Part shown: piece after piece, positions 1 to 64,000 of the stretch
Layout of the letters: each line of letters opens with the position of its first letter
Position numbering within the stretch: position 1 is the first letter of the stretch
Assembly (NCBI GenBank): GCA_018674305.1
Contig: JABHAL010000015.1
Location: 30,683 to 94,682 of the forward strand
Reading direction: 5' to 3'
DNA: 64,000 nt
From: Candidatus Falkowbacteria bacterium
GTDB taxonomy: Bacteria > Patescibacteriota > Patescibacteriia > UBA11705 > JABHMO01
The notes under the pieces: generated by a model
What the model was told of the DNA's origin: nothing
Seen by the model: the letters and a program-made list of their open reading frames with translations, nothing else
Databases searched by the model: none
Position numbers and translations under genes: made by a program

Positions 1-10
1 TCAAGTTTAT

Positions 11-850
11 ATGGTAAATCAGGCTACAGCAAATTTATACAACTACACACCACATATTCATGGTAATTATGTTTTTTGGAAAATCTGGAATAACTGGTTC
101 ACGCAAAAATATCCAGACGAGTCGATGCTACAGGCAGAGGGAGAGGCTGGAGTTTGGCTAATTGACAACGGAGTACGCAGGCCGTTTTTTAGCAAAAGCG
201 CCTTGATTTCTCGTTATGATATTGCTAATGTAATTTCAGTGAGCAAAGCTGAACTTGAAAAGTATGAAATTGGTCATCCGATTAAATTTTCTAATTACTC
301 TATATTAGAAACTCCAATGGGCAATGTGTTTTTGCTGGTAGATAACGAACTTCGAAAGTTTGCTGACGCTGAGGTTTTAAGATTACTTGGGTACAATCCT
401 GAAGAATTTGAGTTCTTGAGTTTAAGTGATTTTGCAAAGTATGATCTAGGTGAACCAATTACTATGCAGAGTGCTTATCCAACTGGCTCATTGCTACAAA
501 ATAATCAAACCGGTGGCGTTTATTATGTTCAAGATGGATTAAAACATCCAATTATAACTAAGGATATCTTGAAGCTTAATTATCCTCAATATAATTTAAC
601 GCAAGTTTCGCCTGAGGAATTATCTAAATTTCCGAATCAGGACCCAGTTAAATTAAAAAATGGAATTTTAGTAAAGGCAGAGTCAGGTTCCGCAGTATAT
701 GTTATTTCTAATGAACAAAAAAGACCAATTGTTTCAGGTAGTGTCTTTGAAAAACTGGGATATAGATGGGAAAATGTTCATATAGTTGATGAGAAAAGCT
801 TATCAAATTTAGAATTGGGTGCTGTCGTCGACCTTGATTTTAAAAATTAA
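11..850 (+). CDS. Repeat-domain protein, probably 5'-partial (reading frame is open back to position 2); four tandem ~65-aa repeats with the pattern G-x-Y/W-x-I/V-x-N/D-G-x-K/R-x-P-I...
   Basis: Internal protein repeats (GVWLIDNGVRRPF / NVFLLVDNELRKF / GVYYVQDGLKHPI / AVYVISNEQKRPI); no recognised catalytic motif. Confidence 0.4.
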   Translation: MVNQATANLYNYTPHIHGNYVFWKIWNNWFTQKYPDESMLQAEGEAGVWLIDNGVRRPFFSKSALISRYDIANVISVSKAELEKYEIGHPIKFSNYSILETPMGNVFLLVDNELRKFADAEVLRLLGYNPEEFEFLSLSDFAKYDLGEPITMQSAYPTGSLLQNNQTGGVYYVQDGLKHPIITKDILKLNYPQYNLTQVSPEELSKFPNQDPVKLKNGILVKAESGSAVYVISNEQKRPIVSGSVFEKLGYRWENVHIVDEKSLSNLELGAVVDLDFKN

Positions 851-869
851 TGTTTAAATAAATTTCAAT

Positions 870-1658
870 ATGCTCGTATTTTCAGCAATCGTGCCACATC
901 CTCCGATATTGATTCCATCAATCGGCAAGGAAAATATAAAAAAATTAAAAAAAACCATTCACGCTTTGGACATTTTAGAGCAGGACTTAAATGATGCTAA
1001 ACCTGATACTTTGATTGTAATCACTCCGCATGGTGATATTAATTTTGATGCTTTTACTATTAATACTAACCAAAAGTATACAGCTACGTTTGAAAAGTTT
1101 GGTGAATTTTCTACCAAACAAGAGTTCAAGTCAGATCTTGGTTTCATAAATCAACTCAAAGGTGCAAATGAAGTTGAATTGCCAATCCAATTAATTTCAG
1201 AGTCAACTTTGGATCATGGCGCCTCAGTTCCCTTATACTATTTGACTCGCAAAAATCCAGATTATCGAATTGTTCCAATGACTTACAGCTTTTTGAATTT
1301 TCAAAAGCATATAGAATTTGGTGAAGTTTTGAAGGAAGCTATTTATAGTTCAGATAAAAAATATGCCATAATTGCATCTGGTGATTTATCACATCGTCTA
1401 AGTATGCAGGCGCCAGCAGGTTTTTCGCCAAAAGCCAAAGAGTTTGATAAAAAATTAATTCAACTTTTGAAAAAGAAAAGTGTTGAAGGTATCCTAAACA
1501 TGGAACCAGCATTCATCGAAGAAGCTGGTGAGTGTGGATTGCGATCGTTTTTAATTATGCTTGGCGCTATCAAGAATATGAGTTATGATTTTGAAGTATT
1601 GAGTTATGAAGCGCCGTTTGGAGTTGGGTATTTAGTGGGTTCAGTTAAATTCAAGTAA
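870..1658 (+). CDS. LigB-type class III extradiol dioxygenase-like / Memo-like protein (AmmeMemoRadiSam protein B-like)
   Basis: VPHPP...ITPHG N-terminus, DHGxxVPL, ASGDLSHR and AGECG motifs typical of the LigB/Memo fold. Confidence 0.5.
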   Translation: MLVFSAIVPHPPILIPSIGKENIKKLKKTIHALDILEQDLNDAKPDTLIVITPHGDINFDAFTINTNQKYTATFEKFGEFSTKQEFKSDLGFINQLKGANEVELPIQLISESTLDHGASVPLYYLTRKNPDYRIVPMTYSFLNFQKHIEFGEVLKEAIYSSDKKYAIIASGDLSHRLSMQAPAGFSPKAKEFDKKLIQLLKKKSVEGILNMEPAFIEEAGECGLRSFLIMLGAIKNMSYDFEVLSYEAPFGVGYLVGSVKFK

Positions 1659-1748
1659 ACCAGTTAGCACCGAATCCTCTCTAGATTGTTATTCCGGAAT
1701 GAAGTTTTAGGGTTTTATAATTTATAACAAAATATCATTTAAAAAAGA

Positions 1749-1790
1749 AAAACGCGCTTATGGATTCATTAGCGCGTTTTGTGTTTTGTA
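1749..1790. terminator. Bidirectional rho-independent terminator (aacgcgct-loop-agcgcgtt + T run)
   Basis: Perfect 8-bp GC-rich inverted repeat flanked by A-run/T-run between convergent genes. Confidence 0.7.
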
Positions 1791-1811
1791 CATTCATCAA
1801 CAATGGCAGAA

Positions 1812-2033
1812 TCAGTCATTCGTCGTCTCCTCTTGTTTTTTTTCGTATTCTTCGATTGAGACAAATACAGGAAAAAGACCTTTGGATTTTGGGAGTTCAG
1901 CGTCGTTGCGATCATACGCAATGAAGCCCGTTCTTTTTGACTGATACTCTAGATTGTCGTACATTGAGAATGGCATGTTCCCGATGAATTTTTCACCGGT
2001 TTTGGCTTCTGGATGATCTTCACTTCGAAACAT
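1812..2033 (-). CDS. Hypothetical small protein (73 aa)
   Basis: ORF only; sits downstream of the terminator; no motif recognised. Confidence 0.25.
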   Translation of the reverse strand: MFRSEDHPEAKTGEKFIGNMPFSMYDNLEYQSKRTGFIAYDRNDAELPKSKGLFPVFVSIEEYEKKQEETTND

Positions 2034-2139
2034 CTTATCCTCCTTTGATTTAGATAATACGAAGATTCCTTATAACATATCAAAATAATTGGTGTTTGTC
2101 AAGGATTAGTCCTGATTTGCTTCTAAATTTACATAAATA

Positions 2140-2168
2140 TTTGTTTTATCTGTGGGAAGTGCTATAAT
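2140..2168 (+). promoter_or_regulatory. Sigma70-type promoter with TATAAT at 2163-2168, 6 nt before the priA ATG (leaderless or near-leaderless mRNA)
   Basis: gctTATAATgaaaatATG; weak -35 tttgtt with 17-nt spacer. Confidence 0.45.
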
Positions 2169-2174
2169 GAAAAT

Positions 2175-4043
2175 ATGCAAAAAGTAGCTCAAATAATACC
2201 CCATAAAAAATTGCCTCGTAGCATGCATTATTTTGATTATTCAATTCCTAAAAATCTAGAATTAGTGCCTGGTCAAATTGTTAATGTACCATTCAAAAAG
2301 AGTGAGATGTTGGGAATTGTGCATAGTTTGAAAGATAAATCAGAATTCAAATATATCAAAGAGGTTATCAGTTTGGAACCCAAAATAAAATCTTTAGTAC
2401 CCTATCAGTTGGAATTTATTAATTGGTTTAGCCAAAATTATTATTATTCAAAAGGGTCGACTTTGGATTTGTTATTGCCACACATGCCTAAACGTAAAGT
2501 AAAGGTAGTTGATAAAAAATTAGAAATCCCAGTTTCTGAGTTGAAGGAAAATCAAGAGGTTAAGGATTTAGCTGAAAAAATTAGCAAATCAAAGACTCGT
2601 AATTTTTTATTATTTCCTTTCGATATTAATTTAAAGAGGTGTTTATATTTAAATTTGATACAGGATATTGTAGCGCAAGAAAGGCAAATTTTGATATTGT
2701 TTCCACAGGTTTACAAAGTTCATGAATTCTATGCTCACTTGAGTCCTGAATTACGTAAACAAACCGCAGTATTAACTTCTGATTTGTATACTTCCAAGGC
2801 GCGTTATTTCACAGCTTGGCAGAAAATAAAATCTGGTGAAAGTAAAATTATTTTGGGTACCCGTTCTGCGGTGTTTGCGCCATTGTCTAAATTGGGAACC
2901 ATTATTTTGGATGACGCTCATAGTGATGATTACAAGCAATGGGACCAAAATCCCCGTTATGAAACTCAAAAGGTTGTTCAAAAAATTCAGGAAATAACCA
3001 ATTGTAAATTGATTTTATCATCATTAACTCCCAGGGTTGAAGACAGTTACTTGGCGAAAGAACAAGATTATAAGTACATCTCCTTGGGAAAAAAAACAGC
3101 ATCAGAAATCAAAATTATTGATCTAAAGAGAGAGCGAGAAAAATCATTTACTTATTTGTCAGATGATTTATTGAATTCAATTAAAATAGCAAACAAAAGT
3201 TTGTTAATTGTAAATAAACTTGGTGAGTATAGTTATTTCTTTTGCGAAGACTGTGGATTTGAGGCTACTTGTCCTGAGTGTAAATTACCTTTAACGGTTG
3301 AAAATAATCAATTGTCTTGTTACCGCTGTGGTATAAAACAGTCTGTCTATTTGAACTGTCCTAAATGTCGCAGTGTGAAGTTGAAAAAGCTTGGAATCGG
3401 GTTACAGCAAATAAAAGAGCAATTGCGAAATGTTTTGGGTGCTGAAGTTTGTGATTTAACCCAGGATGAGAATAGTTCGACCGCTAAGATATTGATTTCT
3501 ACTGGTCAGCAAATTAAGACAAAGCATTTTCAAAATTTAGAGTTACTGGCTTTTGTATATATAGATAGTTTGGCCTACTTGGCTGACTTTAATTCCAATT
3601 TTAAATTGTATAGTTTTCAACAAGAATTAATTCATCGTGCCGTTGGCGCAAAAGTTATTGTGCAAACTTGTTTTCCTGAGAATCTAGCGTTTCAAAGTCT
3701 AAATCAAGGTTATGATTATTTCTATAAACAAGAGATTGATAGTAGAAAAACATTTGGCTATCCCCCATTTGCAACACTGATAAAGTTATTTTTTGATCAT
3801 CATGATAAAACAGTTTGCGAAAGAGAAGGTTCGAATTTTCACAAGCAAATTAATTCATTGATTACCCAAAACAAAGGCAAGATTAGTGAGCCATATTTAC
3901 ATTATCGACAAAAAGTTCGAAAACGGTTTCGTTGTCAAATGGCGATATTTTTACCTGAGCTTGATCTTTCAGTTGAAAATGAGATTTTAGCTCAGGTAAC
4001 AGAGCATTGGACTATTGACAAAAGCCCGATTGACCTGTTATAG
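2175..4043 (+). CDS. priA: Primosomal protein N' (PriA) homologue with degenerate ATPase motifs
   Basis: PriA-like N-terminal 3'-DNA-binding domain (PHKKLPRSMHYFDYSIP...VNVPF), Cys4+Cys4 zinc-binding insert (CEDCGF..CPEC...CYRCG...CPKC), TRSAVFAP motif; Walker A GxxGSGKT is replaced by PFDINLKR and DEEH by DDAH. Confidence 0.75.
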   Translation: MQKVAQIIPHKKLPRSMHYFDYSIPKNLELVPGQIVNVPFKKSEMLGIVHSLKDKSEFKYIKEVISLEPKIKSLVPYQLEFINWFSQNYYYSKGSTLDLLLPHMPKRKVKVVDKKLEIPVSELKENQEVKDLAEKISKSKTRNFLLFPFDINLKRCLYLNLIQDIVAQERQILILFPQVYKVHEFYAHLSPELRKQTAVLTSDLYTSKARYFTAWQKIKSGESKIILGTRSAVFAPLSKLGTIILDDAHSDDYKQWDQNPRYETQKVVQKIQEITNCKLILSSLTPRVEDSYLAKEQDYKYISLGKKTASEIKIIDLKREREKSFTYLSDDLLNSIKIANKSLLIVNKLGEYSYFFCEDCGFEATCPECKLPLTVENNQLSCYRCGIKQSVYLNCPKCRSVKLKKLGIGLQQIKEQLRNVLGAEVCDLTQDENSSTAKILISTGQQIKTKHFQNLELLAFVYIDSLAYLADFNSNFKLYSFQQELIHRAVGAKVIVQTCFPENLAFQSLNQGYDYFYKQEIDSRKTFGYPPFATLIKLFFDHHDKTVCEREGSNFHKQINSLITQNKGKISEPYLHYRQKVRKRFRCQMAIFLPELDLSVENEILAQVTEHWTIDKSPIDLL

Positions 4044-4182
4044 TTATGTTTAAATTACCCTAATTGTTCTAATTAATCTAAAATGAACAAACCCCAATTC
4101 AAACGTTTGTTTTGGAGTTGTAGCTTTGAAATTGTTTATAATAATTTCCTTTTGTGTTTATTTTATGGTTTAATATTAATAT

Positions 4183-4641
4183 ATGATTAAAGAGATCGTC
4201 ACTCATCCAGATGACAGGCTAAGAGAAAAGTCTAAAGACGTAAGTTTGGGTGAAATAACAACTGAAAAGTTTAGTCAATTAGTAAAAGATATGACTGAAA
4301 CTATGAAAAAAAAAGACGGAATTGGCTTGGCTGCTCCGCAAATTGGAGTTGGAAAAAGAGTGGCTGTAATTAATTCAAAAAATGGAGTCATTATTTTTGT
4401 TAACCCAAAAGTTGTACGGAAGTCATTTCTTAAAGATATAGATGAAGAAGGTTGCTTAAGTGTTCCAGGTAAATATGGCAAAGTTAAGCGTTGCCGAAAA
4501 ATAACTGTTCGCTTTGACGATGGCCAGGGTCAAAAAAATACAATTGTAGCCAGAGGGTTATTTGCTCGAGTCATACAACACGAGCTTGATCATTTAGATG
4601 GAATTCTTTTTATTGATAAGTTAGTCAAATCCAAAAAGTAA
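4183..4641 (+). CDS. def: Peptide deformylase
   Basis: GIGLAAPQIG, EGCLSVPG and HELDHLDG motifs. Confidence 0.9.
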   Translation: MIKEIVTHPDDRLREKSKDVSLGEITTEKFSQLVKDMTETMKKKDGIGLAAPQIGVGKRVAVINSKNGVIIFVNPKVVRKSFLKDIDEEGCLSVPGKYGKVKRCRKITVRFDDGQGQKNTIVARGLFARVIQHELDHLDGILFIDKLVKSKK

Positions 4642-4643
4642 AC

Positions 4644-5591
4644 ATGATAAATGAAAAACAAATCAAGATAGTGTTTCTGGGATCAGCAACTTTTTCTGTT
4701 CCAATTTTAATGGAATTAATAAAGCGATATACGGTTGTGTCTGTGGTAACAGAAATTGATAAACCAGGAGGTCGGGGCTTGGAAATTGTTTCGCCTCCAA
4801 CAAAAGCTTTATCTCAACAACAAGGTATTCCAGTTTATCAACCGTTAAGTCTACAGAAAAACCCAAAACTTTTGGAAAAATTAGCCGGTTTAAATCCAGA
4901 TCTCTGTGTGGTGGCAGCCTACGGTAAAATATTGCCATCCGAATATTTAAACTTTACTCGGCATGGGTGTTTGAATGTGCATCCTTCACTGCTACCAAAG
5001 TACCGAGGCGCTTCTCCGATTCAGAGCGCTTTTTTAAATTCTGACATAGAAACTGGTTGCAGTATTATTTTAATGGATGAAGGCATGGATACTGGCGATA
5101 TTTTGGTTCAAAAAAGCGTACAAATTGATCCTGATTGGGGCTATAGAAAGCTGGAGCAAAAACTGTCTTTGTTGGGGGCTCAATTGTTGGCGAAAAGGAT
5201 CCCAGATTATATTAAGGGTAATCTTAGTTTTGATATTCAGGATGATCATAAAGCAAGCTTTTGTTACAAGGTATCAAAAGAAGACGGCTTGATTAATTGG
5301 GCTCATTCTGCGAAAAAAATCATTGGAAAGGTTAAAGCATTTGAAGTTTGGCCTGGAAGTTATACATATTTCGGAAATAAAAAATTGGACATAATTAATG
5401 CCCAAATAGCAGAGATCCCCAATGAAAAGGTTGACTTGGGTAAAGTTATGAAACAAAATGGAAAAATTTTCGTGAGAACAGGTTCAGGTTTTATTGAGTT
5501 GTTTGAAGTTAGGCCTGAGGGTAAAAATAAAATGTCAGTTAAGGATTTTATAAATGGACATCAGGATTTTGTGGGTTCTGTCTTGGGGTGA
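4644..5591 (+). CDS. fmt: Methionyl-tRNA formyltransferase
   Basis: N-terminal formyltransferase domain (IVFLGS..., HPSLLPKYRGASPIQ) plus C-terminal Fmt domain; immediately follows def. Confidence 0.9.
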   Translation: MINEKQIKIVFLGSATFSVPILMELIKRYTVVSVVTEIDKPGGRGLEIVSPPTKALSQQQGIPVYQPLSLQKNPKLLEKLAGLNPDLCVVAAYGKILPSEYLNFTRHGCLNVHPSLLPKYRGASPIQSAFLNSDIETGCSIILMDEGMDTGDILVQKSVQIDPDWGYRKLEQKLSLLGAQLLAKRIPDYIKGNLSFDIQDDHKASFCYKVSKEDGLINWAHSAKKIIGKVKAFEVWPGSYTYFGNKKLDIINAQIAEIPNEKVDLGKVMKQNGKIFVRTGSGFIELFEVRPEGKNKMSVKDFINGHQDFVGSVLG

Positions 5592-7090
5592 AGTATCGGA
5601 ATCAATGTTAATAAAATTAGTAAATATCCAATACCAAGTGGATGGTTTAGATAAGGGCTGAAGCCGTGAACAATAATTAGTGAAAATAGGCCGAACATTA
5701 AACCAAGAATCAGAGCGCGAACATAGCGGTCTGTGTTTTTTTTGTGTAAATCCCAAAGTTTTTTGAAAATTGAAATTAACAAAGTTAGGTAAATGATTAA
5801 TCCTAACAAACCAATCTTCAGCAGGAAGTCTAAATATCCCCACTCAAAAGCATAAGTTGTATACCAACCATGCGGATTTTCTTCATTCAAAATTCGAGGA
5901 TCTTGACTTTGATAAGTTACAGTAGTCCCCCAGCCAGAGCCAATTATGGGATGCTTAATGATTTTTTTCGACAATTTGGGTAGTTGGCTCCAGCGACTAG
6001 AAACAGCATTGTCTGAAATTGAAATTCGATCTGTTATCATAGAGCCGGAAGTGGAAAAGCCGTTTCCGAAAGAAATTGGTATGTTGATTATAGTAATAAT
6101 TAAGGCGTAACTTAGGAGTGTTATAAACGTTAGACGAATAATTAACGCGGCTAGTCGACTCTTTTTTTGTTTGACTATAAATGTGGCGACTATTAGCAAT
6201 AAAATAAATCCAAGAAATAAACCAACCCAATAGCTTCGAGAAAGGCTAAGGATGATTGTACTAAGTAATAGGAAAAGTACTACAGATAAATATTGATTAT
6301 TTTTGACGCGGTAATTTGATTTGCCTTTGAAAAATAAATAACTTAATAATATGAAAAAGCCGATCAGAATAAAGATTTGTGATTGAGAAAATATTCGATA
6401 AAAATTATTACTGAGCAAGGTGAATTCTCCCCATCTTGTGTCTCTGCCCCAGCGATAAAAATCACGCAGTATGCTTAATTTATGTGAGAAAATAAATAAA
6501 ATGAATATTGATTTTAGGCTAATAGCAATAATGCTTGCTGTAAAAACTTGTAAAATCTGATTTAAGTGTTTTTGGGTTTTGAAAATAGTCAAAAATGGAA
6601 GGAAATATAAAAAGTATAACCAGGCATTGAAATCCAAAAAGATATCTTTTAGTGAATTTTGTCGGAACAAAGCAAATGCCAATGCCCATAAGCATATTGC
6701 TGCTAAATAGATTAACTCTTTATGACTTTTAATTAAATTTACAGTTGAGCGATAAGTCTTTTTTCGAATTGTCCAAATTAACCAAGCTAGCATAACCACG
6801 GTAAAAATCCCGATACGAATTGAAATAGCAAAATTGCCAATATTTAAATTAAACAAATGGCCCTGGGCGCCAATGAATAATTCAGTCAAAGCAGCTAACA
6901 GTCCAAGTTTTAAATCCTTTAAACTGATTAAAAAAATCACTGAAATTATTATAACGAAAACAATTGCTTGTATGTCGAAAACAATTTTATACCAATAAAC
7001 AAAAAAAGACAGTAATTCTGTCAGAATAATAAATAAAATGGTTAAGCGAAAGGTTGAGCCGAAAAACTTAAGTTTCACCATAGTTAACAA
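5561..7090 (-). CDS. Polytopic membrane protein, O-antigen ligase (Wzy_C)-like
   Basis: >10 predicted TM helices; large loop carries a NPHGWYTTYAFEWGYLDFLLKIGLLG segment resembling the Wzy_C motif. Confidence 0.4.
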   Translation of the reverse strand: MLTMVKLKFFGSTFRLTILFIILTELLSFFVYWYKIVFDIQAIVFVIIISVIFLISLKDLKLGLLAALTELFIGAQGHLFNLNIGNFAISIRIGIFTVVMLAWLIWTIRKKTYRSTVNLIKSHKELIYLAAICLWALAFALFRQNSLKDIFLDFNAWLYFLYFLPFLTIFKTQKHLNQILQVFTASIIAISLKSIFILFIFSHKLSILRDFYRWGRDTRWGEFTLLSNNFYRIFSQSQIFILIGFFILLSYLFFKGKSNYRVKNNQYLSVVLFLLLSTIILSLSRSYWVGLFLGFILLLIVATFIVKQKKSRLAALIIRLTFITLLSYALIITIINIPISFGNGFSTSGSMITDRISISDNAVSSRWSQLPKLSKKIIKHPIIGSGWGTTVTYQSQDPRILNEENPHGWYTTYAFEWGYLDFLLKIGLLGLIIYLTLLISIFKKLWDLHKKNTDRYVRALILGLMFGLFSLIIVHGFSPYLNHPLGIGYLLILLTLIPILHPKTEPTKS

Positions 7091-7527
7091 GAATAAAGTT
7101 GATAAAATGGGTTTTTTGCATTATCACAAATAAAACAACTGTGATCTAGTAGTGTTCTTAAGGTTTCATTCAAATTAATGCTTTTGTTAGAAAACTGTTT
7201 AATCGTTACATCAATAATTAAATCATCAACCTGAATCCAGTGATGAGATAGCGGATAATTGCCAAACATTCCTTTGTGAACCATTGCAGTTTCCTGCTGG
7301 TTATTGAAAATAATTCGATTCAGATATTTAGCCAGCTTTTGGTGATGCAGTTCAGCAAGGCCACTGACATGAAAAACTGAACAAGGTTCGCCCGCGATGA
7401 TTGTTTTTTGTTGATTGTCGATAATGTATTCTTCAATTGCCTGCTTTAAATCAGATAGAATTTCTAGGTTTTGTATTACATCAACAATGGGCTCATGCGT
7501 AATTTGATTTTCTTTAATTAAGATCAT
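7084..7527 (-). CDS. Hypothetical protein (147 aa)
   Basis: ORF in operon context with GT genes; no motif recognised. Confidence 0.3.
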   Translation of the reverse strand: MILIKENQITHEPIVDVIQNLEILSDLKQAIEEYIIDNQQKTIIAGEPCSVFHVSGLAELHHQKLAKYLNRIIFNNQQETAMVHKGMFGNYPLSHHWIQVDDLIIDVTIKQFSNKSINLNETLRTLLDHSCFICDNAKNPFYQLYSC

Positions 7528-7543
7528 ATTGTTATAAAAGAAT

Positions 7544-8434
7544 TTAAATTTTTGATTGAGGGCGTGGTTTAATTCTAAACATTTGAGTAATGAAGGTCAG
7601 AATATAGCTTAAAGGTTGCAGTAATAGAAGTATAACATACGACCACATAGAATGATTCTTTCGGAAATAAGTCAACATTCCTTTGTTGAATCGTTTTTGT
7701 TTTTTTAGTCCAAAGGTTTGAGCAAAACTTTTACCTTCATAATGTACAACTTCAGTGATCGGTAGGTAAACTAGATCATGTCCTAGTTCTTGGACATCTT
7801 TGCATAGTTGTAGGTCTTCCCACCAAATCCAGTAATCTTCATCCCACCCTTCCATTTTTGCCATTATTTCTTGGCGTGTGAAGACAAACGCGCCCATAAT
7901 CTGTTTGACGTATGATTTTTGTGTATAATCAAAATCCTTTTGTAGATATTTTTTCAAACATGGTAAAAATCCTAAAAAATGGTGCAGTTTTAGTAGAATT
8001 AATATTTGACTGCATAAATCTGGATTGATTTTAATATTTGGTTGAGTAGTTTTATCTCCATATAGTAAACGACAGGTGCAAATACCAACATTGGGTGTTT
8101 TTTTCATAAACGAATGTAATTTCTGAAAACTGTTTTCCAAAAGTTCCATGTCTGGATTCATAAATAAGACATACTTACCTTGACTCATTTTTAGGCCTTG
8201 ATTGTTGGCTTTTCCAAATCCTGCATTGTGCTTGTTGTCAATAATTTTCAGTTTTCCAGACTTAATCCAGGGTTTATAGTATTTATGAAGAGATTCTACT
8301 GTACCGTCCTTGGAGTCATTATCAACTACGATTACTTCATATTCAATGTCATCGGTAAACTGAAAAATTGAGTCAAGTAATCGACTCAATAAATCGCGAA
8401 CATTCCAGCTGACAGTGATGATTGATAAGTGCAT
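7544..8434 (-). CDS. Glycosyltransferase family 2
   Basis: IITVSWNVRDLL...VIVVDNDSKDGT...DMEL GT-A/DxD signature. Confidence 0.75.
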   Translation of the reverse strand: MHLSIITVSWNVRDLLSRLLDSIFQFTDDIEYEVIVVDNDSKDGTVESLHKYYKPWIKSGKLKIIDNKHNAGFGKANNQGLKMSQGKYVLFMNPDMELLENSFQKLHSFMKKTPNVGICTCRLLYGDKTTQPNIKINPDLCSQILILLKLHHFLGFLPCLKKYLQKDFDYTQKSYVKQIMGAFVFTRQEIMAKMEGWDEDYWIWWEDLQLCKDVQELGHDLVYLPITEVVHYEGKSFAQTFGLKKQKRFNKGMLTYFRKNHSMWSYVILLLLQPLSYILTFITQMFRIKPRPQSKI

Positions 8435-8493
8435 ATTTAATTAATGACCAATTGATCAATTTTCCAAATAATAATTAATTACAAAATTACCAA

Positions 8494-9714
8494 TTACTTA
8501 ATTTCCAATTTATTAAACATTAATTCAGTCATTTTCTCTACTCTAGCGCGCCATGAGTGTTTTTTGACCGCATTTCGACGTTTAGCTGTTAGTTCAGGGC
8601 TATCTTCAGCAATTGCTTGATCAATAAAATCAGAAAACTTATCATGGTCATTAGTTATATACATTAAATCCTTAAACATATCAACCCCGGCGCCTTTGGT
8701 GGTTACAACTGGTTTACCGCAAGCTAAGTATTCGTACATTTTCATTGGGTTGGTTGATTTTATAAAATTATTAATTTTATGTGGAATAATTGCGACATCG
8801 AATTTGTTAATGTAACTGGGTGCATCCTGATATTTAATTCGCCCGGTGGTAGTTATGTTTTTGTATTTGCCAAGTTTTTTATTGAATTCGTGCTTGACAA
8901 CTGGCCAGATTGGACCGCAAAGAACAATTTGTTTATCTTTGTGTTTTTTGGCAAGTGTGGCAATTAAATCAAAATCGAGTCGATCCTCTATCGTGCCAAA
9001 GTAACCAATGATTTTTCCTTCAAGTTTGTTTAATTCATTTTCCTTATCAATTTTTTCTGGATCATTAAACAAATCAAAATCCACTCCATTAGGAATCCAG
9101 TGTACGTCTTTGGTTCGATCCATTTCTTTATAAAAATCTTTGAGTTCGTCGGAGACTGTAAAAATCAAATTAGCTTTGTCCGCAATTTTTTTGTAATTAC
9201 GTCCGAGTCTACCCTTGCGCATCAATTTTGTGTATTGCGGGTGTTCAACCCAGTTATCCACAGTGTCGAAAATAAACATTTTTTCATTTAGTTTTCCAAT
9301 AAACTCAGTGAACATGGGATTGTATGACCAGAAAACTACATTATTGAGGTTCAACATTTTTTCTACACGTTTTAGTTCCCGCGCCACTTTTTTGAATGAA
9401 AATAATGAGTCGATGCTGGTGTAGGCGTAAATTTTATCAGTTCGTCTGTAACAAGCGCTGGTCAAATCACCGTAAACTATATCTGCAGTTCGGATTTCCC
9501 ACAATATATTTTGAAAATAATGTTTTACTGCTTTTTTCCAGCCGATCGGCAGAAAATCAACGCCAACTATTTTGCCGATGCGATCATCTTTTTCCAAGGA
9601 GTGTAGAATATTATAATTCCGATTTACAATGCCATGATCCCAATCAAAAAAGCTACTCATGTTGAACATGATGATATTTACTTTTTCATTGTCGTAACCG
9701 TAGATATCGGGCAT
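8494..9714 (-). CDS. Glycosyltransferase family 1 (GT4-like)
   Basis: C-terminal GT-B domain with E-x7-E-type motif (MKMYEYLACGKPVVTTKGAG). Confidence 0.75.
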   Translation of the reverse strand: MPDIYGYDNEKVNIIMFNMSSFFDWDHGIVNRNYNILHSLEKDDRIGKIVGVDFLPIGWKKAVKHYFQNILWEIRTADIVYGDLTSACYRRTDKIYAYTSIDSLFSFKKVARELKRVEKMLNLNNVVFWSYNPMFTEFIGKLNEKMFIFDTVDNWVEHPQYTKLMRKGRLGRNYKKIADKANLIFTVSDELKDFYKEMDRTKDVHWIPNGVDFDLFNDPEKIDKENELNKLEGKIIGYFGTIEDRLDFDLIATLAKKHKDKQIVLCGPIWPVVKHEFNKKLGKYKNITTTGRIKYQDAPSYINKFDVAIIPHKINNFIKSTNPMKMYEYLACGKPVVTTKGAGVDMFKDLMYITNDHDKFSDFIDQAIAEDSPELTAKRRNAVKKHSWRARVEKMTELMFNKLEIK

Positions 9715-9768
9715 ATTAGTTAAAAGTTGAAAGGTGAAAGTTGAAAGTTGTTAATCAATTTATTGAAA

Positions 9769-10833
9769 TTATTTATTCGAACTTGCTTTTTGATAAAGAC
9801 CAATCCCCTTTTGGGTTATCTTTTCGGTTGCTTGGGTTTGGCAACCTTGTTCAATCTCTTCAAGAATTTTTGCTTCTTGTTCAGAAAAAGGTTCATACGG
9901 AATATGTAAATCCTTTGTTTTGTGAAATAGTCCAATTTCGGTCATTTTAAAATCAGTTTTTGAAAATTCAGGGTGGGCAGAAAAAAATTCATCAATAGTT
10001 TTATAATTTGTCTCAATCACTTGAAATTGTTCATCAGTTTCTGAAATTCTGTCTTCTAGCTCAGGTCTATTCAATAACATTTCAATCACCTCTCCATTAT
10101 TGAATTTTAACGTCTGAACTAATGGTTTAGGAGCAAGCTCACCTTTTTGAATTGCTTGTTCAAAAGCTTGATTGCGAAGTTGATCAAACTTGGCTTGATC
10201 AACTTTTTCAACCGTTGTTGGTTCTGGGCGAATGCCTTCAATTTCGCTTAAGTCTAAACTTGCTAACTGTTCACTGGAAAAAAACGTAGAATCGTCAGCT
10301 AGGTCGCGGTCTGGAATTACGTAACCGCCATCCGCTAGGCTCTCTATTATGTTAGCGATTTTTTCTGTGGGTGTGTGTTGAAGATCTTCGTCGTTTATGA
10401 CAACTCTTCGGCCGGAAAAGTAAACATTGAAATTTTCAGGCATGTTTTCTTTTTCAGTTGCATCGCCGGCAATGAAAGTTATCTTTCTTGGTTTACTTTT
10501 GTACTGAAATTCAACTGTTAACTTTTCTCCAGGTGCAACTTGTTTTTCGCTTGTCGAAATAGGTTCATCTGTTAATGCTTCGATAGCTTGTAAATCCCAA
10601 GCTAGTCTTTCTGCTTGTGCATAACCTGGGTCAACCAAAGTCCCTTCATCCAAATCAGTTGATTCAACAAGATATGGTATTTCTGAGTTATTAGCTCTCA
10701 TTGGGCAGGTTCCAGCACTGAATACAAGTTTCTTTTTAAATTGAAATCGTTCAGGGTCAGTAAAAAATTGATTCAGCCTTTGGGACAGATCAGGTTTGAC
10801 TTCTCTTTCAGGGTTTATCTGCTCGATTGACAT
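9769..10833 (-). CDS. Hypothetical acidic protein (354 aa)
   Basis: ORF with good coding periodicity; no motif recognised. Confidence 0.4.
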   Translation of the reverse strand: MSIEQINPEREVKPDLSQRLNQFFTDPERFQFKKKLVFSAGTCPMRANNSEIPYLVESTDLDEGTLVDPGYAQAERLAWDLQAIEALTDEPISTSEKQVAPGEKLTVEFQYKSKPRKITFIAGDATEKENMPENFNVYFSGRRVVINDEDLQHTPTEKIANIIESLADGGYVIPDRDLADDSTFFSSEQLASLDLSEIEGIRPEPTTVEKVDQAKFDQLRNQAFEQAIQKGELAPKPLVQTLKFNNGEVIEMLLNRPELEDRISETDEQFQVIETNYKTIDEFFSAHPEFSKTDFKMTEIGLFHKTKDLHIPYEPFSEQEAKILEEIEQGCQTQATEKITQKGIGLYQKASSNK

Positions 10834-10856
10834 AGATTAATTCTTCGCAAATAGAG

Positions 10857-11315
10857 TTAATTGTTGGGAGTACCTTTCAAAATCCTGGTAATTTCATCTT
10901 CTTGTCTGGCTCTTTCTTGTTCTTGTAATTTGTTTAATTCTGGCCAGAATAGTAAATCGTCTTTGTCTATAAAAAACATTGCACCATCATTCAACACTGT
11001 TCCTCCATGTTTTGATGAACCATTATATTTACAAAGAATACCAAATTCATTTGATGTTCCCATAACTGTAACAGTGGCACCTTCCTTGATAATACCCTCA
11101 TCGCTAGTTCCGTGTCCGGTTTTACCTCGGACAATTTTAACCCAGGGTAATTTAGTTTCAAAACCAAAGTTCGCCGATCCTCCAAGGACTGGAATTGTAA
11201 ATTTATCCCCAGGTTTTAATTCTTTTTTCTCGGCTTTTTTAAAAGAGGCAAAGTCAACAATTGTAGAGTTTTGAGGGCCTTCTTGTTCTGTGAGGTCCTT
11301 TTTTTCTTTATTCAT
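10857..11315 (-). CDS. Hypothetical protein (152 aa)
   Basis: ORF; no motif recognised. Confidence 0.4.
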   Translation of the reverse strand: MNKEKKDLTEQEGPQNSTIVDFASFKKAEKKELKPGDKFTIPVLGGSANFGFETKLPWVKIVRGKTGHGTSDEGIIKEGATVTVMGTSNEFGILCKYNGSSKHGGTVLNDGAMFFIDKDDLLFWPELNKLQEQERARQEDEITRILKGTPNN

Positions 11316-11322
11316 AGTTCTG

Positions 11323-12306
11323 TTAATTTAAATATAACTTCGTTTCCAACGCATAATTACGATCTGAATACTCCGCGTCACTATTCTTATTTTCATTAAT
11401 AACTTTTTGGGCGGTGTTAACTTTTGCGGATAGATTATCAATGTAAGCCAAAGCAAATGTTTCAGGAATCATAGGCTTTACTGGACTGCCGTATTCTAGT
11501 TTTTCGTGATGACCAAGAACAAGATTCAAAACTTTTGCTCTTAGCTCTGTTGGGAAGTTTTTTATTTTATCAATTTCTTTGTCAATTGAAATTACACCAA
11601 GAGAAATATGGCCGGCTAAATTTCCTTCAAGGGTTCGATAAATCGTGTGATCGATGGCCAACTCCTGCATTTTACCAATATCATGCAAAAGTATTCCTGT
11701 AATTAATAAATCACGGTTGAGATCTTCGAAGTCAGTTAGGATGCTGTTGCCGAGGTTTAACATTTCAACAACGTGTTCCATAAGACCACCAACGTAGGCA
11801 TGGTGAATGTTTTCAGCTCCAGGTGCTAATTTGAATTTTTCTGCAAAAGATTCTTCCTTGAAGAATGATTCAACAAGGCTTTTTAGATATTTCCCTTTGA
11901 TTAATTTAATATTAGCTTCAACAGTTTGCCAAAGTAATTCTTGATCTTTTTTTGATGTTGGCAAAAAATTAGATAAGTTAAAATCATCGGCTTGTTGAAG
12001 GAATGTGATTTTTATCTGTAGTTTATTGCGGAACTCGTCTATTGTGCCAGACAGTTCGACAACTTGTCCAAGTTTTGGCTCTTGGCAGTTTCCAAGATTA
12101 GATTCCCAGATTTTTCCCATTATTTCGCCGGTTTTATCGCCCAGCGTTAGGTCTGTGTAATCTTTGCCAGCAGAAGTTTTTCCGTTGCGAATACTTTTTA
12201 CAGCGAATTGTTCGTTGACTAATTTGTCTCCAGTTTGCAAATCTTCAATAAAATGTTTTCCATCAGAATTGCCATTTAGTGCTGAGACGAGTGAGGATTG
12301 GTTCAT
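11323..12306 (-). CDS. YhaM-like 3'-5' exoribonuclease / OB-fold plus HD-domain phosphohydrolase
   Basis: N-terminal OB-fold region followed by an HD motif (HHAYVGGLMEH...LLHDIGK). Confidence 0.55.
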   Translation of the reverse strand: MNQSSLVSALNGNSDGKHFIEDLQTGDKLVNEQFAVKSIRNGKTSAGKDYTDLTLGDKTGEIMGKIWESNLGNCQEPKLGQVVELSGTIDEFRNKLQIKITFLQQADDFNLSNFLPTSKKDQELLWQTVEANIKLIKGKYLKSLVESFFKEESFAEKFKLAPGAENIHHAYVGGLMEHVVEMLNLGNSILTDFEDLNRDLLITGILLHDIGKMQELAIDHTIYRTLEGNLAGHISLGVISIDKEIDKIKNFPTELRAKVLNLVLGHHEKLEYGSPVKPMIPETFALAYIDNLSAKVNTAQKVINENKNSDAEYSDRNYALETKLYLN

Positions 12307-12335
12307 AAAATCTAAATTGTTATATTGTTACATTG

Positions 12336-12893
12336 TTATACTGTTCCACCTTGGCTATTTTCACTGAAGACTATTGCTTCATATTTATAAAATTTTGTAG
12401 ATTTATCCGTCCAGCAAGTTTCACCTAGTCCAGCTTTTTGACAAAGCGTACCAAGGAACTTTTCTTTGCTAGATAAGCTTTCCCATACTTGTGGTAAATA
12501 AGTTGCTTTGTGTGGTCCTTGTTGGATAATCACGCCGTGTTTGCCTGCTTCAATATCTTCGAGTTGACATTCTTTGGCTGGAGTTAAAATAGAGATTTCG
12601 ATTTTAATTTCATCAAGTTCTTCAACAGAAACTTCTAGAAATCGGACATCCCTAGTGGCTGAGGCAACTGCGTTGTCGGCAATTGCGTCCCAAATACTGG
12701 AAACCGGCTCAATGTATCCAATGCAACCGCGTAATTCTTTTCCTTTGTGAAGCGAAACAAAAACACCCGCTGATTCTAGATAATTTGAATCAGGGCAATC
12801 CTGTTCAACTTTCTTGCCATCTTTTACAATATGAACTAATACTTGCCTGGCATAGCCAAGAAGTTCACTTTTTTGTTCATCTGTGAATTGCAT
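12336..12893 (-). CDS. AMMECR1-domain protein (AmmeMemoRadiSam system protein A-like)
   Basis: Hallmark LRGCIGYIEP motif. The ORF-track start at 12914 is a TTG; the first ATG is at 12893, just after a TATACT/TATAAT box (leaderless-type start). Confidence 0.8.
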   Translation of the reverse strand: MQFTDEQKSELLGYARQVLVHIVKDGKKVEQDCPDSNYLESAGVFVSLHKGKELRGCIGYIEPVSSIWDAIADNAVASATRDVRFLEVSVEELDEIKIEISILTPAKECQLEDIEAGKHGVIIQQGPHKATYLPQVWESLSSKEKFLGTLCQKAGLGETCWTDKSTKFYKYEAIVFSENSQGGTV

Positions 12894-13091
12894 ATTATAA
12901 TTTAAGTATAGCAATTTAAGTTAAAGAGTTCAAATGAAAAATAACCACTTGTGATTGTCGAGATTCCGGATCGTAGTCCGGAATGACGCTTGGGGGTGTT
13001 TTGAGGCATTGGGTAAAATCTGGAAGGACACTTTTGGTAACAGTTTTTTATGTTTGAATCTTCTTCTTTATTGTTATTCCATTCCTGGCTT

Positions 13092-13123
13092 GCCTGCCTA
13101 CCGTAGTTTTAACGAAGGTAGGA
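13092..13123. repeat. 31-nt hairpin element (cctacc-gtagttttaacgaa-ggtagg), member of a family also found at 63465-63495
   Basis: 26/31 identity to the reverse complement of 63465-63495, with a compensatory double change in the stem. Confidence 0.5.
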
Positions 13124-13153
13124 CCCGGAATCTAAAGCGTCTAAAGCGAATTT

Positions 13154-14188
13154 TTAAGATAAAAACATTCCATCACCAAAACTGTAAAAACGATATTTTA
13201 GTTTAATTGCTAATTTGTACAGTTGAAGTGTTTTTTGTCGGCCAATAAATGCGGAGACAAGCATTAGCAAACTAGATTTTGGTAAATGAAAATTGGTGAT
13301 CATGGCGTCGATGAATTTAAACTTATATCCGGGGTGAATGTAGATATTAGTTTTAAGATTTAAGTTTTTAGTGTTTGCTTTTTTGCTGGAAAAAATTGTC
13401 TCTAATGTTCGAACTGAGGTTGTCCCCACAGCAATAATTCGCCGACTTTGTTGTTTAGCTTTTTCTAAACTCTTAATTGTGACAGAGTCAACTTCAATGT
13501 ACTCGGTATGTATTTTGAAGTCTTCAATATTTTCAGTGTTTACTGGCGCAAAAGTTCCTAGGCCAACATGAAGTGTTATGAACTCCAATTGCACTCCCCT
13601 ATTTTTTAATTTTTTCAATAATCTGTTTGTGAAATGCAAGCCAGCTGTTGGCGCTGCAGCTGAACCATCTTTTTTTGCGTAAACAGTTTGGTATTGATCT
13701 TTGATCTTTGCCCCTTGCCCTTTGATCTTCCGAATGTAATGAGGTAATGGCACTTGCCCGATTTTGGCTAAAATGGCTCTAAATTTAGGACCTGCAAAAT
13801 TGAATTTTAAGAGCCAGGTTTTTTCACTAATCTTCTTAATCACCCCTGCTTGTAGACCATGTTCAAATCGCAGTTTTAAGCCGATTTTAGGCTTTCTGGT
13901 GCCCAACATTGCTTGCCAAATGTCGGTATCTTCTTGTTTTAATAATAATGCTTCAGCTTTTCCCCCAGTAGATTTATTGCCAAGTAAACGAGCTGGAATT
14001 ACTTTAGAATTATTAAATACCAAAACATCACCAGTTTGAAGGTATTTGTCTAAATTAAAAAACTTGTCATGAATGATTTTATCTTGATCTTTGTTATAAA
14101 CCAAAAGTCGTGAACTGTCTCGCGGTGAGGCTGGTTCATTGGCTATCAGTTTTGGTGGAAGATTGTAATTGAATAAAGATGTTTTCAT
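13154..14188 (-). CDS. queA: S-adenosylmethionine:tRNA ribosyltransferase-isomerase
   Basis: N-terminal YNLPPKLIA..., VGTTSVRTLE and the overall QueA layout. Confidence 0.9.
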   Translation of the reverse strand: MKTSLFNYNLPPKLIANEPASPRDSSRLLVYNKDQDKIIHDKFFNLDKYLQTGDVLVFNNSKVIPARLLGNKSTGGKAEALLLKQEDTDIWQAMLGTRKPKIGLKLRFEHGLQAGVIKKISEKTWLLKFNFAGPKFRAILAKIGQVPLPHYIRKIKGQGAKIKDQYQTVYAKKDGSAAAPTAGLHFTNRLLKKLKNRGVQLEFITLHVGLGTFAPVNTENIEDFKIHTEYIEVDSVTIKSLEKAKQQSRRIIAVGTTSVRTLETIFSSKKANTKNLNLKTNIYIHPGYKFKFIDAMITNFHLPKSSLLMLVSAFIGRQKTLQLYKLAIKLKYRFYSFGDGMFLS

Positions 14189-14270
14189 GGTTTTAGTATA
14201 AAGGACAAACTAAAAAGTTTCAACAGTGTTTGTTCGGTGCAAAGATGTCTCGCTTCCCGATTCACTTTGT

Positions 14271-14311
14271 GAAAATAAAAAAAAGGACAACCTTGTGTTA
14301 CAAGATTGTCC
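14271..14311 (-). terminator. Rho-independent terminator of the helicase gene
   Basis: ggacaaccttg/caagattgtcc hairpin followed on the minus strand by a T8 run. Confidence 0.7.
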
Positions 14312-14320
14312 TTGGTTTGT

Positions 14321-17230
14321 TTAAGCTTCGAGTTCCTCCATGATCTCGAGAGCTTCGTTTTCAAATTTGTCAATTTTTTCAGATAGCTGAGTAATTTTCT
14401 TTTCAGCGTTTGTCCAGGCTCGTTGATGTTCGAGTGTTATCCCGTTGCCATCATATGCCTTTTGGTAGTCGACCATAGCTTGATCACGAATTGCAATTTG
14501 CGCTGTGATTTTGGCTCTGGTCATTTCCGTTTGTTCAATCAACCAGTCAGCACGAGCTTGCGTTTTTCCAGTGGGAATAACGGGCTCGTTGGTTTCAACC
14601 ATTGGCTCAGCCATGTCTTTCTTGAATTCTTTCCGTCGCCGAGCATTACCCTTATCAGACTTTTTCCTGGGTGTCGCCGCCGTGTTGCTTTCAAAATCGT
14701 TATTGAAACGACTGCCAGAACTTGGCATGTGGCGGATCGGATAAATCGTCGGTAATGGACGAATGGGTCTGGGCATAGGTTGAGTTCGCGTTATAGAACG
14801 TCTGAAGATCCCAGATAACGCATTTCGAAATGAGATGTTACCAGGTTCACTAACGCCATTAAAGTTAACATGACCAGTTTCAAAACCATTCGGTTGAACA
14901 GGCGCATGCCCTTCTGGAATTCGTGACTTCGGAATTTTCAGGCTGATACCCTTTTCTTTTGCTAACTCAACGGTGTATACACCAGTTCCTAGAATCAGTC
15001 GAGAGTATTCATCTCGTGCAGTACTTATGCTGGAGTAGCGTGAAGTACCAACAATTGCTCGGATAACGATTTGATTATGTCTTTCAATATCATCATCCAA
15101 GTCTCCCAACTGATTGTACGCCAGTCTGTCGATGAATGAACTTTCAAGGCTGGTCAGTAGTTCAGGTGTAAGATGTTTATCTGGAATTCTGTCGTCATTG
15201 TCTTCTACAACGAAAAGATTTTCCATTCCTAAACCTGGATAGTACCAGCTGATATTCACACCGCCGTAGGGACTACAGCTTGCATTGTGAATATATGGTT
15301 CACTAAAAACAGTTTCCAGATCCTGCATAGTCAGGAACACACCTTCCATATTGTGGAACGTTCCGTTTCGTTGGGTTCGGATAGTATGAACCGAACCATA
15401 CATAGGTAGGCGTTGTCCGCTTTTTCTACATACTGAAGTTTTGGACAGTTCCACTGTGTCAATACTCCAGCCGCTTCTTTGCTCACGCAGAATTCCACGT
15501 TGATTGGCTAATTCCATTGCATCAACCTTGATCAGAAGCTGTTTAAAGTTAGCTTCTAATTCGGGGGTGATTTCCGGAAGGTCCTCTTGGAATCGGAATA
15601 GCGGAATTTTAAGTGCCCGGAGAATGCTGCTGACTGCAATCAGCGTGCTATCCACAGACTTGTAGTAAATCCCATGTTCAATTGCCCAGCTTCGGTATTC
15701 GCGCTTCAGTCCAAAGACGGAAGTTCCGTCCTGATGATTCTTGCGAATATAGCCAAAGCTTTCCAGTGCATGAATTACGATGTTGTATTTAGTCAGTAAA
15801 TCATTGCATGGAACAATGAATTCGTCGATGTCGTACTTACCATCACGGTTTAGCATGGAGTACAAGCTTGAGGTGGCGGCGCAAACCATAACTAGCGGTA
15901 ACAATTCATTACTCGACTGAGCAAGATGTTCACCCCAGATTCTGGCCACCGGGAACTTTTCAACTTTCTGACCGTAGTCAGTCAGTTTATTGTCCCTGGA
16001 AATTAGACCTCGCTTGACTAGCATAAGCCAAACCTGGCGATATCGATCATGATCAATTCCACCAATAGGATCCAACTCATCCAAGTCAATTTCCATTCTT
16101 GCACAAGTCAGAGCAACCTGTTCGAGGTCACCAGCCAGTACAAATTCCGGAACCACAGGCTTTAACGTGTGGTAGTCAACCTCATATTCAGTAAGAATGT
16201 CGATTTGACCACCAACAACGCGACCGTGCACACGTCCACCCATTTGTAGGATGAAGTTGGAATCAAGCGCTCGCTTTTCCAGCGCTTTAACTCCTGTGTA
16301 CTTGTCCACCACTTCAGTGAACATTTCATTATGAATCACGACCCAGTCCAGTCCCTGAACATTCAGGGAAGAAGAACCAGCAATGGTCATAAATATAATG
16401 AACGGTTTCTTGACTTCACCACGCATGTACTTGTACAGCTTGTCTGCTGACTCGCCACCGTGGTAGAAATCAGTGTGTAGAGTTGAATTCCCATCATATT
16501 TTCTGGCCATCTTCTCGCACATGGCGCGGGTTGGTAGAAACACTACCATGCCACGCTGTCCGGAAATGACCTTGTCCAGATTGCCCATGTCATCGAGAAA
16601 GTACTCAACCCAGGGTTTTCTGGTGTTAATGCCAAGACCGTACCGTTGATAGGTAAAAAGATGACAGTTAACAGTTGCTTCTTTACCAGGTTCTACATGT
16701 TCACATTCAATTATCTGGCGGGTGCCAAAGTAATCAAGGTAAACAGTTGAATCGATGGTCGCACTCATCCAGCTTACTTGAATTTTCTTGTACTTGGCTA
16801 GAGCCATAACAAGTTCCAGATGTTCACTGGTTTGATGCACTTCATCGATGATCACTACATCACCGCCGTCATTCTTGATGATTCCGGCTTTGAGATAGTT
16901 CATGGCTACTCCAGTAGTACAGATGACCACTGGGCACTGCCAAGTGTAGGATGTTGCTTCATCTTCACTGGTGACAATATCGTATTGAAATTTGTCACCA
17001 AAATGTTGTTGGCAAATGTCGCGCAGAAAAACAGTTTTTCCTACGCCGGTGCCAGCTACAATTCCAAACGATTCCTCGAGTTTTCCCAACTCGAGGAGCT
17101 TTGTGGCAAAGGTTTTTCTGAGATAGGTCTCGATTGGACCGTTCTCAAAGATTGCCTTCACAGTTCTAGTGTGGGCTCTCATCGGAGCTACGATCCAAAT
17201 TCGATTGACCTTGCTCATCTTTTCCTCCAA
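14321..17230 (-). CDS. DExH-box (DEAH/RHA, HrpA/HrpB-like) superfamily 2 helicase, 969 aa with a long C-terminal extension; compositionally GC-rich
   Basis: Motif I AGTGVGKT, motif II IIDEVH, motif III SAT, motif VI QMGGRVHGR; HA2-like segment FPVARIWGEHL...VCAATSS. About 45% GC by eye against about 33% in the flanks. Confidence 0.7.
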   Translation of the reverse strand: MEEKMSKVNRIWIVAPMRAHTRTVKAIFENGPIETYLRKTFATKLLELGKLEESFGIVAGTGVGKTVFLRDICQQHFGDKFQYDIVTSEDEATSYTWQCPVVICTTGVAMNYLKAGIIKNDGGDVVIIDEVHQTSEHLELVMALAKYKKIQVSWMSATIDSTVYLDYFGTRQIIECEHVEPGKEATVNCHLFTYQRYGLGINTRKPWVEYFLDDMGNLDKVISGQRGMVVFLPTRAMCEKMARKYDGNSTLHTDFYHGGESADKLYKYMRGEVKKPFIIFMTIAGSSSLNVQGLDWVVIHNEMFTEVVDKYTGVKALEKRALDSNFILQMGGRVHGRVVGGQIDILTEYEVDYHTLKPVVPEFVLAGDLEQVALTCARMEIDLDELDPIGGIDHDRYRQVWLMLVKRGLISRDNKLTDYGQKVEKFPVARIWGEHLAQSSNELLPLVMVCAATSSLYSMLNRDGKYDIDEFIVPCNDLLTKYNIVIHALESFGYIRKNHQDGTSVFGLKREYRSWAIEHGIYYKSVDSTLIAVSSILRALKIPLFRFQEDLPEITPELEANFKQLLIKVDAMELANQRGILREQRSGWSIDTVELSKTSVCRKSGQRLPMYGSVHTIRTQRNGTFHNMEGVFLTMQDLETVFSEPYIHNASCSPYGGVNISWYYPGLGMENLFVVEDNDDRIPDKHLTPELLTSLESSFIDRLAYNQLGDLDDDIERHNQIVIRAIVGTSRYSSISTARDEYSRLILGTGVYTVELAKEKGISLKIPKSRIPEGHAPVQPNGFETGHVNFNGVSEPGNISFRNALSGIFRRSITRTQPMPRPIRPLPTIYPIRHMPSSGSRFNNDFESNTAATPRKKSDKGNARRRKEFKKDMAEPMVETNEPVIPTGKTQARADWLIEQTEMTRAKITAQIAIRDQAMVDYQKAYDGNGITLEHQRAWTNAEKKITQLSEKIDKFENEALEIMEELEA

Positions 17231-17295
17231 AATTAGAATAAATTTTCAAAAAACAATATCATAGAATTATAGCATTAATATTCAGTTTTGTCAAT

Positions 17296-17330
17296 ATAAA
17301 AAAGAGGCTTTTTTAGAGCCTCTTTTTTTA
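17296..17330. terminator. Rho-independent terminator (aagaggct/agcctctt) usable in both directions
   Basis: Perfect 8-bp stem flanked by an A-run and a T-run, lying between convergent and divergent units. Confidence 0.7.
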
Positions 17331-17349
17331 TCTAAATTTACTTTTGAAT

Positions 17350-18660
17350 TTAGGTCATGGCAAGTATAGCAATAAGAATCACAAAAAGGATTGCGCTAAT
17401 AATAACTATATCTAATAATACTGATACAAAAGCTCTCCATCCACCTTTGCTGGCAAAGATTGCTGGAACTCCAAAAATCAAGAATAAATAAATCAGAAAC
17501 AAGACAATTACACCAATTAGAATCATTGACTCAAAACCGTCGGGCAAAACTTTATGCCAACGAATATCATCTAGCCAGTTTAATGCATAAGTTAAAGCAA
17601 ATAAACACAGAGAGGCAACAAAAGCCCAGGTTAAATATTGTCCATTAAAAAGATTTATTTGTGAATCATGATCTTTGGGTTTGTGTGTTGGTTCTACATG
17701 TGGCTTATCCATTTTTGGTTTTCTGTCACTGAAGTGTCGGTTCAAGAAATACAGTCCGACAATTAACAATATTAAAATTATAATTGTAGTTAAAATGCGA
17801 CCAAGGTTCAGTCTTAGCTTAGACGTTGCATATGTACCAGGAACATTAAAAGTTTCGTCTGGTGCTAGATCCGTTCCTTTCTTGTTAATTGTACCAGAGT
17901 AACCGATTCTTCTTGAAGCTTCATCAAGACTTTTGTTTGAAAAGCTGGTTGCTCCCAATCCAGCTGATTCGCCAACTGTCATCATATCAGTATCATAATT
18001 TACAGTTGTCTTTTGTCCACGCATTTCTAAATCTGCATCAGTGCTAATTGCCACGTTTAATTCCTTGATTCTGACGGGAGCTTTTAGATTATTAAAATTG
18101 AACTTAAATAAACCTCCCCACTTCTCTTCAACATAACTCTTGGAATAATATGATAGAACAACAGCTCCTTGTTTGTCTGGTGCAACCGTTTGTTCAAGGT
18201 TAATCAAAATGGAATCACCATTAGTTTGTGATTTTAGTTTAAAATATTTGGCACTGCCTTTTGAATTACCGTAATAATAGCGATTGTTTTGGTAATAGTT
18301 TGGGTCTGAATATTTTTTACAATCGTTAGCTTTAGTTTCTTTATTGTAAACTGATTCATCGCAAACTTGGGGTAGAACTTGTTGATAAGTCATTAGTTCA
18401 TATAGCTGATCGTCTGAGGAAAATTTCAACTCTGATAAATCATTGTCAGAAAAGTTTGTAAAAGCAATTCTGGCAGTGATAACTGCTTCACCATTACCAC
18501 GCATAGTTACAGAATAGTTGTGCTTTTGACCAAAAATGATACCACCAACAGAACTGTCAGGTGATGGTGGAACTGGCATAATTTCAATTTCTTGGGCTAA
18601 AGTCAAAGCAGGACACAAAAGTAGGAGCAAAATAAAACTTGAAACAAAAAGTTTTTTCAT
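17350..18660 (-). CDS. Exported protein with N-terminal signal peptide and C-terminal TM anchors (hypothetical)
   Basis: MKKLFVSSFILLLLLCPALTLAQE signal peptide; 3 C-terminal hydrophobic helices. Confidence 0.4.
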   Translation of the reverse strand: MKKLFVSSFILLLLLCPALTLAQEIEIMPVPPSPDSSVGGIIFGQKHNYSVTMRGNGEAVITARIAFTNFSDNDLSELKFSSDDQLYELMTYQQVLPQVCDESVYNKETKANDCKKYSDPNYYQNNRYYYGNSKGSAKYFKLKSQTNGDSILINLEQTVAPDKQGAVVLSYYSKSYVEEKWGGLFKFNFNNLKAPVRIKELNVAISTDADLEMRGQKTTVNYDTDMMTVGESAGLGATSFSNKSLDEASRRIGYSGTINKKGTDLAPDETFNVPGTYATSKLRLNLGRILTTIIILILLIVGLYFLNRHFSDRKPKMDKPHVEPTHKPKDHDSQINLFNGQYLTWAFVASLCLFALTYALNWLDDIRWHKVLPDGFESMILIGVIVLFLIYLFLIFGVPAIFASKGGWRAFVSVLLDIVIISAILFVILIAILAMT

Positions 18661-19109
18661 ACATTGGATTTAATGATTTTTTGACAGTTATTTAAAATAT
18701 TTTTGCCGGACATAGTATCATCATACTCCTTCCCTATTTTTTCAAATATGACTTGATGGTCTGGTGAAATTAAAATCACCGCTGGTTTACTGGTGATATG
18801 ATCTTTGAATTTGGTTTTTAGTTTAAAATAATCAATCACAGAAAATTCAGTGTCTGATAAAATTGGAAACTTTAATCTGAGAAAAGTTTTAAGTAAACTA
18901 GATTTAAACTTAGTGTCCGGTGAAATTGCTAGAGGTTTTATATTCGAGGAAGTAAACTCATTAATTAAGCTGTTAACTTCAACTAATTGCCTTTTGCACA
19001 AATTACACCAGGCTCCACGAAAAAAGATTAATAGTAAATAATCTGATCCCTGGTATTGTTCAAAATTTAATATTGAATCGTCGTTGTTTTGTAGTTCTAA
19101 GTTTTGCAT
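18657..19109 (-). CDS. Thioredoxin-fold redoxin (AhpC/TSA-like thiol-disulfide oxidoreductase)
   Basis: GAWCNLC CxxC motif in a thioredoxin-like context; 4-nt overlap with the downstream exported protein gene. Confidence 0.55.
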   Translation of the reverse strand: MQNLELQNNDDSILNFEQYQGSDYLLLIFFRGAWCNLCKRQLVEVNSLINEFTSSNIKPLAISPDTKFKSSLLKTFLRLKFPILSDTEFSVIDYFKLKTKFKDHITSKPAVILISPDHQVIFEKIGKEYDDTMSGKNILNNCQKIIKSNV

Positions 19110-19290
19110 TATAAAAGGTGTGAGATTATAGTTGTAAGTTAATAGTTTAAGTATAGCAGTAAATTCAGAACTTTTGTAGCCTTGACAATGAGGGATTATT
19201 GTGATAAGTTTATTTTACTAGTTTAAGGTAATGAAATTGAATAGTAATTGATTCGCTGAAATTGAATTTTAACAAGATGGAGGGATTACA

Positions 19291-19536
19291 ATGTCAAACT
19301 TTACAGTTGTTTTAAAGCAAGACGAACCTGGTTTTTTTGTGGATGTACCTGCTTTGCCAGGATGTAATACTCAAGGCCGAAATGAAGAAGATGCAGTAGT
19401 TCAGGCTAAAGATGCAATCGTTGCCTGGTGTGATCATGCAACAGAACTAGGAGTTAAGATCCCAACTAATGTCCAGGTTAACCTTGCCAATTATAACGGC
19501 AATGTTTCACTGCATGTTGTGAGTGTGGATGTATGA
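19291..19536 (+). CDS. hicB: HicB-family antitoxin-like protein (UPF0150 N-terminal domain only)
   Basis: FVDVPALPGC...EEDAVVQAKDAI matches the HicB_N fold signature; GGAGGG ribosome-binding site; no hicA partner found. Confidence 0.6.
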   Translation: MSNFTVVLKQDEPGFFVDVPALPGCNTQGRNEEDAVVQAKDAIVAWCDHATELGVKIPTNVQVNLANYNGNVSLHVVSVDV

Positions 19537-19542
19537 AATCCA

Positions 19543-19575
19543 AAAGCCCGAGAACAAAGTTCCGGGCTTTTATAT
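19543..19575 (+). terminator. Rho-independent terminator after hicB
   Basis: aagcccg...cgggctt hairpin followed by ttttat. Confidence 0.6.
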
Positions 19576-19602
19576 TTGGCAGTTGTTTTTTGGTACTTGT
19601 AA

Positions 19603-19758
19603 CTTTTAACAACAATCATCCCAGTCAACCACACCATCAAGTTCTTTAAGTTTTTCTTCGTATTGCTTTAAGCAGTCTTCACAGCAAAAATTAACATCAT
19701 GTTTAGCGATGATTTTTTCATCTTCAATTTGTTTCTCGCAAGTAATGCATTTCTTCAT
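19603..19758 (-). CDS. Small Cys-rich protein (51 aa, MKKCITCEKQIEDEKIIAKHDVNFCCEDCLKQYEEKLKELDGVVDWDDCC), TRASH/MYM-like zinc-binding candidate; not in the ORF track
   Basis: Own translation of the minus strand; C-x2-C-x16-CC-x2-C spacing. Confidence 0.3.
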
Positions 19759-19826
19759 ATTGAATTGCAATAATATTCAATTTAATTATATCCTAGAATA
19801 GGTAAGAATGCAATTCATTCTCTCTG

Positions 19827-19855
19827 TTGACAAAGTTATACTTGTGTGCTATAAT
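19827..19855 (+). promoter_or_regulatory. Consensus sigma70 promoter (TTGACA-17 nt-TATAAT)
   Basis: ttgaca at 19827-19832, 17-nt spacer, tataat at 19850-19855. Confidence 0.7.
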
Positions 19856-19889
19856 ATTCTAATGATATTTGAGGTATATTTGAAGCGAC

Positions 19890-20099
19890 ATGGAGGTCAC
19901 TGTGAAAAAGGGAACAAAGTATATGCTGCAGTATGCTATGAATTTGAACATTCCTGCTGGTGGATCAACTGGCAACATGGAGATGAAGTATTTTCGAACT
20001 TTTATTGGCCTGTGTTGGTTTGTCATTCGTGACAAAGTTGCCTGCGCGGCGCTTAAGGCTGGTAGAGTCCGAGTCATCACAATCAAAAAAGACAAGTGA
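19890..20099 (+). CDS. Small ORF (69 aa) inside the promoter-to-terminator unit. An alternative 56-aa leaderless Cys/His-rich ORF runs 19862-20032; the unit could instead encode an sRNA
   Basis: GGAGGT ribosome-binding site before ATG/GTG; the stop abuts the strong terminator; no homology recognised. Confidence 0.25.
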   Translation: MEVTVKKGTKYMLQYAMNLNIPAGGSTGNMEMKYFRTFIGLCWFVIRDKVACAALKAGRVRVITIKKDK

Positions 20100-20106
20100 A
20101 AAACAA

Positions 20107-20141
20107 AGAGACGCGAGTTATCACACTCGCGTCTCTTTCTA
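20107..20141. terminator. Strong bidirectional terminator (12-bp stem agagacgcgagt/actcgcgtctct)
   Basis: Perfect 12-bp GC-rich inverted repeat; T-run on the minus side, serving gene 20150-20941 and the plus-strand mini-unit. Confidence 0.8.
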
Positions 20142-20149
20142 TATTAAAT

Positions 20150-20941
20150 CTATTTCTTCTTCTTTGTTACAGTTTTCTTTTTTGGAGCTGTTTTTTTAGT
20201 AGCTGCTTTCTTTGCTGCCGGTTTCTTTTTTGGAGCAGCCTTCTTGGTAGCTACTTTCTTTGCAGTAGGTTTCTTTTTTGGAGTAGCCTTCTTTTTTGTT
20301 ACTGCCTTTTTCTTTACTACAGCTTTCTTTGGAGCTGGTTTTGAAGGTGTTGCCTTTACTTCTGAAGACGGAGGAGAATAAGGTTTTGGTTTTTGTTCTT
20401 GGTAAGAAGATCGTCCACCTTGGTCACCACGTGAAGGTCTTGAGTTTTGTCCTTGATAAGAAGATCGTCCGCCTCGTCCACCACGTGAAGAGCTTGAATT
20501 TCGCCCTTGATATGAAGATCGGCCACCTTGTCCGTATGCGGGTCTTGAGTTTTGTCCATGATAAGATGATCGTCCGCCGTGACTTTGTGGGCGTGAGTAA
20601 GATTGGCTTTTGATCCCAAGTGCCTTTAGAATTTGGTCTAATTTAGCATTCAGAGTTTCAAAATCAGGTCTTGATCCACCTGCTCCACCTGAACCGCCAC
20701 TTGAGTCGCTTCTTTTTATACCACCAAAACATTTATTACAATAAATTGGCTTATCACCGCTTGGGTTGAAAGGCACTTCACAGCGCTGTCCACAAGCAGC
20801 ACAAACCGCCTTGAATAAAGGACGGTCAGAGTTTTTTCTATTTTCTTGGAAACATTTATCACAGAAAACCGGTTTGTCTCCAGAGGGTGTAAACGGAAGT
20901 TCACAACTATTTCCGCATTTATCACATTTTGCATTAAACAT
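20150..20941 (-). CDS. Nucleic-acid-binding protein: two CxxC...CxxC zinc ribbons, an RGG/SY-QG-N-SRP low-complexity repeat region and a Lys/Ala-rich histone-H1-like tail
   Basis: CDKCGNSCELPFTPSGDKPVFCDKCF and CAACGQRCEVPFNPSGDKPIYCNKCF; GGRSSYQGQNSRP repeats; C-terminal AKKAATKK repeats. Confidence 0.6.
   Translation of the reverse strand: MFNAKCDKCGNSCELPFTPSGDKPVFCDKCFQENRKNSDRPLFKAVCAACGQRCEVPFNPSGDKPIYCNKCFGGIKRSDSSGGSGGAGGSRPDFETLNAKLDQILKALGIKSQSYSRPQSHGGRSSYHGQNSRPAYGQGGRSSYQGRNSSSSRGGRGGRSSYQGQNSRPSRGDQGGRSSYQEQKPKPYSPPSSEVKATPSKPAPKKAVVKKKAVTKKKATPKKKPTAKKVATKKAAPKKKPAAKKAATKKTAPKKKTVTKKKK
20390..20620. repeat. Imperfect tandem DNA repeats (~39-nt unit, about 5 copies) encoding the GGRSSYQGxNSRP region
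   Basis: Recurrent ...gatcgtccgcc...gtccttgataagaagatcgtcc... units visible in the sequence. Confidence 0.55.
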
Positions 20942-20962
20942 AAAAATAAAATATTCTTATAG

Positions 20963-21163
20963 TTACTTAATTATTTGTTGTACTCGACCTACTTCACCTG
21001 TTGTTAAGCGGACTTTTATACCTCGGTGATGTTCAGCTGAGGAGGTAAGTATATCCTTTATCACCCCAGATGTCAATGGCCCGCCTTTTTGGTCTTGTTT
21101 GAGGACAATAGCTACCTCAAGACCTGGGTGAAGATTGCTTCGTAAGGTGCCTGGATTTTCCAT
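20963..21163 (-). CDS. YwbE-family small protein (DUF2196-like)
   Basis: GVIKDILTSSAEHHRGIKVRLTTGEVGRV signature. Confidence 0.55.
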   Translation of the reverse strand: MENPGTLRSNLHPGLEVAIVLKQDQKGGPLTSGVIKDILTSSAEHHRGIKVRLTTGEVGRVQQIIK

Positions 21164-21165
21164 AT

Positions 21166-21732
21166 TTAATTGAAAAATTTAAAAACTTGATTAACCTTTT
21201 TGTTAATCTTGTTTTTTTGTTTTTGGTTAAATTCAAAACAGTTGTCAATCATATAGCCTTTTGTTTTTAATCCACAAAAACCTAGAGTATTTTTTGTAAC
21301 GGTTTTTAAGGCTCGATTTTTAGCAATTAGCTTTTCATAAATTGCTGGACCACCAGTGGTTACAATAACGGCCGCTTTTCCTTTTAGTAATCCAACCGGT
21401 CTTTTTCCAATATAATGAAAAGCAAAATCCTTAGTTAAAACTTTATCAAAAAAACCTTTCAGGATTGCAGGACTACTATTCCACCAATTGGGAAATATCA
21501 CAATGATTTTTTTGTTTTCTTTAATTAATTTTTGCCATGATTTCACTTGAGCTGAAATTTTTGATTCGGGTCTGGTATAAAGTTCGTTCGATTGTAAAAT
21601 AGGATCAAAATCTTCTTCATACAGATCTAGTAGCTTATAGTCGTTTTTTTTATTCTTTAATAGTTGTTCTATTTTTTCTAAAATGAAACCATTATGACCT
21701 TTTTTATCTGGATGCGCGTAAATAATTAACAT
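21166..21732 (-). CDS. Flavodoxin-like fold NAD(P)H-dependent oxidoreductase (NQO/azoreductase-like)
   Basis: MLIIYAHPDKKGHNG...IVIFPNWWNSSPAILKGFFDKV Flavodoxin_2 pattern. Confidence 0.6.
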   Translation of the reverse strand: MLIIYAHPDKKGHNGFILEKIEQLLKNKKNDYKLLDLYEEDFDPILQSNELYTRPESKISAQVKSWQKLIKENKKIIVIFPNWWNSSPAILKGFFDKVLTKDFAFHYIGKRPVGLLKGKAAVIVTTGGPAIYEKLIAKNRALKTVTKNTLGFCGLKTKGYMIDNCFEFNQKQKNKINKKVNQVFKFFN

Positions 21733-21809
21733 TTGCTCTGTTTGTTATTAAAAAGATGCTAGCTTACACTAACATCTTCTATTTTACCTTAAATTTTGTG
21801 TAAAATCAA

Positions 21810-23375
21810 CTAGTTGGTGTCATTAAGTTGTTTTTTTGGTGCAACTTTGACCTTTGGTTTTATTTTAATTAGACCAGGCCCTTGCTGTACGGGTTGAACT
21901 TTAATATCAACTTTAGGAAAAACACTACTGCTGCCGTCATTGGTGAACTCTTTGTTTGGTGAATCACTAATTGTGCTACCACCTTGATCATAGGGTTCAG
22001 TTTTCGGTGCATTAATTTCTTTGGGATTGAACTTAGCTTCAACAGTAGGCTTTACTTCCTTTTTTTGGGGATCCCACTTAGTTTCGTCATAAGCTGGTAG
22101 CATTTGTTTTTCTTTTCTGATTTCGTGAACCTTTCGTTTCTGATTATCTTTCATAAGATCCTTTTTCTCGTTGATTTTTCTCAATAATTCATCTGCAGCA
22201 ACATCACCGCTTTCAGCCTTGGTAGTTAATTCTAATTTCTTGGCTTTAAGTATTTTAGCTTTTTCGATTCTGCGTCGGGCATCATTTTTTGCTGTGCTTA
22301 TGGTGGATTTTAGTTTACTGGATAATTCTTTGGCTTTTCCGGCTTGATCAAGAATCTTATGACGTCTTTCTAATAACTTTTCTTTCAACTCATCATTTTT
22401 AGCTTGAACATGGGCCATGTAATTCTTTACTTTGGCAGCACGTTCGCGAACATCAATTTTTTCCATTTTTTCTCCAAGTTTTCTGTGTCTTTCGGCAATA
22501 GCTATATCAAAAGCCTTTTTGTTATCTCCAAATTTATCTTTTAGTTTATCAATAAATTCTAAATCGTTTAAAGGTTTAAGATTACTACCTTGTTTTGCTT
22601 CAAATATTTTGCGTAAACGTTCAGCTACTTTTTCTGGATCGTTATTGTCAACCTTTTCCATAACTTCTTTCATGTTTTCCAAATGTCTTTCGCGGGTGGC
22701 TTTAATTTTTTCATAAGCTTTGTTTGTCACTTGGTTTTCCAGTTTTTCAAGAATTTTATGGTGCAAGTACTGTTGGTGGGTAAATTTATCTTGAAGGTTT
22801 TTCAATTTTTCCGGATCTATATCGAAACTTGTGATTTTGTTTTTAATGTAAGTTACATATTCTTGAGCTTTCTCAATGTCTTTAACTGCTTTAGCTTTTA
22901 ATTTTTCATTATCACTATTTTCAATAACGTATTTGGCTCGAGCAACTTTTTGATTAGCGTAGGTAAATCGCTTTTCTGCAGCTTTAGCGGCATCAAAAGT
23001 TGTAGCTAAAGAAATAGCTTGTTTGGTATTTTGCCACCAACGACGCCAGCGGGAAGTTGTTTGAACATTTGCGTTAACCTCTAAGTCCTCAACTGTTACT
23101 TCATTATCAATTATCGCTTCTTCAGAAACTATTTCTTCTATTACTAAATCATCATATTCTGCTGGTAAAACAATTTCTTCAGTTGGTAAAGCACCGCCTT
23201 CAGTTGATCCGCTTATATTTTCAGCCTCCATAACTTCAATTGTTGTGTCATGATTGACATCCTCTGCTTCGCCTTGAATATCGCCGATCTGTATAAATGC
23301 GCTTTGTGCTAAAGTTGGAGAAGCTATACAAAGCATTACCAAAATGATTAAAATTCGACTAAGATTAGATAACAT
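21810..23375 (-). CDS. Secreted K/E-rich coiled-coil protein (hypothetical)
   Basis: Signal peptide (ILVMLCIASPTLAQS) followed by a long charged helical region. Confidence 0.45.
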   Translation of the reverse strand: MLSNLSRILIILVMLCIASPTLAQSAFIQIGDIQGEAEDVNHDTTIEVMEAENISGSTEGGALPTEEIVLPAEYDDLVIEEIVSEEAIIDNEVTVEDLEVNANVQTTSRWRRWWQNTKQAISLATTFDAAKAAEKRFTYANQKVARAKYVIENSDNEKLKAKAVKDIEKAQEYVTYIKNKITSFDIDPEKLKNLQDKFTHQQYLHHKILEKLENQVTNKAYEKIKATRERHLENMKEVMEKVDNNDPEKVAERLRKIFEAKQGSNLKPLNDLEFIDKLKDKFGDNKKAFDIAIAERHRKLGEKMEKIDVRERAAKVKNYMAHVQAKNDELKEKLLERRHKILDQAGKAKELSSKLKSTISTAKNDARRRIEKAKILKAKKLELTTKAESGDVAADELLRKINEKKDLMKDNQKRKVHEIRKEKQMLPAYDETKWDPQKKEVKPTVEAKFNPKEINAPKTEPYDQGGSTISDSPNKEFTNDGSSSVFPKVDIKVQPVQQGPGLIKIKPKVKVAPKKQLNDTN

Positions 23376-23432
23376 AGATTCTTATTGTTATTAATTATCT
23401 TCGTAATTCATTATACCATGAATTACGAAAAT

Positions 23433-23461
23433 CAAAAGAGAGCAGTTACTGCTCTCTTTTG
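23433..23461. terminator. Rho-independent terminator (agagagcag-tta-ctgctctct + T-run)
   Basis: Perfect 9-bp stem; T-runs on both sides. Confidence 0.7.
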
Positions 23462-23480
23462 TATAGAATTTCTTTAAGTT

Positions 23481-24620
23481 CTATCTACTTGCTCCGGTAT
23501 AAGCGATTGCTCTCATAATTGACCAGTGATGTGAAGTGCTTGGTACATAACCATATACACCTTTGAAGCTGCCAATGGCGGCTCTTTCACTATCAAGGTT
23601 TCTAACAACATTTCTGATGTTGTAGCCTATATAGTACAAGGCCCATTCATCGTAAATGTTATTAAAGTCTGGCAAACGTTTGTAAACTTTTGTGAAGTCT
23701 ACAAGAGCAGTTTGTTCAGCGCTGATCTGCCTTTGAGTTGGCTTATGGCTGGTCAATATTAGATCAATATCATACCAGTCTGTTGTTGATGCCGGTACTC
23801 GACCATATATGTCGAAGTAGTCACCAACTACACCTTTTCGGTCACGGACAGACATACCAGTAGAGTTTGTTGTACCGTAAGCAATAAAGTTAACACTTTG
23901 CCATTCCCCATCAGTTGCTGGCACATCTCCAGTTAATGCAATAAAGTGTTCCAATCCCTCAGCCTCATTATCTGCATTGATAACAGCAGCCTGAGTTGGT
24001 ACTACCTCTGAAACAGTTTCGGTTGTTAATTCAACTCCAGTATCTGTAGTCACAGTTTCAGTCGTTGTAGTAGTTGTAGTAGTACCTCCATTACCTCCAC
24101 CATTGCCACCACCACCTGCAGTGATGGTAAATGTGCTGTTTGTTGGAGTTGGGGTGTAACCGTCACCACTATGAGTTCTAACCGCTACCACGCCGGCTGT
24201 TGCTGCGCCTGATCCTGTTGTATAGCCAAATGTCCAGGTAGTACCTGATCCACTCATTGCAGTGTAAGCTTGAGTCGCTACTGCATCTTCCGTGATGTAA
24301 ATGTCAGGTGTTCCTGAAACCGCAGAGCCGAATGTTGCGGTAATTGTAACTGCGGTATTTGGAGTGATTGTACAACTGCTAGAACATGAAGCGTATGTGA
24401 TTGCCAATGTCGGAGTTTCCTCTGTCCAATAACCATAACCATATCCATATTCAGAAGCTACACCATAACCATAACCATAGCCAGAGTCTTGTGTCGCAAA
24501 GGTTGTATAAACTGTACTCAAGTCAAAAACTGTTACTAAAGCTACTATCATAACTAAAGCAACAATTACCTTTGCTATTGTTTTCTCACTACTAAAAAAT
24601 TTTCCTATTTTTTTTTCCAT
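23481..24620 (-). CDS. Membrane-anchored surface protein with GYGYGY repeats and poly-Thr/Gly linker (hypothetical)
   Basis: N-terminal TM helix; SGYGYGYGVASEYGYGYGY; GGGGNGGGNGGTTTTTTTTETVTTD. Confidence 0.45.
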   Translation of the reverse strand: MEKKIGKFFSSEKTIAKVIVALVMIVALVTVFDLSTVYTTFATQDSGYGYGYGVASEYGYGYGYWTEETPTLAITYASCSSSCTITPNTAVTITATFGSAVSGTPDIYITEDAVATQAYTAMSGSGTTWTFGYTTGSGAATAGVVAVRTHSGDGYTPTPTNSTFTITAGGGGNGGGNGGTTTTTTTTETVTTDTGVELTTETVSEVVPTQAAVINADNEAEGLEHFIALTGDVPATDGEWQSVNFIAYGTTNSTGMSVRDRKGVVGDYFDIYGRVPASTTDWYDIDLILTSHKPTQRQISAEQTALVDFTKVYKRLPDFNNIYDEWALYYIGYNIRNVVRNLDSERAAIGSFKGVYGYVPSTSHHWSIMRAIAYTGASR

Positions 24621-24836
24621 TTTGGTAAATTTTAAGATTAATCAATTTAAACCATTCGACCTTTAAGCAGTTTGCTTAATGATTATGGTAATATGGATTC
24701 ATCTATATGCTTAAGGTTGGATCCTAATAGAAGATTATATATTACCAAATGTATTATACCATTTTTCTTATTATTCTAAAAGTTTTAATAGTATGTATGT
24801 GGATAAACTATATGTTGTAAATTGAAGTTATTGTTT

Positions 24837-25535
24837 TCATTTTTCGAAGGATTTTTTTTTAATTAAGGTAATAAATAAAGTTGAAACTCCAATCACAAGA
24901 AAATAGTAAGCATAAATAGCCAAAAATTCAGCAAATAGTTTTTTATCAAAAGCAATAGAAATAGGAATTATTATTAGAAGTATGGTGGCTAAAATAAAGC
25001 TCCATTTTTCATTTTTCGTTGACAGTATCGTTCTTAAAGCAAAAATTAAAATTAGGAAATCAAAAAAAGTTGCTTGAATATAGAAACATAATGCTAGGAT
25101 TATACTAATAATAATAATTTTTATATTCGAGGATTGTTTAGTTTTATCAATAGCAAATACTGTTGCAATAAATTTAACAAACATTTTATATGAATTTATG
25201 CAAAATCTAGGTAACAACCTCAAGAAAAAAATCTTAATAAAAGTAAGAGAATTCTTTAATATTGTTTTTGTGGTAAAATTTGATGTATTTTTTATTAAAT
25301 TATCATTAGTTTTATGAAACTTAAATGAAGTAAATGTTTTATGAAAATTATTGATTATGAATAATAAAAACAAACTAAAAACGCATATATGGAATGCTGG
25401 CCAATTAAAATAAGCCTTCCATGATGAAAAAAATAATGAACCAAGAAAAGCTGTCAAATAAAACAATAAAATATATGAAAATAGGTTGCCCACATCATTT
25501 AGAAAAAACTTGATTACACTTTTTAATTTAAACAT
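24837..25535 (-). CDS. Polytopic membrane protein (hypothetical)
   Basis: About 6 hydrophobic helices; no motif. Confidence 0.35.
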   Translation of the reverse strand: MFKLKSVIKFFLNDVGNLFSYILLFYLTAFLGSLFFSSWKAYFNWPAFHICVFSLFLLFIINNFHKTFTSFKFHKTNDNLIKNTSNFTTKTILKNSLTFIKIFFLRLLPRFCINSYKMFVKFIATVFAIDKTKQSSNIKIIIISIILALCFYIQATFFDFLILIFALRTILSTKNEKWSFILATILLIIIPISIAFDKKLFAEFLAIYAYYFLVIGVSTLFITLIKKKSFEK

Positions 25536-25539
25536 AGCC

Positions 25540-27168
25540 TTATTTAATTTTATAAAGAAGTAAGTTCTTAGTATCTATTATTTTTTCAATATCCTCATCC
25601 TTCTCCATCCACAAATAATCTTCCCACTCTAATTCCTTGGCTAATATAATATATTTTATATTTAATTCATCTTTTTTCAATAATTGTACTGGAGCTTTAT
25701 ACTTTATCCAATCTTCAATAAAATTGCTGTCATTAGCTACATTATTACTATAAATATTTCCAATCTCAATATTTGTTCCTATAATCACTGGACATTCAAA
25801 ATATAAATTTGCTGGATTTGCAACTATCCTACCAATCCAATTGAAACTCATATACATATGCCAGGGCAAAAACAAAGTATTCCCATCACAGTCTTGTTCC
25901 AGTAAATATTGATCTACTTCTTGCCAATCTGGAGGATACCTAGCGGGATTAATCTGTCCATAGCCAGCCCCAAACAAAGGTAATGACTGAAAACAGACCA
26001 AAAAGATTAAAGTTGTTATAAAGACTGTTTTATAACTTTTAAATACTTTACTTTGAGTTAAACCATATACACCACACGCAAACCAAACTGTGTACACCAA
26101 AACAATTAGACTTATCCACTTGGCTGTATCTCTCATCCCTTTATAAAACGGGAAATTATCAAACATGAATTCAGTAATTTGTTTAGTTATTGGGAGACGA
26201 ATACCAACAGCTAAAGTGATAGCAACTATCCACATGATTATCAGGCCGATAGCTATTTTTTTAGTTTTTGGATCTTTGAATAATCGCCAGACACCATAAA
26301 TTAGTAATGGCACTAGCATTATAAAGGCTACTCGAAAATTAGTATTAGTAGCAATATCCAAATAACGATGCTGTTCACTACCCCAAAAGCCTGATAATAA
26401 AATAACATTAAGCAGTGCATCTTGCCCCGTCTCACCAGCAGTTCTGAAAAAAAATAGATGTTCTTTGGTAATTGTTTGACCAATAAAATCTTGATCCAAG
26501 GTTTTGGTTGCAAAAACTCCGATTATCCAGTTCAAGTTAATCACAATGCAAATTAGCAGTGACCATAAAACTATTTTTTTTAATTTTTGTTTGTTCAATA
26601 TATTTTTCGGAATCCGAAAAAGATATAGCAAGAAAAAGATAATTCCTACTAATCCTATGAAAAATAAAAAATGTGCTGAAAAAACTAAACTAAAGGAGAA
26701 ATAAATTGCTGCCTTGAATAAATTTTTTATTTGATTCGATTGAACTAACCTGATTAAATGGGAAAAACCAAAACCAAACAAGGCAAAAGCTAACAAGAAA
26801 TGCAATTGGCCATACATTAGCCGATCATATACAAATGGATTTACTAAAGTCAATAAACTGGCCAACCAAACAACAAACTTATTGTCAAAAAAGTTTCTAG
26901 TTATACTTCTACCACTCAAAATAATAGCTGCCAAAACTCCAGTAATAAATAGTTTTTGAATAAAAGCTATTGGTAAAATAAGTGACAATATTTTCACTAT
27001 TGAATTTAACAGAAAAGACTGCTTAAAAAAATCAACCGTTATTTGCGGACCCCAAGCAAGGTCAGTTAAAAATACAAAACCTGGTTTTAATAATATTGGA
27101 ATAACAATTACCAAAATAGGAACAGCATACCAAGTCAAATCTGAAATTTGATTTTTTTGTTTATTCAT
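25540..27168 (-). CDS. Polytopic membrane protein with C-terminal soluble domain (GT-C-like candidate). The start is moved to the ATG at 27168, 2 nt after the upstream stop
   Basis: >10 TM helices; ATG (MNKQKNQ) immediately after the stop of the rSAM gene. Confidence 0.4.
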   Translation of the reverse strand: MNKQKNQISDLTWYAVPILVIVIPILLKPGFVFLTDLAWGPQITVDFFKQSFLLNSIVKILSLILPIAFIQKLFITGVLAAIILSGRSITRNFFDNKFVVWLASLLTLVNPFVYDRLMYGQLHFLLAFALFGFGFSHLIRLVQSNQIKNLFKAAIYFSFSLVFSAHFLFFIGLVGIIFFLLYLFRIPKNILNKQKLKKIVLWSLLICIVINLNWIIGVFATKTLDQDFIGQTITKEHLFFFRTAGETGQDALLNVILLSGFWGSEQHRYLDIATNTNFRVAFIMLVPLLIYGVWRLFKDPKTKKIAIGLIIMWIVAITLAVGIRLPITKQITEFMFDNFPFYKGMRDTAKWISLIVLVYTVWFACGVYGLTQSKVFKSYKTVFITTLIFLVCFQSLPLFGAGYGQINPARYPPDWQEVDQYLLEQDCDGNTLFLPWHMYMSFNWIGRIVANPANLYFECPVIIGTNIEIGNIYSNNVANDSNFIEDWIKYKAPVQLLKKDELNIKYIILAKELEWEDYLWMEKDEDIEKIIDTKNLLLYKIK

Positions 27169-28744
27169 TGTTATATTTTTTTTCTTTTTGTTTCTTTCTA
27201 AGCATTGTGACATCAAACCGACCATAATATATTGACCGGAAGACAAGCTTAATAACACTAATAACGATCTTTAAAGTATATAATAAACTGTCTTTTGAAT
27301 AAACTTTATAAAACACTTCCCAAGGTCTAAAAACATATCGTAAAATCTTGTTTTTCAAAAACTTTTTTGTCGCAAATCCAACTAGGTCGTCAAGTTCTTT
27401 ATTACTCAAATGTCTAGTTCTAACCTCAGCTGACAAAAAATTTGAAATCAATCTAGCATTTTGACTATTTGGATCAATCATAGCATCAAAGTTTAGTAAC
27501 TTTTCTTCTCTCATTATTTTATACAATGGAGCATCAGGATATGGTGTCAATTTGTAAAAAGCTGCATAATCAACACCACAGGACAAAGCAAAATTAACTG
27601 TATCCATTATTTTTTCCTTAGTTTCATATGGAAAGCCAAAAATTGTAGTGATCACAGTCCACATTCCAATCTTATTAGCATATTGCAAAAGTTCTTTAGC
27701 TTGAGCAAGATCAAAAGGTTTGCCAATAAACTTTCTAATCTCATTATTACCTGACTCAATACCAAAAGTAATTCTATAACAACCAGCCCTGCGCATCAAT
27801 AACAAAATTTCCTTATTCAATGTCCAATGAGCAATCCCATTTGGTGTTGACCAGTAAATTTTCAATCCACGATCAATAATCCCCTGACAAATTGCTTTGA
27901 ACCTATGTGGATCAACGCTAATACTATCATCAAGAAATGAAATTTCCTTAATACCAAAGTTTTTCTGCAAATATTCAATTTCATCAAGAACTTGATCAGG
28001 TGTTTTACCTCGCCACTTGTGTCCCCAAACAGTTTTTACTGAACAATAAATACAGTCCATTGGACAACCACGACTGGTTGATAACTGAAAAGACGGCGTT
28101 TTCATTTGATAATCCTCATTAAAGGTAATATATCTTTTCATGTCCAAGGAGGCATAATCCAGAATTGGTAAAGTTTTTATATCCAAAGGTTCACGAACAC
28201 CTGTTTTGATCGGTTTTCCTTTATTATTCCTATAAGCAATCCCAGGTACATCCTGAATAGATTGATTTTCTGAATATTTATTTAATAAATCCAAAAATGT
28301 TAATTCACCCTCACCTATCACAACTAAATCAACATTTTTGTCAGTTAAAGTCTCTTGCCAGAAATTTGTGGCATGAGTACCACCAAAAATAACTTTTACT
28401 TCAGGATTTATCTTCTTGGTAATACTAGCTATACTATGTGAATCCATAAAATACCTAGTAAACACACAAGAAACACCAACTATATCTGGCTTACTTTCTC
28501 TAATCTTCTTTTCAATCTCTGTATCATCAACACCTATTCTCACACTGTCATTGGCTAATCTTTTTCTAATCTTTTCCTTGGTAAACATGAAATCCTCTAT
28601 CATTATATTTTCATAACCATGTTTTTTTACATAACTTAAAACAGATAAAAGATTAATTGGAAATGAAACCGCTCCAGCATTAGAATCTTCACCATAATGC
28701 GTTAACGGTGGTTGTATTAATAAAATTTTTAAATCTTTTTTCAT
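27161..28744 (-). CDS. B12-binding (class B) radical SAM enzyme
   Basis: N-terminal cobalamin-binding Rossmann region (KILLIQPP...) and TSRGCPMDCIYCS CxxxCxxC motif. Confidence 0.8.
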   Translation of the reverse strand: MKKDLKILLIQPPLTHYGEDSNAGAVSFPINLLSVLSYVKKHGYENIMIEDFMFTKEKIRKRLANDSVRIGVDDTEIEKKIRESKPDIVGVSCVFTRYFMDSHSIASITKKINPEVKVIFGGTHATNFWQETLTDKNVDLVVIGEGELTFLDLLNKYSENQSIQDVPGIAYRNNKGKPIKTGVREPLDIKTLPILDYASLDMKRYITFNEDYQMKTPSFQLSTSRGCPMDCIYCSVKTVWGHKWRGKTPDQVLDEIEYLQKNFGIKEISFLDDSISVDPHRFKAICQGIIDRGLKIYWSTPNGIAHWTLNKEILLLMRRAGCYRITFGIESGNNEIRKFIGKPFDLAQAKELLQYANKIGMWTVITTIFGFPYETKEKIMDTVNFALSCGVDYAAFYKLTPYPDAPLYKIMREEKLLNFDAMIDPNSQNARLISNFLSAEVRTRHLSNKELDDLVGFATKKFLKNKILRYVFRPWEVFYKVYSKDSLLYTLKIVISVIKLVFRSIYYGRFDVTMLRKKQKEKKYNNE

Positions 28745-28745
28745 A

Positions 28746-31463
28746 CTATTCATCTTTTTTACAACACACAACATACACTACCAACATACCCAGTGCAATT
28801 ATTGATATTAATCCTCCAAAATAAAACACATTTTGTGGCCAAAATTCCAAAACAACTAATCTTGTTGGGCCAAGTACTGAATCATCCAATTGCCAACTAT
28901 TAGCATAACCATTTGCCAATCTAACCGGCGCTAAATTACCTTCATCACGAGAAAATACTTTTGTGAAAAAGTTTTGTTCTTTATCAGTTTCATATGTTTT
29001 TATAGTCCAACCTGAGTTATAACCATTGTTAAAAACTAAACTATAAATACCATCCAACTTAGGAACCTCTACAACATACTTGCCAGGATTTAGTTTAGCA
29101 AATTCTAAACCTTGATCATAATCTGGTTGAATATTTTCTTGATTATAAACAAAAAGCAAATTGTTCACAGGTATAGCATATATTGAATGTCCTTCAGCAT
29201 TCTTAATATCTACAGAATAAATATCTTTTTCAAGATTAAATTTACCAAAGTCAATCCAATCACCAGACATAACAACATCACTTCTAATTACTTTATCGTC
29301 AAGACTTAAATATACAGGTGCTTCTAAACCTGCTTCATTCAAATTAAAATATATTTCATACTCACCCGTATGAACAATCTCTAATTTGTAATCATCCAAA
29401 ACAACATTTTCCGTGTTGTAATTTACTTCTCTTTTTAGTCTAGCTTGTTCCTCTGAATCACTGATTTCTGTAGCCTCTTTTAATTCTTTATTGAACTCTG
29501 CTAATTTATCAATATCTGTATTATTAGCAATTACTTCAACTGCATATTCTCCATACTGACCAGCTTCAGAAAAATGAATTACAGGTTTAAAGTTATTATT
29601 ATATTCAGAAATATCCAAGTAAGAAATCAAAGAACCCATATCACCATCAATAACAATATCTTTATTAGCAATGTACAAAAACGGTGTAAAATCATTATAT
29701 TCGTATAAATCAATATTCTCACTTAAACTCAGCAAGTTCAAATCCTTATTATTCATTAAATATTCTTTTTGTTGTGAAATATTCCAAATTCTAGCACAAC
29801 TAAAATGCGGTACTATATCCGTGCGGAAATAAACATACTGAATATTTAAAATCTGTAACATTTTTGAATACAACTCTGAATTTTTTGCTTGACATTGAAA
29901 ATCTCGAAAACCTTGCAACAACTTCTCACCCATTTTATTACTAAATCCTTGATCAACCACAACATTAAATGGTGCAAATATTTGATTCACATCAACACCC
30001 TGGCCATCTAACTGATAATCATTTGGTACAAACGCTGGTGAAAAAGAAATTGGTTGAGCCAGAACCTTGGCACCTTCAAGATTCTCATCTAGATATTCAT
30101 AAACTTCTTCCAAATCTGGATTTAACTGATAAACATCAATATGATCTTTATTTTTTTTAGTTAAAACCTCTCGTCCTATATCTCCTAAATACCAGTATGG
30201 CAAACTCCAGACAAGCAAAATTATAATCAAAACACTTTTAGCAATTTTCTTATTTACCTTTTTTAAATCTTCAAAAATCAAAGTAAATCCGTACGCAAAA
30301 ATTATTGTTAAACAAAACAACACACCAGGAATATAATGCTGCGCAGATCTGAACATAGCATAAGCAGAAAAATGTTGTACTAACCAAAGCACAAAATCAC
30401 CAAATGGCGGGTTTCCACTTGTAGCAAAAATCATGAAGATAACAAATGTAAATAACCAAAATAAAATATCCTTATTAAACTTCTTTTTTATCGTGACATA
30501 AAGAAAGGTTCCAGCCAAAGACAAATACATTACAGCATACCAAATTGGCAAAATCACATTTGACATCGTAGCTGTAAACATGTGTCTATCAAAAAAACCA
30601 GTACCGACTAACATCTGCCAAACCTTTGGAGCAGACTGAATATTTTTCAAAGCAATACCAGCAAAACCTTTCTGAGCTTTCAAGCCTGATAAATAACCAA
30701 AATCAGCAATCATTGGCACAATCCAATAAGCGTTTAAAAACAAGGAAAAAACTCCAACAAGTATTAATCGTTTAATAATCTGCCAATCTTTTTTCAGCCA
30801 AGCATACCAACTACAGTATAAACAAAACATTACTACCACAAATACAAATTGTTGAATTGAGATCATCAAGGCAGTAATTAGAACTGCTGAAGTTAGCAAA
30901 TATATCTTGCGAGAACTGTTAATCAAATAATGGAACGACAAAAAACACCATGGCCAAAGAGCATAGGCCAAAAACTGACTCATAGCTCCACCAATAAATT
31001 CAGAAAACAGGAATGGTGAAAACCCATACAATAAACCACCAACAAAAGACATTAAACCAAGATTTGCTTCCAATTTATAGTGTTTAAGCAGCCTTCTTAA
31101 ACACAGATACATACCAAAAGCTGCTAAAGTCATTGTAAAAATCAATAAAAACTTAGAAAAGTAATTACCATCCAAATCAAGCAAAGAAAATGGCCCAACC
31201 AAAATAATTCTTAACAATTTCACTGGCAAGGTCAAAGACATAGCAGAAAAACCTAAAACAGAATCTTTCCAAAGATAAAAGGAAGAATAAACTTGATTAG
31301 ACAGAAACGAAGCCATGTTCGGTACTGACCAATCCCAATTATGTCCAACTGTACCCACAGTGCTAAGTAATTTTCTTATCGAAAAAACAGCCATTAGCAC
31401 ATATAAACAAAAGGCTGACACAATTTGAACTTTATTTTGTAGAAACAATTTTTTCAATTTCAT
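28746..31463 (-). CDS. Large (~900 aa) polytopic membrane protein with big extracytoplasmic C-terminal domain (GT-C / YfhO-like candidate)
   Basis: About 14 N-terminal TM helices then a ~450-aa soluble region; start uncertain (31463 or 31496). Confidence 0.4.
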   Translation of the reverse strand: MKLKKLFLQNKVQIVSAFCLYVLMAVFSIRKLLSTVGTVGHNWDWSVPNMASFLSNQVYSSFYLWKDSVLGFSAMSLTLPVKLLRIILVGPFSLLDLDGNYFSKFLLIFTMTLAAFGMYLCLRRLLKHYKLEANLGLMSFVGGLLYGFSPFLFSEFIGGAMSQFLAYALWPWCFLSFHYLINSSRKIYLLTSAVLITALMISIQQFVFVVVMFCLYCSWYAWLKKDWQIIKRLILVGVFSLFLNAYWIVPMIADFGYLSGLKAQKGFAGIALKNIQSAPKVWQMLVGTGFFDRHMFTATMSNVILPIWYAVMYLSLAGTFLYVTIKKKFNKDILFWLFTFVIFMIFATSGNPPFGDFVLWLVQHFSAYAMFRSAQHYIPGVLFCLTIIFAYGFTLIFEDLKKVNKKIAKSVLIIILLVWSLPYWYLGDIGREVLTKKNKDHIDVYQLNPDLEEVYEYLDENLEGAKVLAQPISFSPAFVPNDYQLDGQGVDVNQIFAPFNVVVDQGFSNKMGEKLLQGFRDFQCQAKNSELYSKMLQILNIQYVYFRTDIVPHFSCARIWNISQQKEYLMNNKDLNLLSLSENIDLYEYNDFTPFLYIANKDIVIDGDMGSLISYLDISEYNNNFKPVIHFSEAGQYGEYAVEVIANNTDIDKLAEFNKELKEATEISDSEEQARLKREVNYNTENVVLDDYKLEIVHTGEYEIYFNLNEAGLEAPVYLSLDDKVIRSDVVMSGDWIDFGKFNLEKDIYSVDIKNAEGHSIYAIPVNNLLFVYNQENIQPDYDQGLEFAKLNPGKYVVEVPKLDGIYSLVFNNGYNSGWTIKTYETDKEQNFFTKVFSRDEGNLAPVRLANGYANSWQLDDSVLGPTRLVVLEFWPQNVFYFGGLISIIALGMLVVYVVCCKKDE

Positions 31464-32592
31464 ATTTAAAATTGTTGGAAAATTTTTGCCAATCACACTT
31501 ATCTTTTACGATTTCCGCTGCCCTATCCGCAATTCTGGTTAATTTTTCTGTATTATTATTTTTTATAATTTTTTGAATCTGCTGACTTTGCTTATTTGTA
31601 TTTTTTGTATCAATAATAAAGCCACTTTCCTGATCAGTGATAAACTCAGAGTTTGCCCCAACATCTGTAGTTATTATCGGCCGCCTCATTGACATGGCTT
31701 CTAACAAAACCAATGGTGGCATATAGTTTGTATACAAATAAGGCAATAAAACAAAGTTAACTTTGGCAAACTCGCCTGGAAAATCATCACAATATCCTAA
31801 CAATTCAACATTCCTTATCTGATAACGTTTAATAATTCGTTTAATTAAATCTTTGGTAGCTGGGAAATATTCCGGCCAAGCTAATATTTTAAACTTTGAA
31901 CTTTTCAGTTTACGAGCTATATTAATTATCTTTAATGGTCCTCGTCGTAAATCCAAAGCACCAAAATACAAAAATTTCACTTCATCATCCAATTTATTTT
32001 CTGGTAAATCTTTTTCAGGTATCTCTTTAATACCAGGATAACAAATTTGCACCTTCTTATTATATACTGGTTTAATATAATTTTTTAAATATTCACATGA
32101 AGCAATCACTTTATCAACATAATTTAACTTTTTCAAAAAAAACTTTTTTGTTTTCAAACCATCAAACACTGCGTGAAAAACTTCAAACAAAGTATTATCA
32201 ATATTACGGAAAAAATTCTTTGATGGATAAATTATATTGAAAAAATTCAACTTTAATACATTATAAAAATTTGATTTTGGATAATTAATATGCGTTAAAT
32301 AAAAAATGGCAGGAATACCTAACTTTTTTCTAACCAAACCTGTCAGTGCTCCCCAAAATGGTGTACCACTACTTAAAATAACATCTCCAGTATAATCACC
32401 TTTTTTATACTTAAATATGCTTTTTATAATATGATAATTTTGCCAAGATGACATTGGACCAACATTTTCAGTAATAATCTCATAACTATGTCCTTGCTTT
32501 TCCAAATCTTCTGCAAGCTGAACCAACTTCTTGGCATCGCCACCAAGATTTTCCCCCTTGATTAAAAATGGTTCAAATAAAAGTATTTTCAT
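31432..32592 (-). CDS. Glycosyltransferase family 1 (GT4-like)
   Basis: LLPYLYTNYMPPLVLLEAMSMRRPIITTDVGANSEFI EX7E motif. Confidence 0.75.
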   Translation of the reverse strand: MKILLFEPFLIKGENLGGDAKKLVQLAEDLEKQGHSYEIITENVGPMSSWQNYHIIKSIFKYKKGDYTGDVILSSGTPFWGALTGLVRKKLGIPAIFYLTHINYPKSNFYNVLKLNFFNIIYPSKNFFRNIDNTLFEVFHAVFDGLKTKKFFLKKLNYVDKVIASCEYLKNYIKPVYNKKVQICYPGIKEIPEKDLPENKLDDEVKFLYFGALDLRRGPLKIINIARKLKSSKFKILAWPEYFPATKDLIKRIIKRYQIRNVELLGYCDDFPGEFAKVNFVLLPYLYTNYMPPLVLLEAMSMRRPIITTDVGANSEFITDQESGFIIDTKNTNKQSQQIQKIIKNNNTEKLTRIADRAAEIVKDKCDWQKFSNNFKYEIEKIVSTK

Positions 32593-32594
32593 TC

Positions 32595-33932
32595 TTATTC
32601 TCTTTTTAAGATATTGAATCTTCTAAGTGGTTTAAAAATATATAGCATAATTGCATCCAAACTGTATGAAAATATATCATATCCAACAGTATTTAAACGC
32701 AAACTAATCAAATCCAACCACAGTTTATGAATTCTTGCTTTAAATAACTGGTTCAACTTGATATTCACTGGATATATTCCATTTACATACTTTTTCGCTT
32801 TCAAAAACTTAAAAAATGTTTTGTACGCAACTTGCCAGTGATAATCCTCTGTTCTTTTTAATAATTTTTTACCATCAACTCTTTCTAAAAGATATATTAA
32901 ATGCAATAAATCAATCATTCTTAACTTATGCACTTCGAAAATAATATGAGCCACTTGAATCAGTAGTGCATCCTCATCACTTGATGTATCAAATTCAATA
33001 TCATGAACTAACTGTTTCTTTTTATTAACAAAAACTTTTTCTTTATCAATATAAATCACACCTCGCCAACTGATTTGCTGATGCAAATGAACAGTGACAA
33101 ATTCCCCCTTACTTTTATATCTCCAAATTTCCTTATACTTTTCATTACAGTTATCCCAAAATTTAATTTTAGAAACTTTTTTCTGTTTCCAACCTAATTG
33201 TTTTAATTCTTTTCTAAAGTTGCCAAAATCCTGTTCATTTTTAAACAAAACATCTATATCATGACCAACATAAGCCTGATCTTTGTGCGCTTTGAATAAA
33301 ACAAATTCAAAATTTTTGTTCAATTTCTGGAGAAGTTTAAGAGTTTCTTTATATGCTCTTTGCGCTTCCTCAATTATAACATGTTTTTGATTTGAATACT
33401 TGTGACTAACTCCGTACAATCCACTATCACTTAACTTCTTTTGCTCTAATAAATCATAATCTATTTCATCAATTACTAACTTCTCCACTTCAGCCTTATC
33501 CAGCTCTGCATTTATTCTAATAACCGGCACTATTTTTTCTAATAATTTATATAATCTAGCTCTTTTTTCATATTCTTTCAGTGTTAATTCCTTTTTTCGC
33601 TTACATATTGTTTCATATGATGCGTCAAGCAGAAAAACCTTATCAAAACCTGGCAAGAAAAAATGCATTAACTTAAATATTATCCTAACAAAAATGTCAG
33701 ACTTTACTAAAAAATCTGGCATCATCACAATCGCTGAATCATAATATCCCCTATCACATATCAAAACACGATTATTATTCCCCCAAACCTTTAGAGCCAA
33801 AACAAAATTATATCTTGCCTGGCCTGGTCGATAATATTCAGCTATTTTTAATTTTTGATTAAATTGGTCAACCAAGTTCTTTGCTAACGTAGTCTTTCCA
33901 GTACCATCATAACCAATAATATTTAAATTCAT
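32595..33932 (-). CDS. P-loop kinase-like domain (dNMP/thymidylate-kinase-like) fused to an uncharacterised ~270-aa C-terminal domain
   Basis: IIGYDGTGKTTLAKNL Walker A at the N-terminus; C-terminal half has no known motif. Confidence 0.45.
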   Translation of the reverse strand: MNLNIIGYDGTGKTTLAKNLVDQFNQKLKIAEYYRPGQARYNFVLALKVWGNNNRVLICDRGYYDSAIVMMPDFLVKSDIFVRIIFKLMHFFLPGFDKVFLLDASYETICKRKKELTLKEYEKRARLYKLLEKIVPVIRINAELDKAEVEKLVIDEIDYDLLEQKKLSDSGLYGVSHKYSNQKHVIIEEAQRAYKETLKLLQKLNKNFEFVLFKAHKDQAYVGHDIDVLFKNEQDFGNFRKELKQLGWKQKKVSKIKFWDNCNEKYKEIWRYKSKGEFVTVHLHQQISWRGVIYIDKEKVFVNKKKQLVHDIEFDTSSDEDALLIQVAHIIFEVHKLRMIDLLHLIYLLERVDGKKLLKRTEDYHWQVAYKTFFKFLKAKKYVNGIYPVNIKLNQLFKARIHKLWLDLISLRLNTVGYDIFSYSLDAIMLYIFKPLRRFNILKRE

Positions 33933-33942
33933 ACATTACTAA

Positions 33943-35004
33943 TTACTGATTCTCAGGAGTTACAGCTTTTTTTTGCGAATCTGTAAATCGTTTAATAAAA
34001 TAAAAAATTGATTTCTTTTTATATAATCCTTGTTCAATAAACAGTTGCTGATCAGATAGTTTACGATTTTTTTGGATCCTTCTTCTTTTTTTGTAATTAG
34101 CTGGCAGATGAAGAAAAAACCACATAATTCCTTTCAAAATATTAATACCTGAAGTCCAATTACCCTTAAAAAGTAAATAAAAGGCCAAACCATTCCACAA
34201 AAAAATATGTTTAGGCAAAATTCTGACTAAATATTTAAAAGATAAGTTTTTGTACAAAGTTAAAATGTAATTTTTGCAACCATGGAACCGAACCAGTTTG
34301 TTATTAAACTTTTTGTCAGTAATATCCTTAGTAGCTGAATAATGATGATACACAACTGACTCTGGACAAAAAACAACCTTATAATTTTTTAACCAACAAC
34401 GCCAACCAAGGTCAGTTTCTTCCACAAAAATAAAATAGTCTTCATCAAATCCTTCTGCAGCCTCAAATGCCTGGCGAGTAATAAACATTCCAGCTGACTT
34501 GGCTGCTAATATTTCTTTGACCTGATCATATTGTCCATTATCCGGTTCACCATACTCAGCAATTGAAATTAAAAAACCTAGCGAACCTAAATACTCTCCA
34601 ACATAATCAATGCTCTTTTTATCTTTTAAGAATAATAATTTGCACTGCAATGCGCCAACCTTTTCATCTTGTTCAAAAACTTTATCAGCATTGATAAGCC
34701 AGTCAGCTGTTACTTCTGTATCATTGTCCAAAAATCCATAAACCTGACCTGTGGCTATTTTCACACCCTCATTTCTAGCCTTAGCAGGACCAAAGTTTTT
34801 TTCAAGTTGAACAAATTTAATTTTTGCTAGATTTTTAACAAAAGTCTGCTCAATATGCTGCACGCTACCATCAGTAGAATTATTATCAACAATTATGATT
34901 TTAAAATTCTGATAATTACTATTTAAAACAGAACGTACCGTTCTTTCCAAGTACTCTTTTCCATTAAAGTTAACAATTACAATTGAATATTTAATTTCTC
35001 TCAT
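33943..35004 (-). CDS. Glycosyltransferase family 2
   Basis: YSIVIVNFNGKEYLERTVRSV...IIIVDNNSTDGS, DxD. Confidence 0.75.
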   Translation of the reverse strand: MREIKYSIVIVNFNGKEYLERTVRSVLNSNYQNFKIIIVDNNSTDGSVQHIEQTFVKNLAKIKFVQLEKNFGPAKARNEGVKIATGQVYGFLDNDTEVTADWLINADKVFEQDEKVGALQCKLLFLKDKKSIDYVGEYLGSLGFLISIAEYGEPDNGQYDQVKEILAAKSAGMFITRQAFEAAEGFDEDYFIFVEETDLGWRCWLKNYKVVFCPESVVYHHYSATKDITDKKFNNKLVRFHGCKNYILTLYKNLSFKYLVRILPKHIFLWNGLAFYLLFKGNWTSGINILKGIMWFFLHLPANYKKRRRIQKNRKLSDQQLFIEQGLYKKKSIFYFIKRFTDSQKKAVTPENQ

Positions 35005-35875
35005 AATTTTTATAAAATGACATATTTAGATCCTGATATTTATTTTCTGCAGAAAGTGGAATGCATTTAGCATCAACCTGGTATGAATAATTTGCTTTTT
35101 CAAAAATTTGCAGAAATGAACTCAGTTTAGACTTGTCCTCATTAATATTATGATGGTATTCAATACCATATTTTTCAACCATACCAACTTGACCTGCTTG
35201 CTCCAAATCCTGCAAAACCTCATTCTCTGCCCCTTCAATATCCATTTTTAAATAATCAATTTTTGATAATTTCTGATTACTGATAAAATTGGCAAATGAA
35301 ACACAACTCACCTCAATCTTATCACTTGAAAACTGTTGGTGTTCAGTCATTCTCTCCTTTTTTGTACTCATAACTAAAGAACCTGGAGTTTTCTTGTCAA
35401 CATAAAAATCAATTTTCCCATCATGATCAGATATTGCCCAATTAAATAGATAAACATCTTTTAATTTGTTTTTTTCAACATTATATTTCAACAATTCAAA
35501 TGTAGCTGGATCAGGCTCAAAACTATAAATACTACTGTTAGGATATAACCACTTGAAAAATAGTGTGGCCATACCAATATTTGCACCGCAATCAAAAATC
35601 ACTGGCCGATCATTTTTTGTAGAAAAATAGTATTCATTGCGATAAAAAATATCTTCATACAAAAATTTTATATTCTTGTATTCAAAAGCTTTGAAATGCA
35701 AGCCAAAAATTTTCTCAGTATTAAACTTAAACCAAGTAGCATAAGTTAAATATTTGAAATTTATCCTTAACCAGGCACACAAGATTCTAAATTTATTCCT
35801 ACCTGAATGACCTGAACTTGTCAAATAGGCAAAATTTCTAATGGCAATATAAGTTGTAGGAAATAATCTTCTCAT
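34991..35875 (-). CDS. FkbM-family SAM-dependent methyltransferase
   Basis: VIFDCGANIGMATLFF motif. Confidence 0.7.
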   Translation of the reverse strand: MRRLFPTTYIAIRNFAYLTSSGHSGRNKFRILCAWLRINFKYLTYATWFKFNTEKIFGLHFKAFEYKNIKFLYEDIFYRNEYYFSTKNDRPVIFDCGANIGMATLFFKWLYPNSSIYSFEPDPATFELLKYNVEKNKLKDVYLFNWAISDHDGKIDFYVDKKTPGSLVMSTKKERMTEHQQFSSDKIEVSCVSFANFISNQKLSKIDYLKMDIEGAENEVLQDLEQAGQVGMVEKYGIEYHHNINEDKSKLSSFLQIFEKANYSYQVDAKCIPLSAENKYQDLNMSFYKNYERN

Positions 35876-35917
35876 AATTATTGATTTAATATTTTTCTGT
35901 TTCCTCTATTAACCCAA

Positions 35918-37024
35918 TTAACTTTCATTAACTTTCTTCTTATCCTCTTCAGTCACATTCATAGCAAAATCTTTATTCACAAACTTAGCAATCTTCTTTA
36001 AAGGTTTATAAAAATTGTAATGAAAAATTGAATTCAAAGTACTGGCAAAAATACCTCGCATACCAGCTGGAAAACTTAGAATCTGTTTTTCCCAAATACT
36101 GTCACACTTTTCACAATTTTTATTGTAACTAAGATAAGTATTATTCAACATTGATTCACGAAAAGCCACCATCTGATCACTGTTCCAAAGTTGCTTTAAG
36201 TTATGCTCTGGGAATTTACCAAGTTTATTATCACCAAAAAAATCAGAGGTGCAGGCGATCAAATGACCATCCCATTGAATATGCATTGAACTCCACAGGT
36301 ATGAACATGGTGAAAACTCTTTACCTAATTCTTTGGCTTCAAATTTATCTGTATCACTGAGAAAATTGCCCCAAGTACTTGGTCTTCGCATTTGAATACA
36401 GTCAATTGGCAAATCCTTGAAATTTTGCATAAACTGTTCTCTGTTTTCTTGATAAATCTTGTCCCCTTCATCATCCATAATCATAACTTGCAAATCAGCA
36501 ACAGTTTTTGCACCAAGTTCTTTTTTTATTTTCAAAAAGTTGATCACATTTTCTAATGATTTTTCAAAATTAGCATTTACCCTAACTTTTTCATAAACTT
36601 CCTTGGTTACACCATCAAAAAAAAAATTTATCCAGTCTAAATCTGCTTCTAAAAGTTTGCGAGAAATTTCTGGTGTTAGTAAAGTACAATTTGTAGAAAT
36701 ATAAACTGCAATTTTATTATCCTTGGCATACTTAACCATTTCAGGAAACTTTGGATGCAAAAGTGATTCACCAGAAATACATAAGATTATAAACGAAACA
36801 AATGGCTTCGCTTCATCAATAATCTTTTTGTATAAATCAAAATCCATATAGCCAGGATTTGGTTGACCAATAATTGAATTTGGACACATGATACATTTCA
36901 GATTACAAACATTAGTTGGCTCAATCCAAAGAGCGGTTGGCAAATATTTCAATCTGGTCTTTTTTCGTTTATAACTCCAATGCGCTCGTGGCATGGCTAT
37001 TAAATTGTTTATTTTTTTAATCAT
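35918..37024 (-). CDS. Radical SAM / SPASM-domain protein (paralogue 1). Start moved to the ATG at 37024, which overlaps the upstream stop (ATGA)
   Basis: EPTNVCNLKCIMCPN CxxxCxxC; C-terminal Cys cluster (CSYLW...WDGHLIACTSDF...CEKCD). Confidence 0.75.
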   Translation of the reverse strand: MIKKINNLIAMPRAHWSYKRKKTRLKYLPTALWIEPTNVCNLKCIMCPNSIIGQPNPGYMDFDLYKKIIDEAKPFVSFIILCISGESLLHPKFPEMVKYAKDNKIAVYISTNCTLLTPEISRKLLEADLDWINFFFDGVTKEVYEKVRVNANFEKSLENVINFLKIKKELGAKTVADLQVMIMDDEGDKIYQENREQFMQNFKDLPIDCIQMRRPSTWGNFLSDTDKFEAKELGKEFSPCSYLWSSMHIQWDGHLIACTSDFFGDNKLGKFPEHNLKQLWNSDQMVAFRESMLNNTYLSYNKNCEKCDSIWEKQILSFPAGMRGIFASTLNSIFHYNFYKPLKKIAKFVNKDFAMNVTEEDKKKVNES

Positions 37025-38396
37025 TGTCTTGATGTATCTCCTCTGGTTAATAATGATAAACCTGTTTTTATAGAATATTTTAGATTTTCCCAAGAAGAAA
37101 TGTCTTGAAAAAATCTGCGAATCAAATAACTTGGTCGGAAATAAAATTTAAAATATGCTTTTTTACGAAAATCTTCTAATTCTTGCAAGTTAAAACCTTC
37201 TGGCACATAAAATGGCCATGAACCATGAAAGCCTTCGCCAAGTTCGCCTCGCGCATATTGATCAATTGTATCGATTGAAATTTTATTTTCAGACTTAGCA
37301 GTTTCAAATAATGCAGCACCTGGTAATGGCAAGGAAATATGCACGCCAACAATATTGTATCTAGCAGTTTTATAAAACTGCATTGTTTTTTCAATATCTT
37401 CTCTAGTTTCTGTTGGAAAACCAAGCATTAGAAAAGCATTAACATTAACCCTATTTTTGTTACATAACTTTGCAGCTTTGACAATTGCTTCTGTACTTAA
37501 ATTTTTCTTAATAATTTCATTTCTAATTCGTTCACTACCAGATTCAACTCCAAGCGTTACTTCAAGGCAACCAGCCTTTTTCATTAATTTTACAATATCT
37601 TCATCAAGCATATCTGCCCGAGTAATAGCCGTCCAGGTAATTTTCATTCCTCTCTTTAATATTTCCTGACAAATACCAATAATATGATCCTTTTTCAAGG
37701 TTAAAGTATCATCAGCAAACATAAAGAAAGTTTCACCTTGTTTATAAATCTCTTCCATTTCATCCAAGATTTTCATAGGATCACGAAAGCGCATTTTGTC
37801 ACTTAGTGCTGGCCGAGAACAGAAGACACATTTAAACGGACAACCTCGACTAGAAAAAATATGTGCACCTTTTTTGTACTTTACATGTTGAAGTTTTTCT
37901 CTTGCTGGAAATGGCAAAGAATCCAAATCCTGCACAGGAACTCCTTGATAAAATTTCTCCACAGGCTGATTAGTTTTCATTTTGTTAATAATTGCTGGCA
38001 AAACAGTTTCTGCTTCACCAGCAATACCAACATCAAATAAATGAGCAAAGCGATTGATAAAATCATTATCAGCACTGATATGTGCTCCACCCAATATAAG
38101 TTTAATTTCTGGGAAATTTTGCTTTATAAATTCAGCAGCCTGCACAGTGCCGCGAAGATTCGCTGTCATGGTAGTAAATCCAATTACTCGCGGCCGTTTT
38201 TCAGTAATTATATTTTTTAATCGGTTTAAATCAATATTTTCCGCTCCAATATCTAAGATCTCTGCTGAAACATGTTCTTTTTCCAAACTACTGGCCAAAT
38301 ACAAAACTCCCAGTGGCGGATGTTCCACATCCATAGTTTCTGGTCCACCCTCTTTATTAAAATAAATCGGCGGGTAAATGAATAGTATATCTAGCA
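37021..38396 (-). CDS. B12-binding (class B) radical SAM enzyme. Start moved to MLDILFIYPP; the upstream 5' extension is GC-rich non-coding
   Basis: Cobalamin-binding N-terminal domain; SSRGCPFKCVFCS. Confidence 0.8.
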
Positions 38397-38513
38397 TAAT
38401 TTTTCTTTTCCGTCTATAGAGCCACCCTGGGGGTTTTGGGGTGAAATTGAGCCCATGAAAGAACCCCAAAGCATACTATTTGTTACGGCGAATTTGAAAC
38501 CCCAACACTTTTT

Positions 38514-38539
38514 GTTACTTTTTGGTGTCAAAAAGTAAC
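38514..38539 (-). terminator. Hairpin (gttacttttt-ggtgtc-aaaaagtaac) downstream of the SPASM gene
   Basis: Perfect 10-bp inverted repeat in the 80-nt gap that breaks the operon. Confidence 0.45.
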
Positions 38540-38548
38540 AAAGTTTTA

Positions 38549-39667
38549 TTAAAACTTAAACTTACACATAGCACAACATCTAAAACATGCCGGGGTGATG
38601 TGCTTGTTTTTAATTAACTCTCTAAATCGCTTGGCTTTCTTAGACTCCCAAGCTTGTTTAATAGTGCCCTCTTTCACATTACCAATAATTATCCCCTGAC
38701 AAAGTTCAATATCTCCATTCTGTCGGATAAATATTTGCCAAAATGGTGAATCGCAATATGATTTATCAGATAAGGGTACACCTTCATAATATTTTTGCAA
38801 ATCACCAGGATCTTGTACATTAACTTGGAACTTGGCCTTCTTCTGCATCTTTTCCAAACCAATAGTTTTGCTTTTTAACTTTTCTATCTGCTCTTTTTCA
38901 AAATAATTTTGTTGTTCAATTGGCATGCCCCAAATATCCTTGCCAGATTTGAACTTATCAGCAAAAATATCATTTTTTCTTTTTAATCCTTCTGGATAAT
39001 AGAAAAATTGACTAACTGACCACTCATCAATCCCCTGCGCTGCTCCAATATTATAAACAGTATCAAAATCATCCAAAGATTCTCGAGAAATTACAGTTCT
39101 GAGATGAATATTAGGAAAATTTTTCCAACCTCTTTGCTTTTTGATTTCTTTAATCCCTGAAAGAGCTTGATCAAACACATTATCAGCTCCACGCACTTTA
39201 TTATGCGTCTTTGGTAGTCCACTATCTAAAGAGACGGCTAAAAACTTAAGCTTTGAATCAATAATCTCCTTAGCTTTAGCTTTTAAAATCGTTCCATTGG
39301 TTGTAATTGAAGTTACCAGTCGATTTTTATTAGCATGTTTAATTACTTCAAAAATATTTGGATAAAGTAGTGGTTCGCCACCAACTAATTGAATAGTTGA
39401 GCCAAAATCCTTGGCTTCATCCAAAGCTTTCTTCACTAATTCAACATCTAAGTCAATTTGATTGCTTTTTTCCAAAAATTTACGCCGTGATTCACTAACA
39501 TGACACATTGGACAGTTCAAATTGCATCTTTCAGTGATAAAAAAAGTTATCTGCACCGGAAATTCAAATTTATAGTACTTTTCTTTTTTAAAATAGTCCT
39601 TTTTTAAATAATTAAAAAAAGTTTTTGGGTTAAATAGTGATATTAATATCTTTTTCCTTATATTCAT
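38549..39667 (-). CDS. Radical SAM / SPASM-domain protein (paralogue 2)
   Basis: ITERCNLNCPMCHV; C-terminal CDSPFW...NGDIELCQGI...CFRCCAMC. Confidence 0.75.
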   Translation of the reverse strand: MNIRKKILISLFNPKTFFNYLKKDYFKKEKYYKFEFPVQITFFITERCNLNCPMCHVSESRRKFLEKSNQIDLDVELVKKALDEAKDFGSTIQLVGGEPLLYPNIFEVIKHANKNRLVTSITTNGTILKAKAKEIIDSKLKFLAVSLDSGLPKTHNKVRGADNVFDQALSGIKEIKKQRGWKNFPNIHLRTVISRESLDDFDTVYNIGAAQGIDEWSVSQFFYYPEGLKRKNDIFADKFKSGKDIWGMPIEQQNYFEKEQIEKLKSKTIGLEKMQKKAKFQVNVQDPGDLQKYYEGVPLSDKSYCDSPFWQIFIRQNGDIELCQGIIIGNVKEGTIKQAWESKKAKRFRELIKNKHITPACFRCCAMCKFKF

Positions 39668-39669
39668 AA

Positions 39670-40560
39670 TTATTTTCTTCCAAAAATTAAATTCAACTGC
39701 GCTGCAATCTTAGACTTATTAACAAAGTCTTTCTCTTCCATCTTCCACCATTTTTCATTACTTAAATATTTATTTAACAGAATTTGAGAAATTTTTACTA
39801 AATGTCCATTATAAATAACCTGTTTCTTATCAAAGTCATGACTTTTAAACTTTTTTTCTAAATCTTCTTCAGCATAATGCCTTAAATGACCAACCTTTTT
39901 GTCATTATAATAGTACATTGGCCAAAGAAATAGCCAAACTCTTTTGTATGTATTTGGTACAACAATATAAATAACATCATTACTAACTCGACACAGTTCT
40001 GAGATTGCCTTCTGATCATCAAACAGATGTTCCAGAACTGAAATTGAAGCTGTAAAATCAATTGCTTTACTTTTCAAAGGTAACTTCTCTACTGTAGCCA
40101 CAAAAAAGAAACATTTATCACCAACACCTTGCTGCTCAGCATATTTACTGGCCTTGATCATTCCTTGCAACGAAATATCAGTTCCAAGACAGTGTCCATA
40201 TTTCTTGGCTTGCTCAATTACTGTATAAGCAGTACCACCAACACCAAAATCACAAAAAACTTTATTCTCTTTTTCAATTTGATTTTCAGAAGCCAAATCC
40301 AATCGCTTGATCATGCTTTTGCGCCAATTTTCTAATTTATATTCAGGCAATTCTGTATACTCTTTATCAAAATATTTACTTTGTGCATCTAATTGTGATT
40401 TTTGATCATCTTTTACATCTGAAGGCAAAAAAACTGGTACTCCCTCAACTACTTCATATTCCCGCTGACAACTTTTACAAATTAATTTGCTATCAAAAGA
40501 TAACTGACCACCACAGTCAACGCACTGAAAATAATGAATAAATTTTTCTATATTCTGCAT
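39670..40560 (-). CDS. Class I SAM-dependent methyltransferase with N-terminal Trm112-like zinc ribbon
   Basis: CVDCGGQL...CKSCQ ribbon; FGVGGTAYT motif I. Confidence 0.65.
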   Translation of the reverse strand: MQNIEKFIHYFQCVDCGGQLSFDSKLICKSCQREYEVVEGVPVFLPSDVKDDQKSQLDAQSKYFDKEYTELPEYKLENWRKSMIKRLDLASENQIEKENKVFCDFGVGGTAYTVIEQAKKYGHCLGTDISLQGMIKASKYAEQQGVGDKCFFFVATVEKLPLKSKAIDFTASISVLEHLFDDQKAISELCRVSNDVIYIVVPNTYKRVWLFLWPMYYYNDKKVGHLRHYAEEDLEKKFKSHDFDKKQVIYNGHLVKISQILLNKYLSNEKWWKMEEKDFVNKSKIAAQLNLIFGRK

Positions 40561-40649
40561 ATTTGTTTTTGTATTTTCTAACTAACCTTTATCAACTTTC
40601 CTTCTTTTTCATTAGTTTTAATCAACTTTATTAACTTCCCTGCCCTTCT

Positions 40650-41669
40650 CTACTTACTAACCCACCACGGTGATTTGTAATGAAAATTATACTGACAATT
40701 AACACATATTGGAATATGTCCAAACTCTTTTTTAAGATGATTTTGTCTAATCAATTCTAATCTTTGTCCTCCCCAAACTTCCATGATCGTTTGACTGTTA
40801 ATATCACCTAACTCAACTTTAGCTTCATAATCATTACAACAAAGTGGTACTTTGCCATCCCAATTAATAACCATATCCATCCAAAGCAACCGACAAGGAT
40901 CTCGTAGCAAACTTTTTTTGTAAATAAATTCTTTACTCTCAATATCACCAGTCCAATTGTGAATCAATGAAACTGAAACACCATCAACCAAACCTTTCCA
41001 TTCCTGAATATACCTTTTCACTTCATGTTTATTATCATCACTTTCCACAAAACTTAAATATATTTTTGTTGTAGAGTTTTTATCATTACGAAGCCGCACA
41101 AAATTCAAAATATTTTTCTTTGTGCTATTAAAATCCAGATTGCATCTTATCTTTTTGTAAGTTTCTTCACTAGCAGCATCAAAGGAGATATAAACTTCAT
41201 CAATGCCAGATTCAAGCAACTCTCTAGCTTTATCAGAGTTTAATAATGAAGCATTAGTATTGGTTGTTACTCTTTTCAAACCTGCTTGTTTGGCATATTG
41301 AATTCTTTCAATAAAATCCTTATCCATTAATGGTTCGCCAAAACCATACACAGTTACATAATCAATACTGTTCCTTGCACATTGATCAATAATCTTTTTA
41401 TACAAATCCAGAGACATAAAGCCAACCTTTCTTTGCATTTTTCCGTGTGGGCAAAACGAACAGTTAGCATTGCAAGCATTAGTATTTTCAATCATCACTC
41501 GATGAGGTTTCTTTGCAAACTTTTCTATTTTCTTTTTTATTTCCTTTTGATACTTAGCCTGATAGATTTTACTATTTACAATAAATTCACGAGACAAAAT
41601 AAAAGATATAAACCTTTTCAAGGCTCTATTATATATTATTAAATCAAACATTAAATCACGTTTACGCAT
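40650..41669 (-). CDS. Radical SAM / SPASM-domain protein (paralogue 3)
   Basis: ENTNACNANCSFCPHG; C-terminal CRLLW...WDGKVPLCCNDY...CVNCQ. Confidence 0.75.
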   Translation of the reverse strand: MRKRDLMFDLIIYNRALKRFISFILSREFIVNSKIYQAKYQKEIKKKIEKFAKKPHRVMIENTNACNANCSFCPHGKMQRKVGFMSLDLYKKIIDQCARNSIDYVTVYGFGEPLMDKDFIERIQYAKQAGLKRVTTNTNASLLNSDKARELLESGIDEVYISFDAASEETYKKIRCNLDFNSTKKNILNFVRLRNDKNSTTKIYLSFVESDDNKHEVKRYIQEWKGLVDGVSVSLIHNWTGDIESKEFIYKKSLLRDPCRLLWMDMVINWDGKVPLCCNDYEAKVELGDINSQTIMEVWGGQRLELIRQNHLKKEFGHIPICVNCQYNFHYKSPWWVSK

Positions 41670-41671
41670 AT

Positions 41672-43645
41672 TTATTCGTAGTAAGCTTTTTCAATATGAG
41701 CGCCATTCTGTTCACTAAACCTTTCTTCAGCATATGGCCTACAATTTGCAGTCAACCGGTCTAATTCTTCTTTATTATTTTTTAAATATAATATTTTTTC
41801 TTTAACATTTTCTAATGATGGATCAATCAAAAACCCAACTTCAGGTGTTATCATAAATGGCAAACAACCTCTATTCGATGAAATTAACGGACGACCAGAT
41901 GAAAATGTTTCTAATACAACTCTTGCAAAACCTTCTTCATACTGTGATGGCAAAGCTACAGCATCGGCAGAGCCATAATATGGTGGTACTTCTTCTGGCG
42001 ACTTTCTACCAACAGCAAAAATATTTGACTGCTTCTTACCTAATTCTTTGATCTCTTCTTCCATTGGCCCATCACCAACAAATACAAAATTAATATCTAT
42101 TTCTTCTTTGGCGATATCAAGCAAAACCTTTGCACCTTTCTTTTCAATCAAACGACCAACAAAGGTTATTGTAAATCGATCAGGAATACCAATCTGTTTT
42201 CTAGCTTCTTGTTTATTGTAAGGTTTGAAATTATCCTGATCACACCATTGAATATATATATCCAAAATTTCAGCCGGTAATTTGGCTTTTAGTAAATCCT
42301 GACGAGATGGTTCTTCCAAACAGAAAACCATAGTAAATCTTTTCAAAATCCAATGACAAACCTTTGTTAACCATCCTTTTCCAAAACCATAAATCGCATG
42401 CATACTACCAATCAAGCGAACTTTGAAAAGTCGAGATAATAAATTGGCACAAAACGCTGCTGCAAAACCATGAGCATGGATCACTTGCCATTTGGCTTTT
42501 TTACCTGCAAACAATCGATAGAAAAAAGTAAACACAAGCAGTCCTGGTACTAAATAAGCAAATTGTAGCGGGGCAAACTTTTCAAATCGATGAAAAAGAG
42601 TTTTGCCAAACCATGGGATACGATAAATCGTTAAATTTTCAGCAGTTTCTTTGAATTTTGCTTTGACTCTGGTTGTCAGAGGTTTATAAGTAATAATTGT
42701 CACTTGCCAATTCTGTTTAAGAAGATAACTTTGCAAATCTGCAATATGAGTTTCCACACCACCAGTATTTGGCAATAAAAATGGTGATAAAATTAATACT
42801 TTTTTTGGCTCTTTTGATTCCATATTATTTGTTTTTTTATGTCTGAAAATAAATTTAAGTCCAACTAAAAAGCGCAATCCATACATTCCCAAAGTTGAAA
42901 TCGGCTTAATCAATAACTTTTTCCATTTCCCTTTTTCAATAAAAATCCCCAAGAACCGATAGTACAAACCGAGCTGTTTTTGCAAATCAGGATCAGTCAT
43001 CCCCCACTTGGCAATATATTTATCAAAACTTTTTGCATAATACCCCTTTTTCTGTAAATAACTTTTTAATTCTATTTCTGACTCATTATGATCAAGTGCT
43101 GTTTTAATCAGAGCTGTTTTTCCTTTTTGTCGAAGTTTTTTATCCAAATCCCAATCTTCTGGTCCTGTGAAGTTCAGATCAAAACCACCAACTTCTTGAA
43201 AAGTTTGTTTTTTTATAAATCTTGCACAGTCAACAACTGTACCATCATAAAAACTTCTTTCAAATCGCCTGATTTGACTTAGGAACTTATCACCCATAAC
43301 AACCTCAGGCACATACAAACCAACAATTGCCGTATCTTTTTTTATTAACTCGACACATTCTGTAATTACTTCTGGTCGAAGGATCATATCAGCATCCAAA
43401 TACATAAAATACTCACCTCTGGACTGATCAACACCAAAATTTCGCTGCGCTGATCGTTCTGGACCTTGATTAAAAACTTTTTCAGTGTACTGTTTCGCAA
43501 TTGCAGCGGTTTTATCATCAGAATTATTATCAACCACAATAATTTCAATTAAATGCTTGGGATAAGTTTGATCTCTTATTGAACGAAGACAGTTCTCAAT
43601 ATGTTTTTCTTCATTCTTGGTTGTGATTATAGCTGAGACAAACAT
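41672..43645 (-). CDS. Bifunctional GT2 (N-terminal) – GT1 (C-terminal) glycosyltransferase fusion
   Basis: IITTKNEEKHI...IIVVDNNSDDKT at the N-terminus; GT-B EX7E-like region (GRPLISSNRGCLPFMI) at the C-terminus. Confidence 0.7.
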   Translation of the reverse strand: MFVSAIITTKNEEKHIENCLRSIRDQTYPKHLIEIIVVDNNSDDKTAAIAKQYTEKVFNQGPERSAQRNFGVDQSRGEYFMYLDADMILRPEVITECVELIKKDTAIVGLYVPEVVMGDKFLSQIRRFERSFYDGTVVDCARFIKKQTFQEVGGFDLNFTGPEDWDLDKKLRQKGKTALIKTALDHNESEIELKSYLQKKGYYAKSFDKYIAKWGMTDPDLQKQLGLYYRFLGIFIEKGKWKKLLIKPISTLGMYGLRFLVGLKFIFRHKKTNNMESKEPKKVLILSPFLLPNTGGVETHIADLQSYLLKQNWQVTIITYKPLTTRVKAKFKETAENLTIYRIPWFGKTLFHRFEKFAPLQFAYLVPGLLVFTFFYRLFAGKKAKWQVIHAHGFAAAFCANLLSRLFKVRLIGSMHAIYGFGKGWLTKVCHWILKRFTMVFCLEEPSRQDLLKAKLPAEILDIYIQWCDQDNFKPYNKQEARKQIGIPDRFTITFVGRLIEKKGAKVLLDIAKEEIDINFVFVGDGPMEEEIKELGKKQSNIFAVGRKSPEEVPPYYGSADAVALPSQYEEGFARVVLETFSSGRPLISSNRGCLPFMITPEVGFLIDPSLENVKEKILYLKNNKEELDRLTANCRPYAEERFSEQNGAHIEKAYYE

Positions 43646-43652
43646 ATATCGT

Positions 43653-45113
43653 TTATTTGCGATTTTTAAAATCAGCCAAATGACTAAACACCTTTTTTGC
43701 TGAAGTTAATAAATATTTAATATCATCCATACTTCTTATTGAAAATAACTTTCGAACAATAAATTGAGGGCTCATCCAAGCTTTATATAGTTGCTGTGTG
43801 AAGTTTTTCACATCCTCTGTTGTTAATTCGCTTTTCATGACCTGTTCACGCTGATCAAACCGATCGTAATCTTTGAATCTAAGTAGATCGTTTTCCTTAC
43901 AGTATTTATAAAGTGGTGTGCCGGGATATGGAATTACAACTGTGGCCTGAAGAGTGTCAACAAGACCGCCCTGAAATAGTTTTTTGGCCAAATCGATAGT
44001 ACGCTGAGCATCGACCTTGGTTTCCCATGGATATCCAATCATGGCCGTAATATGAGGTTCAAGTCCGGCCTCTTTACAAATTTTTAGGCCGGGTTCAATT
44101 TCCTCTATTTTTAAATTTTTATCAATTTTATCTAAAGTTACTTGATTCGCAGATTCTAATCCGAATAAAACAAATCTAAAACCAGCTTTTTTCATTAAGT
44201 GCCATATTTTTATATCATCAATTCCATTAATCCGCATATTGCAACTCATGACCACCTTTTTATTTAAGCCACTCTCTATCATACCATTGCAAAAATCAAT
44301 TAGCCAATCGCCAATTGGTAAACTGCCAGAATCCTCCATGATTTCTTTAACACCCAGAGAAACTAAATGTTCAACTTCATCCAAAGCTTGCTCAGCGGTT
44401 CTGGTTCTAAAAGATTTACCAGGGAAAAAAGTAGTCCAAGAACAAAATGTGCATCTTCCCCACCAACAATCTCGACCACTCATCATATAGGAACCTGGTG
44501 TATGTTTGAAATTACCATTCTTTTCTGAATAAAGTTTCCATTTGGTTAATTCTCGATCAATCATTGGTAAATTAGTCAATTTATTCTCATGTAAATTGTA
44601 TTCTCCACTATTTGTGACTTTCCTTTCTTCTTTGAAATAAATACCAGGCGTTAGTGAAGCACCTTTACTTAAATGATTAGCAATGCCAAGAAGCATAAAA
44701 TCAAAATCACCACCAACGATAACATAATCAACTAAGCATTTTTCAAAAGATTCCAAAGGTCGAGCTGTTGCATGGTCTCCCATTAAAACAATTTTTGAAT
44801 CTGGTAAGCTTTTTTTTATTTCATCAATTATTTGCCAATGTTTTTTCACAACTGGTGTTTTGGTTTCAATAGCAATCACATCCGGCTTTTCAGCAATCAA
44901 TCTCATTAGCCAGTCATTATAACTTAACTCTTCAGCAATTCCATCATCCCAAAAAACCTCAAACCCCTTTGACTGTAACAAAGTTCCTGCATACGCAGGA
45001 ATCATTGGGTAAATATAGGTTGGACTATTGAACCATTGAAATTGCCGATTCTGAGTCAGTAAGGGTACGCCCTTGGGCGATTCTAATGGAGGAAAGGATA
45101 TTGAAATTTTCAT
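43653..45113 (-). CDS. B12-binding radical SAM enzyme with unusual Cx4CxxC cluster spacing
   Basis: Cobalamin-binding N-terminal domain (VIAIETKTPVVKK...); SGRDCWWGRCTFCSW. Confidence 0.7.
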   Translation of the reverse strand: MKISISFPPLESPKGVPLLTQNRQFQWFNSPTYIYPMIPAYAGTLLQSKGFEVFWDDGIAEELSYNDWLMRLIAEKPDVIAIETKTPVVKKHWQIIDEIKKSLPDSKIVLMGDHATARPLESFEKCLVDYVIVGGDFDFMLLGIANHLSKGASLTPGIYFKEERKVTNSGEYNLHENKLTNLPMIDRELTKWKLYSEKNGNFKHTPGSYMMSGRDCWWGRCTFCSWTTFFPGKSFRTRTAEQALDEVEHLVSLGVKEIMEDSGSLPIGDWLIDFCNGMIESGLNKKVVMSCNMRINGIDDIKIWHLMKKAGFRFVLFGLESANQVTLDKIDKNLKIEEIEPGLKICKEAGLEPHITAMIGYPWETKVDAQRTIDLAKKLFQGGLVDTLQATVVIPYPGTPLYKYCKENDLLRFKDYDRFDQREQVMKSELTTEDVKNFTQQLYKAWMSPQFIVRKLFSIRSMDDIKYLLTSAKKVFSHLADFKNRK

Positions 45114-45124
45114 ACTTTTTAAAA

Positions 45125-46096
45125 TTATCGTAAACTGATTTTTATTTGTTTTTTAAATAAACCTTTTATAAAATTACTTCCGTAAGCAATATGGGTTCCG
45201 AAAATATATGGCAAAGCCACAAATGCTACTGATCTTTTTTCATGCTTTCTAATATCAAAAAAAGCTTTAATTAACGCTAGTACATAAATAAATAAACCTG
45301 CAATATATGGCCATAGTAGCCATTCAATTTGCAAACTGACTATCAAACCAACTACAATATAAACTAGAAATAAACTTGGTAAGAAATACTTAAACCTCCT
45401 TGAAGTTTTAGGGAATTTTCGAGCAAAATGACCTCTATGCAAACCATAAGCGCCAACCTGTTTCATATGTCGCCAAAAACCTTCGCGACGATGATGATAA
45501 ACTAAAGCTTCTGGTAAATACAGTATTTTTTTACCAGTTTTTTTGATCAGCTCCAAACAGAACAGAGTATCCTCTCCTGGCCAATAATTACTATCAAAAC
45601 CACCAACCATTTCAAAGACATTTTTTCTGACTGACAAATTAACACTTGGCCAATCGTCAACAAATCTTTTTTCACCAATTGGCACATATCTTTCCGGACA
45701 CCCGCCAGACAAAGGACTTAAAAAAACTGCGCCAGAAACTTTTTGTTGAAAACTATTGTGCTTAGGTGTAATCGCTGGACCACCTACGGCAACAATTTCC
45801 TGATCAGCAAACTCAGCATCTAACTTTTTAAGGAAATCAATGTTTGGATAAGCATCATCATCAATAAAAATTAAAACTTCTCCCTGAGCTTCTTTAATTG
45901 CCAAACTTCGTTTCATTGCTGGACCTCCAGGGCCTGTTGCTACTTGCTTTGTTTTTGTCCAGGTTTCTGAACTGGATTCGTCAGGGAAAATTATAATTTC
46001 ATAATCATCGCGGTTAATTTTAAGGATCTTTGGAATTGATTCCCTAATATACTCATTGATTTTCTTAACCGGAACTATGAAGCTATATTTTATCAT
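45125..46096 (-). CDS. Glycosyltransferase family 2 with C-terminal TM helices
   Basis: FIVPVKKINEYI...IFIDDDAYP; 2-3 C-terminal TM helices. Confidence 0.7.
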   Translation of the reverse strand: MIKYSFIVPVKKINEYIRESIPKILKINRDDYEIIIFPDESSSETWTKTKQVATGPGGPAMKRSLAIKEAQGEVLIFIDDDAYPNIDFLKKLDAEFADQEIVAVGGPAITPKHNSFQQKVSGAVFLSPLSGGCPERYVPIGEKRFVDDWPSVNLSVRKNVFEMVGGFDSNYWPGEDTLFCLELIKKTGKKILYLPEALVYHHRREGFWRHMKQVGAYGLHRGHFARKFPKTSRRFKYFLPSLFLVYIVVGLIVSLQIEWLLWPYIAGLFIYVLALIKAFFDIRKHEKRSVAFVALPYIFGTHIAYGSNFIKGLFKKQIKISLR

Positions 46097-46099
46097 ATA

Positions 46100-47389
46100 T
46101 TATCTACCTATACCGAAATAATTAAATCCAAGATCTTTCATTTCTTCAGGCTCAAAAATATTTCGACCATCAATTATTACATCGCCCTTCATAATTGAAC
46201 GCAAAGCTCGAATATCAAGTTGTTTGAATTCATTCCAATCAGTAATAATCAAAAGTGCATCACATTCTTTAGCTGTATCATACGGACAGCTCGAATAATA
46301 AATATTAGGAAATATTTTTTTAGCATTAGTTACAGCTACTGGATCATAAGCTCTGATATTAACATTGTGTTCAATTAATTTTTTGATAATACTCACAGCT
46401 GGGGCAGATCTAATGTCATCAGTGTTCGGTTTGAAGGCCAATCCCCAAAGTCCAATGGTTTTTTGTGATAAATCGGATATTTGATTTTTTAACTTTCCGT
46501 ATAAAATTAATTTCATTTCTTCATTTACTTCTTCGACTTGATTTAGAATTGTAAAGTTGTGATTGTTTACTTGCCCTATTTTAATCAAAGCTTGTACATC
46601 TTTTGGAAAACAAGATCCACCATAACCACAACCAGCATGCAGAAATGATTGTTTACCAATTCTCTTGTCAAATCGAACACCTTCTGAAACTTTTTTTACA
46701 TCAGCACCTACTTTTTCACAGATTAACGCAATACTATTTATAAACGAAATACTCGTAGCCAAAAAAGCGTTTGATGCATACTTGATCATTTCTGCACTTT
46801 TTAAATCTGTGATAACAATTGGACAATTTAATGGCTCATATATTTTTTTCATTTTTTCAATTGCTTGCTTACCATTATCACTACCCAAAACAATTCTGTC
46901 AGGTTGTATGAAGTCTTGAATAGCTGAACCTTCACGCAGAAATTCTGGATTAGAAATTACATCAAATTCTCCAGCATAGTATTTTTTTATAATTTGTGAA
47001 ATTAGGTTACCTGTTCCTATTGGTACTGTACTTTTATTGATAATGATTTTATAACCATTTATACTTTTACCTATCTCATGAGCAACTGCTTCTACATATT
47101 GTAAATCAGCTTCACCATTTTCCTTTGATGGAGTCCCAACAGCAATATATATTATTTCTGTTTGTTCAATGTTTTCCTTTAAATTTGTATGAAACTTTAA
47201 CCTACCAGACTCAAAATTTCTTTTTACTAAATCTTCTAATCCTGGTTCGTAGATTGGAATAATTCCATTTTTCAAATCTTGAATTTTATTTTCATCAATA
47301 TCAATACAAGTGACAATATTTCCTAGATCTGCCAAGCATGTACCTGTCACTAAACCAACATAACCTGTCCCTATTACAATAATTTTCAT
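46100..47389 (-). CDS. ugd: UDP-glucose 6-dehydrogenase
   Basis: [19 protein letters not shown]-binding fold and catalytic GGSCFPKD. Confidence 0.85.
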
Positions 47390-48333
47390 ATACCTGTAAC
47401 TATATTCTTAAAATACTCAATAGTGTTTATTAAACCTTGTTCAAGCTGAATGTTTGGTTCCCAATTTAATTTATCTTTGGCTAAATTTATGTCGGGCTTT
47501 CGTTGAAGTGGATCATCCATTGGTAATGCTTTGTAAATAATTTGGCTAGTTGAGCCTGGTAGTAATCTTAAAACATTTTCAGCCAACTGTTTTATAGTAA
47601 ATTCAACAGGATTACCTAAATTCACAGGCCCAATAAAATTTTGTTCATTGTTCATCATTAAAATCATACCATTAATTAGATCATCAACGTATTGAAAAGA
47701 TCTTGTTTGAGAACCATCACCGTAAATTGTCATTGGTTGATTTTGTAATGCTTGAACAATAAAATTAGAGACTACTCGCCCATCATTTGGATGCATATTT
47801 GGACCATAGGTGTTAAAAATCCTAATTATTCTAATATCTATCTTGTTTTGCCTATGATAGTCCATAAATAAGCATTCTGAAGCTCTCTTGCCCTCATCAT
47901 AACAAGATCGAATCCCAATTGGATTGACATGTCCCCAATATGACTCTGTTTGAGGATGCACACTTGGATTACCATAAACTTCTGAAGTTGATGCTTGCAA
48001 AATTCGAGCATTTACTCGTTTAGCCAGTCCGAGCATGTTAATCGCCCCTGAAACACAAGTTTTTATAGTTTTGATTGGATTGTATTGATAGTGAACCGGT
48101 GACGCGGGACAAGCCAAATTGTAAATTTGATCGACCTCCAACCAAATCGGATTGGTAATATCATGACGAATAAATTCAAAATTTTCATGACTCATCAACT
48201 TATAAACGTTGTCTTTTCCACCAGTGAATAAATTATCCAAACAAATGACATCATCACCTTGCGATAATAATCTCCTGCAAAGATGTGATCCTACAAAACC
48301 AGCCCCCCCTGTTACCAAAATTCTTTTTCTCAT
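47386..48333 (-). CDS. uxs: UDP-glucuronate decarboxylase (UDP-xylose synthase)
   Basis: [23 protein letters not shown] and the UXS-characteristic [16 protein letters not shown]. Confidence 0.75.
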
Positions 48334-49289
48334 AAATCTGTATCAAAATTATTTTTTTTCTTAATTATATATAAAGGTCTGTTGTTAACCTCTTGATGAA
48401 TATTGCCAATATACAAAGCAATTAGACCGATACTACACAGAAATACACCCATCAAAAATAAAATCAGAATAGATATTTGAGCCATATTAGAGAAGTGCAT
48501 TTCTAAAGGGTCATGCAAAAAATGCATCTCAACCAACATAAACATTCCAACGAGAGAGGAAAAAATAGTTATAATGACGCCCAAATAACCTGCTAGTTTT
48601 AAGGGAAATAAACTATGAGTGATAAAAGAATTAAAAGCTAACTTCATTAACTTACAAAATCCGTAGTTCGCCTTGCCTGCAAATCTTTTGTTAGCCGTAA
48701 ACTTGACGTACTCTCTCTTGAATCCAAGCCAATCGATCAAAACTCTAGTTATCCTATTTTTTTCATTAAATTTATTAAACTCATCTATTACTTGTCTATC
48801 AATCAAACGAAAATCGGTTTCTCTAGGAAGAATTTTCGTTTCACTTATTAAGTTCATGATTTTGTAAAAGAAAAATGATCCTGATTGTTTAATCCACCCT
48901 TCTCCCTTGTTTTTTTCTCTAATACCAACCACAATATCATTGTTTTGTTGCCATTTATTTATAAATTCAGGGATTAGTGCAGGTGGATGTTGTAAATCAG
49001 CATCGACTATTATAGCGCAATCACCTTTTGACTGTTTTAACCCCGCGGAAGTTGCCAATTCCTTTCCAAAATTTCTAGAAAATTCAATATATTTGATGCG
49101 ATTATCTGACTTTGATAGCTTTTTCACAATATTAAATGATTGATCTGTACTACCATCATTTATAAAAATAAATTCAAAATTGAAGGGCAATGGTTGGATT
49201 ACTTTTGTTAATTCAAAATAAAGCTTTTCCAAATTGGCTTCTTCATTATAAAGGGGAATTATTAAGGAAATTAATTTATTGTCTGACAT
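48330..49289 (-). CDS. GT2 polyprenyl-phosphate sugar transferase (DPM1/GtrB/ArnC-like) with C-terminal TM helices
   Basis: [15 protein letters not shown]...[10 protein letters not shown]; 2 C-terminal TM helices. Confidence 0.7.
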
Positions 49290-50544
49290 ATGATTTTTGG
49301 TCTTTCTCTAATTCGTATCTATAATAAATATAAGTAGCAACTAAAATAACAAACATTGAAGCCAACATAGCATAAATAACCTGAGTGATTGTTTGATGAA
49401 AGAAAAACAACAAACTAATTTGTAGTAATAAACCTACAACAAATATATATAAAATTTTAAATTTTGAAACTGCCAAAAAATAGCGAGAATAAAGATTGAC
49501 AATTGAAAACATCATCATGGCGATTCCAAATAAACCGATATATTTAGCGATTCCTAAATATTTTGAACCAACTAATACTTTAATAATCAAGGTTGGCCAG
49601 AAAAAATACACTAAAATTATACAAACTGAGGTCAAAACAACCAAGAATAAAGTATTTTTCAGCAAATTCCTCTCACTTCCTTCTTTCTCGGCCCGAGAAA
49701 TCATTGGAAAGACGACTGTAGCTATTACTCCTGTAATAAAAAATATGACCTTGCCGATAATTGAAATCGCTCCATATTGACCAGCTTCCTCTGGTGATAA
49801 AAAATATTTTACTAATAATACGTCTGCATTATAAAATAACCCTAAACACAAAGTAACTACAAACGTCGGCATTAGGTATATTAACATTTCTTTGGAATCT
49901 TTCAATTTTCCGGCTCTGGGCCTGATATATTTACGGATCGGAAATAAGCTGATTAAATACCCAAAAACCGCTGCCAGACTAACACCACCAATCACACCGC
50001 TTAATCCAAATGACAAACAAACAAAGGAAATCGCAAACAAAATCTTCGTTATTACGTTTACAACGCCAAGCCACGACATTGCAAAAAAATTTTCCGTACC
50101 ATTCATTATCCCTTGGTTAACCGCCGACGGAAATGAAGCTAAAAATAAAACTCCGAGAATAACCACCGGCCAAAAACTATCCAATTTTAAGAATCCAGCA
50201 ATTAGCGGACTTGCTGATATAAAAAGGATAAATATGACAAAACTCCAAAATATTAAAACTTTTGTGAATGAATTAAATAACTGAGAAATTTTTTCAGGAT
50301 GATTCTCAGCTTTGAAGTCAGCTGTATATTTAACGATCATGGTAATCAACGTAGCCGCTGGAACAGAAACAATGTACATTAACGAGATCAATGCTTCAAA
50401 CTCTCCAAAAGTCTTGACATCCAACATCCGACTCATAATCAAATGAAATAAAAAACCTCCGGCACTGGCTATCATAGTACCAACAAAATATATAAAACTA
50501 TTGCTAAGCAATTTACTTTTTTTGACTAGCGCAATCGGATTCAT
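49276..50544 (-). CDS. MOP-superfamily polysaccharide flippase (Wzx-like)
   Basis: About 12 TM helices, no soluble domain; operon position after the GT and sugar-nucleotide genes. Confidence 0.55.
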   Translation of the reverse strand: MNPIALVKKSKLLSNSFIYFVGTMIASAGGFLFHLIMSRMLDVKTFGEFEALISLMYIVSVPAATLITMIVKYTADFKAENHPEKISQLFNSFTKVLIFWSFVIFILFISASPLIAGFLKLDSFWPVVILGVLFLASFPSAVNQGIMNGTENFFAMSWLGVVNVITKILFAISFVCLSFGLSGVIGGVSLAAVFGYLISLFPIRKYIRPRAGKLKDSKEMLIYLMPTFVVTLCLGLFYNADVLLVKYFLSPEEAGQYGAISIIGKVIFFITGVIATVVFPMISRAEKEGSERNLLKNTLFLVVLTSVCIILVYFFWPTLIIKVLVGSKYLGIAKYIGLFGIAMMMFSIVNLYSRYFLAVSKFKILYIFVVGLLLQISLLFFFHQTITQVIYAMLASMFVILVATYIYYRYELEKDQKSYVRQ

Positions 50545-51324
50545 TTAACTATTTTTAATAAATTCAATTATTAATTTCTTCACCCTATCAGCATTTTCCC
50601 TCATTGTGGCAAAAACCATTTCTAGCGTAACGGGCTCTTCACCCTCTTTCCAGCAATCATAATCTGTTGACATAGCAATTGACTCATATGGAATTCCAAG
50701 TTCATTAGCTAAAATTACTTCTGGCACAGTACTCATATTAATTACATCAGCCCCTAAGGCTCTAAACATATGACTTTCAGCTTTTGTTGAAAACCTTGGG
50801 CCCTCAATTGTGACCATAGTCCCCTTTTCGTAAAACGAATAACCCAGGTTATGTGCTATTTTAATTAATTTTTGTCTTAATTCTAAATTAAATGGTTCTG
50901 CCATTGGCGTATGAACTACTGTGTCTTCATGAAATGTTAAATTGCGATGTTTTGTAAAGTCAATAAATTGATCAACAAAAACAAAATCCCCAGGTTTAAT
51001 TTGCTCACGAAGTGAACCACATGCTGTTGTTGCTAAAATATGTGTACAACCTTGATCCTTCAAAGCCATAATATTCGCCCTGTATGGAACTTTGGTTGGC
51101 ATGATCGTATGACCTTTGCCATGTCGAGCAATAATCACAACCTCATGCTGCCCAATTTGACCAGTTGTTAATTTACTTGAAGGTTTACCAAACGATGTTT
51201 CAACCTCAAGTTCTTGATAATTTTCTAGCAACTTCGGGTCGTCAAGACCACTTCCCCCAATGATTCCAAATTTATGCATATAGCTCAAAAAAGAGATTAA
51301 GTGGATAAGAGACTGAGGACACAA
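50545..51324 (-). CDS. mtnP: S-methyl-5'-thioadenosine phosphorylase (PNP family 2)
   Basis: KFGIIGGSGLDDP...ARHGKGH...TTACGSL motifs. Confidence 0.8.
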   Translation of the reverse strand: MCPQSLIHLISFLSYMHKFGIIGGSGLDDPKLLENYQELEVETSFGKPSSKLTTGQIGQHEVVIIARHGKGHTIMPTKVPYRANIMALKDQGCTHILATTACGSLREQIKPGDFVFVDQFIDFTKHRNLTFHEDTVVHTPMAEPFNLELRQKLIKIAHNLGYSFYEKGTMVTIEGPRFSTKAESHMFRALGADVINMSTVPEVILANELGIPYESIAMSTDYDCWKEGEEPVTLEMVFATMRENADRVKKLIIEFIKNS

Positions 51325-51341
51325 AAATCTAATACCAACTT

Positions 51342-51707
51342 CTAATTAATACGTTTTTTATAGTTTAATATGAATTCATTGATCCCGATAAGCAAACCTG
51401 CATATTCTTTTTCTAATTCTTGATAAACTTCTTCTGAAACATAATTCAACTGAAAAGAAACTAACAAATGACTTCGTGTCTCTTCCAGCTCTCCCCTTGC
51501 AATGTATAAAACTCGAATTTTATCTTTAAAATGAAATCTACCATGACATTCTGCAATATTTGCAATAATTGAATTTGCTGCTCTTCTTAATTGTTGCGTC
51601 AAAGAAAATTTTTCTTCTTTAGGGAAATCTGCTGTAAGTTCATAAATCTGTAATAAAAGCTTATTACCTTTTTGCCATACACGCAACTCCTTAAATGAAA
51701 CTCCCAT
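51342..51707 (-). CDS. Four-helix-bundle protein (TIGR02436-type, as found in 23S rRNA intervening sequences)
   Basis: ELRVWQKGNKLLLQIYELT...QLRRAANSIIANIAE signature. Confidence 0.7.
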   Translation of the reverse strand: MGVSFKELRVWQKGNKLLLQIYELTADFPKEEKFSLTQQLRRAANSIIANIAECHGRFHFKDKIRVLYIARGELEETRSHLLVSFQLNYVSEEVYQELEKEYAGLLIGINEFILNYKKRIN

Positions 51708-51767
51708 ATTTAAAATGTAATTTATCTTATTCCTCTCAATCTCTTTATCTCTGAATCTCTATTCTTA

Positions 51768-52289
51768 TCACTCTGAATCGTACGAAACTAAATGTTTTAA
51801 ATTATATTTTTCAAACTTTTCTCGTCCACCAAGAAACGGAAGGTCAACAATTAAACTTACACCGATAATATCACCACCTAATTTTTCAACCAATTCAATT
51901 GAAGCGCCCAATGTTCCTCCGGTAGCTAATAAATCGTCAACGATTAGAATCTTTTCACCAGGTTTAATTGTGTCTTCATGCATTGTCACTGTATCTGGGC
52001 CATATTCTTTCATGTAAGAAGTTTCAACAGTTTTGTATGGCAACTTACCCTTCTTGCGAACTAAACACACGCCAACGCCCAAATTATAAGCCATAGGTGT
52101 CCCCAAAAGAAATCCTCGTGCATCAAGAACCACAATTTTATCAATCTTTTCATTTTTAAATGGCTCAATCATTTTATCAATCACATAACGAAAAGTTTCG
52201 CCATCTTCAAGCAGAGTGGTTATGTCTTTAAAATTAACACCAGCAATTGGCCAGTCAGGAACTTCGCGGATTTTAGATTTAATGTCCAT
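51768..52289 (-). CDS. apt: Adenine phosphoribosyltransferase
   Basis: PRPP-binding ILIVDDLLATGGT and full-length Apt similarity. Confidence 0.9.
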   Translation of the reverse strand: MDIKSKIREVPDWPIAGVNFKDITTLLEDGETFRYVIDKMIEPFKNEKIDKIVVLDARGFLLGTPMAYNLGVGVCLVRKKGKLPYKTVETSYMKEYGPDTVTMHEDTIKPGEKILIVDDLLATGGTLGASIELVEKLGGDIIGVSLIVDLPFLGGREKFEKYNLKHLVSYDSE

Positions 52290-52423
52290 AAATTTTATTT
52301 AGTGATTTATCAATGATATTTTATCACAAATAAACACATCAAGGCAAACATAATTCAATTGACAATTGATTAAATTTGTGCAAAAATACAATATTAATGA
52401 ATTTTAACAACTGGAGGAATATA

Positions 52424-53224
52424 ATGAAACTGGCGATCATCTCTGATGTCGGTGGAAATCTTGTTGCCTTGCAAGCACTATTTGCAGACCTACACAAACA
52501 TAAAGTTAATGCGATCTTGTGCCTGGGAAATACTATTGGTTATGGTCCAAACCCACGCGAGTGCTGGGAATTGACCATGGAACGAAGAATGGTTCTCACT
52601 CGCGGCGAAATGGAACATTGGCTTGGTCAAGGCATTTATCCACCAAATCAAACACCACAGAAATATCTTTTTCTGGAATTTACTCAAAAGGCCCTAATCC
52701 AAAAGCAACTGGATCAAATGTCTCAAATGACAAAAGTGAAAAAGATCCCCTTGGACAACAAAAAGGGTACGACTGGTCAATCGTTGCTAATGGGTCACTC
52801 AAGTTTACTTGCGAATGAAGTTGGTCAATCAGTAAATACCACCGGCCGTATCTATACGGAATTTGAAATTCTAGACAAGCACTTTCAAGAAGCTAATATT
52901 CTACTTCTTGGCAACAACACTTTTCCGATCTTTATGTCATCACGGGGTCGGTACGTTGAACGTACCTGCGATAAATTCAATCAACGTCACCATTTGCACA
53001 GTGATCATAAATATCTGATCAACCCTGGTGCAATTGGCCGTCCCATGGATGGACATGTGCTCAACAGTCGAGAGATGATGCCTTTCACCTACGCAATTCT
53101 GACAATTGAAGATAATGACGTCAGTGTTGTTTACTATCGCGTTCACTATGACCCGACTGAACACTTGAAGGCTATGACTGAAAAAGGTTTTCCGCCTGAG
53201 TTCATTCGTAAATTCACAGGTTAA
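52424..53224 (+). CDS. Calcineurin-like metallophosphoesterase homologue with substituted metal-binding residues (probable pseudo-enzyme); GC-rich
   Basis: IISDVGGN (expected DxHGN), LGNTIGYGPNP (expected GDxxDRG), LLGNNT (expected GNHE); GGAGG ribosome-binding site before the ATG at 52424. Confidence 0.5.
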   Translation: MKLAIISDVGGNLVALQALFADLHKHKVNAILCLGNTIGYGPNPRECWELTMERRMVLTRGEMEHWLGQGIYPPNQTPQKYLFLEFTQKALIQKQLDQMSQMTKVKKIPLDNKKGTTGQSLLMGHSSLLANEVGQSVNTTGRIYTEFEILDKHFQEANILLLGNNTFPIFMSSRGRYVERTCDKFNQRHHLHSDHKYLINPGAIGRPMDGHVLNSREMMPFTYAILTIEDNDVSVVYYRVHYDPTEHLKAMTEKGFPPEFIRKFTG

Positions 53225-53256
53225 AACAACTACAACGGATCTCACAAGGTCAACTT

Positions 53257-53295
53257 ACCTGCCGAAGCTCAACAGAGCAAAGGCAGGTTTTTTAT
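53257..53295 (+). terminator. Rho-independent terminator (acctgcc...ggcaggt tttttt)
   Basis: 7-bp stem plus T6. Confidence 0.7.
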
Positions 53296-53438
53296 TTTCA
53301 GTTTTCGATGAATGTTTGATTATTCAAGGCCTGTGTTTTGTGTTTAATGTTACGTGTTATGTGTTACGTGTCTCGTGATAACGACTTGTCCACATTGCTC
53401 AACTAATTTAAAAAGGTTAGAATTAAATAAGAACAGCA

Positions 53439-53678
53439 ATGGAGGAAGTTATGGATGCTGAACTAAAATCCCTTCAAAGTGCGGACTGTCCTTTGCATGG
53501 ATGTCCAGGACTTCTAATGACCAATGGCAGTAAAAAGACATTACAATGCCATGTCTGCAAAACACCCATCTCTTCGGTTGAGGACTGGAGAGACAAAAGC
53601 TCCAATAGTACTCTTCACCAAACGAAAGAGGCTCGACTGAACCGACTAAACTACAAACGCCAACATTGGCTTCCTTAA
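53439..53678 (+). CDS. Small zinc-ribbon protein (C-x4-C ... C-x2-C), GC-rich; start 53439 or 53451
   Basis: CPLHGC...CHVC; GGAGGA ribosome-binding site; followed by a terminator. Confidence 0.35.
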   Translation: MEEVMDAELKSLQSADCPLHGCPGLLMTNGSKKTLQCHVCKTPISSVEDWRDKSSNSTLHQTKEARLNRLNYKRQHWLP

Positions 53679-53689
53679 ACAAACACAAA

Positions 53690-53717
53690 GGCGTGAAACA
53701 TCACGCCTTTTTTATTT
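53690..53717 (+). terminator. Rho-independent terminator (ggcgtga-aaca-tcacgcc + T-run)
   Basis: Perfect 7-bp stem followed by tttttt. Confidence 0.7.
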
Positions 53718-53750
53718 ATCAAAAAAACACCACGTTTTGTGATGTTTTCT

Positions 53751-53825
53751 TGGCAGGGGCGCCAGGACTTGAACCCGGTCTAAAGGTTTTGGAGACCCTT
53801 GTGCTACCATTGACACTACGCCCCC
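53751..53825 (-). tRNA. tRNA-Trp (anticodon CCA), 75 nt, CCA-encoded
   Basis: Manually folded: acceptor GGGGGCG/CGCCCCU, D GUGU/GCAC, anticodon stem AGGGU/ACCUU with loop CUCCAAA, T-arm CCGGG-UUCAAGU-CCUGG, discriminator G, CCA. Confidence 0.8.
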
Positions 53826-53870
53826 ATAAGTGTGTAAACAGAATATCAAAAATTATTCATTTTTACAAGA

Positions 53871-55028
53871 CTACATCGATAGAATCTTTTTGATATATTC
53901 TTCGAGATTATAATTCTTCACTTTTTCTAAACAACGCTCAGACATTTGTATGTACTCCTCCTCGGAAACTGAATCAACCTTAGCCAAAACCTGACTCAAA
54001 GAGCTTTTATCTTTTGCTTGAAAAAGCCAACCTGTCCGCTCAGGTTCAACCAATTCTCCAGCCCCACCAACATCCGCCACAATTACTGGCAAGCCATAGG
54101 CATAGGCTATGGAAATAACTGTTGGTGAATTCTCATAACAAAGACTCGGAACAATTAAATATGATGCCTGAGCAAAGACCTTTTCCAACTGCTCCTTTAT
54201 TAATCGACCATGCAGTTGAACATTGCCTCTTTTTAAATCGGACTTCCCCAAACTTCCATCACCAACAATATGCAATTTACCTTTCTGGGGTTTTTCTTGC
54301 CAAAAATTTACCAGCCATTTAATTCCTTTATGTTTTTCCAATTGGCCGACAAATACATATTCTGAGTTTTTTTGACGCTCAAACTTTTTCTTTAAAACGG
54401 AATCTACTGGATTTCGAATAACCACTTTATGTGAATTAGCAAAAAACGACTTTTTTTCATAAAAGTGTAGTAACCACTTTGAAGGGCTTATCACAACATC
54501 GGGGCTGGCAAATAACCTACGACAAATACTGGTATATATATTAGCAAAGGGTCCTTTTACCATTAAACTATTTTCTTTGCCATGCAAAATCAAACCCGAA
54601 GGAACTGACAATTGAACATCATGCAAAACATGAAAATGCTTTATTTCCAACTTTTTGATTAACTTAGGTAGCAGAAAACTAATTCCCATTAAGTTGTGAG
54701 TGATAACCAATTCTGGTTTTTCGCGAATCAATATTTCTTTAACAACTTTGGAGGCCTTGAAATTGTAAAGATTAATTACTTGCCAAATTAATCGCAAAAC
54801 AAAGTTATATTTCGACGCGTCAGTATAATAAAAAAGATTCAGGGGTCTGAATCGATAAATCTTAACTGAGTTTTCCTCACTAAAACTAGCCTCTTTATTA
54901 GGGTGAGTTGTAATTACAACAACTGAGTGCCCTGAACGTCGAAGGCCCAGCACTGTTTGCTCAACCACGACCTCTGCTCCACCTCTGGCGTATGGTTTAT
55001 ATAGATTGTTGATTAAGCAGATTTTCAT
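53871..55028 (-). CDS. Glycosyltransferase family 1 (GT4-like)
   Basis: MKICLINNLYKPYARGGAEVVV...; C-terminal GT-B EX7E region. Confidence 0.75.
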   Translation of the reverse strand: MKICLINNLYKPYARGGAEVVVEQTVLGLRRSGHSVVVITTHPNKEASFSEENSVKIYRFRPLNLFYYTDASKYNFVLRLIWQVINLYNFKASKVVKEILIREKPELVITHNLMGISFLLPKLIKKLEIKHFHVLHDVQLSVPSGLILHGKENSLMVKGPFANIYTSICRRLFASPDVVISPSKWLLHFYEKKSFFANSHKVVIRNPVDSVLKKKFERQKNSEYVFVGQLEKHKGIKWLVNFWQEKPQKGKLHIVGDGSLGKSDLKRGNVQLHGRLIKEQLEKVFAQASYLIVPSLCYENSPTVISIAYAYGLPVIVADVGGAGELVEPERTGWLFQAKDKSSLSQVLAKVDSVSEEEYIQMSERCLEKVKNYNLEEYIKKILSM

Positions 55029-55032
55029 CTTT

Positions 55033-56196
55033 TTATTTAAGCAACTTATAATAAATTTTTTCCAATTTATCAGTCACAACTGACCAACGATATTTCTTTT
55101 CTACTGATTCTAAACCACTTTTTCCAAAGCTTGTAATCTTGTCAGGATTTTGAAATAAGTAATTAATTTTATTTGCAATATCTCTGCTGTTCTTAGGTTC
55201 AACCAATATTCCATTGATGCCTACGTCAACTACCGATCGAACTCCTTTTAAATTTGAAGCAATTAAGGGTTTCCCACAAGCCATAGCTTCAATCAATACA
55301 ATGCCAAAGGCCTCTGAACTGTTAATAGATGGTAAAATAAAAACGTCCCCTAAGTTAAAATACTTAACCATTAAACTAGGTTCAACATAACCTGAAAATT
55401 TGACTTGCTTCTCGAGTCCTAACCTTTTAGACAATTTTTCAAAGTCAGCCTTCAAGTTTCCACCACCAACAATTAAACATTTAATTTGTTCGTCTTCAAT
55501 TTGAGAAAAAGCCTTAATTAGAAAGTTCACTCCCTTAAAATAGTGCGATGCCCCCAGCCCACCAACAAACAATACTATTTTATCATCCGCAGACAGTCCG
55601 TGCAATTTTAGTAATTCATGATCTTTTTGCTCTGGTTTAAACAACTTTGGAACCCCAAAAGGTATCTCAGCAAACTTATCTATATTTTTGAAATAAAAAT
55701 CTTGAATTCTTGAATTTTCAACATAATCTTCCGAAGAAACAATTATTTTGTCAGCTGATGACAATATAAAATCTAGAAAAAAAGTTCGACAGAGAACTTC
55801 GTAAACCTTTCGCCAACCAGTAAGATTAACGTCCATGTGGTAAGTCAAAACCAATTTCATTTTTGAACCACGAAGCTTTTTCAGAATAGCTACAAAAACT
55901 GAACTACCAAACAATGGATAATGAAAATGAACAATATCAAAACTCCACAACCTCCATAATAGCTGGGGTAGAATTGCCCCAAGTCCAATCTTAATAGGAG
56001 TAAATAAGGTTTTTACTTTGTACTTTTTTTCACTGTTCTGTCCTTTGTGTTTAGGCACAAATACGGTGACATCATGCCCTCGTTTAATAAGTTGTTCAGC
56101 ATAAGAGTGAGCAACCATAGCAATACCGCCAGCTCGAGGAGGCAAAAGACATACCACCTGGGCAATTTTCAATTTTGATTTATTCAATGATTCCAT
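55033..56196 (-). CDS. Glycosyltransferase family 1 (GT4-like)
   Basis: IAQVVCLLPPRAGGIAMVAH...; GT-B fold motifs. Confidence 0.75.
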   Translation of the reverse strand: MESLNKSKLKIAQVVCLLPPRAGGIAMVAHSYAEQLIKRGHDVTVFVPKHKGQNSEKKYKVKTLFTPIKIGLGAILPQLLWRLWSFDIVHFHYPLFGSSVFVAILKKLRGSKMKLVLTYHMDVNLTGWRKVYEVLCRTFFLDFILSSADKIIVSSEDYVENSRIQDFYFKNIDKFAEIPFGVPKLFKPEQKDHELLKLHGLSADDKIVLFVGGLGASHYFKGVNFLIKAFSQIEDEQIKCLIVGGGNLKADFEKLSKRLGLEKQVKFSGYVEPSLMVKYFNLGDVFILPSINSSEAFGIVLIEAMACGKPLIASNLKGVRSVVDVGINGILVEPKNSRDIANKINYLFQNPDKITSFGKSGLESVEKKYRWSVVTDKLEKIYYKLLK

Positions 56197-56764
56197 CTAT
56201 TTGTTGATTATCATTTATTGCATTCTCTATTATAGCGTTTTGTATTACGTTGTCATTAGATTTTCGTTGATCCTTGATGTATAGTGGCTCACAGCTCTCG
56301 AAAAAATCATCCGCCAAGACTGTGCAAGTATTAATAAAGTATAGTGGCCGCTCTCCTTCAGTAATTGCAAGCTTCTGTTCATCAAAATAATGTTGAATAA
56401 TACACTCACTTTGATCATTTTGTCTCAAAATTTTAATATAAGAATAAGTAATACTTGATTCACTTGTTGCTCCTCTATCACTTATTTCAAGTATGCTTTT
56501 TTGTTCACACTTTTCAAACGCTTCAGTAAAACATTTTTTAATTTGGTCATTTCCGCTTCCCTTGTATTCGTCCGGACCTAATCTTTCATACCAAATCCCA
56601 CAACTCTTTTCTGGTGCATTATAAAAATGTTCGACTGGCATTGCTTCAACAAACCGAAAAGATTTCTCTAGTTGTAACTGAGATCCAGGATAAAGAAACT
56701 TCATGTATAAACCACCCAATACGATAGCAACAATTATAATTGACCAAACAATCTTACTGAACAT
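56180..56764 (-). CDS. N-terminally membrane-anchored hypothetical protein
   Basis: One N-terminal TM helix followed by a soluble domain. Confidence 0.35.
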   Translation of the reverse strand: MFSKIVWSIIIVAIVLGGLYMKFLYPGSQLQLEKSFRFVEAMPVEHFYNAPEKSCGIWYERLGPDEYKGSGNDQIKKCFTEAFEKCEQKSILEISDRGATSESSITYSYIKILRQNDQSECIIQHYFDEQKLAITEGERPLYFINTCTVLADDFFESCEPLYIKDQRKSNDNVIQNAIIENAINDNQQIDGIIE

Positions 56765-56767
56765 AAA

Positions 56768-57847
56768 CTACCAAATAATTATAAATTTCATAAACTTGAA
56801 ATATAGGTCTGTAATTGGATTTCCAACCCATTTTAGCAAAGGATTATTAATCTCCATAAAATCCAAGCGCCCAACCAGCTTAGCAAACAATTCGCCATCT
56901 GACAATGCTCTCTTTTTATGCACTTGTTTTCGACGTTCAAATATATATTTCCAGGTTTTTGGCCTTAAAAAATAAAAATAAATCTTTAATTTACTGTAAA
57001 ATGTGTTATTTAACACCGAGAAAAACAACAAGCCTAAATCCATAACTAACATTATAGGGAAAAGTAATAACAAGGTCAACCACTTATAATAAATTAACAT
57101 TATTAAATAACGATTGCGTTCCATAAAGTAGAACATTCGAACACTGCGGGAAAATTCATATTTATGATAAACTATCGACTTGGTCGCTAAAACTATCTTA
57201 TAACCAGCCAAACGAACTTTTAAACTGACGTCAATGTCATCATGATACATATATAGTTCTTCGTCATAACCAATAATTTTTTCTAGAACTTGTTTTTTTA
57301 TTAAAAATGAACAACCGCTGGCATAACCAGGAATTTCCTTAACAGTAATTCCTGAATCATTAGGCCTATCAACTTCTCCATAACCATCAGTAAAACCAAA
57401 TCCAAGATAATGCAATTTATTCCCTACAGAGTTGATCTTTGGCTGCTTCCATTCAGCTTCAGTTTCTGGATACAAAAATATTTTTGACTGTACCACTCCA
57501 ATTTGACTATCATTCTCAGCAGCTTTGACTAATTCATTTAGCCAATCTTTACCAAACTTAGTATCCATGTTGGCAATGACCACATATTCACAGTCATCAA
57601 GTAAAGCTTGCTTTATTCCCACATTATTTGCGGCGGCGTAATTACCATCATAGCGAGGTAAAATTTTTGCCGTAGGATAGGCTTTACTTATAAAGAGCCT
57701 AGACTCCTGACTTGTTGCATTATCAACTATATAAACGTTAACAAATTGACTGTCATAGGTTTGACCCTCTATACTGGTCTGACATTCAGCCAAATACCGA
57801 TTAACATAATCTTTGTAATTTACTAAAACAATACCAACCTTTTTCAT
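56768..57847 (-). CDS. Glycosyltransferase family 2
   Basis: VGIVLVNYKDY...VYIVDNATS, DxD; C-terminal TM. Confidence 0.75.
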   Translation of the reverse strand: MKKVGIVLVNYKDYVNRYLAECQTSIEGQTYDSQFVNVYIVDNATSQESRLFISKAYPTAKILPRYDGNYAAANNVGIKQALLDDCEYVVIANMDTKFGKDWLNELVKAAENDSQIGVVQSKIFLYPETEAEWKQPKINSVGNKLHYLGFGFTDGYGEVDRPNDSGITVKEIPGYASGCSFLIKKQVLEKIIGYDEELYMYHDDIDVSLKVRLAGYKIVLATKSIVYHKYEFSRSVRMFYFMERNRYLIMLIYYKWLTLLLLFPIMLVMDLGLLFFSVLNNTFYSKLKIYFYFLRPKTWKYIFERRKQVHKKRALSDGELFAKLVGRLDFMEINNPLLKWVGNPITDLYFKFMKFIIIW

Positions 57848-57913
57848 ATAACAATAAGATAAAGGAGTCGGAAGAAAGCTACAAAAGATAACAATAAAAA
57901 TTTTATTATCTTT

Positions 57914-58270
57914 TTATTCTTCATTTTCCTTTGATTCAACTTGTTTAAATGCTTTTTCAATAGCAACTTGCTGAACCACTCGACTTAGTTTTTTTTCGTA
58001 CCTTTGCAGTCGTAAATTATATTTGAAAACAATATAAAACAACAAAACAATTCCTAAATATATAAGTAAATCTACTCCCCGACCAACACCCAAAACAAAA
58101 GCGGCCCACGATAATAATTCCGGAAAGAAATTAATCACTCCTACTGCTCCCCAGAAAAATAGCCAAAGAATAAACAGCCAACTGGACATTTCCTTGTGCA
58201 ACAATCTAATTACTGCCTTTATAACAACAACAATAATTATTATTAATATTAAAAATTGAAATAAAGTCAT
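57914..58270 (-). CDS. DUF2304-family small membrane protein (typical partner of DPM1-like GT2)
   Basis: 3-4 TM helices plus a charged C-terminus; 4-nt overlap with the upstream GT2. Confidence 0.55.
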   Translation of the reverse strand: MTLFQFLILIIIIVVVIKAVIRLLHKEMSSWLFILWLFFWGAVGVINFFPELLSWAAFVLGVGRGVDLLIYLGIVLLFYIVFKYNLRLQRYEKKLSRVVQQVAIEKAFKQVESKENEE

Positions 58271-58941
58271 AATTTATTAAACAATTTAGCAATTAACAAC
58301 CTCCACCCCATGCGCATTTGTGGTTTCACTGATTTATTACCAGTTGCCACAGAATATTCAACTTTTATGGGGACTTCTTCGAATCTTAATCTATTCTTTG
58401 CAATCAAACTTAAAATTTCACTACAGTGCGCAAAATCATCATGCTGCCAATCAATTTTTGAAATAATACTAGTTCTAAATGCCCTTAAACCACTTTGTGG
58501 ATCAGTAAATTCTAATTGCAATAACTTTCGACTAAATATCTTGGCTAACCAAAGAATAATTCGTTTTTTTAATGGCAAGTTAGATTTGTGTTGCAAAAAC
58601 CTAGAACCAATAACAACGTCCACATCTTCGTTCTCTAAAACCTTGAGCATAGTATCAATGTCCTCAATTCGGTGTTGACCATCAGCATCAAAATGAACAA
58701 CTACATCAAAACCCAGACGCATAGCAATCTGAGTTCCAGTTCTGAGTGCAGCACCTTGCCCTAAATTGATTTGATGTTGTGCTACTATAATCGGTAATTC
58801 TTTTACTGTTCCCAATGTTTCATCATCACTACCATCATCAACTAAAATTACATTCTTAAATCCCGATTGTAACAACTTCGTCAGCACAACCTTAATTCTA
58901 CCTCCTTCATTAAAAGCAGGAATTACGATACAACTTTTCAT
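58267..58941 (-). CDS. GT2 (DPM1-like, soluble) glycosyltransferase
   Basis: CIVIPAFNEGGRI...ILVDDGSDDETL...DADGQH. Confidence 0.75.
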   Translation of the reverse strand: MKSCIVIPAFNEGGRIKVVLTKLLQSGFKNVILVDDGSDDETLGTVKELPIIVAQHQINLGQGAALRTGTQIAMRLGFDVVVHFDADGQHRIEDIDTMLKVLENEDVDVVIGSRFLQHKSNLPLKKRIILWLAKIFSRKLLQLEFTDPQSGLRAFRTSIISKIDWQHDDFAHCSEILSLIAKNRLRFEEVPIKVEYSVATGNKSVKPQMRMGWRLLIAKLFNKL

Positions 58942-59048
58942 ATATAAAAAATATAAATAGCAAGTGGTGAGTTTAAGCTCACTACTCGTATTTCTGTAAA
59001 TTTAAGTGGACTTTAATAATGTAACAGTGTAGCAATTTAACAATTTAA

Positions 59049-60053
59049 CTATATATCTGTACTAAATGTTAATAGATCCTTATGCGCACGTGTGTAGTCA
59101 ACCGTTTTTTGTAAACCATCGCTCAAAGTAACCACTGGAATCCAACCAAGTTCTTCTCTAACCTTGGTGATATCAGGTAATGCTAATTCACGCATAAATT
59201 CTTTCTCTTCTTTAAATACAATTTTAGACTTTGAACTGGTAAGCTCAATTATCTTTTTTGCTACATCTACAAGTCTGTAAACGTCAGTACTACCAACATT
59301 AACTGGATCAAGCACCGGTGTTTCCATTATTTTTAGACAGCCCTCAACCACATCACTTACAAAACATAAAGATGTTTCAAATTTTTCATCTCCAAAAATA
59401 ACTAAATCCTTATTTTCAAGTGCATTAGAAATAAAATCTGGTAGCATCTGATCATCATTTAATAACATTTTAGGCCCATAGGTCCTAAAAATTCGCACAA
59501 TCCGAGCATCAACATTGTGAGCCTCTTGATAGGTTTTAACAATGGTCTCAGCATAACGCTTACCTTCATCGTAACTAGCCAATGGAGACAACATATCAGC
59601 TACCCCTCTGTAATCTTCCTTGACAAATTCACCTTTTTTTACATCTCCATAAACAACTGAAGAAGATGCTTGCAAAAACTTTGCTTGATATTTAACTGCC
59701 AACTCTAGAGCATTTACCAATCCAGTTGTTTGAGCTAGAACAGTATTGATCTTTAGCTTTTCGAAATTCTTAACAGACATTGGACAAGCAAAATTGTAAA
59801 CTTCTTTGATTCCAAAAACCTTGATCTCAAACTGATCCAAGTCTTTATTGTTTTCCAAATCAAGGCCCTTTGTAAAATCATGGTTAACAAACTTAAAATT
59901 CGGTGAGCGTAAAAGATGATTAATATTACCTTCACCACTTGTGCTAAAATCATCAACACAAATCACATTAGCATCTGATAAAAGTCTTTCGCACAAATGC
60001 GAACCAATAAAACCAGCGCCACCTAACACAAGAACATTTTTTCTTTGAGCCAT
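59049..60053 (-). CDS. NAD-dependent epimerase/dehydratase, divergent UXS-like SDR
   Basis: VLVLGGAGFIGSHL, YDEGKRYAE, GPKMLLNDDQMLPDFI. Confidence 0.65.
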   Translation of the reverse strand: MAQRKNVLVLGGAGFIGSHLCERLLSDANVICVDDFSTSGEGNINHLLRSPNFKFVNHDFTKGLDLENNKDLDQFEIKVFGIKEVYNFACPMSVKNFEKLKINTVLAQTTGLVNALELAVKYQAKFLQASSSVVYGDVKKGEFVKEDYRGVADMLSPLASYDEGKRYAETIVKTYQEAHNVDARIVRIFRTYGPKMLLNDDQMLPDFISNALENKDLVIFGDEKFETSLCFVSDVVEGCLKIMETPVLDPVNVGSTDVYRLVDVAKKIIELTSSKSKIVFKEEKEFMRELALPDITKVREELGWIPVVTLSDGLQKTVDYTRAHKDLLTFSTDI

Positions 60054-60199
60054 ATAAAATCGAGTAATCAGTAATTTGTAACTAGTAATTAGTAATAATT
60101 AAAAATCACGCTCACTACTCACTCCGTATTAATTATATCTATATTTTATCGTAATTATCTTAATTTAGCAACTATTTATAAATCATTATAAACTCGCTT

Positions 60200-61867
60200 T
60201 TACTCTAAATTTTGCAATTTATAGAGCTTATACACACTGTCAATTTGACTCGGCTCAACCAACTTTAAGCCTAGTCCTTGAAGCTTTCTATCGTTAATGT
60301 AATCAATATCTTCTTCCCCAAGTAAATTTAAATAATAAACCGATTGTGCATTAATAACTTTCTTCAAATCAGTAAAAATCGTATAATCCAAATTAAAATC
60401 TATTACTCTATATTTTGGAAACAATAATTTATCTGTCCTATCAGTAATCACAATTGAATCTTCAAAAATCAAACCTTGAACTGTTCTCGCGCGATCATGA
60501 TAACTTTGCAAAACTATTTTCTGATCAATCAAGCCATCACCTGGCGTTTGATAAACTAAAGCAAATGAATAACCTATCAAACAAAAAACAACTACCCCAA
60601 CTATCAAATTGCTCCAGATCTTTTTCAAGGGAAGTTTATTAATTTGAACTAGTAAATATGCAATGAACGGAAGAATTATAATGTTCAAAGGCAACCAATA
60701 ACGCATATATGAACTACCAATTGTATTATTTTCTAAAACCATTTTGTCTACAAACTGCCAGCTACCATAATAAATTATTAAAATGACAAAAACAACTAAA
60801 CTGCCAATTAAATAAACTAACTGAGCTGTTACTTTTCTGTTTTTCAACCATTGCCTTAACCAAAAAATTAAACCGCAAATGAAAACTCCCACATATGGCC
60901 AAAACATCAAAACAAAATAGTTCATAATATTACCCAGAATTCTAGTTTCATAAAAACCAAACGGGATGAATAATAATTTCAAAAAACCAATTACACTGCC
61001 GGATTGTCCGATTTCAATTTCTGTTGGTAGCTTCGACAACAAGTCTAAGTTAGAAGTAGTATTAAAATAACCAAAACTGAACATTGAACCATAGGTTTGC
61101 CAGTTAAATCCCAGTAAAAGCGCAACTGGAACTATTCCACCAAGAATAAAGTACAACAATCGAGTCCAATTGAATTTGTTTTTATAAGCAATAGTTATAA
61201 CTAAAAGTAATGCCAACACCCAGACCAATTCAGACAAACGCACAATTAAGGCTAAGCCAACAAGAAGACCACTTAATGCTGAATAATGCCATTTATATTT
61301 TTCCTCCCCTTGAAGAACAAAGTAATACAGACCAACAATAAGCAGGCTTGTAAAAAGAACGGTTGGCAACATTACCAAACTGGCATAATACCAAAACGAA
61401 GCTAGGCTAAATAACAAAATTGCCGACAAAAAGCCTGTTTGCTCATTAAAAATACGACTAATTAATTTATAAAAATAAAAAACTGCAATCACTGCAGCTA
61501 GTGGGGTTATAAATCGCACTAAGGTTAGTCCAATAATTTTACCAATCAATCCCAAGATTATAACAAACCCTAAAAATGAAACTGGTACCACATCACCGGA
61601 GTTAGGTAAAACATTGGCACTTCTCGGATGAATTATAGAACTTAACTCCTGATTTAAAGATTCAACTTTTTTAAAATTACCATTATCAACAAAATGCTCA
61701 ATAAAATAATTATTAGCCATAGCATCTGGCCAACTAAATATTAGCTGTCCAGTTGATTCTTGTCCCGGCAAAGTTGCCGTAACCAAAAACCAGGAATATA
61801 CAACAAAAAAAACAATTGTTAGAACAATTATAATTGATTTATAACTTATATATTTCCGTATATTCAT
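60200..61867 (-). CDS. Polytopic membrane protein, GT39/ArnT-like (GT-C) candidate
   Basis: About 12 TM helices, an early periplasmic loop with acidic residues, and a C-terminal soluble domain. Confidence 0.4.
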   Translation of the reverse strand: MNIRKYISYKSIIIVLTIVFFVVYSWFLVTATLPGQESTGQLIFSWPDAMANNYFIEHFVDNGNFKKVESLNQELSSIIHPRSANVLPNSGDVVPVSFLGFVIILGLIGKIIGLTLVRFITPLAAVIAVFYFYKLISRIFNEQTGFLSAILLFSLASFWYYASLVMLPTVLFTSLLIVGLYYFVLQGEEKYKWHYSALSGLLVGLALIVRLSELVWVLALLLVITIAYKNKFNWTRLLYFILGGIVPVALLLGFNWQTYGSMFSFGYFNTTSNLDLLSKLPTEIEIGQSGSVIGFLKLLFIPFGFYETRILGNIMNYFVLMFWPYVGVFICGLIFWLRQWLKNRKVTAQLVYLIGSLVVFVILIIYYGSWQFVDKMVLENNTIGSSYMRYWLPLNIIILPFIAYLLVQINKLPLKKIWSNLIVGVVVFCLIGYSFALVYQTPGDGLIDQKIVLQSYHDRARTVQGLIFEDSIVITDRTDKLLFPKYRVIDFNLDYTIFTDLKKVINAQSVYYLNLLGEEDIDYINDRKLQGLGLKLVEPSQIDSVYKLYKLQNLE

Positions 61868-61889
61868 ATATGAATCATCATAGCAAATT

Positions 61890-61928
61890 TGGCGAAAAAA
61901 TCAAAAGCGACCATAAGATGATCGCTTG
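61890..61928 (-). terminator. Terminator hairpin with T-run on the minus strand
   Basis: aagcgaccat/atgatcgctt stem (one mismatch) followed by a T-rich tract. Confidence 0.5.
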
Positions 61929-61934
61929 TAATTT

Positions 61935-62177
61935 CTATGAAAATTCTGGGGGTCCGTGACCAGCTCCACCGAACATGCTTTCTTCAGTTAGTATACTACC
62001 CATAGCAGGGCCAATTGGATGACCTTCCTTGTCAAGCATTTGAAAGCAACCCAAGCAAACCTCCTTATCAATTTCAGGTGCACCCACCTCTGCGTAAAAT
62101 GTTGCTTCAAATCCACAACCTTTACATTTCACATTTTTGCCAGGCCCGAGATTTTCACCAAATAAGCCTTTTTTCAT
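61935..62177 (-). CDS. Small zinc-ribbon protein (CxxC...CxxC), GC-rich; start placed at MKKGLF
   Basis: CKGCGF...CLGC; about 42% GC; terminator downstream. Confidence 0.35.
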   Translation of the reverse strand: MKKGLFGENLGPGKNVKCKGCGFEATFYAEVGAPEIDKEVCLGCFQMLDKEGHPIGPAMGSILTEESMFGGAGHGPPEFS

Positions 62178-62237
62178 AATTTGCTCCTTGTGATTTACCT
62201 GCATTCAAAGCATAGCAAAATCACTTCAATTTGACAA

Positions 62238-62278
62238 TAAAAAAACTCTGCCTTGATATTATCAAGAACAGAGTTGTA
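62238..62278 (-). terminator. Rho-independent terminator (aactctg...cagagtt) with T-run
   Basis: Imperfect long hairpin followed on the minus strand by ttttttatt. Confidence 0.55.
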
Positions 62279-62289
62279 AATTCATATCA

Positions 62290-62571
62290 CTAAACGCTAA
62301 TCACAATTTTTCCAGCTGTGACTTGACCATTTACCCATCGGTTATCACTTTTGTCCCAGCGCAAATTGTGTCTACGGAAAAATCGTTCATTTACAGCCTT
62401 TTCAACTCGGCCAACAAGGAATGTTGGGACTCTGTTGATTCGGCCACAGACCACAATCAAGTCAGCATCCTCAGGAACGTCCTCAGCCGAGGAAAATCGT
62501 TTGATGATGTCAGGCCTGATTGTTAGTACCTTCTGACTTCGCGGAAAAGCATAAAATTCCAATCGATTCAT
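62290..62571 (-). CDS. Hypothetical protein (93 aa from MNRLEF), GC-rich
   Basis: Strong AAGGAGG ribosome-binding site 8 nt upstream of the ATG at 62571 (the ORF-track start at 62652 is rejected). Confidence 0.45.
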   Translation of the reverse strand: MNRLEFYAFPRSQKVLTIRPDIIKRFSSAEDVPEDADLIVVCGRINRVPTFLVGRVEKAVNERFFRRHNLRWDKSDNRWVNGQVTAGKIVISV

Positions 62572-62683
62572 TTGCGTCAAACCTCCTTTGTTGGTTATTA
62601 ATAACGCGTTAATAGAGTAACAAACAAGCCTCAATTTGTCAAGAGTAAACAAAAAATACAGCTTAATTTGCCATATTTTTTGC

Positions 62684-62839
62684 TTACTTTGTTTCTTTGT
62701 GCGAAGTATGAATTTTACATTTCTTGCAATATTTCTTCAGTATCAATTTTTCCTTTATCTTTTTCTTATTGCGTCGTGAATGATAATTTATACTTCGACA
62801 CTCTGAACATTGTAATTTGATCAGATTGTCTTGTGACAT
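62684..62839 (-). CDS. rpmG: 50S ribosomal protein L33 (51 aa: MSQDNLIKLQCSECRSINYHSRRNKKKIKEKLILKKYCKKCKIHTSHKETK); missed by the ORF track
   Basis: Own translation of the minus strand; zinc-ribbon CxxC...CxxC and KLxLxKYCxxCxxHTxHKETK match bL33. Confidence 0.85.
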   Translation of the reverse strand: MSQDNLIKLQCSECRSINYHSRRNKKKIKEKLILKKYCKKCKIHTSHKETK

Positions 62840-62867
62840 AGATTGTTAATTATTTTATTATGCTAAA

Positions 62868-62896
62868 AGTGTAGCTTAATTCAAAAAGATTGTCAA
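62868..62896 (-). promoter_or_regulatory. Sigma70-like promoter for rpmG (TTGACA-17 nt-TACACT)
   Basis: Minus-strand ttgaca (62891-62896) and tacact (62868-62873). Confidence 0.45.
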
Positions 62897-62909
62897 CCTC
62901 TTATTAACT

Positions 62910-62980
62910 GGCTGCGCCATTCGATATGTCCGTTGGAGCTTTACGCGAAAACGGAAGCTCCGACTCATGGAGGAGCGAAG
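62910..62980. repeat. Left copy of the 40-nt direct repeat (ggctgcgccattcga|agctccgactcatggaggagcgaag), interrupted by a 31-nt hairpin insertion (62925-62955)
   Basis: Identical to 63305-63344 except for the inserted tatgtccgttggagctttacgcgaaaacgga. Confidence 0.7.
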
Positions 62981-62990
62981 TTACAGTTTC

Positions 62991-63248
62991 CTATTTTTTA
63001 ATAAAACGTTTATTTGTAAATGCAATACCCGATGCAGTTTTAAGATATGTTTCGAAGTTCAAAGCCATTATTTTATCATCAAATGCACAATAAAATTTCA
63101 ATTTCCAAGGTTTGTATTTATTCGTATATTTACTTCTTCCATCATTATGGTGCTTCAGTCTATCAAAAACACTAATTTCTGTAAATCCCTTATATAAATA
63201 TCCATGATTTATACTTTCAATCAAATAAACAAAATAGGGTTTTTGCAT
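62991..63248 (-). CDS. GIY-YIG nuclease family protein (YhbQ/UPF0213-like, 85 aa)
   Basis: YFVYLIES...GYLYKGFT...RLKHHNDG...PWKL motifs. Confidence 0.65.
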   Translation of the reverse strand: MQKPYFVYLIESINHGYLYKGFTEISVFDRLKHHNDGRSKYTNKYKPWKLKFYCAFDDKIMALNFETYLKTASGIAFTNKRFIKK

Positions 63249-63304
63249 ATAGATACGGCCCTTCTTCGCGTTAAGCTACGAAGGACATTCTTCGCTTTTT
63301 TTAC

Positions 63305-63344
63305 GGCTGCGCCATTCGAAGCTCCGACTCATGGAGGAGCGAAG
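63305..63344. repeat. Right copy of the 40-nt direct repeat flanking the GIY-YIG ORF, abutting the tRNA-Thr 3' end
   Basis: Exact match to the two halves of 62910-62980. Confidence 0.7.
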
Positions 63345-63346
63345 AA

Positions 63347-63422
63347 TGGAGCCGACGGAGGGACTCGAACCCACGACCAATAGTTTACAAAACTACTGCT
63401 CTACCAACTGAGCTACGTCGGC
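63347..63422 (-). tRNA. tRNA-Thr (anticodon UGU), 76 nt, CCA-encoded
   Basis: Manually folded: acceptor GCCGACG/CGUCGGC, D GCUC-AGUUGGUA-GAGC, anticodon stem GUAGU/ACUAU with loop UUUGUAA, T-arm GUGGG-UUCGAGU-CCCUC (one U-U mismatch), discriminator U, CCA. Confidence 0.75.
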
Positions 63423-63448
63423 CTGTTTTTTGTAAATTGCAACAATCT

Positions 63449-63561
63449 CACGACCAATAGTTTATCTACCTACGTTAAAACTCCGGCAGACAGGCAAAAC
63501 TACTGCTCTACCAACTGCTGCGTCCTCCGAAGCTTTATGCGAAGGCGGAAACTACGTCGGC
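63449..63561 (-). pseudogene. Truncated 5' copy of tRNA-Thr (positions 1-51) interrupted by two ~31-nt insertions (D-stem, 63518-63549; anticodon between nt 35/36, 63465-63495)
   Basis: Segments GCCGACGTAG / CAGTTGGTAGAGCAGTAGTTTTG / TAAACTATTGGTCGTG identical to the intact gene; the T-arm and 3' half are absent. Confidence 0.5.
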
Positions 63562-63624
63562 GAAACTGTATGACGATAATAACAAATCAACTGTAAATAG
63601 TCAAGTGTGAATAAACCCTTTGAG

Positions 63625-63670
63625 AAAAGAAAAGGCAAGGATCGATTTAATCCTTGCCTTTGGGTTTATT
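63625..63670 (-). terminator. Rho-independent terminator (aaggcaagga-loop-tccttgcctt)
   Basis: Perfect 10-bp stem 6 nt after the GNAT stop, followed by a T-rich tract on the minus strand. Confidence 0.65.
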
Positions 63671-64000
63671 TCCAGAAACGAACAAACAACTGACATTGAT
63701 CATTTTTCAATTCACATTTATCCCAACAGTCAGTTCGCATTTTCTCAGCCGAACAAATACAGGTAGCCCGGTGAATATTTTCCGGGAGATCCCAGAAGTC
63801 TGGATTAGAAATCCCTAATCCTTCGTTCATCTTCATAACAATAGGATTAGTCGTAGTTGATAGAACATTCAAGTGTTCACTCTTTTCTATTAACTTCCTT
63901 TTTATCAAGATTCCCACACCGTGTCTTCTGTAATCAGGATGAACCCACATTGAGCCAGATTCATACCAATTCCCTTCAAGTGGCCACAATGTGATATGAC
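63666..64000 (-). CDS. GNAT-family N-acetyltransferase, C-terminal part (gene continues beyond the window end)
   Basis: VHPDYRRHGVG acetyl-CoA-binding motif A; the ORF is open at the window edge. Confidence 0.55.
   Translation of the reverse strand, partial: HITLWPLEGNWYESGSMWVHPDYRRHGVGILIKRKLIEKSEHLNVLSTTTNPIVMKMNEGLGISNPDFWDLPENIHRATCICSAEKMRTDCWDKCELKNDQCQLFVRFWK

What the first reader, a model, noticed from the sequence alone, without database searches (positions are those of the whole stretch)
20150..20941. Zinc-ribbon x2 + RGG/SY-rich repeat + histone-H1-like lysine tail protein encoded with tandem DNA repeats
Two CxxC-x17-CxxC modules (C..C.ELPF.PSGDKP.FC.KCF) are followed by about 5 imperfect GGRSSYQGQNSRP repeats (tandem ~39-nt DNA repeats at 20390-20620) and a C-terminal (A/P/T)KK(A/K) tail. 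This resembles eukaryotic RGG RNA-binding proteins fused to a bacterial Hc1/AlgP-type DNA-condensing tail. It is an unusual architecture that may act as a nucleoid or RNA chaperone in a genome lacking many canonical factors. The repeat tract is also a likely site of length polymorphism.
Basis: seen in the sequence. Interest (0 to 1): 0.5.

Follow-up and report, generated by a model that had tools for sequence, protein, structure and literature searches.

The report
Basic zinc-finger protein with repeat insertion
This gene from a Candidatus Falkowbacteria genome encodes a very basic protein with two zinc fingers and a disordered tail; it belongs to a large, catalogued but uncharacterised family of ultra-small (CPR) bacteria that probably binds RNA near the ribosome, and only its tyrosine/arginine-rich repeat insertion is unusual.

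Summary
The ORF (20150-20941, minus strand, 263 aa) is real and reads as described. It has two CxxC-x17-CxxC modules, a short conserved helix, four (plus one degenerate) GGRSSY-type repeats, and a 73-residue tail that is 42% lysine. The DNA repeat period is 51-54 nt, not about 39 nt.

The zinc module is a catalogued domain, TIGR04272 / Pfam PF23477, a probable treble clef rather than a zinc ribbon. The architecture of two zinc modules, a helix and a lysine tail is standard for a huge Patescibacteria family: 6,737 clusters at 50% identity and at least 588 species. Only the 82-residue S/G/R/Q/Y repeat insertion is specific to this lineage. It seems to replace the F/RGG-rich N-terminal and inter-finger segments that other members carry.

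The exact protein recurs on at least 24 independent contigs, so it is not an assembly artefact, and no length polymorphism was seen.

In 80 related genomes the gene sits next to ribosome-associated GTPases (EngB, HflX, BipA), cold-shock proteins and DEAD-box helicases far more often than control genes in the same loci do. The best reading is a non-specific RNA or ribosome-associated chaperone. A DNA-condensing, histone-like role is less supported. The function is inferred, not shown.

The parts
20150..20941 (-). Complete CDS, 263 aa, pI 10.3, net charge +46; stop codon at 20150-20152
20831..20941 (-). Zinc module 1 (aa 1-37; Cys ligands C6, C9, C27, C30). TIGR04272/PF23477, predicted treble clef.
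20717..20818 (-). Zinc module 2 (aa 42-75; Cys ligands C47, C50, C68, C71)
20669..20716 (-). Gly/Ser-rich flexible linker (aa 76-91, KRSDSSGGSGGAGGSR)
20618..20668 (-). Family-conserved amphipathic helix (aa 92-108, PDFETLNAKLDQILKAL). K100, L101 and D102 are conserved in at least 90% of homologs. AF2 helix 92-107, pLDDT about 77-88.
20372..20617 (-). Lineage-specific S/G/R/Q/Y-rich insertion (aa 109-190), absent from all 42 aligned homologs and from the 80 genome loci. Predicted disordered.
20366..20578 (-). Four tandem units starting GGRSSY (51/54/54/54 nt). The core hexapeptide differs only at synonymous sites.
20153..20371 (-). Lys/Ala/Pro/Thr tail (aa 191-263; 31 K of 73). Contains a 48-nt tandem repeat at 20160-20293.
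20105..20138 (-). Intrinsic-terminator-like hairpin (14 bp stem, then a T-run) 12 nt after the stop codon. It can serve both strands.
21048..21076 (-). Promoter-like site (TTGACA-17-TATACT, 11 of 12) inside the upstream DUF2196 gene, about 100 nt before the start codon. This is a consensus match only.

Best explanation
This is a member of the CxxC-x17-CxxC (TIGR04272 / PF23477) family as it occurs across Patescibacteria. The protein is small and extremely basic. Two zinc-stabilised treble-clef modules and one conserved short helix form the structured core. Long cationic disordered segments supply multivalent, largely sequence-independent affinity for nucleic acid.

I infer that the preferred ligand is RNA, meaning rRNA or structured mRNA. 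I also infer that the protein works as an RNA chaperone or ribosome-associated cofactor alongside cold-shock proteins, DEAD-box helicases and ribosome-assembly or rescue GTPases.

In this Falkowbacteria lineage the usual Phe/Arg/Gly-rich N-terminal and inter-finger segments are missing. A tandemly duplicated Tyr/Arg/Gly/Ser/Gln segment has been inserted between the helix and the lysine tail, and it probably takes over their role.

**Shown here:** domain membership, family architecture, predicted disorder, the neighbourhood association, and the stability and coding nature of the repeats.

**Inferred:** zinc binding (shown only for Methanosarcina homologs), RNA as the ligand, and chaperone or ribosome-linked activity.
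For: **Domain and core.**
- Both curated models hit at 99.3 bits.
- The four Cys of each module and the PF-P...KP motif are invariant in 43 sequences.
- AF2 predicts the fingers and the helix confidently and the rest as disordered.

**Family-wide architecture.**
- 108 of 142 top representatives have tails with at least 25% K.
- 176 of 207 multi-finger members have an N-terminal segment of about 30 aa that is 22% G, 20% R and 8% F.

**Gene neighbourhood.**
- Among 150 immediate neighbours in 80 species, 15 hit MMR_HSR1 (EngB, HflX), 11 hit GTP_EFTU (6 of them BipA), 9 hit CSD and 4 hit DEAD.
- Among 150 genes 3-4 positions away in the same loci, the counts are 2, 2, at most 1 and at most 1.
- Fisher p is 9e-4, 0.01 and 0.01 for the first three; DEAD is not significant.
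- 32 of 80 loci, in 18 of 51 lineage groups, carry such a neighbour. Several are same-strand with gaps of 19-180 nt.

**Published precedent.**
- The KPAA-repeat, H1-like disordered tail of P. aeruginosa PhaF binds RNA directly. PhaF was found by co-capture with CspD (PMC12818456).
- The FUS zinc finger binds RNA together with its flanking RGG regions (PMC12344763 abstract).
- M. mazei CxxC-x17-CxxC proteins bind zinc by ICP-MS (PMC12704099).
Against: - There is no direct evidence for any ligand.
- In this window the gene's own neighbours are DUF2196, a flavodoxin-like reductase, a TRASH-like protein, HicB and AhpC. They give no RNA link.
- The neighbourhood statistics ignore phylogenetic non-independence. 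HflX adjacency falls in a single lineage group, and DEAD adjacency alone is not significant.
- Lysine-rich tails and CxxC-x17-CxxC treble clefs such as GATA fingers also bind DNA.
- Fold searches gave no significant match that could point to a ligand.
Confidence: 0.5

Rival explanations
1. Nucleoid-associated, DNA-condensing protein. The lysine/alanine/proline tail would act like chlamydial Hc1/Hc2, AlgP or linker histone H1, with the zinc fingers as GATA-like DNA readers.
For: - The tail is 42% K with (A/P/T)KK periodicity.
- There is a weak compositional hit to an H1-like model, E 0.011.
- One homolog carries a precomputed HC2 hit (P0105).
- The Cys spacing equals that of GATA fingers, and the best, non-significant, Foldseek hit is the GATA3 DNA-binding domain.
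Against: - The H1-like score is 16 bits against a cut-off of 80, and there is no Hc1/HC2 Pfam hit.
- Neighbouring genes in relatives are translation and RNA factors, not replication or chromosome genes.
- KPAA-type tails are now known to bind RNA.
- RGG segments are typical of RNA binders.
Confidence: 0.2
2. A lineage-specific structural ribosomal protein, or a stably bound ribosome factor such as a hibernation factor, of CPR ribosomes. This would be distinct from a transient chaperone.
For: - The protein is very basic and has zinc fingers, like several ribosomal proteins.
- It is extremely widespread in CPR.
- Its neighbours include ribosome GTPases, bS20 and bL33.
- One database protein fuses the family to a uS3 C-terminal-like sequence (P0254).
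Against: - The disordered parts vary greatly in length and sequence, and the number of fingers ranges from 1 to 5. That is atypical for a stoichiometric ribosomal protein.
- There are no hits to any ribosomal protein family.
- P0254 may be a chimera.
- No CPR ribosome structure was found in the literature search.
Confidence: 0.15
3. Transcription-related zinc protein that interacts with RNA polymerase, as proposed for the Methanosarcina small proteins by analogy with the TFIIB zinc ribbon.
For: - The M. mazei authors suggest a transcription role, and one paralog is annotated as an RNAP subunit.
- GreA is an immediate neighbour in 2 loci and lies within the locus in about 4 (cluster 20).
Against: - The TFIIB analogy rests on Cys spacing alone.
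- GreA adjacency is rare.
- No sequence or fold match to TFIIB or RNAP subunits was found.
Confidence: 0.07
4. Spurious ORF, or a repeat region created by misassembly.
For: One low-coverage contig breaks just before the repeats.
Against: - The identical 263-aa product is on at least 24 contigs, in 51 index blocks.
- The flanks on both sides of the repeats are homologous and in frame.
- The GGRSSY core shows only synonymous differences between units.
- A terminator lies directly after the stop codon.
Confidence: 0.01

Closest known systems
CxxC-x17-CxxC domain proteins (NCBIfam TIGR04272; Pfam PF23477 zf_Tbcl_2), including the Methanosarcina mazei small zinc-binding proteins A00184 and A01980
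   Same: The same domain, scoring well above the curated cut-offs, with the same invariant Cys and PF-P...KP motif. Zinc binding was shown experimentally for the M. mazei members (PMC12704099).
   Different: The M. mazei proteins are single-module small proteins. This protein has two modules, the conserved helix, a lysine tail and a unique repeat insertion. No family member has a known cellular function.
Patescibacteria subfamily with two zinc modules, a helix and a K-rich tail (for example the Falkowbacteria and Kerfeldbacteria proteins P0006, P0013 and P0016)
   Same: 39-52% identity over the first 108 residues. The order of elements is the same, as are the helix motif F-x-x-[LI]-N-x-K-L-D-x-I-L and the C-terminus ending in a lysine run.
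   Different: This protein lacks the F/RGG-rich N-terminus. Its inter-finger linker is about 10 aa against a median of 27. It carries an 82-aa S/G/R/Q/Y tandem-repeat insertion found in no other member, and its K tail is longer.
FET proteins (FUS/EWS/TAF15) and CIRBP-type RGG / RSY-rich RNA-binding proteins of eukaryotes
   Same: A Ser/Tyr/Gly/Gln plus Arg-Gly low-complexity composition lies next to a C4 zinc finger. In FUS the finger and the flanking RGG regions bind RNA together.
   Different: There is no homology. The RRM is absent, the finger is not of the RanBP2 type, and the repeat units are unrelated. The resemblance is compositional and convergent.
Bacterial histone H1-like K/A/P-repeat proteins (Pseudomonas AlgP and PhaF, chlamydial Hc1/Hc2, Burkholderia/Bordetella H1-like)
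   Same: A disordered lysine/alanine/proline repeat tail, including one KPAA motif, with a very high positive charge.
   Different: No profile match reaches any cut-off, and the structured parts are unrelated. The PhaF tail is now known to bind RNA and activate translation, so this type of tail does not by itself imply DNA condensation.
Plant cold-shock-domain / glycine-rich proteins with CCHC zinc knuckles (from my own knowledge, not tested here)
   Same: Gly/Arg-rich disordered segments alternate with small zinc modules. They have RNA-chaperone function and a link to cold shock.
   Different: The zinc module type is different (CCHC knuckle). In plants the cold-shock domain is fused; here the CSD protein is a neighbouring gene in some relatives.

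Membership tests
TIGR04272 / PF23477 (CxxC-x17-CxxC, probable treble-clef zinc finger) | Profile score above the curated cut-off | tested here: met
   99.3 bits against cut-offs of 36 (NCBIfam) and 27 (Pfam), in two stretches
TIGR04272 / PF23477 (CxxC-x17-CxxC, probable treble-clef zinc finger) | Four Cys with C-x2-C-x17-C-x2-C spacing and the conserved VPF-P-x3-KP-x2 motif | tested here: met
   Present in both modules. These positions are invariant in 43-sequence and 29-module alignments.
TIGR04272 / PF23477 (CxxC-x17-CxxC, probable treble-clef zinc finger) | Treble-clef topology: first CxxC in a beta-hairpin knuckle, second at a helix N-terminus | tested here: met
   AF2 gives strands 2-5 and 12-15 and helix 28-37, then strands 43-46 and 53-56 and helix 69-74, all with pLDDT >90. 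This is a prediction only. Fold searches found no significant solved neighbour.
TIGR04272 / PF23477 (CxxC-x17-CxxC, probable treble-clef zinc finger) | Binds zinc | not testable with these tools
   Shown by ICP-MS only for two M. mazei homologs (PMC12704099)
Patescibacteria two-finger / helix / K-tail subfamily | Conserved helix motif after the second finger | tested here: met
   FETLNAKLDQILKAL aligns to the family motif. K100, L101 and D102 are conserved in at least 90% of sequences.
Patescibacteria two-finger / helix / K-tail subfamily | Lysine-rich C-terminal tail | tested here: met
   42% K here. 108 of 142 representatives have at least 25% K.
Patescibacteria two-finger / helix / K-tail subfamily | F/RGG-rich N-terminal segment and R/G/S/D-rich inter-finger linker | tested here: not met
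   The start codon lies 5 residues before the first Cys, with the upstream gene only 21 nt away. The linker is about 10 aa against a median of 27. 176 of 207 members have the N-terminal segment.
Histone H1-like / Hc1 / Hc2 / AlgP nucleoid proteins | Profile match to an H1-like, Hc1 or HC2 model | tested here: not met
   hist_H1_lk_Burk scores 16.1 bits against a cut-off of 80. No Hc1 or HC2 Pfam hit appears at E up to 1.
Histone H1-like / Hc1 / Hc2 / AlgP nucleoid proteins | Condenses DNA | not testable with these tools
   Needs biochemistry
FET / RGG RNA-binding proteins | RRM and RanBP2-type zinc finger | tested here: not met
   No such Pfam hits
FET / RGG RNA-binding proteins | S/Y/G/Q and RGG low-complexity composition | tested here: met
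   The insertion is 24% S, 20% G, 13% R, 12% Q and 8.5% Y. This is composition only.
   The second CxxC is predicted at a helix N-terminus. Zn_ribbon_8 has E 0.86, 10 bits against a cut-off of 34.
Ribosomal proteins | Match to a ribosomal protein family, or presence in ribosomes | tested here: not met
   No ribosomal protein family among the Pfam or NCBIfam hits. Physical association with ribosomes is not testable here.

The most novel reading that the evidence does not exclude
The CxxC-x17-CxxC / helix / polycation family could be a CPR-wide, so far unrecognised RNA chaperone or ribosome-assembly cofactor. It might partly compensate for the reduced set of ribosome biogenesis factors in these bacteria. 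The Falkowbacteria member would then have independently evolved a FUS/CIRBP-like Tyr/Arg 'sticker' low-complexity domain next to its zinc fingers. That would make it a bacterial analogue of FET proteins, able to drive RNA-dependent condensation.
Probability: 0.15. Interest if true: 0.75.

Novelty: new variant of a known kind. Interest (0 to 1): 0.42.

Why it matters
The family is very large. It has 6,737 clusters at 50% identity and occurs in at least 588 Patescibacteria species, with single-module relatives in DPANN archaea, Methanosarcina and putative viral contigs. No function has been assigned to it.

CPR bacteria carry roughly half the usual number of ribosome biogenesis factors (PMC12641178). 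A conserved, very basic zinc-finger protein that repeatedly sits beside EngB, HflX, BipA, cold-shock proteins and DEAD-box helicases is therefore a concrete candidate for a missing RNA or ribosome chaperone, and it can be tested.

The member in this window adds an example of low-complexity RNA-binding segments being lost at one position and regained at another by tandem duplication. Tyr replaces Phe as the aromatic residue. This is relevant to how disordered RNA-binding regions evolve in bacteria.

If the protein turns out to be only a generic polycation, the finding is ordinary.

Tried and rejected
- **PDB sequence searches.** The full protein and a 29-module profile found no real relatives. 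The best hits are linker-like 'TGEKPYxC' matches to C2H2 arrays.
- **Foldseek against the PDB.** Nothing below E of about 1. GATA3 and LIM domains rank on top.
- **AFDB50 library.** Unavailable.
- **Homologs of the repeat region.** None at E up to 0.01 among 5.8 billion proteins. No close relative in JGI metagenomes.
- **Repeat copy number in a sister species.** The relative with 86% QueA identity has contigs that end before the locus. The cluster look-up did not contain the protein.
- **Neighbour look-up.** Using the adjacent DUF2196 protein found only the same gene arrangement with the same 263-aa product.
- **Domain fusions to enzymes.** None among the 150 best representatives, all of which are 339 aa or shorter.
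- **PHROGs.** No hit.
- **Literature.** Searches for PF23477, TIGR04272 and PF13451 returned nothing.
- **Window-specific neighbours.** They are not conserved next to homologs.
- **Plus-strand ORFs over the repeats** (20096-20344 and 20296-20613). Rejected as shadow ORFs, because homologs conserve the minus-strand frame.

Full report
**1. Observation**

The minus-strand ORF at 20150-20941 encodes 263 aa. It has these elements:
- Two modules with exact C-x2-C-x17-C-x2-C spacing: C6/C9/C27/C30 and C47/C50/C68/C71.
- A Gly/Ser linker.
- A short helix, PDFETLNAKLDQILKAL.
- An 82-residue segment rich in S, G, R, Q and Y.
- A 73-residue tail with 31 lysines.

The whole protein has pI 10.3 and a net charge of +46.

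Tandem Repeats Finder reports a period-54 array of 3.7 copies (score 210) at 20380-20575. It also reports a period-48 array of 2.8 copies at 20160-20293, inside the lysine tail.

At the protein level there are four units starting with GGRSSY at residues 122, 139, 157 and 175. They correspond to 51, 54, 54 and 54 nt at 20366-20578, and a degenerate SQSYSRPQSH precedes them.

A strong terminator-like hairpin follows the stop codon at 20138-20105. The upstream DUF2196 gene ends 21 nt before the start codon, so an N-terminal extension is not possible.

**2. Real gene, not an artefact**

- The identical 263-aa product is encoded on at least 24 contigs, in 51 index blocks, of independent assemblies, always with the same neighbours.
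- Looking up the adjacent 66-aa DUF2196 protein found it in 70 blocks. The extra blocks are mostly short contigs, and every place read had the 263-aa gene beside it.
- One low-coverage ENA contig stops just before the repeats and has two G-to-T differences near its end. This shows that the repeats can break poor assemblies. It does not show that they are artefacts.
- Both flanks of the insertion align in frame with homologs.
- Within the invariant GGRSSY core, the four units differ only at synonymous positions. That indicates selection on the peptide and a duplication that is not very recent.
- No variant with another copy number was found. The methods available could only find exact-sequence matches, so rare variants are not excluded.

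**3. Identity of the zinc module**

Both modules match NCBIfam TIGR04272 ('CxxC-x17-CxxC domain') and Pfam PF23477 ('zf_Tbcl_2, probable treble clef zinc finger') at 99.3 bits. The cut-offs are 36 and 27 bits.

AlphaFold2, run with a 43-sequence alignment, predicts each module with pLDDT >90. Each is a beta-hairpin carrying the first CxxC in its turn, followed by a helix whose N-terminus carries the second CxxC. That is a treble clef, not a zinc ribbon.

AlphaFold2 predicts the helix at 92-107 with pLDDT of about 77-88. Everything from residue 109 onward has pLDDT <60 and no secondary structure, which serves as a proxy for disorder.

The only experimental work found concerns Methanosarcina mazei small proteins with this domain. 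They bind zinc by ICP-MS, and their function is unknown (PMC12704099).

**4. The family**

- The N-terminal 114 residues retrieve about 200 proteins. The best 65 are proteins of 135-200 aa with two modules, 39-54% identical over 95% of the query. Those that carry a source name are attributed to Falkowbacteria, Kerfeldbacteria or 'Patescibacteria group'.
- A module profile finds 6,737 cluster representatives at 50% identity with E up to 1e-3 among 1.84 billion. They carry one to five modules. All of the best 150 are 339 aa or shorter, and none is fused to an enzyme.
Named lineages among the 80 loci kept include Parcubacteria, Paceibacterota, Buchanan-, Falkow-, Kerfeld-, Komeili- and Magasanikbacteria, Gracili-, Peregrini- and Peribacteria, and Dojkabacteria/WS6.

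The architecture is strikingly constant:
- An N-terminal segment of about 30 aa that is 22% G, 20% R and 8% F. It is present in 176 of 207 multi-module members.
- Module 1.
- A linker of about 27 aa rich in R, G, S and D.
- Module 2.
- A short G/K/S linker.
- The helix F-x-x-[LI]-N-x-K-L-D-x-I-L-x-x-L, with K, L and D conserved in at least 90%.
- A lysine-rich tail of 40-110 aa, usually ending in KKK. 108 of 142 representatives have at least 25% K.

Single-module versions (RGG-rich N-terminus, module, helix) occur in Nanoarchaeota and other organisms. Minimal or zf_Tbcl-fused versions occur on putative viral contigs.

**5. What is special here**

The window comes from a Candidatus Falkowbacteria bacterium. 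Its QueA is 100% identical to an NCBI protein of that name.

The protein lacks the N-terminal F/RGG segment, and its inter-finger linker is only about 10 aa. It carries an 82-aa insertion between the helix and the K tail that is 24% S, 20% G, 13% R, 12% Q and 8.5% Y. This insertion is absent from all 42 aligned homologs and all 80 genome loci.

The insertion has no detectable relative among 5.8 billion proteins or in JGI metagenomes.

I read this as the loss of the Arg/Gly/aromatic disordered element at one position and its replacement at another by local tandem duplication, with Tyr instead of Phe as the aromatic residue. That reading is an inference. Another member, P0131, has independent R/D/G/Y-rich termini, so Tyr/Arg-rich tails recur in the family.

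**6. Functional evidence from context**

The window's own neighbours give no clue. They are DUF2196/YwbE-like, a flavodoxin-like FMN reductase, a TRASH-like Cys-rich protein, HicB-like and AhpC. They are not conserved beside homologs.

Across 80 species, clustering of neighbouring ORFs shows recurrent cold-shock proteins, TypA/BipA, DEAD-box helicases, EngB/YsxC, HflX, ABC-F-like ATPases, bS20, bL33 and GreA.

A Pfam scan compared the 150 immediate upstream and downstream genes with 150 control genes 3-4 positions away in the same loci:

| Pfam family | Immediate neighbours | Control genes | Fisher p |
|---|---|---|---|
| MMR_HSR1 | 15 | 2 | 9e-4 |
| GTP_EFTU | 11 (BipA_C 6) | 2 (BipA_C 2) | 0.01 |
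| CSD | 9 | at most 1 | 0.01 |
| DEAD | 4 | at most 1 | 0.19 |

Thirty-two of 80 loci, in 18 of 51 lineage groups at 65% identity, have at least one such neighbour. The partners differ between lineages, and HflX adjacency is confined to one group. Some arrangements look operonic: DEAD-box to zinc gene with gaps of 19 and 39 nt, and csp to zinc gene with gaps of 94-199 nt on the same strand.

These statistics are not corrected for phylogeny. Even so, the common theme of ribosome assembly, ribosome rescue and cold-shock RNA remodelling is clear.

**7. Mechanism proposed**

The structured core is two zinc treble clefs with conserved Phe, Tyr, Lys and Pro surface residues. The short helix has conserved polar residues and probably serves as an oligomerisation or docking element. 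Long cationic disordered segments (RGG/aromatic and K/A/P/T) supply multivalent, low-specificity binding to RNA.

Published precedents make this plausible:
- The H1-like KPAA-repeat tail of Pseudomonas PhaF binds RNA directly and activates translation, and the authors propose that it does so by recruiting 30S subunits. PhaF was discovered by co-capture with CspD, and AlgP was co-captured as well (PMC12818456).
- The FUS zinc finger binds RNA in concert with its flanking RGG regions (PMC12344763 abstract).
- CPR genomes have about half the usual number of ribosome biogenesis factors (PMC12641178). A lineage-wide accessory RNA chaperone would make biological sense there.

Zinc binding, RNA as the ligand and chaperone activity are all inferred for this protein.

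**8. Rivals**

- **DNA-condensing nucleoid protein.** This remains possible because of the lysine tail and the GATA-like Cys spacing. It lacks profile support (16 bits against 80) and contextual support.
- **Stoichiometric ribosomal or hibernation protein.** This fits the neighbourhood, but the family's variable module number and tails argue against it.
- **Transcription role.** This rests on analogy only.
- **Artefact.** Excluded.

**9. Novelty and verdict**

The domain and the family are catalogued and routinely annotated as 'CxxC-x17-CxxC domain-containing protein', so the architecture is not new. What this analysis adds:
- The lineage-specific repeat insertion together with the loss of the usual RGG segments.
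- The neighbourhood link of the family to ribosome-associated GTPases and cold-shock factors. I did not find this link in the searchable literature.

I classify the finding as a new variant of a known kind, of moderate interest.

Noticed in passing
window 19827-20138 (+): A perfect sigma-70 consensus (TTGACA, 17 nt, TATAAT with an upstream TG; 12 of 12) points toward the 3' end of the zinc-finger gene. About 250 nt later comes the shared hairpin terminator. The stretch holds a 69-aa ORF (19890-20099) that is called as a gene in public assemblies, with no Pfam hit and no Rfam match. The fold z-score is -2.0, which I attribute mainly to the terminator hairpin. It could be a small protein or an sRNA convergent with the gene.
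   Followed up: partly
window 19606-19770 (-): A 54-aa Cys-rich protein with a weak TRASH-domain match (E 2e-4, below the cut-off) that ends in DDCC. It is a possible small metal-binding protein immediately downstream of the region.
   Followed up: partly
window 19291-19536 (+): A HicB-like antitoxin gene (PF15919, E 1e-8) with no HicA-type toxin ORF among the ORFs listed in 19000-19800 (no profile search for HicA was run). It is apparently an orphan.
   Followed up: no
window 20160-20293 (-): The lysine tail is itself a 48-nt (16-aa) tandem repeat, PKKKP[TA]AKK[VA]ATKK[AT]A, with 2.8 copies and 83% matches.
   Followed up: yes
window 20096-20344 (+) and 20296-20613 (+): Long ORFs lie on the opposite strand across the repeats. 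Similar shadow ORFs appear opposite the gene in 26-71 of the 80 related loci. They are a by-product of the low-complexity coding sequence, not genes.
   Followed up: yes
L001:2739-3053 (ENA contig NODE_8721, coverage 3.3x): This low-coverage contig of the same organism ends about 40 nt before the repeat-bearing insertion and has two G-to-T differences near its end. These create a false 94-aa truncated protein, P0001, in the protein database.
   Followed up: yes
L090:2998-3129 and L103:2827-3129 (IMG/VR contigs): Forty-nine putative viral contigs encode relatives. L090 encodes a minimal 43-aa single-module protein, and L103 a 100-aa protein that combines a motif resembling the PF13451 zf_Tbcl part of P0113 (judged by eye, not profile-tested), an RG-rich linker and one CxxC-x17-CxxC module.
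   Followed up: partly
protein P0254: A family member continues in frame, directly after its helix, into a sequence that I recognise by eye as resembling the C-terminal domain of ribosomal protein uS3 (no profile search was run). It is either a genuine fusion or an assembly or gene-calling chimera.
   Followed up: no
window 21810-23375 (-): A 521-aa protein with an N-terminal signal-like hydrophobic segment and a long Lys/Glu-rich region that looks coiled-coil-like (judged by eye). It has no Pfam hit and is conserved on the same contigs as the zinc-finger gene.
   Followed up: no
window about 25500-62000 (-): A run of roughly 30 same-strand genes. The five sampled gave two weak MmpA-like (transporter-type) hits and three glycosyltransferase hits (TuaC/TuaH-like, GT2/GT4). 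It appears to be a large cell-envelope polysaccharide locus, unusually big for a small CPR genome.
   Followed up: partly

Follow-up and report, generated by a model that had tools for sequence, protein, structure and literature searches.

Introduction

The closest described counterparts of the locus reported here are the O-antigen and capsule loci that depend on Wzx, along with systems that combine a lipid carrier with a GT-C enzyme (GtrA/B/V, ArnC/T and Pgf). They share with it a flippase, a GtrB-type GT2 glycosyltransferase, UDP-glucose 6-dehydrogenase (Ugd) and UDP-xylose synthase (UXS), together with many glycosyltransferases (GTs), methyltransferases and GT-C transferases, and a conserved core followed by a variable region. 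Unlike these systems, the present type of locus has one to seven embedded radical SAM (rSAM) enzymes, of which one belongs to the core. Furthermore, no initiating phosphoglycosyltransferase of the WbaP or WecA type was detected among the scanned ORFs of the window, which denotes the whole stretch of 64,000 nucleotides analyzed. No adjoining Wzy was found either; the sole Wzy_C protein among these ORFs (5561-7090) lies 20 kb from the locus.

In the HpnI-HpnK-HpnJ step of the hopanoid pathway, a GT2 enzyme glycosylates a lipid-linked acceptor; the added sugar is proposed to be rearranged by a non-methylase rSAM enzyme of class-B type (PMC9204698). The locus displays the same pairing of a GT2 with a class-B-type rSAM, and HpnJ is the top NCBIfam match of its core rSAM. 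The score of 150 bits, however, falls short of the cut-off (578), the GT2 has no HpnI-like match, hopanoid genes are absent and the cluster-binding motif is CX4CX2C.

The rSAM enzymes BtrN, AprD4, BlsE and DesII belong to antibiotic pathways, as do the further sugar-acting enzymes GenK, NeoN and HygY. For every one of the six rSAMs in the locus, the strongest matches in sequence and fold come from the former group. The twitch enzymes of the window have a twitch-type, four-cysteine auxiliary cluster similar to that of BtrN, and its B12-type enzymes combine, like AprD4, a B12-like N-terminal Rossmann domain with an rSAM barrel.

Organization of the locus

The window originates from a MAG of Candidatus Falkowbacteria (Patescibacteria, CPR), a lineage in keeping with the reduced-genome organism supposed in the initial annotation. 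Every gene from 23481 to 61867 lies on the minus strand, and within the locus only two gaps exceed 50 nt (89 nt and about 151 nt), which agrees with the tightly packed, co-directional run described earlier. The six rSAM genes are present at the positions first given, with Pfam domains that match, except that the start of the second B12-domain gene is corrected from 38396 to 38397. They are co-directional with genes for GTs, methyltransferases, Ugd, UXS, a Wzx-like flippase and AftD-like GT-C membrane proteins. Domain or homology searches also recovered the FkbM-type and Trm112-like class I methyltransferases, the flippase, the ugd-uxs module, the fusion annotated as GT2-GT1 (here GT2-GT4) and a P-loop fusion with weak P-loop matches. 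The count of at least seven GTs had been too high: the interval 27161-50544 contains five GT-A/GT-B genes with six catalytic domains, and further ones lie outside. The two giant GT-C-like membrane proteins both exist, the second (25540-27168) falling outside the start originally assigned to the locus.

The conserved core

The core genes are arranged in the order flippase, GtrB-like GT2, GT2, rSAM and GT2. The opening gene (49276-50544) encodes a Wzx-like flippase of the MOP family with 11 hydrophobic segments (Pfam Polysacc_synt, 63.5 bits), and many loci have a homolog ahead of the core rSAM. It is followed by a GtrB/ArnC-type polyprenyl-phosphate GT2 (48330-49289) with two C-terminal TM helices. 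A search of the PDB matched this protein over its full length to GtrB sll0501 (E 1.2e-72) and also to ArnC (5e-34), and NCBIfam returned PgfS (240 bits). The genes for UDP-glucuronate decarboxylase (UXS; 47386-48333; E 3e-125 to the human UXS1 structures 4gll/2b69) and Ugd (46100-47389; three UDPG_MGDP_dh Pfam domains of 225, 120 and 115 bits) overlap by 4 nt. UXS orthologs of at least 45% identity are found in 8 of 40 related loci.

The second GT2 (45125-46096; Pfam GT2) is membrane-anchored through two C-terminal TM helices, and its top NCBIfam match is MftF (100 bits, under the cut-off). Its partnership with the core rSAM is obligate: of 48 testable loci, 45 have a homolog immediately upstream of that gene. 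The core rSAM itself (B12rSAM_C; 43653-45113; Pfam Radical_SAM, 53.7 bits) has a class-B fold, with AprD4 as the best fold match. Its motif, formed by C216, C221 and C224 in 'DCWWGxCxFC', is invariant in 13 homologs. The family comprises more than 120 protein clusters at 65-79% identity and was recovered from at least 516 metagenome loci.

A GT2-GT4 fusion (41672-43645; Pfam matches to both halves) completes the core. Of 57 loci, 32 have a GT2 as the next gene downstream of the core rSAM, and 37 of 38 downstream neighbors align to fusion residues up to 300, that is, to the GT2 half. Homologs of the GT4 half lie directly upstream of homologs of the twitch-like rSAM SPASM_3 in six of nine loci. 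The fusion joins a GT2 whose place after the core rSAM is conserved to a GT4 that usually precedes SPASM_3.

The variable region and its relatives

The remaining five rSAMs, three twitch-like and two with a B12 domain, belong to the variable region. In L100, a seven-rSAM locus of a distant relative, each of the six window rSAMs has an ortholog at 40-55% identity, and the order is colinear or nearly so. L098 contains five rSAMs, orthologs of five of the six (43-58%). L099 also has five, including clear counterparts of the core rSAM, SPASM_2 and B12rSAM_A; the other two show only about 30% identity to B12rSAM_A and B12rSAM_B. L003 is a further rSAM-rich locus.

SPASM_3 (40650-41669; Pfam Radical_SAM and SPASM) conserves only the cysteines C259, C277, C322 and C325. 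Next to it, a class I SAM methyltransferase (39670-40560; Pfam Methyltransf_11/25/31) carries a Trm112-like zinc-ribbon N-terminus, with a weak Trm112 match and a CxxC...CxxC pattern in the sequence, and has a 40% ortholog in L098. The twitch/SPASM-type SPASM_2 (38549-39667; Pfam Radical_SAM and SPASM) is closest to BlsE among solved structures (1.3e-13); its orthologs in L098 (55%), L100 (43%) and L099 (37%) all lie in glycan loci. B12rSAM_B (37021-38397; B12-binding 65.4 bits, Radical_SAM 97.1 bits) is closest to AprD4 (3.4e-22), and its orthologs in L098 (58%) and L100 (41%) each directly follow that of SPASM_2. SPASM_1 (35918-37024; Pfam Radical_SAM and SPASM; Cys 240/258/304/307) is closest to BtrN (7e-8), and its L098 and L100 orthologs are 54-55% identical to it.

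Beyond SPASM_1 lies an FkbM-family methyltransferase (34991-35875; Pfam Methyltransf_21, 80.8 bits; NCBIfam fkbM_fam, 113.7 bits, over the 37.7 cut-off). The adjacent GT2 (33943-35004; 102.7 bits) co-travels with SPASM_1 and has orthologs in L098 (61%), L100 (58%) and L099 (49%). A protein with a P-loop NTPase/kinase-like N-terminus and an uncharacterized domain (32595-33932; AAA_22 28.5 bits, dTMP kinase 21.6 bits) and a GT4 of the GT-B type (31432-32592; Glycos_transf_1/Glyco_trans_1_4) precede the distal membrane proteins. The last rSAM, B12rSAM_A (27161-28744/28774; B12-binding 69.8 bits, Radical_SAM 92.8 bits), has AprD4, OxsB and TokK as closest solved structures and orthologs in L098 (43%), L100 (40%) and L099 (37%).

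The GT-C candidates of the window have no direct Pfam match. The polytopic membrane protein at 28746-31463 (about 905 residues; ten N-terminal and one C-terminal hydrophobic segments) is classified by transitive homology as an AftD-like GT-C glycosyltransferase. It aligns to its L098 counterpart with 22% identity over 692 residues, two of five aligned family members match GT-C_AftD (3.8e-11), and the family profile retrieves AftD (6w98/6wbx) alone from the PDB, with an E value of 0.013. The MmpA-like protein at 25540-27168, with 10 TM segments (NCBIfam MmpA, 101.8 bits, cut-off 210), is possibly a second GT-C or a polymerase. Two uncharacterized genes without Pfam match follow (23481-25535; 232 residues with 5 TM, and 379 residues with 1 TM). 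The trio memb572-hyp232-hyp379 is found after the core in L018 in the same order as in the window.

Classification of the rSAM enzymes

The initial annotation distinguished three class-B (B12-binding) enzymes from three paralogous SPASM enzymes. The former assignment stands, with B12-binding domains over the Pfam threshold in B12rSAM_A and B12rSAM_B and a sub-threshold one in the core rSAM (28.2 bits, cut-off 32.1). Cobalamin synthesis is not known in CPR bacteria. Mutual identities are 29-30% in the SPASM-type trio and 23-31% in the B12-type trio, so that both consist of old paralogs; an origin by recent duplication was rejected. Because none of the six attains the cut-off of any curated NCBIfam family, function is not transferable from such families, and a grouping with housekeeping enzymes is not observed.

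The closest solved structures all act on sugar-like substrates (AprD4 for three, BtrN for two and BlsE for one), at low identities of about 15-25%. Fold searches were concordant, the core rSAM matching AprD4 best and SPASM_3 (predicted model, pLDDT 91) matching BtrN ahead of BlsE. The premise of peptide-maturase-like SPASM enzymes is borne out by the Pfam matches and not by the cysteines: all three lack the full seven-cysteine SPASM set and have four to five C-terminal cysteines in a single-cluster, twitch-like pattern, in line with BtrN and BlsE as closest structures.

Discussion

Taken together, these features make it probable that the locus directs synthesis of a cell-surface glycan or glycoconjugate by a lipid-linked pathway, with a conserved core and a variable rSAM tailoring region. 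From the gene identities, synteny and family conservation, we infer the following substrates, step order and rSAM reactions. The Ugd-UXS pair would supply UDP-GlcA and UDP-Xyl, with a polyprenyl-phosphate carrier serving as the platform for sugar assembly on the cytoplasmic side of the membrane. Each rSAM may modify the residue freshly installed by the neighboring transferase; in the variable region the rSAM genes alternate with those for GT4, GT2 and SAM methyltransferases, and putative AftD-like GT-C enzymes stand at the end. The twitch enzymes would catalyze BtrN/BlsE-type oxidation, epimerization or decarboxylation, and the B12-domain enzymes C-methylation or an AprD4/HpnJ-type dehydration or rearrangement. 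Once the product has been flipped, the GT-C enzymes would attach or extend it on the outer side of the membrane. Several observations weigh against this reading: the scanned window ORFs include no initiating phosphoglycosyltransferase, identity to AprD4, BtrN and BlsE is low, no curated rSAM family is matched, the GT-C candidates lack direct Pfam matches, and the B12 domain of the core rSAM is sub-threshold in a group not known to make cobalamin.

SPASM domains are shared with RiPP maturases and anSME, and the weaker matches include SuiB and SkfB. The PgfS-like GT2 and a PMT_2 GT-C would also suit protein O-glycosylation, and a 46-residue ORF with a TTG start (38391-38531) occupies the 151-nt gap. 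Maturation of a peptide or glycoprotein encoded by an overlooked gene, or by one located elsewhere, is nevertheless extremely improbable. Comparison with 13 related loci revealed no conserved intergenic small ORF, each match lying inside a large gene, and L098, in which 10 nt separate the two flanking genes, lacks the 46-residue ORF. The SPASM-type enzymes have only 39-65 residues ahead of CX3CX2C, all-helical in the SPASM_3 model, and therefore no RRE. Cysteines for a second auxiliary cluster, a protease and an ABC exporter are absent from the locus, no sulfatase occurs among the window ORFs scanned, and no curated RiPP-maturase cut-off is attained. The absence of precursor and sulfatase, and the preference for a glycan over a RiPP product, thus agree with the first interpretation.

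The rSAMs might instead modify a lipid (the lipid part of a glycolipid, the polyprenyl carrier or a membrane lipid) by methylation, cyclization or cross-linking, as in HpnP/HpnR, Tes/GDGT-MAS and the ladderane-associated B12 rSAM. In addition to the HpnJ match of the core rSAM, B12rSAM_B scores 145 bits with the ladderane-lipid family TIGR04072, GDGT-MAS is the second-best solved sequence match of SPASM_1 and SPASM_3, and GT2_319 and GT2_323 are membrane-anchored. We consider this unlikely: all these scores are far under the family cut-offs, lipid-synthesis genes are missing from the locus, every rSAM adjoins a GT in a locus with nucleotide-sugar genes, and the best structural matches act on sugars. 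Even for HpnJ, the proposed target is the sugar moiety of its substrate (PMC9204698).

The antibiotic origin of the closest characterized relatives, BtrN, AprD4 and BlsE, raises a further alternative, a small secreted or cell-associated glycoside resembling an aminoglycoside or nucleoside. The GT4 beside a twitch rSAM recalls the BtrM/BtrN pairing. Against such a specialized metabolite, which we regard as very unlikely, stand the Wzx-like flippase, the GtrB-type lipid-carrier GT and the GT-C membrane enzymes, the lack of 2-deoxy-scyllo-inosose synthase, aminotransferase and resistance genes in the locus, and the spread of the core through minimal-genome organisms. The setting is that of a probable membrane-linked CPR envelope glycan locus rather than a secondary-metabolite cluster.

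Upstream of this presumed glycan locus, an IVP-family gene is flanked by MTAP (50545-51324; TIGR01694, 300.9 bits, over the cut-off of 274.85) and APRT (51768-52289; over four cut-offs); these curated assignments replace the earlier labels 'PNP' and phosphoribosyltransferase. The pair may clear 5'-deoxyadenosine, the inhibitory rSAM by-product, as well as MTA, and recycle adenine. In L019 and L027 MTAP is a neighbor of the core rSAM, and L098 contains both MTAP and APRT. Such co-occurrence is confined to 3 of about 90 other loci and could be explained by inherited order of housekeeping genes.

A literature search found no description of this rSAM-rich glycan cluster. Homologs of the core rSAM, SPASM_3 or both are neighbors of GT genes in MAGs carrying the labels Omnitrophota, Bathyarchaeota and Desulfobacteraceae. 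In a MAG labelled Gammaproteobacteria, SPASM_3 is near Wzx and GT2 homologs, with neither a directly adjoining GT nor a core rSAM. Of the initial interpretation, the glycan assignment, the absence of housekeeping families and the neighborhood conservation it proposed to examine are upheld, the six-rSAM set being colinear in L100. The SPASM-maturase premise carries less weight than first assumed, and the pattern is not unique, since related Patescibacteria loci hold five to seven rSAMs, the same orthologs among them. The five variable-region rSAMs would represent a co-inherited set in this lineage. The cluster is not a one-off, as its rSAM set recurs in distant relatives, and the core module with its rSAM, a feature that had been overlooked, is widespread in Patescibacteria.

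Gene Content and Organization of the Locus

All substantial ORFs between positions 23481 and 61867 are on the minus strand, and about 45 of the 64 kb of the window are glycan-related, with a main locus of about 27 kb. The GC content across the island is 29–35%, and elsewhere in the window it reaches 42%. Pfam searches confirmed all six radical SAM (rSAM) genes at the coordinates that the initial annotation had assigned to them, each on the minus strand. Three are of the B12 type: rSAMs A (27161–28744) and B (37021–38397) carry N-terminal B12-binding matches of 69.8 and 65.4 bits, respectively, and the match of rSAM C (43653–45113), the core rSAM, is 28.2 bits, under the cut-off of 32.1. The remaining three (35918–37024, 38549–39667 and 40650–41669, the last referred to as SPASM_3) display a C-terminal Pfam SPASM match.

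These genes share the minus strand with a Wzx-like flippase of the MOP family (49276–50544; Polysacc_synt 63.5 bits versus a cut-off of 28.2; 11 hydrophobic segments), a GtrB-type polyprenyl-phosphate GT2 (48330–49289; full-length match to GtrB sll0501 with an E-value of 1.2e-72; ArnC homolog; two C-terminal TM helices) and a UDP-xylose synthase (UXS; 47386–48333; E-value of 3e-125 to human UXS1) that overlaps Ugd by 4 nt. The island further encodes three more GT2/GT4 proteins and one GT2–GT4 fusion, methyltransferases of the FkbM type and of class I with a Trm112 ribbon, a P-loop fusion whose P-loop match is weak, and polytopic membrane proteins with 10–11 hydrophobic segments each. The nucleotide-sugar genes (Ugd and UXS) and five glycosyltransferase (GT) genes thus occur together in one co-directional, operon-like array. 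At least seven GT2/GT1 genes had been counted initially, a number that must be lowered to five GT-A/GT-B genes (six domains) within the same range. The tight packing described there is borne out, as genes overlap or nearly abut and just two of the gaps between them are longer than 50 nt. An exact-sequence match assigns the window to a Candidatus Falkowbacteria MAG (GCA_018665965.1), and the source was thus correctly regarded as a reduced-genome organism. Promoter-like sites are no more frequent than expected from shuffled sequence, and the promoter scan is therefore uninformative on operon structure. The trio at 25540–27168, 24837–25535 and 23481–24620 also follows the core in one of the related loci (L018). 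It is probably part of the locus, whose lower boundary then lies beyond that originally drawn.

Several other elements of the window were recorded. A 15-bp AT-rich perfect hairpin at 38510–38543 (TTGTTACTTTTT...AAAAAGTAACAA), just past the stop of the rSAM gene at 38549–39667, occupies the sole large intergenic gap of the island. A second hairpin (53687–53710), GC-rich and resembling a bidirectional terminator, lies just downstream of tRNA-Trp (53751–53825) and divides the upstream glycan set from the island and the block of MTAP and APRT genes adjoining it. That upstream set (53871–61867, minus strand) comprises two GT4s, a GT2, a DUF2304 gene, a 224-aa GT2, an SDR and a PMT_2/LA_3751-like GT-C, and a further set at 5561–9714 (minus strand) contains a Wzy_C protein, a GT2 and a GT4. 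A Flavodoxin_2/NAD(P)H oxidoreductase-like gene (21166–21732, minus strand), which is not a classical flavodoxin, is located close to where the island ends downstream and could serve as an electron source for rSAM reduction. An AMMECR1 gene (12336–12914, minus strand) and a Memo/LigB-like gene (870–1658, plus strand) constitute two of the three 'AmmeMemoRadiSam' parts; they lie 11 kb apart, and neither is adjoined by a partner rSAM.

Relationship of the Six rSAMs to Characterized Enzymes

The three SPASM-type proteins are mutually only 29–30% identical and the three B12-type proteins 23–31%. A scan of all six against NCBIfam yielded many weak matches, none of which reached a curated cut-off; function is thus not transferable from the curated families. 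The B12-type rSAMs score 145–180 bits to BchE, HpnJ, ApyD and Sden_1168 (cut-offs of 480–750), and the twitch-type (SPASM-matching) rSAMs about 100–117 bits to a tungsten-cofactor maturase (cut-off of 380). Among solved structures, the closest by sequence is AprD4 for all three B12-type rSAMs (E-values of 3e-22, 7e-13 and 2e-9), BtrN for two of the twitch-type enzymes and BlsE for the third. The three B12-type rSAMs have the architecture of class B (cobalamin-dependent) rSAMs, an N-terminal B12-binding Rossmann domain combined with the rSAM barrel. rSAMs A and B have the canonical CX3CX2C cluster motif, in place of which the core rSAM has an invariant CX4CX2C.

Fold searches with structural models are concordant with the sequence searches. 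The best fold match of the core rSAM model is AprD4 (E-value of 1e-17; TM score of 0.65–0.72), followed by MgmA, TsrM, OxsB, CysS and TokK; on AprD4, MgmA, TsrM and OxsB the model superimposes with TM scores of 0.6–0.7. The SPASM_3 model matches BtrN first (E-value of 1.7e-14; TM score of 0.75–0.80 normalized to the length of BtrN), with a sequence identity of only about 18%, and then BlsE. To our knowledge, AprD4 carries no cobalamin. The enzyme, which is the structure closest to the core rSAM, is a 1,2-diol dehydratase and not a methylase according to its PDB title. AprD4, BtrN and BlsE all act on sugar-like substrates (aminoglycoside, cyclitol or glucuronate-nucleoside); the identity of these enzymes to the rSAMs of the window is low (15–25%). 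The matches indicate a substrate class and not a reaction.

The pairing of a GT2 (45125–46096) with the core rSAM parallels the ArnC–ArnD and DprE1/2-type tailoring of lipid-linked monosaccharides. It also parallels the HpnI–HpnJ pair of the hopanoid pathway, in which a sugar is put on a lipid and a ring contraction is then proposed (PMC9204698). The scores to HpnJ (TIGR03471), however, are 150–159 bits versus a cut-off of 577.6, and the window contains no hopanoid genes. An HpnI-like identity of the partner GT2 was rejected, as no HpnI-named family is found among its NCBIfam matches. Likewise rejected was an MftF/mycofactocin reading, for which MftF scores 100 bits versus a cut-off of 280 and the MftA–E genes are absent.

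Conservation of the Core and Recurrence of the Six-rSAM Set

The core rSAM belongs to a tightly conserved family of more than 120 protein clusters at 65–79% identity, labeled nearly all as Patescibacteria, Moranbacteria, Falkowbacteria or Parcubacteria, with an invariant DCWWGxCxFC (CX4CX2C) in place of the canonical motif. A pattern scan located it in at least 516 loci of JGI metagenomes, and window homologs were mapped onto 80 of these and four other loci. A homolog of the partner GT2 is directly upstream of the core rSAM in 45 of the 48 loci with enough sequence, and farther upstream lies a GtrB-like GT2 (24 loci) or Wzx (14 loci). Directly downstream, a GT2 is found in 32 of 57 loci; the downstream GT2 was matched by the GT2 half of the GT2–GT4 fusion of the window in 37 of 38 cases. 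In 8 of 40 loci, the core occurs together with a true UXS ortholog. These counts define a core of Wzx, GtrB-like GT2, (UXS/Ugd), GT2, rSAM and GT2, after which come variable GTs, SDRs, methyltransferases and one large membrane protein. A protein of about 165–170 aa with no Pfam match also follows the core rSAM in L016 (11540–12055), L017 (7361–7870) and L098 (2871–3365), and is absent from the window.

The number of rSAMs in this arrangement varies. In the 32 loci that offer at least 9 kb of sequence past the core rSAM, one rSAM is present in 24, two in five and three in three. A metagenome locus designated L100 (JGI 3300083231, Ga0675942_0000431; 5395–17672) contains seven rSAMs in about 12 kb, more than the window, including orthologs of all six window enzymes in almost the same order (40–55% identity), with orthologs of the GT4 and of the GT2 at 33943–35004 interleaved among them. 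Orthologs of five of the six, with 43–58% identity, occur in L098, and five rSAMs are present in L099, from a Shapirobacteria MAG. Homologs of SPASM_3 (45–58% identical) bear MAG labels of Patescibacteria, Omnitrophota, Bathyarchaeota, Desulfobacteraceae and Gammaproteobacteria; in nine loci from a contig search, the GT4 half of the fusion has a homolog directly upstream in six and within 3 kb in one more. The initial annotation had described the combination as an unfamiliar pattern. Six rSAMs in a glycan locus are indeed real, but they are not unique, given the seven of L100 and the five of L099. Since most loci are poorer in rSAMs and the six-enzyme set recurs, its presence in this genome is not accidental, and the window belongs to an rSAM-rich, co-inherited minority form of a locus that is itself very common.

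Comparison with RiPP, anSME and Surface Glycan Systems

The SPASM matches notwithstanding, five lines of evidence on small ORFs, cysteines, N-termini and missing genes argue strongly against a hidden RiPP or anSME system. When each short stop-to-stop segment in 23001–51500 was compared with 13 related loci, every match fell inside large conserved genes as an alternate-frame shadow, with none in intergenic gaps. This search, which found no conserved intergenic small ORF, agrees with the earlier statement that no precursor peptide is present. A 46-aa ORF at 38391–38531, in a gap of 151 nt, was rejected as a candidate because it starts with TTG and lacks a visible RBS, any recognizable character and conservation; in the syntenic L098, the genes flanking this gap are only 10 nt apart. 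After the barrel of the SPASM-type proteins only C-x17-C-x37..45-C-x2-C is conserved, which is the pattern of a twitch domain, with a single auxiliary cluster versus the two clusters of SPASM (PMC9012708), and not the full SPASM cysteine set. A single four-cysteine auxiliary-cluster domain after a partial TIM barrel is shared with the BtrN-like twitch rSAM dehydrogenases. In the SPASM-type proteins, the N-termini ahead of CX3CX2C comprise 39–65 residues, and this stretch is purely helical in the confident SPASM_3 model (pLDDT of 91), so that no RRE is present. No Pfam match to a PqqD-like domain was found on the rSAM genes, nor an anSME model among the best 25 NCBIfam matches per rSAM. The scanned ORFs of the window include no protease, no ABC exporter and, as previously noted, no sulfatase.

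The locus shares a flippase, nucleotide-sugar genes and several GTs with Wzx-type surface glycan loci, but differs from them in that its scanned ORFs include neither an initiating phosphoglycosyltransferase nor Wzy. No Bac_transf or Glycos_transf_4 match, expected of the WbaP/WecA type, was found in any scanned window ORF, and the sole Wzy_C protein among these ORFs (5561–7090) lies outside the island. With GtrB/ArnC plus GT-C systems it shares the GtrB-type polyprenyl-phosphate GT2 with its C-terminal TM hairpin. Both large membrane proteins and the C-terminal half of the P-loop protein have no Pfam match even at an E-value of 1. The 905-aa protein (28746–31463) aligns over 692 residues with its counterpart in L098; two of the five aligned family members match GT-C_AftD (3.8e-11), and a search of the whole PDB with the family profile returned only mycobacterial AftD structures, weakly (E-value of 0.013). 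On this basis, the protein is likely, rather than proven, to be GT-C-like.

MTAP and APRT Genes Adjacent to the Island

The genes labeled 'PNP' and phosphoribosyltransferase encode S-methyl-5'-thioadenosine phosphorylase (MTAP) and adenine phosphoribosyltransferase (APRT), a link that had been missed. MTAP (50545–51324, minus strand; TIGR01694, 300.9 bits versus a cut-off of 274.85) abuts the flippase, and APRT (51768–52289, minus strand) passes curated cut-offs. Every rSAM turnover leaves 5'-deoxyadenosine as an inhibitory by-product, which enzymes of the MTAP/MTAN type remove as well, and APRT recycles the adenine so released. In L019 and L027, MTAP is the immediate neighbor of the core rSAM; in L098, MTAP and APRT both lie within the locus, where they separate the core from the variable region. 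The pair may therefore provide 5'-deoxyadenosine and adenine salvage for an rSAM-rich locus, an association that is suggestive only, as it concerns 3 of about 90 loci and two housekeeping genes. Between MTAP and APRT lies a gene for a 23S-rRNA-IVP/bAvd-like four-helix protein (51342–51707, minus strand), a family also found directly upstream of the core rSAM in L016 (9586–9936), L056 (63–455), L059 (218–592) and L064 (9574–9966).

Proposed Pathway and Implications

The gene identities, the architecture of the locus and its conservation are established. As a general model, we consider it fairly probable that the locus produces a lipid-linked surface glycan tailored by radical chemistry. Sugars from UDP-Glc, UDP-GlcA and UDP-Xyl would be assembled on a polyprenyl-phosphate carrier, and the recurrent unit would be a GT-then-rSAM pairing, each rSAM working on the residue added by its neighboring transferase. 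By analogy, the twitch enzymes may catalyze BtrN/BlsE-type oxidation, epimerization or decarboxylation, and the B12-domain enzymes C-methylation or an AprD4/HpnJ-type dehydration or rearrangement. O-methyl groups would come from the SAM methyltransferases, Wzx would flip the product, and the GT-C enzymes would attach or extend it outside the membrane. More tentatively, and with rather more doubt than confidence, we propose that the main envelope glycan of Patescibacteria is built with radical chemistry: a near-universal CX4CX2C core rSAM of class-B fold would have as its target a lipid-linked sugar, perhaps one derived from xylose or glucuronate, and would remodel it, and in some lineages five to six further, co-inherited rSAMs would install C-methyl, deoxy, keto, epimerized or ring-rearranged sugars, with their own 5'-deoxyadenosine clean-up genes. 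The locus is real, conserved, widespread, testable and not unique to the window; its chemistry is a guess.

Full-text literature searches revealed nothing that ties radical SAM enzymes to the glycan loci of CPR bacteria. We know of no characterized rSAM in a primary cell-surface polysaccharide pathway, and unannotated examples exist in O-antigen and capsule loci. Glycan loci and the rSAM tailoring of sugars in antibiotic pathways are already known; to these the locus adds six uncharacterized rSAM families whose context is defined and probably that of carbohydrates, including a very abundant family with the non-canonical CX4CX2C motif. The biological scope of radical sugar tailoring would widen if it were shown in a primary cell-envelope pathway. 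The presence of six oxygen-sensitive, cofactor-hungry enzymes in one locus, together with the retention of the same set across lineages only 40–58% identical, argues for a selected and unusual product. CPR/Patescibacteria constitute a large, mostly uncultured share of bacterial diversity, and their envelope glycans are essentially uncharacterized. A host-attached life is known for many of the members studied, so that attachment, host range, and phage or immune recognition are probably under the control of their surface chemistry. If the more tentative proposal above is true, these organisms would possess a radically tailored cell-surface polysaccharide of a kind not described for any organism.

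Follow-up and report, generated by a model that had tools for sequence, protein, structure and literature searches.

A conserved pair of Twitch-type and B12-binding radical SAM enzymes predicted to act in a surface-glycan locus of Candidatus Falkowbacteria

We identified a pair of overlapping genes, B1 and S1, that appears to form the conserved core of a surface-glycan locus in which radical SAM (rSAM) enzymes with Twitch or B12-binding domains would tailor sugars, a reading that we favor with moderate confidence. The window analyzed is a stretch of 64,000 nt from Candidatus Falkowbacteria (CPR/Patescibacteria; GCA_018674305.1, JABHAL010000015.1:30,683-94,682, forward strand), and coordinates are given as window positions. 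The locus spans ~25.5-52 kb, with more glycosyltransferase (GT) genes as far as ~62 kb. All of the genes of the cluster are carried by the minus strand, as are the junction and the spacer described below. Six rSAM genes (S1, S2, S3, B1, B2, and B3) are interleaved with glycosyltransferase genes, and two SAM methyltransferases are also encoded, one of class I (MT) and one of the FkbM family.

The glycan context of the window comprises GT2, GT4, UGDH, UXS, Wzx, PMT_2, and polytopic membrane proteins. Pfam matches identified GT2a (45125-46096), a UDP-glucose 6-dehydrogenase (UGDH, 46100-47389), a UDP-glucuronate-decarboxylase-like SDR (UXS, 47386-48333), another GT2 (48330-49289), a Wzx-type flippase (49276-50544), a PNP_UDP_1 nucleosidase/phosphorylase (50545-51324), and a phosphoribosyltransferase (51768-52289), as well as a 657-aa GT2-GT4/GT1 fusion glycosyltransferase (41672-43645) and the family-2 glycosyltransferase GT2b (33943-35004). 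The FkbM-family methyltransferase gene (34991-35875; Methyltransf_21, 80.8 bits; TIGR01444, 113.7 bits, above cut-off) is an insertion between S1 and GT2b in the lineage of the window. B3 is flanked by P916 (28746-31496) and P572 (25540-27258), two polytopic membrane proteins with 10-11 membrane segments in a hydropathy scan. A Pfam search of both returned no match, a GT-C_AftD domain (PF11847) is present on a distant P916 homolog in the related locus L092, and the two proteins are probably GT-C-like transferases or polymerases. It was also observed that purine-nucleoside-phosphorylase-family and phosphoribosyltransferase genes adjoin the cluster both in the window and in locus L006. As 5'-deoxyadenosine is a by-product of radical SAM enzymes, these neighbors would fit with its salvage. 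At gathering thresholds, Rfam detected two tRNAs and nothing else in the whole window. Promoter and terminator consensus sites between 33.8 and 51.8 kb were no commoner than in shuffled sequence, so internal transcription units are not definable by such a scan.

S1 (35918-37024) encodes a 368-aa rSAM enzyme with a BtrN-like Twitch domain (Pfam Radical_SAM and SPASM), and B1 (37021-38397) a 458-aa rSAM enzyme with a B12-binding domain (PF02310, 65.6 bits; Radical_SAM, PF04055, 97.3 bits). A first-pass annotation of this DNA had proposed that the B1 stop overlaps an S1 start at 37024 in an ATGA arrangement, and direct reading of the sequence confirmed this: the plus strand at 37021-37024 is TCAT, or ATGA on the coding strand, with the B1 stop TGA at 37023-37021 and the S1 start ATG at 37024-37022. 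The mechanical ORF of S1 opens upstream, at TTG 37093. The reassigned ATG is backed by homolog N-termini (33 S1 homologs, 358-371 aa long, begin to align at MIKKINNL), by gene calls that NCBI and JGI made independently for identical contigs, both with a 368-aa S1 and the same 4-bp overlap with B1, and by orthologous junctions, where the S1 start falls at the homologous position. The B1 boundary placed at 38396 had to be corrected by one base; the true start is ATG 38397-38395, and the L089 ortholog of B1 aligns over residues 1-458 to 1-458.

An ATGA overlap is by itself routine in this compact genome and is no proof of coupling: in the gene calls, 4-bp overlaps occur at 3 of the 17 cluster junctions and overlaps of any size at 6. 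It is the conservation of the B1-S1 overlap across orthologous loci, not the overlap itself, that goes beyond chance. The junction between the B12-rSAM gene and S1 lies at -4, -8, -14, or -17 nt in 8/11 distinct orthologous loci (-4 also in L012/L092, L089, and L100; -8 in L006 and L090), and the other three are spaced +4 to +10 nt. The tight B1-S1 linkage put forward earlier, a stop/start overlap on one strand, holds and is kept among orthologs, with overlaps of 4-17 bp. B1 and S1 are probably co-transcribed and translationally coupled; given an AGGAG motif 14 nt 5' of the S1 ATG, independent initiation of S1 is also possible.

The rSAM motif of S1 is C40/C44/C47 and the cysteines of its auxiliary cluster are C240, C258, C304, and C307; these seven are the only invariant cysteines across 34 S1 homologs. 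The family profile has BtrN as its best PDB match (E=3e-24), in an alignment that covers the core and also the Twitch segment, the latter paired with the BtrN stretch bearing its cluster ligands; the lipid enzyme GDGT-MAS is also matched, in the rSAM core. An AF2 model of S1 (pLDDT 91.6) was compared with the PDB using Foldseek and has a SPASM/Twitch radical SAM fold, with SuiB marginally above BtrN (TM 0.75 on target, 17% identity). Sugar- and peptide-acting relatives were not separated by this search, SuiB, BtrN, DesII, and BlsE all scoring E ~1e-11. The wider S1 family includes 633 representatives (50%-identity clusters) at E<=1e-30, and we know of none with a known function. Of note, a CDP-alcohol phosphatidyltransferase domain is fused to one S1 homolog (P0076), the only such case in its clade (41% identical), and DegT-type aminotransferase genes adjoin S1 homologs in L089 and L093. 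Loci L014 and L017, for which anammox "ladderane" rSAM clusters were considered, contain many S1-, S2-, and B-like genes at an identity of only 23-40%.

The two other proteins of this type are S2 (38549-39667, 372 aa) and S3 (40650-41669, 339 aa), the latter a sister family to S1. The invariant cysteines of the S2 family are C48/C52/C55, C305, C323, C361, and C364, with C365 in ~90% of sequences; an insertion of ~55 aa separates the core from the Twitch domain, and the best PDB match is the cytosylglucuronate decarboxylase BlsE (E=1e-13). Those of the S3 family are C66/C70/C73, C259, C277, C278, C322, and C325, and the best PDB match is BtrN (E=7e-11). The 151-nt spacer between S2 and B1 (38398-38548) contains a hairpin of 15 perfectly paired bp (38508-38543), a stretch rich in G+C (38421-38454), and an ORF of 27 codons (38474-38391). 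We rejected the hairpin and the G+C-rich stretch as repeat elements, as neither has a second copy within the window, and a permissive Rfam scan of the spacer gave chance-level matches only, none near the gathering score. In L006, L007, L090, and L091, S2 and B1 overlap or abut, which makes the spacer specific to the lineage of the window.

S1, S2, and S3 had been classed as SPASM enzymes in the first-pass annotation. A full SPASM domain has seven or eight cysteines, with a CxxCx5Cx3C block for the second cluster. All three proteins match Radical_SAM and SPASM in Pfam (PF13186 above threshold), and the CxxxCxxC motif is invariant within each family. Conserved auxiliary cysteines number four in S1, four in S2 (plus the partial C365), and five in S3, spaced C-x17-C-x37/43/45-C-x2-C in the three families. 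After the Cx2C, the S1 and S3 family alignments have no further conserved cysteine, and that of S2 has one that is partly conserved. A Twitch domain is a shortened SPASM domain whose three or four cysteines bind a single auxiliary cluster, such as the four-Cys cluster of BtrN (PMC9012708). This check places the proteins in the Twitch class (BtrN/MoaA type) and not in the full SPASM class. S1, S2, and S3 are therefore predicted to be Twitch-type radical SAM enzymes with one auxiliary cluster.

Pairwise alignment gave 29% identity over 267 aa for S1 and S3 (hhalign of the families, E=2e-62) and 25-30% for S1 and S2 (E=4e-30). The three proteins are homologous and of one architecture at 25-30% identity, above the line of ~20% set for their relatedness. 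The same annotation had taken them for a paralogous expansion, that is, one SPASM rSAM gene duplicated twice within the locus to serve three similar successive steps; the common architecture would agree with this, as would the position of each of these rSAM genes in the window, at +2 or -4 nt after a transferase gene. Yet the three families separate cleanly. Median scores within families are 413, 256, and 298 bits, versus 50-132 bits across families, and only 1 of 88 sequences scores equally well outside its own family as inside. Each protein has its own orthologs in other CPR lineages at 35-65% identity (S3 also in Omnitrophota), both S2 and S3 are missing from several orthologous loci (L009, L012/L092, L098, and L100), and S2 differs in its nearest solved relative and its insertion. 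The expansion was not borne out, and recent duplication in the locus is extremely unlikely; the three proteins appear instead to be anciently diverged, distinct subfamilies.

The B12-domain enzymes are also three. In B1, the CxxxCxxC motif is C186/C190/C193, the top NCBIfam matches (ApyD, HpnJ, and BchE) all fall short of the equivalog cut-off, and the best PDB match is AprD4 (6fd2, E=3e-22); its orthologs, at 33-53% identity, adjoin S1. The AprD4 structure is that of a dehydratase, not a methylase. B2 (43653-45113, 486 aa) is an HpnJ-like rSAM enzyme (Radical_SAM, 53.7 bits) with a weak B12-binding-like N-terminal domain (28.2 bits vs the Pfam gathering score of 32.1); its orthologs are 47-65% identical, and its best solved match is also AprD4. 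B3 (27161-28774, 537 aa; B12-binding, 69.8 bits; Radical_SAM, 92.8 bits) has orthologs at 37-42% identity in L009, L012/L092, L090, L091, and L100. By their predicted domains, B1 and B3 fit the class B radical SAM layout, an N-terminal B12-binding domain followed by the rSAM core. MT (39670-40560, 296 aa; Pfam Methyltransf_11/25/31) has an N-terminal Cys4 zinc-ribbon-like segment with a weak Trm112-like match in NCBIfam. The sole NCBIfam model passing its cut-off in the cluster is the FkbM subfamily-domain model; no rSAM, GT, or class-I methyltransferase of the cluster lies above a curated equivalog cut-off, so that their reactions are not assignable by homology.

The HpnJ matches (TIGR03471) bear on the possibility that the rSAM enzymes tailor glycolipid head groups, acting on a lipid-bound sugar or cyclitol, as HpnI/HpnJ/HpnK do on hopanoids, and not on a polysaccharide repeat. 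B1 and B2 score 150.5 and 149.6 bits against this sugar ring-contraction enzyme (PMC9204698), the BtrN substrate is a cyclitol (PMC9012708), the S1 profile reaches GDGT-MAS in the rSAM core, and P0076 carries a CDP-alcohol phosphatidyltransferase domain. However, both scores are far short of the cut-off of 577.6, the fusion is one case in its clade, the window has no hopanoid or other lipid-synthesis genes, and the Wzx flippase, the many GTs, and the GT-C-like proteins indicate an oligo- or polysaccharide product. We consider head-group tailoring unlikely, though the least unlikely of the alternative functions.

Very unlikely, in our view, is a role in RiPP maturation, in which a ribosomal peptide would be the substrate of the rSAM enzymes and would be decorated by the glycosyltransferases, as in mycofactocin. 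Peptide maturases are common among SPASM/Twitch and B12 rSAM enzymes, and one of them, SuiB, is the top Foldseek match of S1. Far below the respective cut-offs, the RiPP enzyme ApyD is the top NCBIfam match of B1, and the mycofactocin glycosyltransferase MftF is matched by GT2a, GT2b, and the GT2 half of the fusion. The 27-codon ORF lies just 5' of B1, but in the lineage-specific spacer, which is missing from orthologous loci with overlapping S2 and B1 genes; no conserved short gene was found among the gene calls of related clusters. In addition, Pfam detected no PqqD-like recognition domain in S1, S2, or S3, MftC scores 61.8 bits vs a cut-off of 265, and the context consists mostly of sugar-nucleotide, GT, flippase, and GT-C-like genes.

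Synteny was counted in 15 S1-ortholog loci with sufficient flank. A B12-rSAM gene lies within 6 kb of the S1 ortholog in all 15 (directly upstream in 10), and GT or sugar-nucleotide genes do so in 14. GT2b (49-59% identity), of all neighbors of S1 the best conserved, adjoins the S1 ortholog, on either side, in nearly all orthologous loci; it lies ~1.4 kb downstream in L100, and none was detected near S1 in L011 and L089. S2 is directly upstream of B1 in 6/6 loci with S2, and S3 and GT4 are adjacent in every orthologous locus with S3. In L007 and L091, S3 lies between two separate genes that correspond to the two halves of the GT2-GT4/GT1 fusion; in L089 these two genes are neighbors. The order GT2, S3, GT4, S2, B1, then S1 and GT2b in either order, is found in L006, L007, L090, L091, and L099, and a minimal order (MT, B1, S1, GT2b, B3, and P916) in L009, L012/L092, and L100. 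The cluster type is widespread among small-genome CPR bacteria.

These patterns revise the "SPASM rSAM plus group-transfer enzyme" unit of the first-pass annotation. The idea of such a unit is supported by the adjacency of S1 with GT2b and of S3 with GT4, and by P0382, a GT4-Twitch rSAM fusion protein; the particular pairs proposed are not conserved. MT and S2 are adjacent in the window only: elsewhere the MT ortholog directly precedes B1 (L009, L089, L098, and L100) or is fused to it (L012/L092; 768 aa, 41% identity to MT and 40% to B1). The rSAM genes had also been placed upstream of the modifying enzymes; along the direction of transcription, the transferases precede them instead (the GT2-GT4 fusion to S3 at +2 nt, MT to S2 at +2 nt, and B1 to S1 at -4 nt), with gaps of 89 nt 3' of S3 and 151 nt 3' of S2. 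The conserved pairs are S1 with GT2b, S3 with GT4, S2 with B1, and MT with B1.

The most likely role of these enzymes is the radical tailoring of sugars in surface-glycan assembly, their substrates and chemistry being deduced from relatives and context. The locus would supply UDP-glucuronate and UDP-xylose, GT2 and GT4 enzymes would build a glycan, and the Wzx-type transporter would flip it and probably hand it to the GT-C-like membrane enzymes. Each Twitch enzyme may act on the glycosyl residue handled by the neighboring glycosyltransferase, abstracting hydrogen from one of the sugar carbons and then passing the electron to the auxiliary cluster of the enzyme; a carbinol would be oxidized to a ketone, as by BtrN, or a variant of the reaction would lead to epimerization or decarboxylation. 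The B12-domain enzymes could next C-methylate or rearrange the sugars, like GenK, GenD1, MoeK5, and HpnJ. As they are probably co-transcribed and translationally coupled, B1 and S1 would be produced jointly and work on a common intermediate.

The nearest solved relatives (BtrN for S1 and S3, BlsE for S2, and AprD4 for B1 and B2) are all sugar- or cyclitol-modifying, at a low identity of about 15-25%, and with SuiB marginally above BtrN, the fold alone does not separate sugar from peptide enzymes. As BtrN and AprD4, and GenK/GenD1 by analogy, serve in aminoglycoside biosynthesis, the question arises of whether the cluster makes a diffusible pseudo-oligosaccharide and not a surface glycan; the DegT-type aminotransferase genes beside S1 homologs would be in keeping with this. 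We regard it as highly improbable: neither a 2-deoxy-scyllo-inosose synthase nor an inositol-phosphate synthase-like gene is present in the window, the membrane proteins (Wzx, GT-C-like, and PMT_2) indicate that the product is exported on a lipid carrier, and the cluster type is widespread in CPR bacteria with small genomes.

Sugar tailoring for a surface glycan might be extended, tentatively and with rather less than even confidence, to a radical glycan assembly line, in which GTs alternate with rSAM enzymes, of Twitch type and with B12 domains, that edit unactivated C-H positions of lipid-linked oligosaccharide sugars. The edits (oxidation, epimerization, decarboxylation, and C-methylation) would be carried out by physical GT-rSAM and MT-rSAM units, as P0382 and the L012/L092 fusions suggest, and would yield a heavily C-modified glycan on the cell surface, of a kind typical of CPR bacteria. 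A literature search found no description of this cluster type, the nearest being uncharacterized radical SAM genes in glycan loci, and none of radical SAM chemistry on polymer-stage glycans. CPR/Patescibacteria account for a large part of bacterial diversity, and episymbiosis is mediated by their cell surfaces; to our knowledge, the chemistry of these surfaces is almost unknown. The locus type, which recurs across CPR lineages, would place six radical SAM enzymes in a surface-glycan pathway. If they edit sugars, known bacterial glycan chemistry would be enlarged, and relatives of BtrN, GenK, and AprD4 would become available as new catalysts for anaerobic sugar tailoring; the fusions and fixed neighbors point to concrete enzyme pairs (S1/GT2b, MT/B1, and S2/B1).

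Among known systems, BtrN (PDB 4M7T), the 2-deoxy-scyllo-inosamine dehydrogenase of the butirosin pathway, is the founding Twitch-domain radical SAM enzyme. S1 and S3 share with it the CxxxCxxC core and a C-terminal four-Cys domain for one auxiliary [4Fe-4S] cluster, with closely similar Cys spacing. They differ in being longer by 90-120 aa (S1, 368 aa; BtrN, 250-270), with N- and C-terminal helical extensions, and in their ~17-25% identity to it. Because the window has glycosyltransferases and a flippase in place of butirosin/aminocyclitol genes, their substrate is almost certainly other than that of BtrN. S1 was rejected as a BtrN ortholog (DOIA dehydrogenase) at 17% identity and with no aminocyclitol pathway genes in the window. 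BlsE (blasticidin S; PDB 7VOB), the best solved match of S2, is a radical SAM enzyme whose substrate is a sugar derived from glucuronic acid, and UDP-glucuronate is what the UDP-glucose dehydrogenase encoded by the locus makes. In contrast, the S2 match is confined to the radical SAM core (residues 44-218), TIGR04466 is absent among the S2 matches listed (S3, 45 bits vs a cut-off of 400), and the cluster has no nucleoside-antibiotic genes.

The mycofactocin system (MftC rSAM-SPASM, MftF GT2, and MftM methyltransferase) likewise combines a SPASM-type rSAM enzyme, a GT2, and a SAM methyltransferase. GT2a is the best MftF match (100 bits) and MT weakly matches MftM; however, MftC, MftF, and MftM are all below cut-off, the locus has no MftA/MftB-like peptide or RRE gene, and its rSAM enzymes are of the Twitch type, not two-cluster SPASM. 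B1 and B2 were rejected as HpnJ, at ~150 bits vs 577.6 and with no hopanoid genes in the window. Carbohydrate-directed cobalamin rSAM precedents are the sugar C-methylases GenK/GenD1 and MoeK5 and the ring-contracting HpnJ (PMC9204698; reactions also in PMC4340712). With these and the diol dehydratase AprD4, B1, B2 (weakly), and B3 share a B12-binding-type N-terminal domain and an rSAM core, although all family scores for B1 and B2 are far below the cut-offs. Those precedents belong to antibiotic or hopanoid pathways, whereas here three such enzymes are encoded in what appears to be a primary surface-glycan locus.

Every gene of the region is carried on the minus strand. According to Pfam domain assignments, with membrane segments located by a hydropathy scan, the transcription order begins with a phosphoribosyltransferase (52289-51768), a PNP_UDP_1 nucleosidase/phosphorylase (51324-50545), a Wzx-type flippase (50544-49276), a family-2 glycosyltransferase (GT2; 49289-48330), a UXS-like SDR (48333-47386), a UDP-glucose dehydrogenase (47389-46100) and a further GT2 (46096-45125). 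The radical SAM (rSAM) part follows, with B2, an HpnJ-like rSAM (45113-43653), a GT2-GT4 fusion (43645-41672), the rSAM S3 (41669-40650), a class-I methyltransferase, MT (40560-39670), the rSAM S2 (39667-38549), a 151-nt spacer (38398-38548), the B12-domain rSAM B1 (38397-37021), the rSAM S1 (37024-35918), an FkbM methyltransferase (35875-34991) and the GT2 termed GT2b (35004-33943). The order ends with a P-loop protein (33932-32595), a GT4 (32592-31432), the polytopic protein P916 (31496-28746), B3, a B12-domain rSAM (28774-27161), and the polytopic protein P572 (27258-25540). B3 is sandwiched between P916 and P572 and overlaps both, neither membrane protein having a Pfam match, and the B3-P916 pair was found again in the related loci L009, L012/L092, and L100. 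The P-loop protein (445 aa), with an N-terminal thymidylate-kinase/AAA-like domain recognized by weak matches only and a C-terminal half of ~250 aa, could be a candidate sugar/glycan kinase. A tRNA-Trp gene (53751-53825) divides the rSAM part from minus-strand glycan genes (53871-61867; two genes each for GT4 and GT2 enzymes, plus one for an NAD-dependent epimerase/dehydratase and one for a PMT_2 (GT-C) membrane protein), which extend the locus to ~62 kb. The same sequence is present in MAG GCA_018665965.1 (identical contig) and in Saanich Inlet metagenomes.

S1, S2, and S3, annotated in the first pass as three SPASM paralogues, are indeed homologous and share one architecture, with pairwise identities of 29-30%, and so show neither the identity of less than ~20% nor the differing domain architectures that would have refuted the first-pass reading. 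S1 and S3 are 29% identical over 267 aa (BLAST E=3e-41), and their family profiles align over the full length (hhalign E=2e-62); S1 and S2 are 30% identical over 169 aa (BLAST E=3e-17; hhalign E=4e-30), with a ~55-aa insertion in S2 ahead of the C-terminal domain, and S2 and S3 are 29% identical over 127 aa (BLAST E=6e-11). Beyond the CxxxCxxC motif, family alignments retain only C240, C258, C304, and C307 in S1 and only C259, C277, C278, C322, and C325 in S3, while S2 retains C305, C323, C361, and C364, with C365 in ~90% of sequences. Twitch domains are by definition truncated SPASM domains that bind one cluster, and the auxiliary cluster of BtrN has four Cys ligands (PMC9012708); the S1 profile aligns with BtrN through this auxiliary-cluster segment. 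All three proteins still score above the threshold of the Pfam SPASM model. The label is thus true of the domain family but misleading as to cluster content, as the four or five conserved Cys residues match a single-auxiliary-cluster Twitch rather than a full SPASM domain.

The homology does not reflect a local paralogous expansion, as had been proposed. Median scores within the three families (413, 256, and 298 bits) exceeded those across families (50-132 bits), and only one of 88 sequences scored equally well outside its own family as inside. Each family has orthologues in other CPR groups (S3 additionally in Omnitrophota), and several orthologous loci have neither S2 nor S3. Judged from these sequence comparisons, the three enzymes therefore represent an old divergence followed by modular gain and loss.

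The ATGA overlap between B1 and S1 was confirmed by direct reading of the coding strand (37024-37021), where the B1 stop TGA overlaps the S1 start ATG. Mechanical ORFs open further upstream, at TTG codons 37093 (S1) and 38469 (B1). The starts were nevertheless fixed at 37024 and 38397 (not 38396, one base off, as first given for B1), since homologue N-termini align from both positions (residues 1-458 of the L089 B1 orthologue align with residues 1-458 of B1), the NCBI and JGI gene annotations of identical contigs list B1 at 458 aa and S1 at 368 aa, and the S1 start sits at the homologous position in orthologous junctions. Taken alone, such an overlap is ordinary and no more than expected by chance (4-bp overlaps at 3/17 cluster junctions by gene calls, overlaps of any size at 6/17), but its conservation is non-random. 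Among loci that carry an S1 orthologue with >=50% identity, gathered from genomes, metagenomes, and contig look-ups, the nearest upstream gene of S1 encodes a B12-domain rSAM in 13 of 19 distinct loci, and such a gene lies within 6 kb in all 15 loci with enough flank. This junction measures -4 nt in the window, L012/L092, L089, and L100, -8 nt in L006 and L090, -14 nt in L097, -17 nt in L103, and +4 to +10 nt in L095/96, L009, and L099. Co-expression of B1 and S1 is therefore well supported. We infer that the two genes may also be translationally coupled, but S1 could initiate independently: an AGGAG motif lies 14 nt ahead of its ATG, and good Shine-Dalgarno sequences occur at several of the orthologous junctions. 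The pairing is real but not exclusive; GT2b, with or without an MT, lies between B1 and S1 in L007 and L091.

The related loci follow two layouts. The full one (L006, L007, L090, L091, and L099) comprises GT2, S3, GT4, S2, and B1, followed by S1 and GT2b, whose order varies, and the minimal one (L009, L012/L092, and L100) comprises MT, B1, S1, GT2b, B3, and P916; the window is a hybrid of both (GT2-GT4 fusion, S3, MT, S2, B1, S1, FkbM, GT2b). The proposed pairing of rSAM and group-transfer enzymes gains support as a general idea from steady adjacencies and fusions, whereas the MT-S2 pair occurs in this window only. GT2b, 49-59% identical and as conserved as S1, lies directly beside the S1 orthologue, on either side, in nearly all loci; in L100 it lies ~1.4 kb downstream of S1, and none was detected close to S1 in L011 or L089. 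S3-GT4 is likewise a steady adjacency, S2 is immediately upstream of B1 in 6/6 S2-bearing loci, and MT holds this position in L009, L089, L098, and L100. MT and B1 are fused in a 768-aa protein (L012 7671-9977; L092 7695-10001; 41% and 40% identical to the window MT and B1, respectively), whose gene immediately precedes that of the S1 orthologue, the two overlapping by 4 bp. Within the wider S1 family, P0382 (731 aa) has an N-terminal GT4 glycosyltransferase fused to a Twitch rSAM, and P0076 (599 aa; L094 85-1884) is an S1 homologue with a C-terminal CDP-alcohol phosphatidyltransferase domain; a polysaccharide deacetylase gene comes after the latter. This last fusion and the HpnJ-like scores are what speaks for an HpnI/J/K-like glycolipid head-group pathway, which we regard as rather improbable.

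The spacer between S2 and B1 contains an A+T-rich hairpin with a perfect 15-bp stem (38508-38543) just past the S2 stop, an unusually G+C-rich stretch (38421-38454), and a 27-codon ORF (38474-38391, MLWGSFMGSISPQNPQGGSIDGKEKLC) whose TAG stop overlaps the B1 start region. Such an ORF next to rSAM genes could be read as the precursor gene of a RiPP that these enzymes mature. This is unlikely, as S2 and B1 overlap without any spacer in orthologous loci, no precursor gene is conserved in the related loci, and no RRE domain was detected by Pfam in S1, S2, or S3.

The nearest solved relatives are BtrN for S1 (family profile, E=3e-24) and S3 (E=7e-11), the cytosylglucuronate decarboxylase BlsE for S2 (E=1e-13), and AprD4 for B1 (E=3e-22) and B2 (E=2e-9); BtrN, BlsE, and AprD4 all act on sugars or cyclitols. 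None of the cluster rSAM, GT, or class-I MT proteins reached an NCBIfam equivalog cut-off. The genes around them supply UDP-GlcA and UDP-Xyl and encode many glycosyltransferases, the flippase, and GT-C-like polytopic proteins (PF11847, GT-C_AftD, matches a distant P916 homologue in L092). The flippase and GT-C context makes an aminoglycoside-like small molecule an unlikely product, as does the lack of cyclitol synthase genes in the window. The nucleosidase and phosphoribosyltransferase genes that flank the cluster also occur together inside the L006 cluster (3990-5247). 5'-Deoxyadenosine is an inhibitory by-product of rSAM enzymes, and these two proteins may salvage it, or MTA, for the six rSAM enzymes. 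Since the relatives, the glycan gene context, and this possible salvage role fit together, radical tailoring of sugars during surface-glycan assembly is the favoured prediction. Each Twitch enzyme would act on the sugar residue that its neighbouring glycosyltransferase installs or uses, presumably on a nucleotide sugar or lipid-linked glycan, and B1 and S1 would be co-produced to work on a shared intermediate. S1 and S3 might catalyze a BtrN-like two-electron oxidation or epimerization, S2 a decarboxylation-type reaction, and the B enzymes C-methylation or rearrangement, for which GenK/GenD1, MoeK5, and HpnJ are sugar-methylating or -rearranging cobalamin-type precedents (PMC9204698; PMC4340712).

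Judged by sequence, the cluster enzymes form new subfamilies within known superfamilies. The wider S1 family comprises 633 representatives (50% identity, E<=1e-30), none of them characterized. In Brocadiaceae (L014) and Scalinduaceae (L017), eight or nine genes arrayed in tandem at positions ~5-20 kb of each locus have their best matches in S1, S2, B1, or B3 (23-40% identity), and these anammox arrays may be related to the rSAM clusters that were at one time suggested to synthesize ladderane lipids. Our literature search turned up no report of this arrangement at the cluster level, in which glycosyltransferase genes alternate with genes for Twitch and B12-domain rSAM enzymes and MT-B12rSAM and GT-Twitch fusions also occur. 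The interest of this conserved multi-rSAM glycan locus is moderate, and it offers clear enzyme pairs for testing. S1 homologues have DegT-type aminotransferase genes as direct neighbours in L089 (11070-13708), where genes for an oxidoreductase and an acetyltransferase follow, and in L093 (8877-9965). These neighbours recall the logic of BtrN and its aminotransferase, in which a ketone is made and then aminated.
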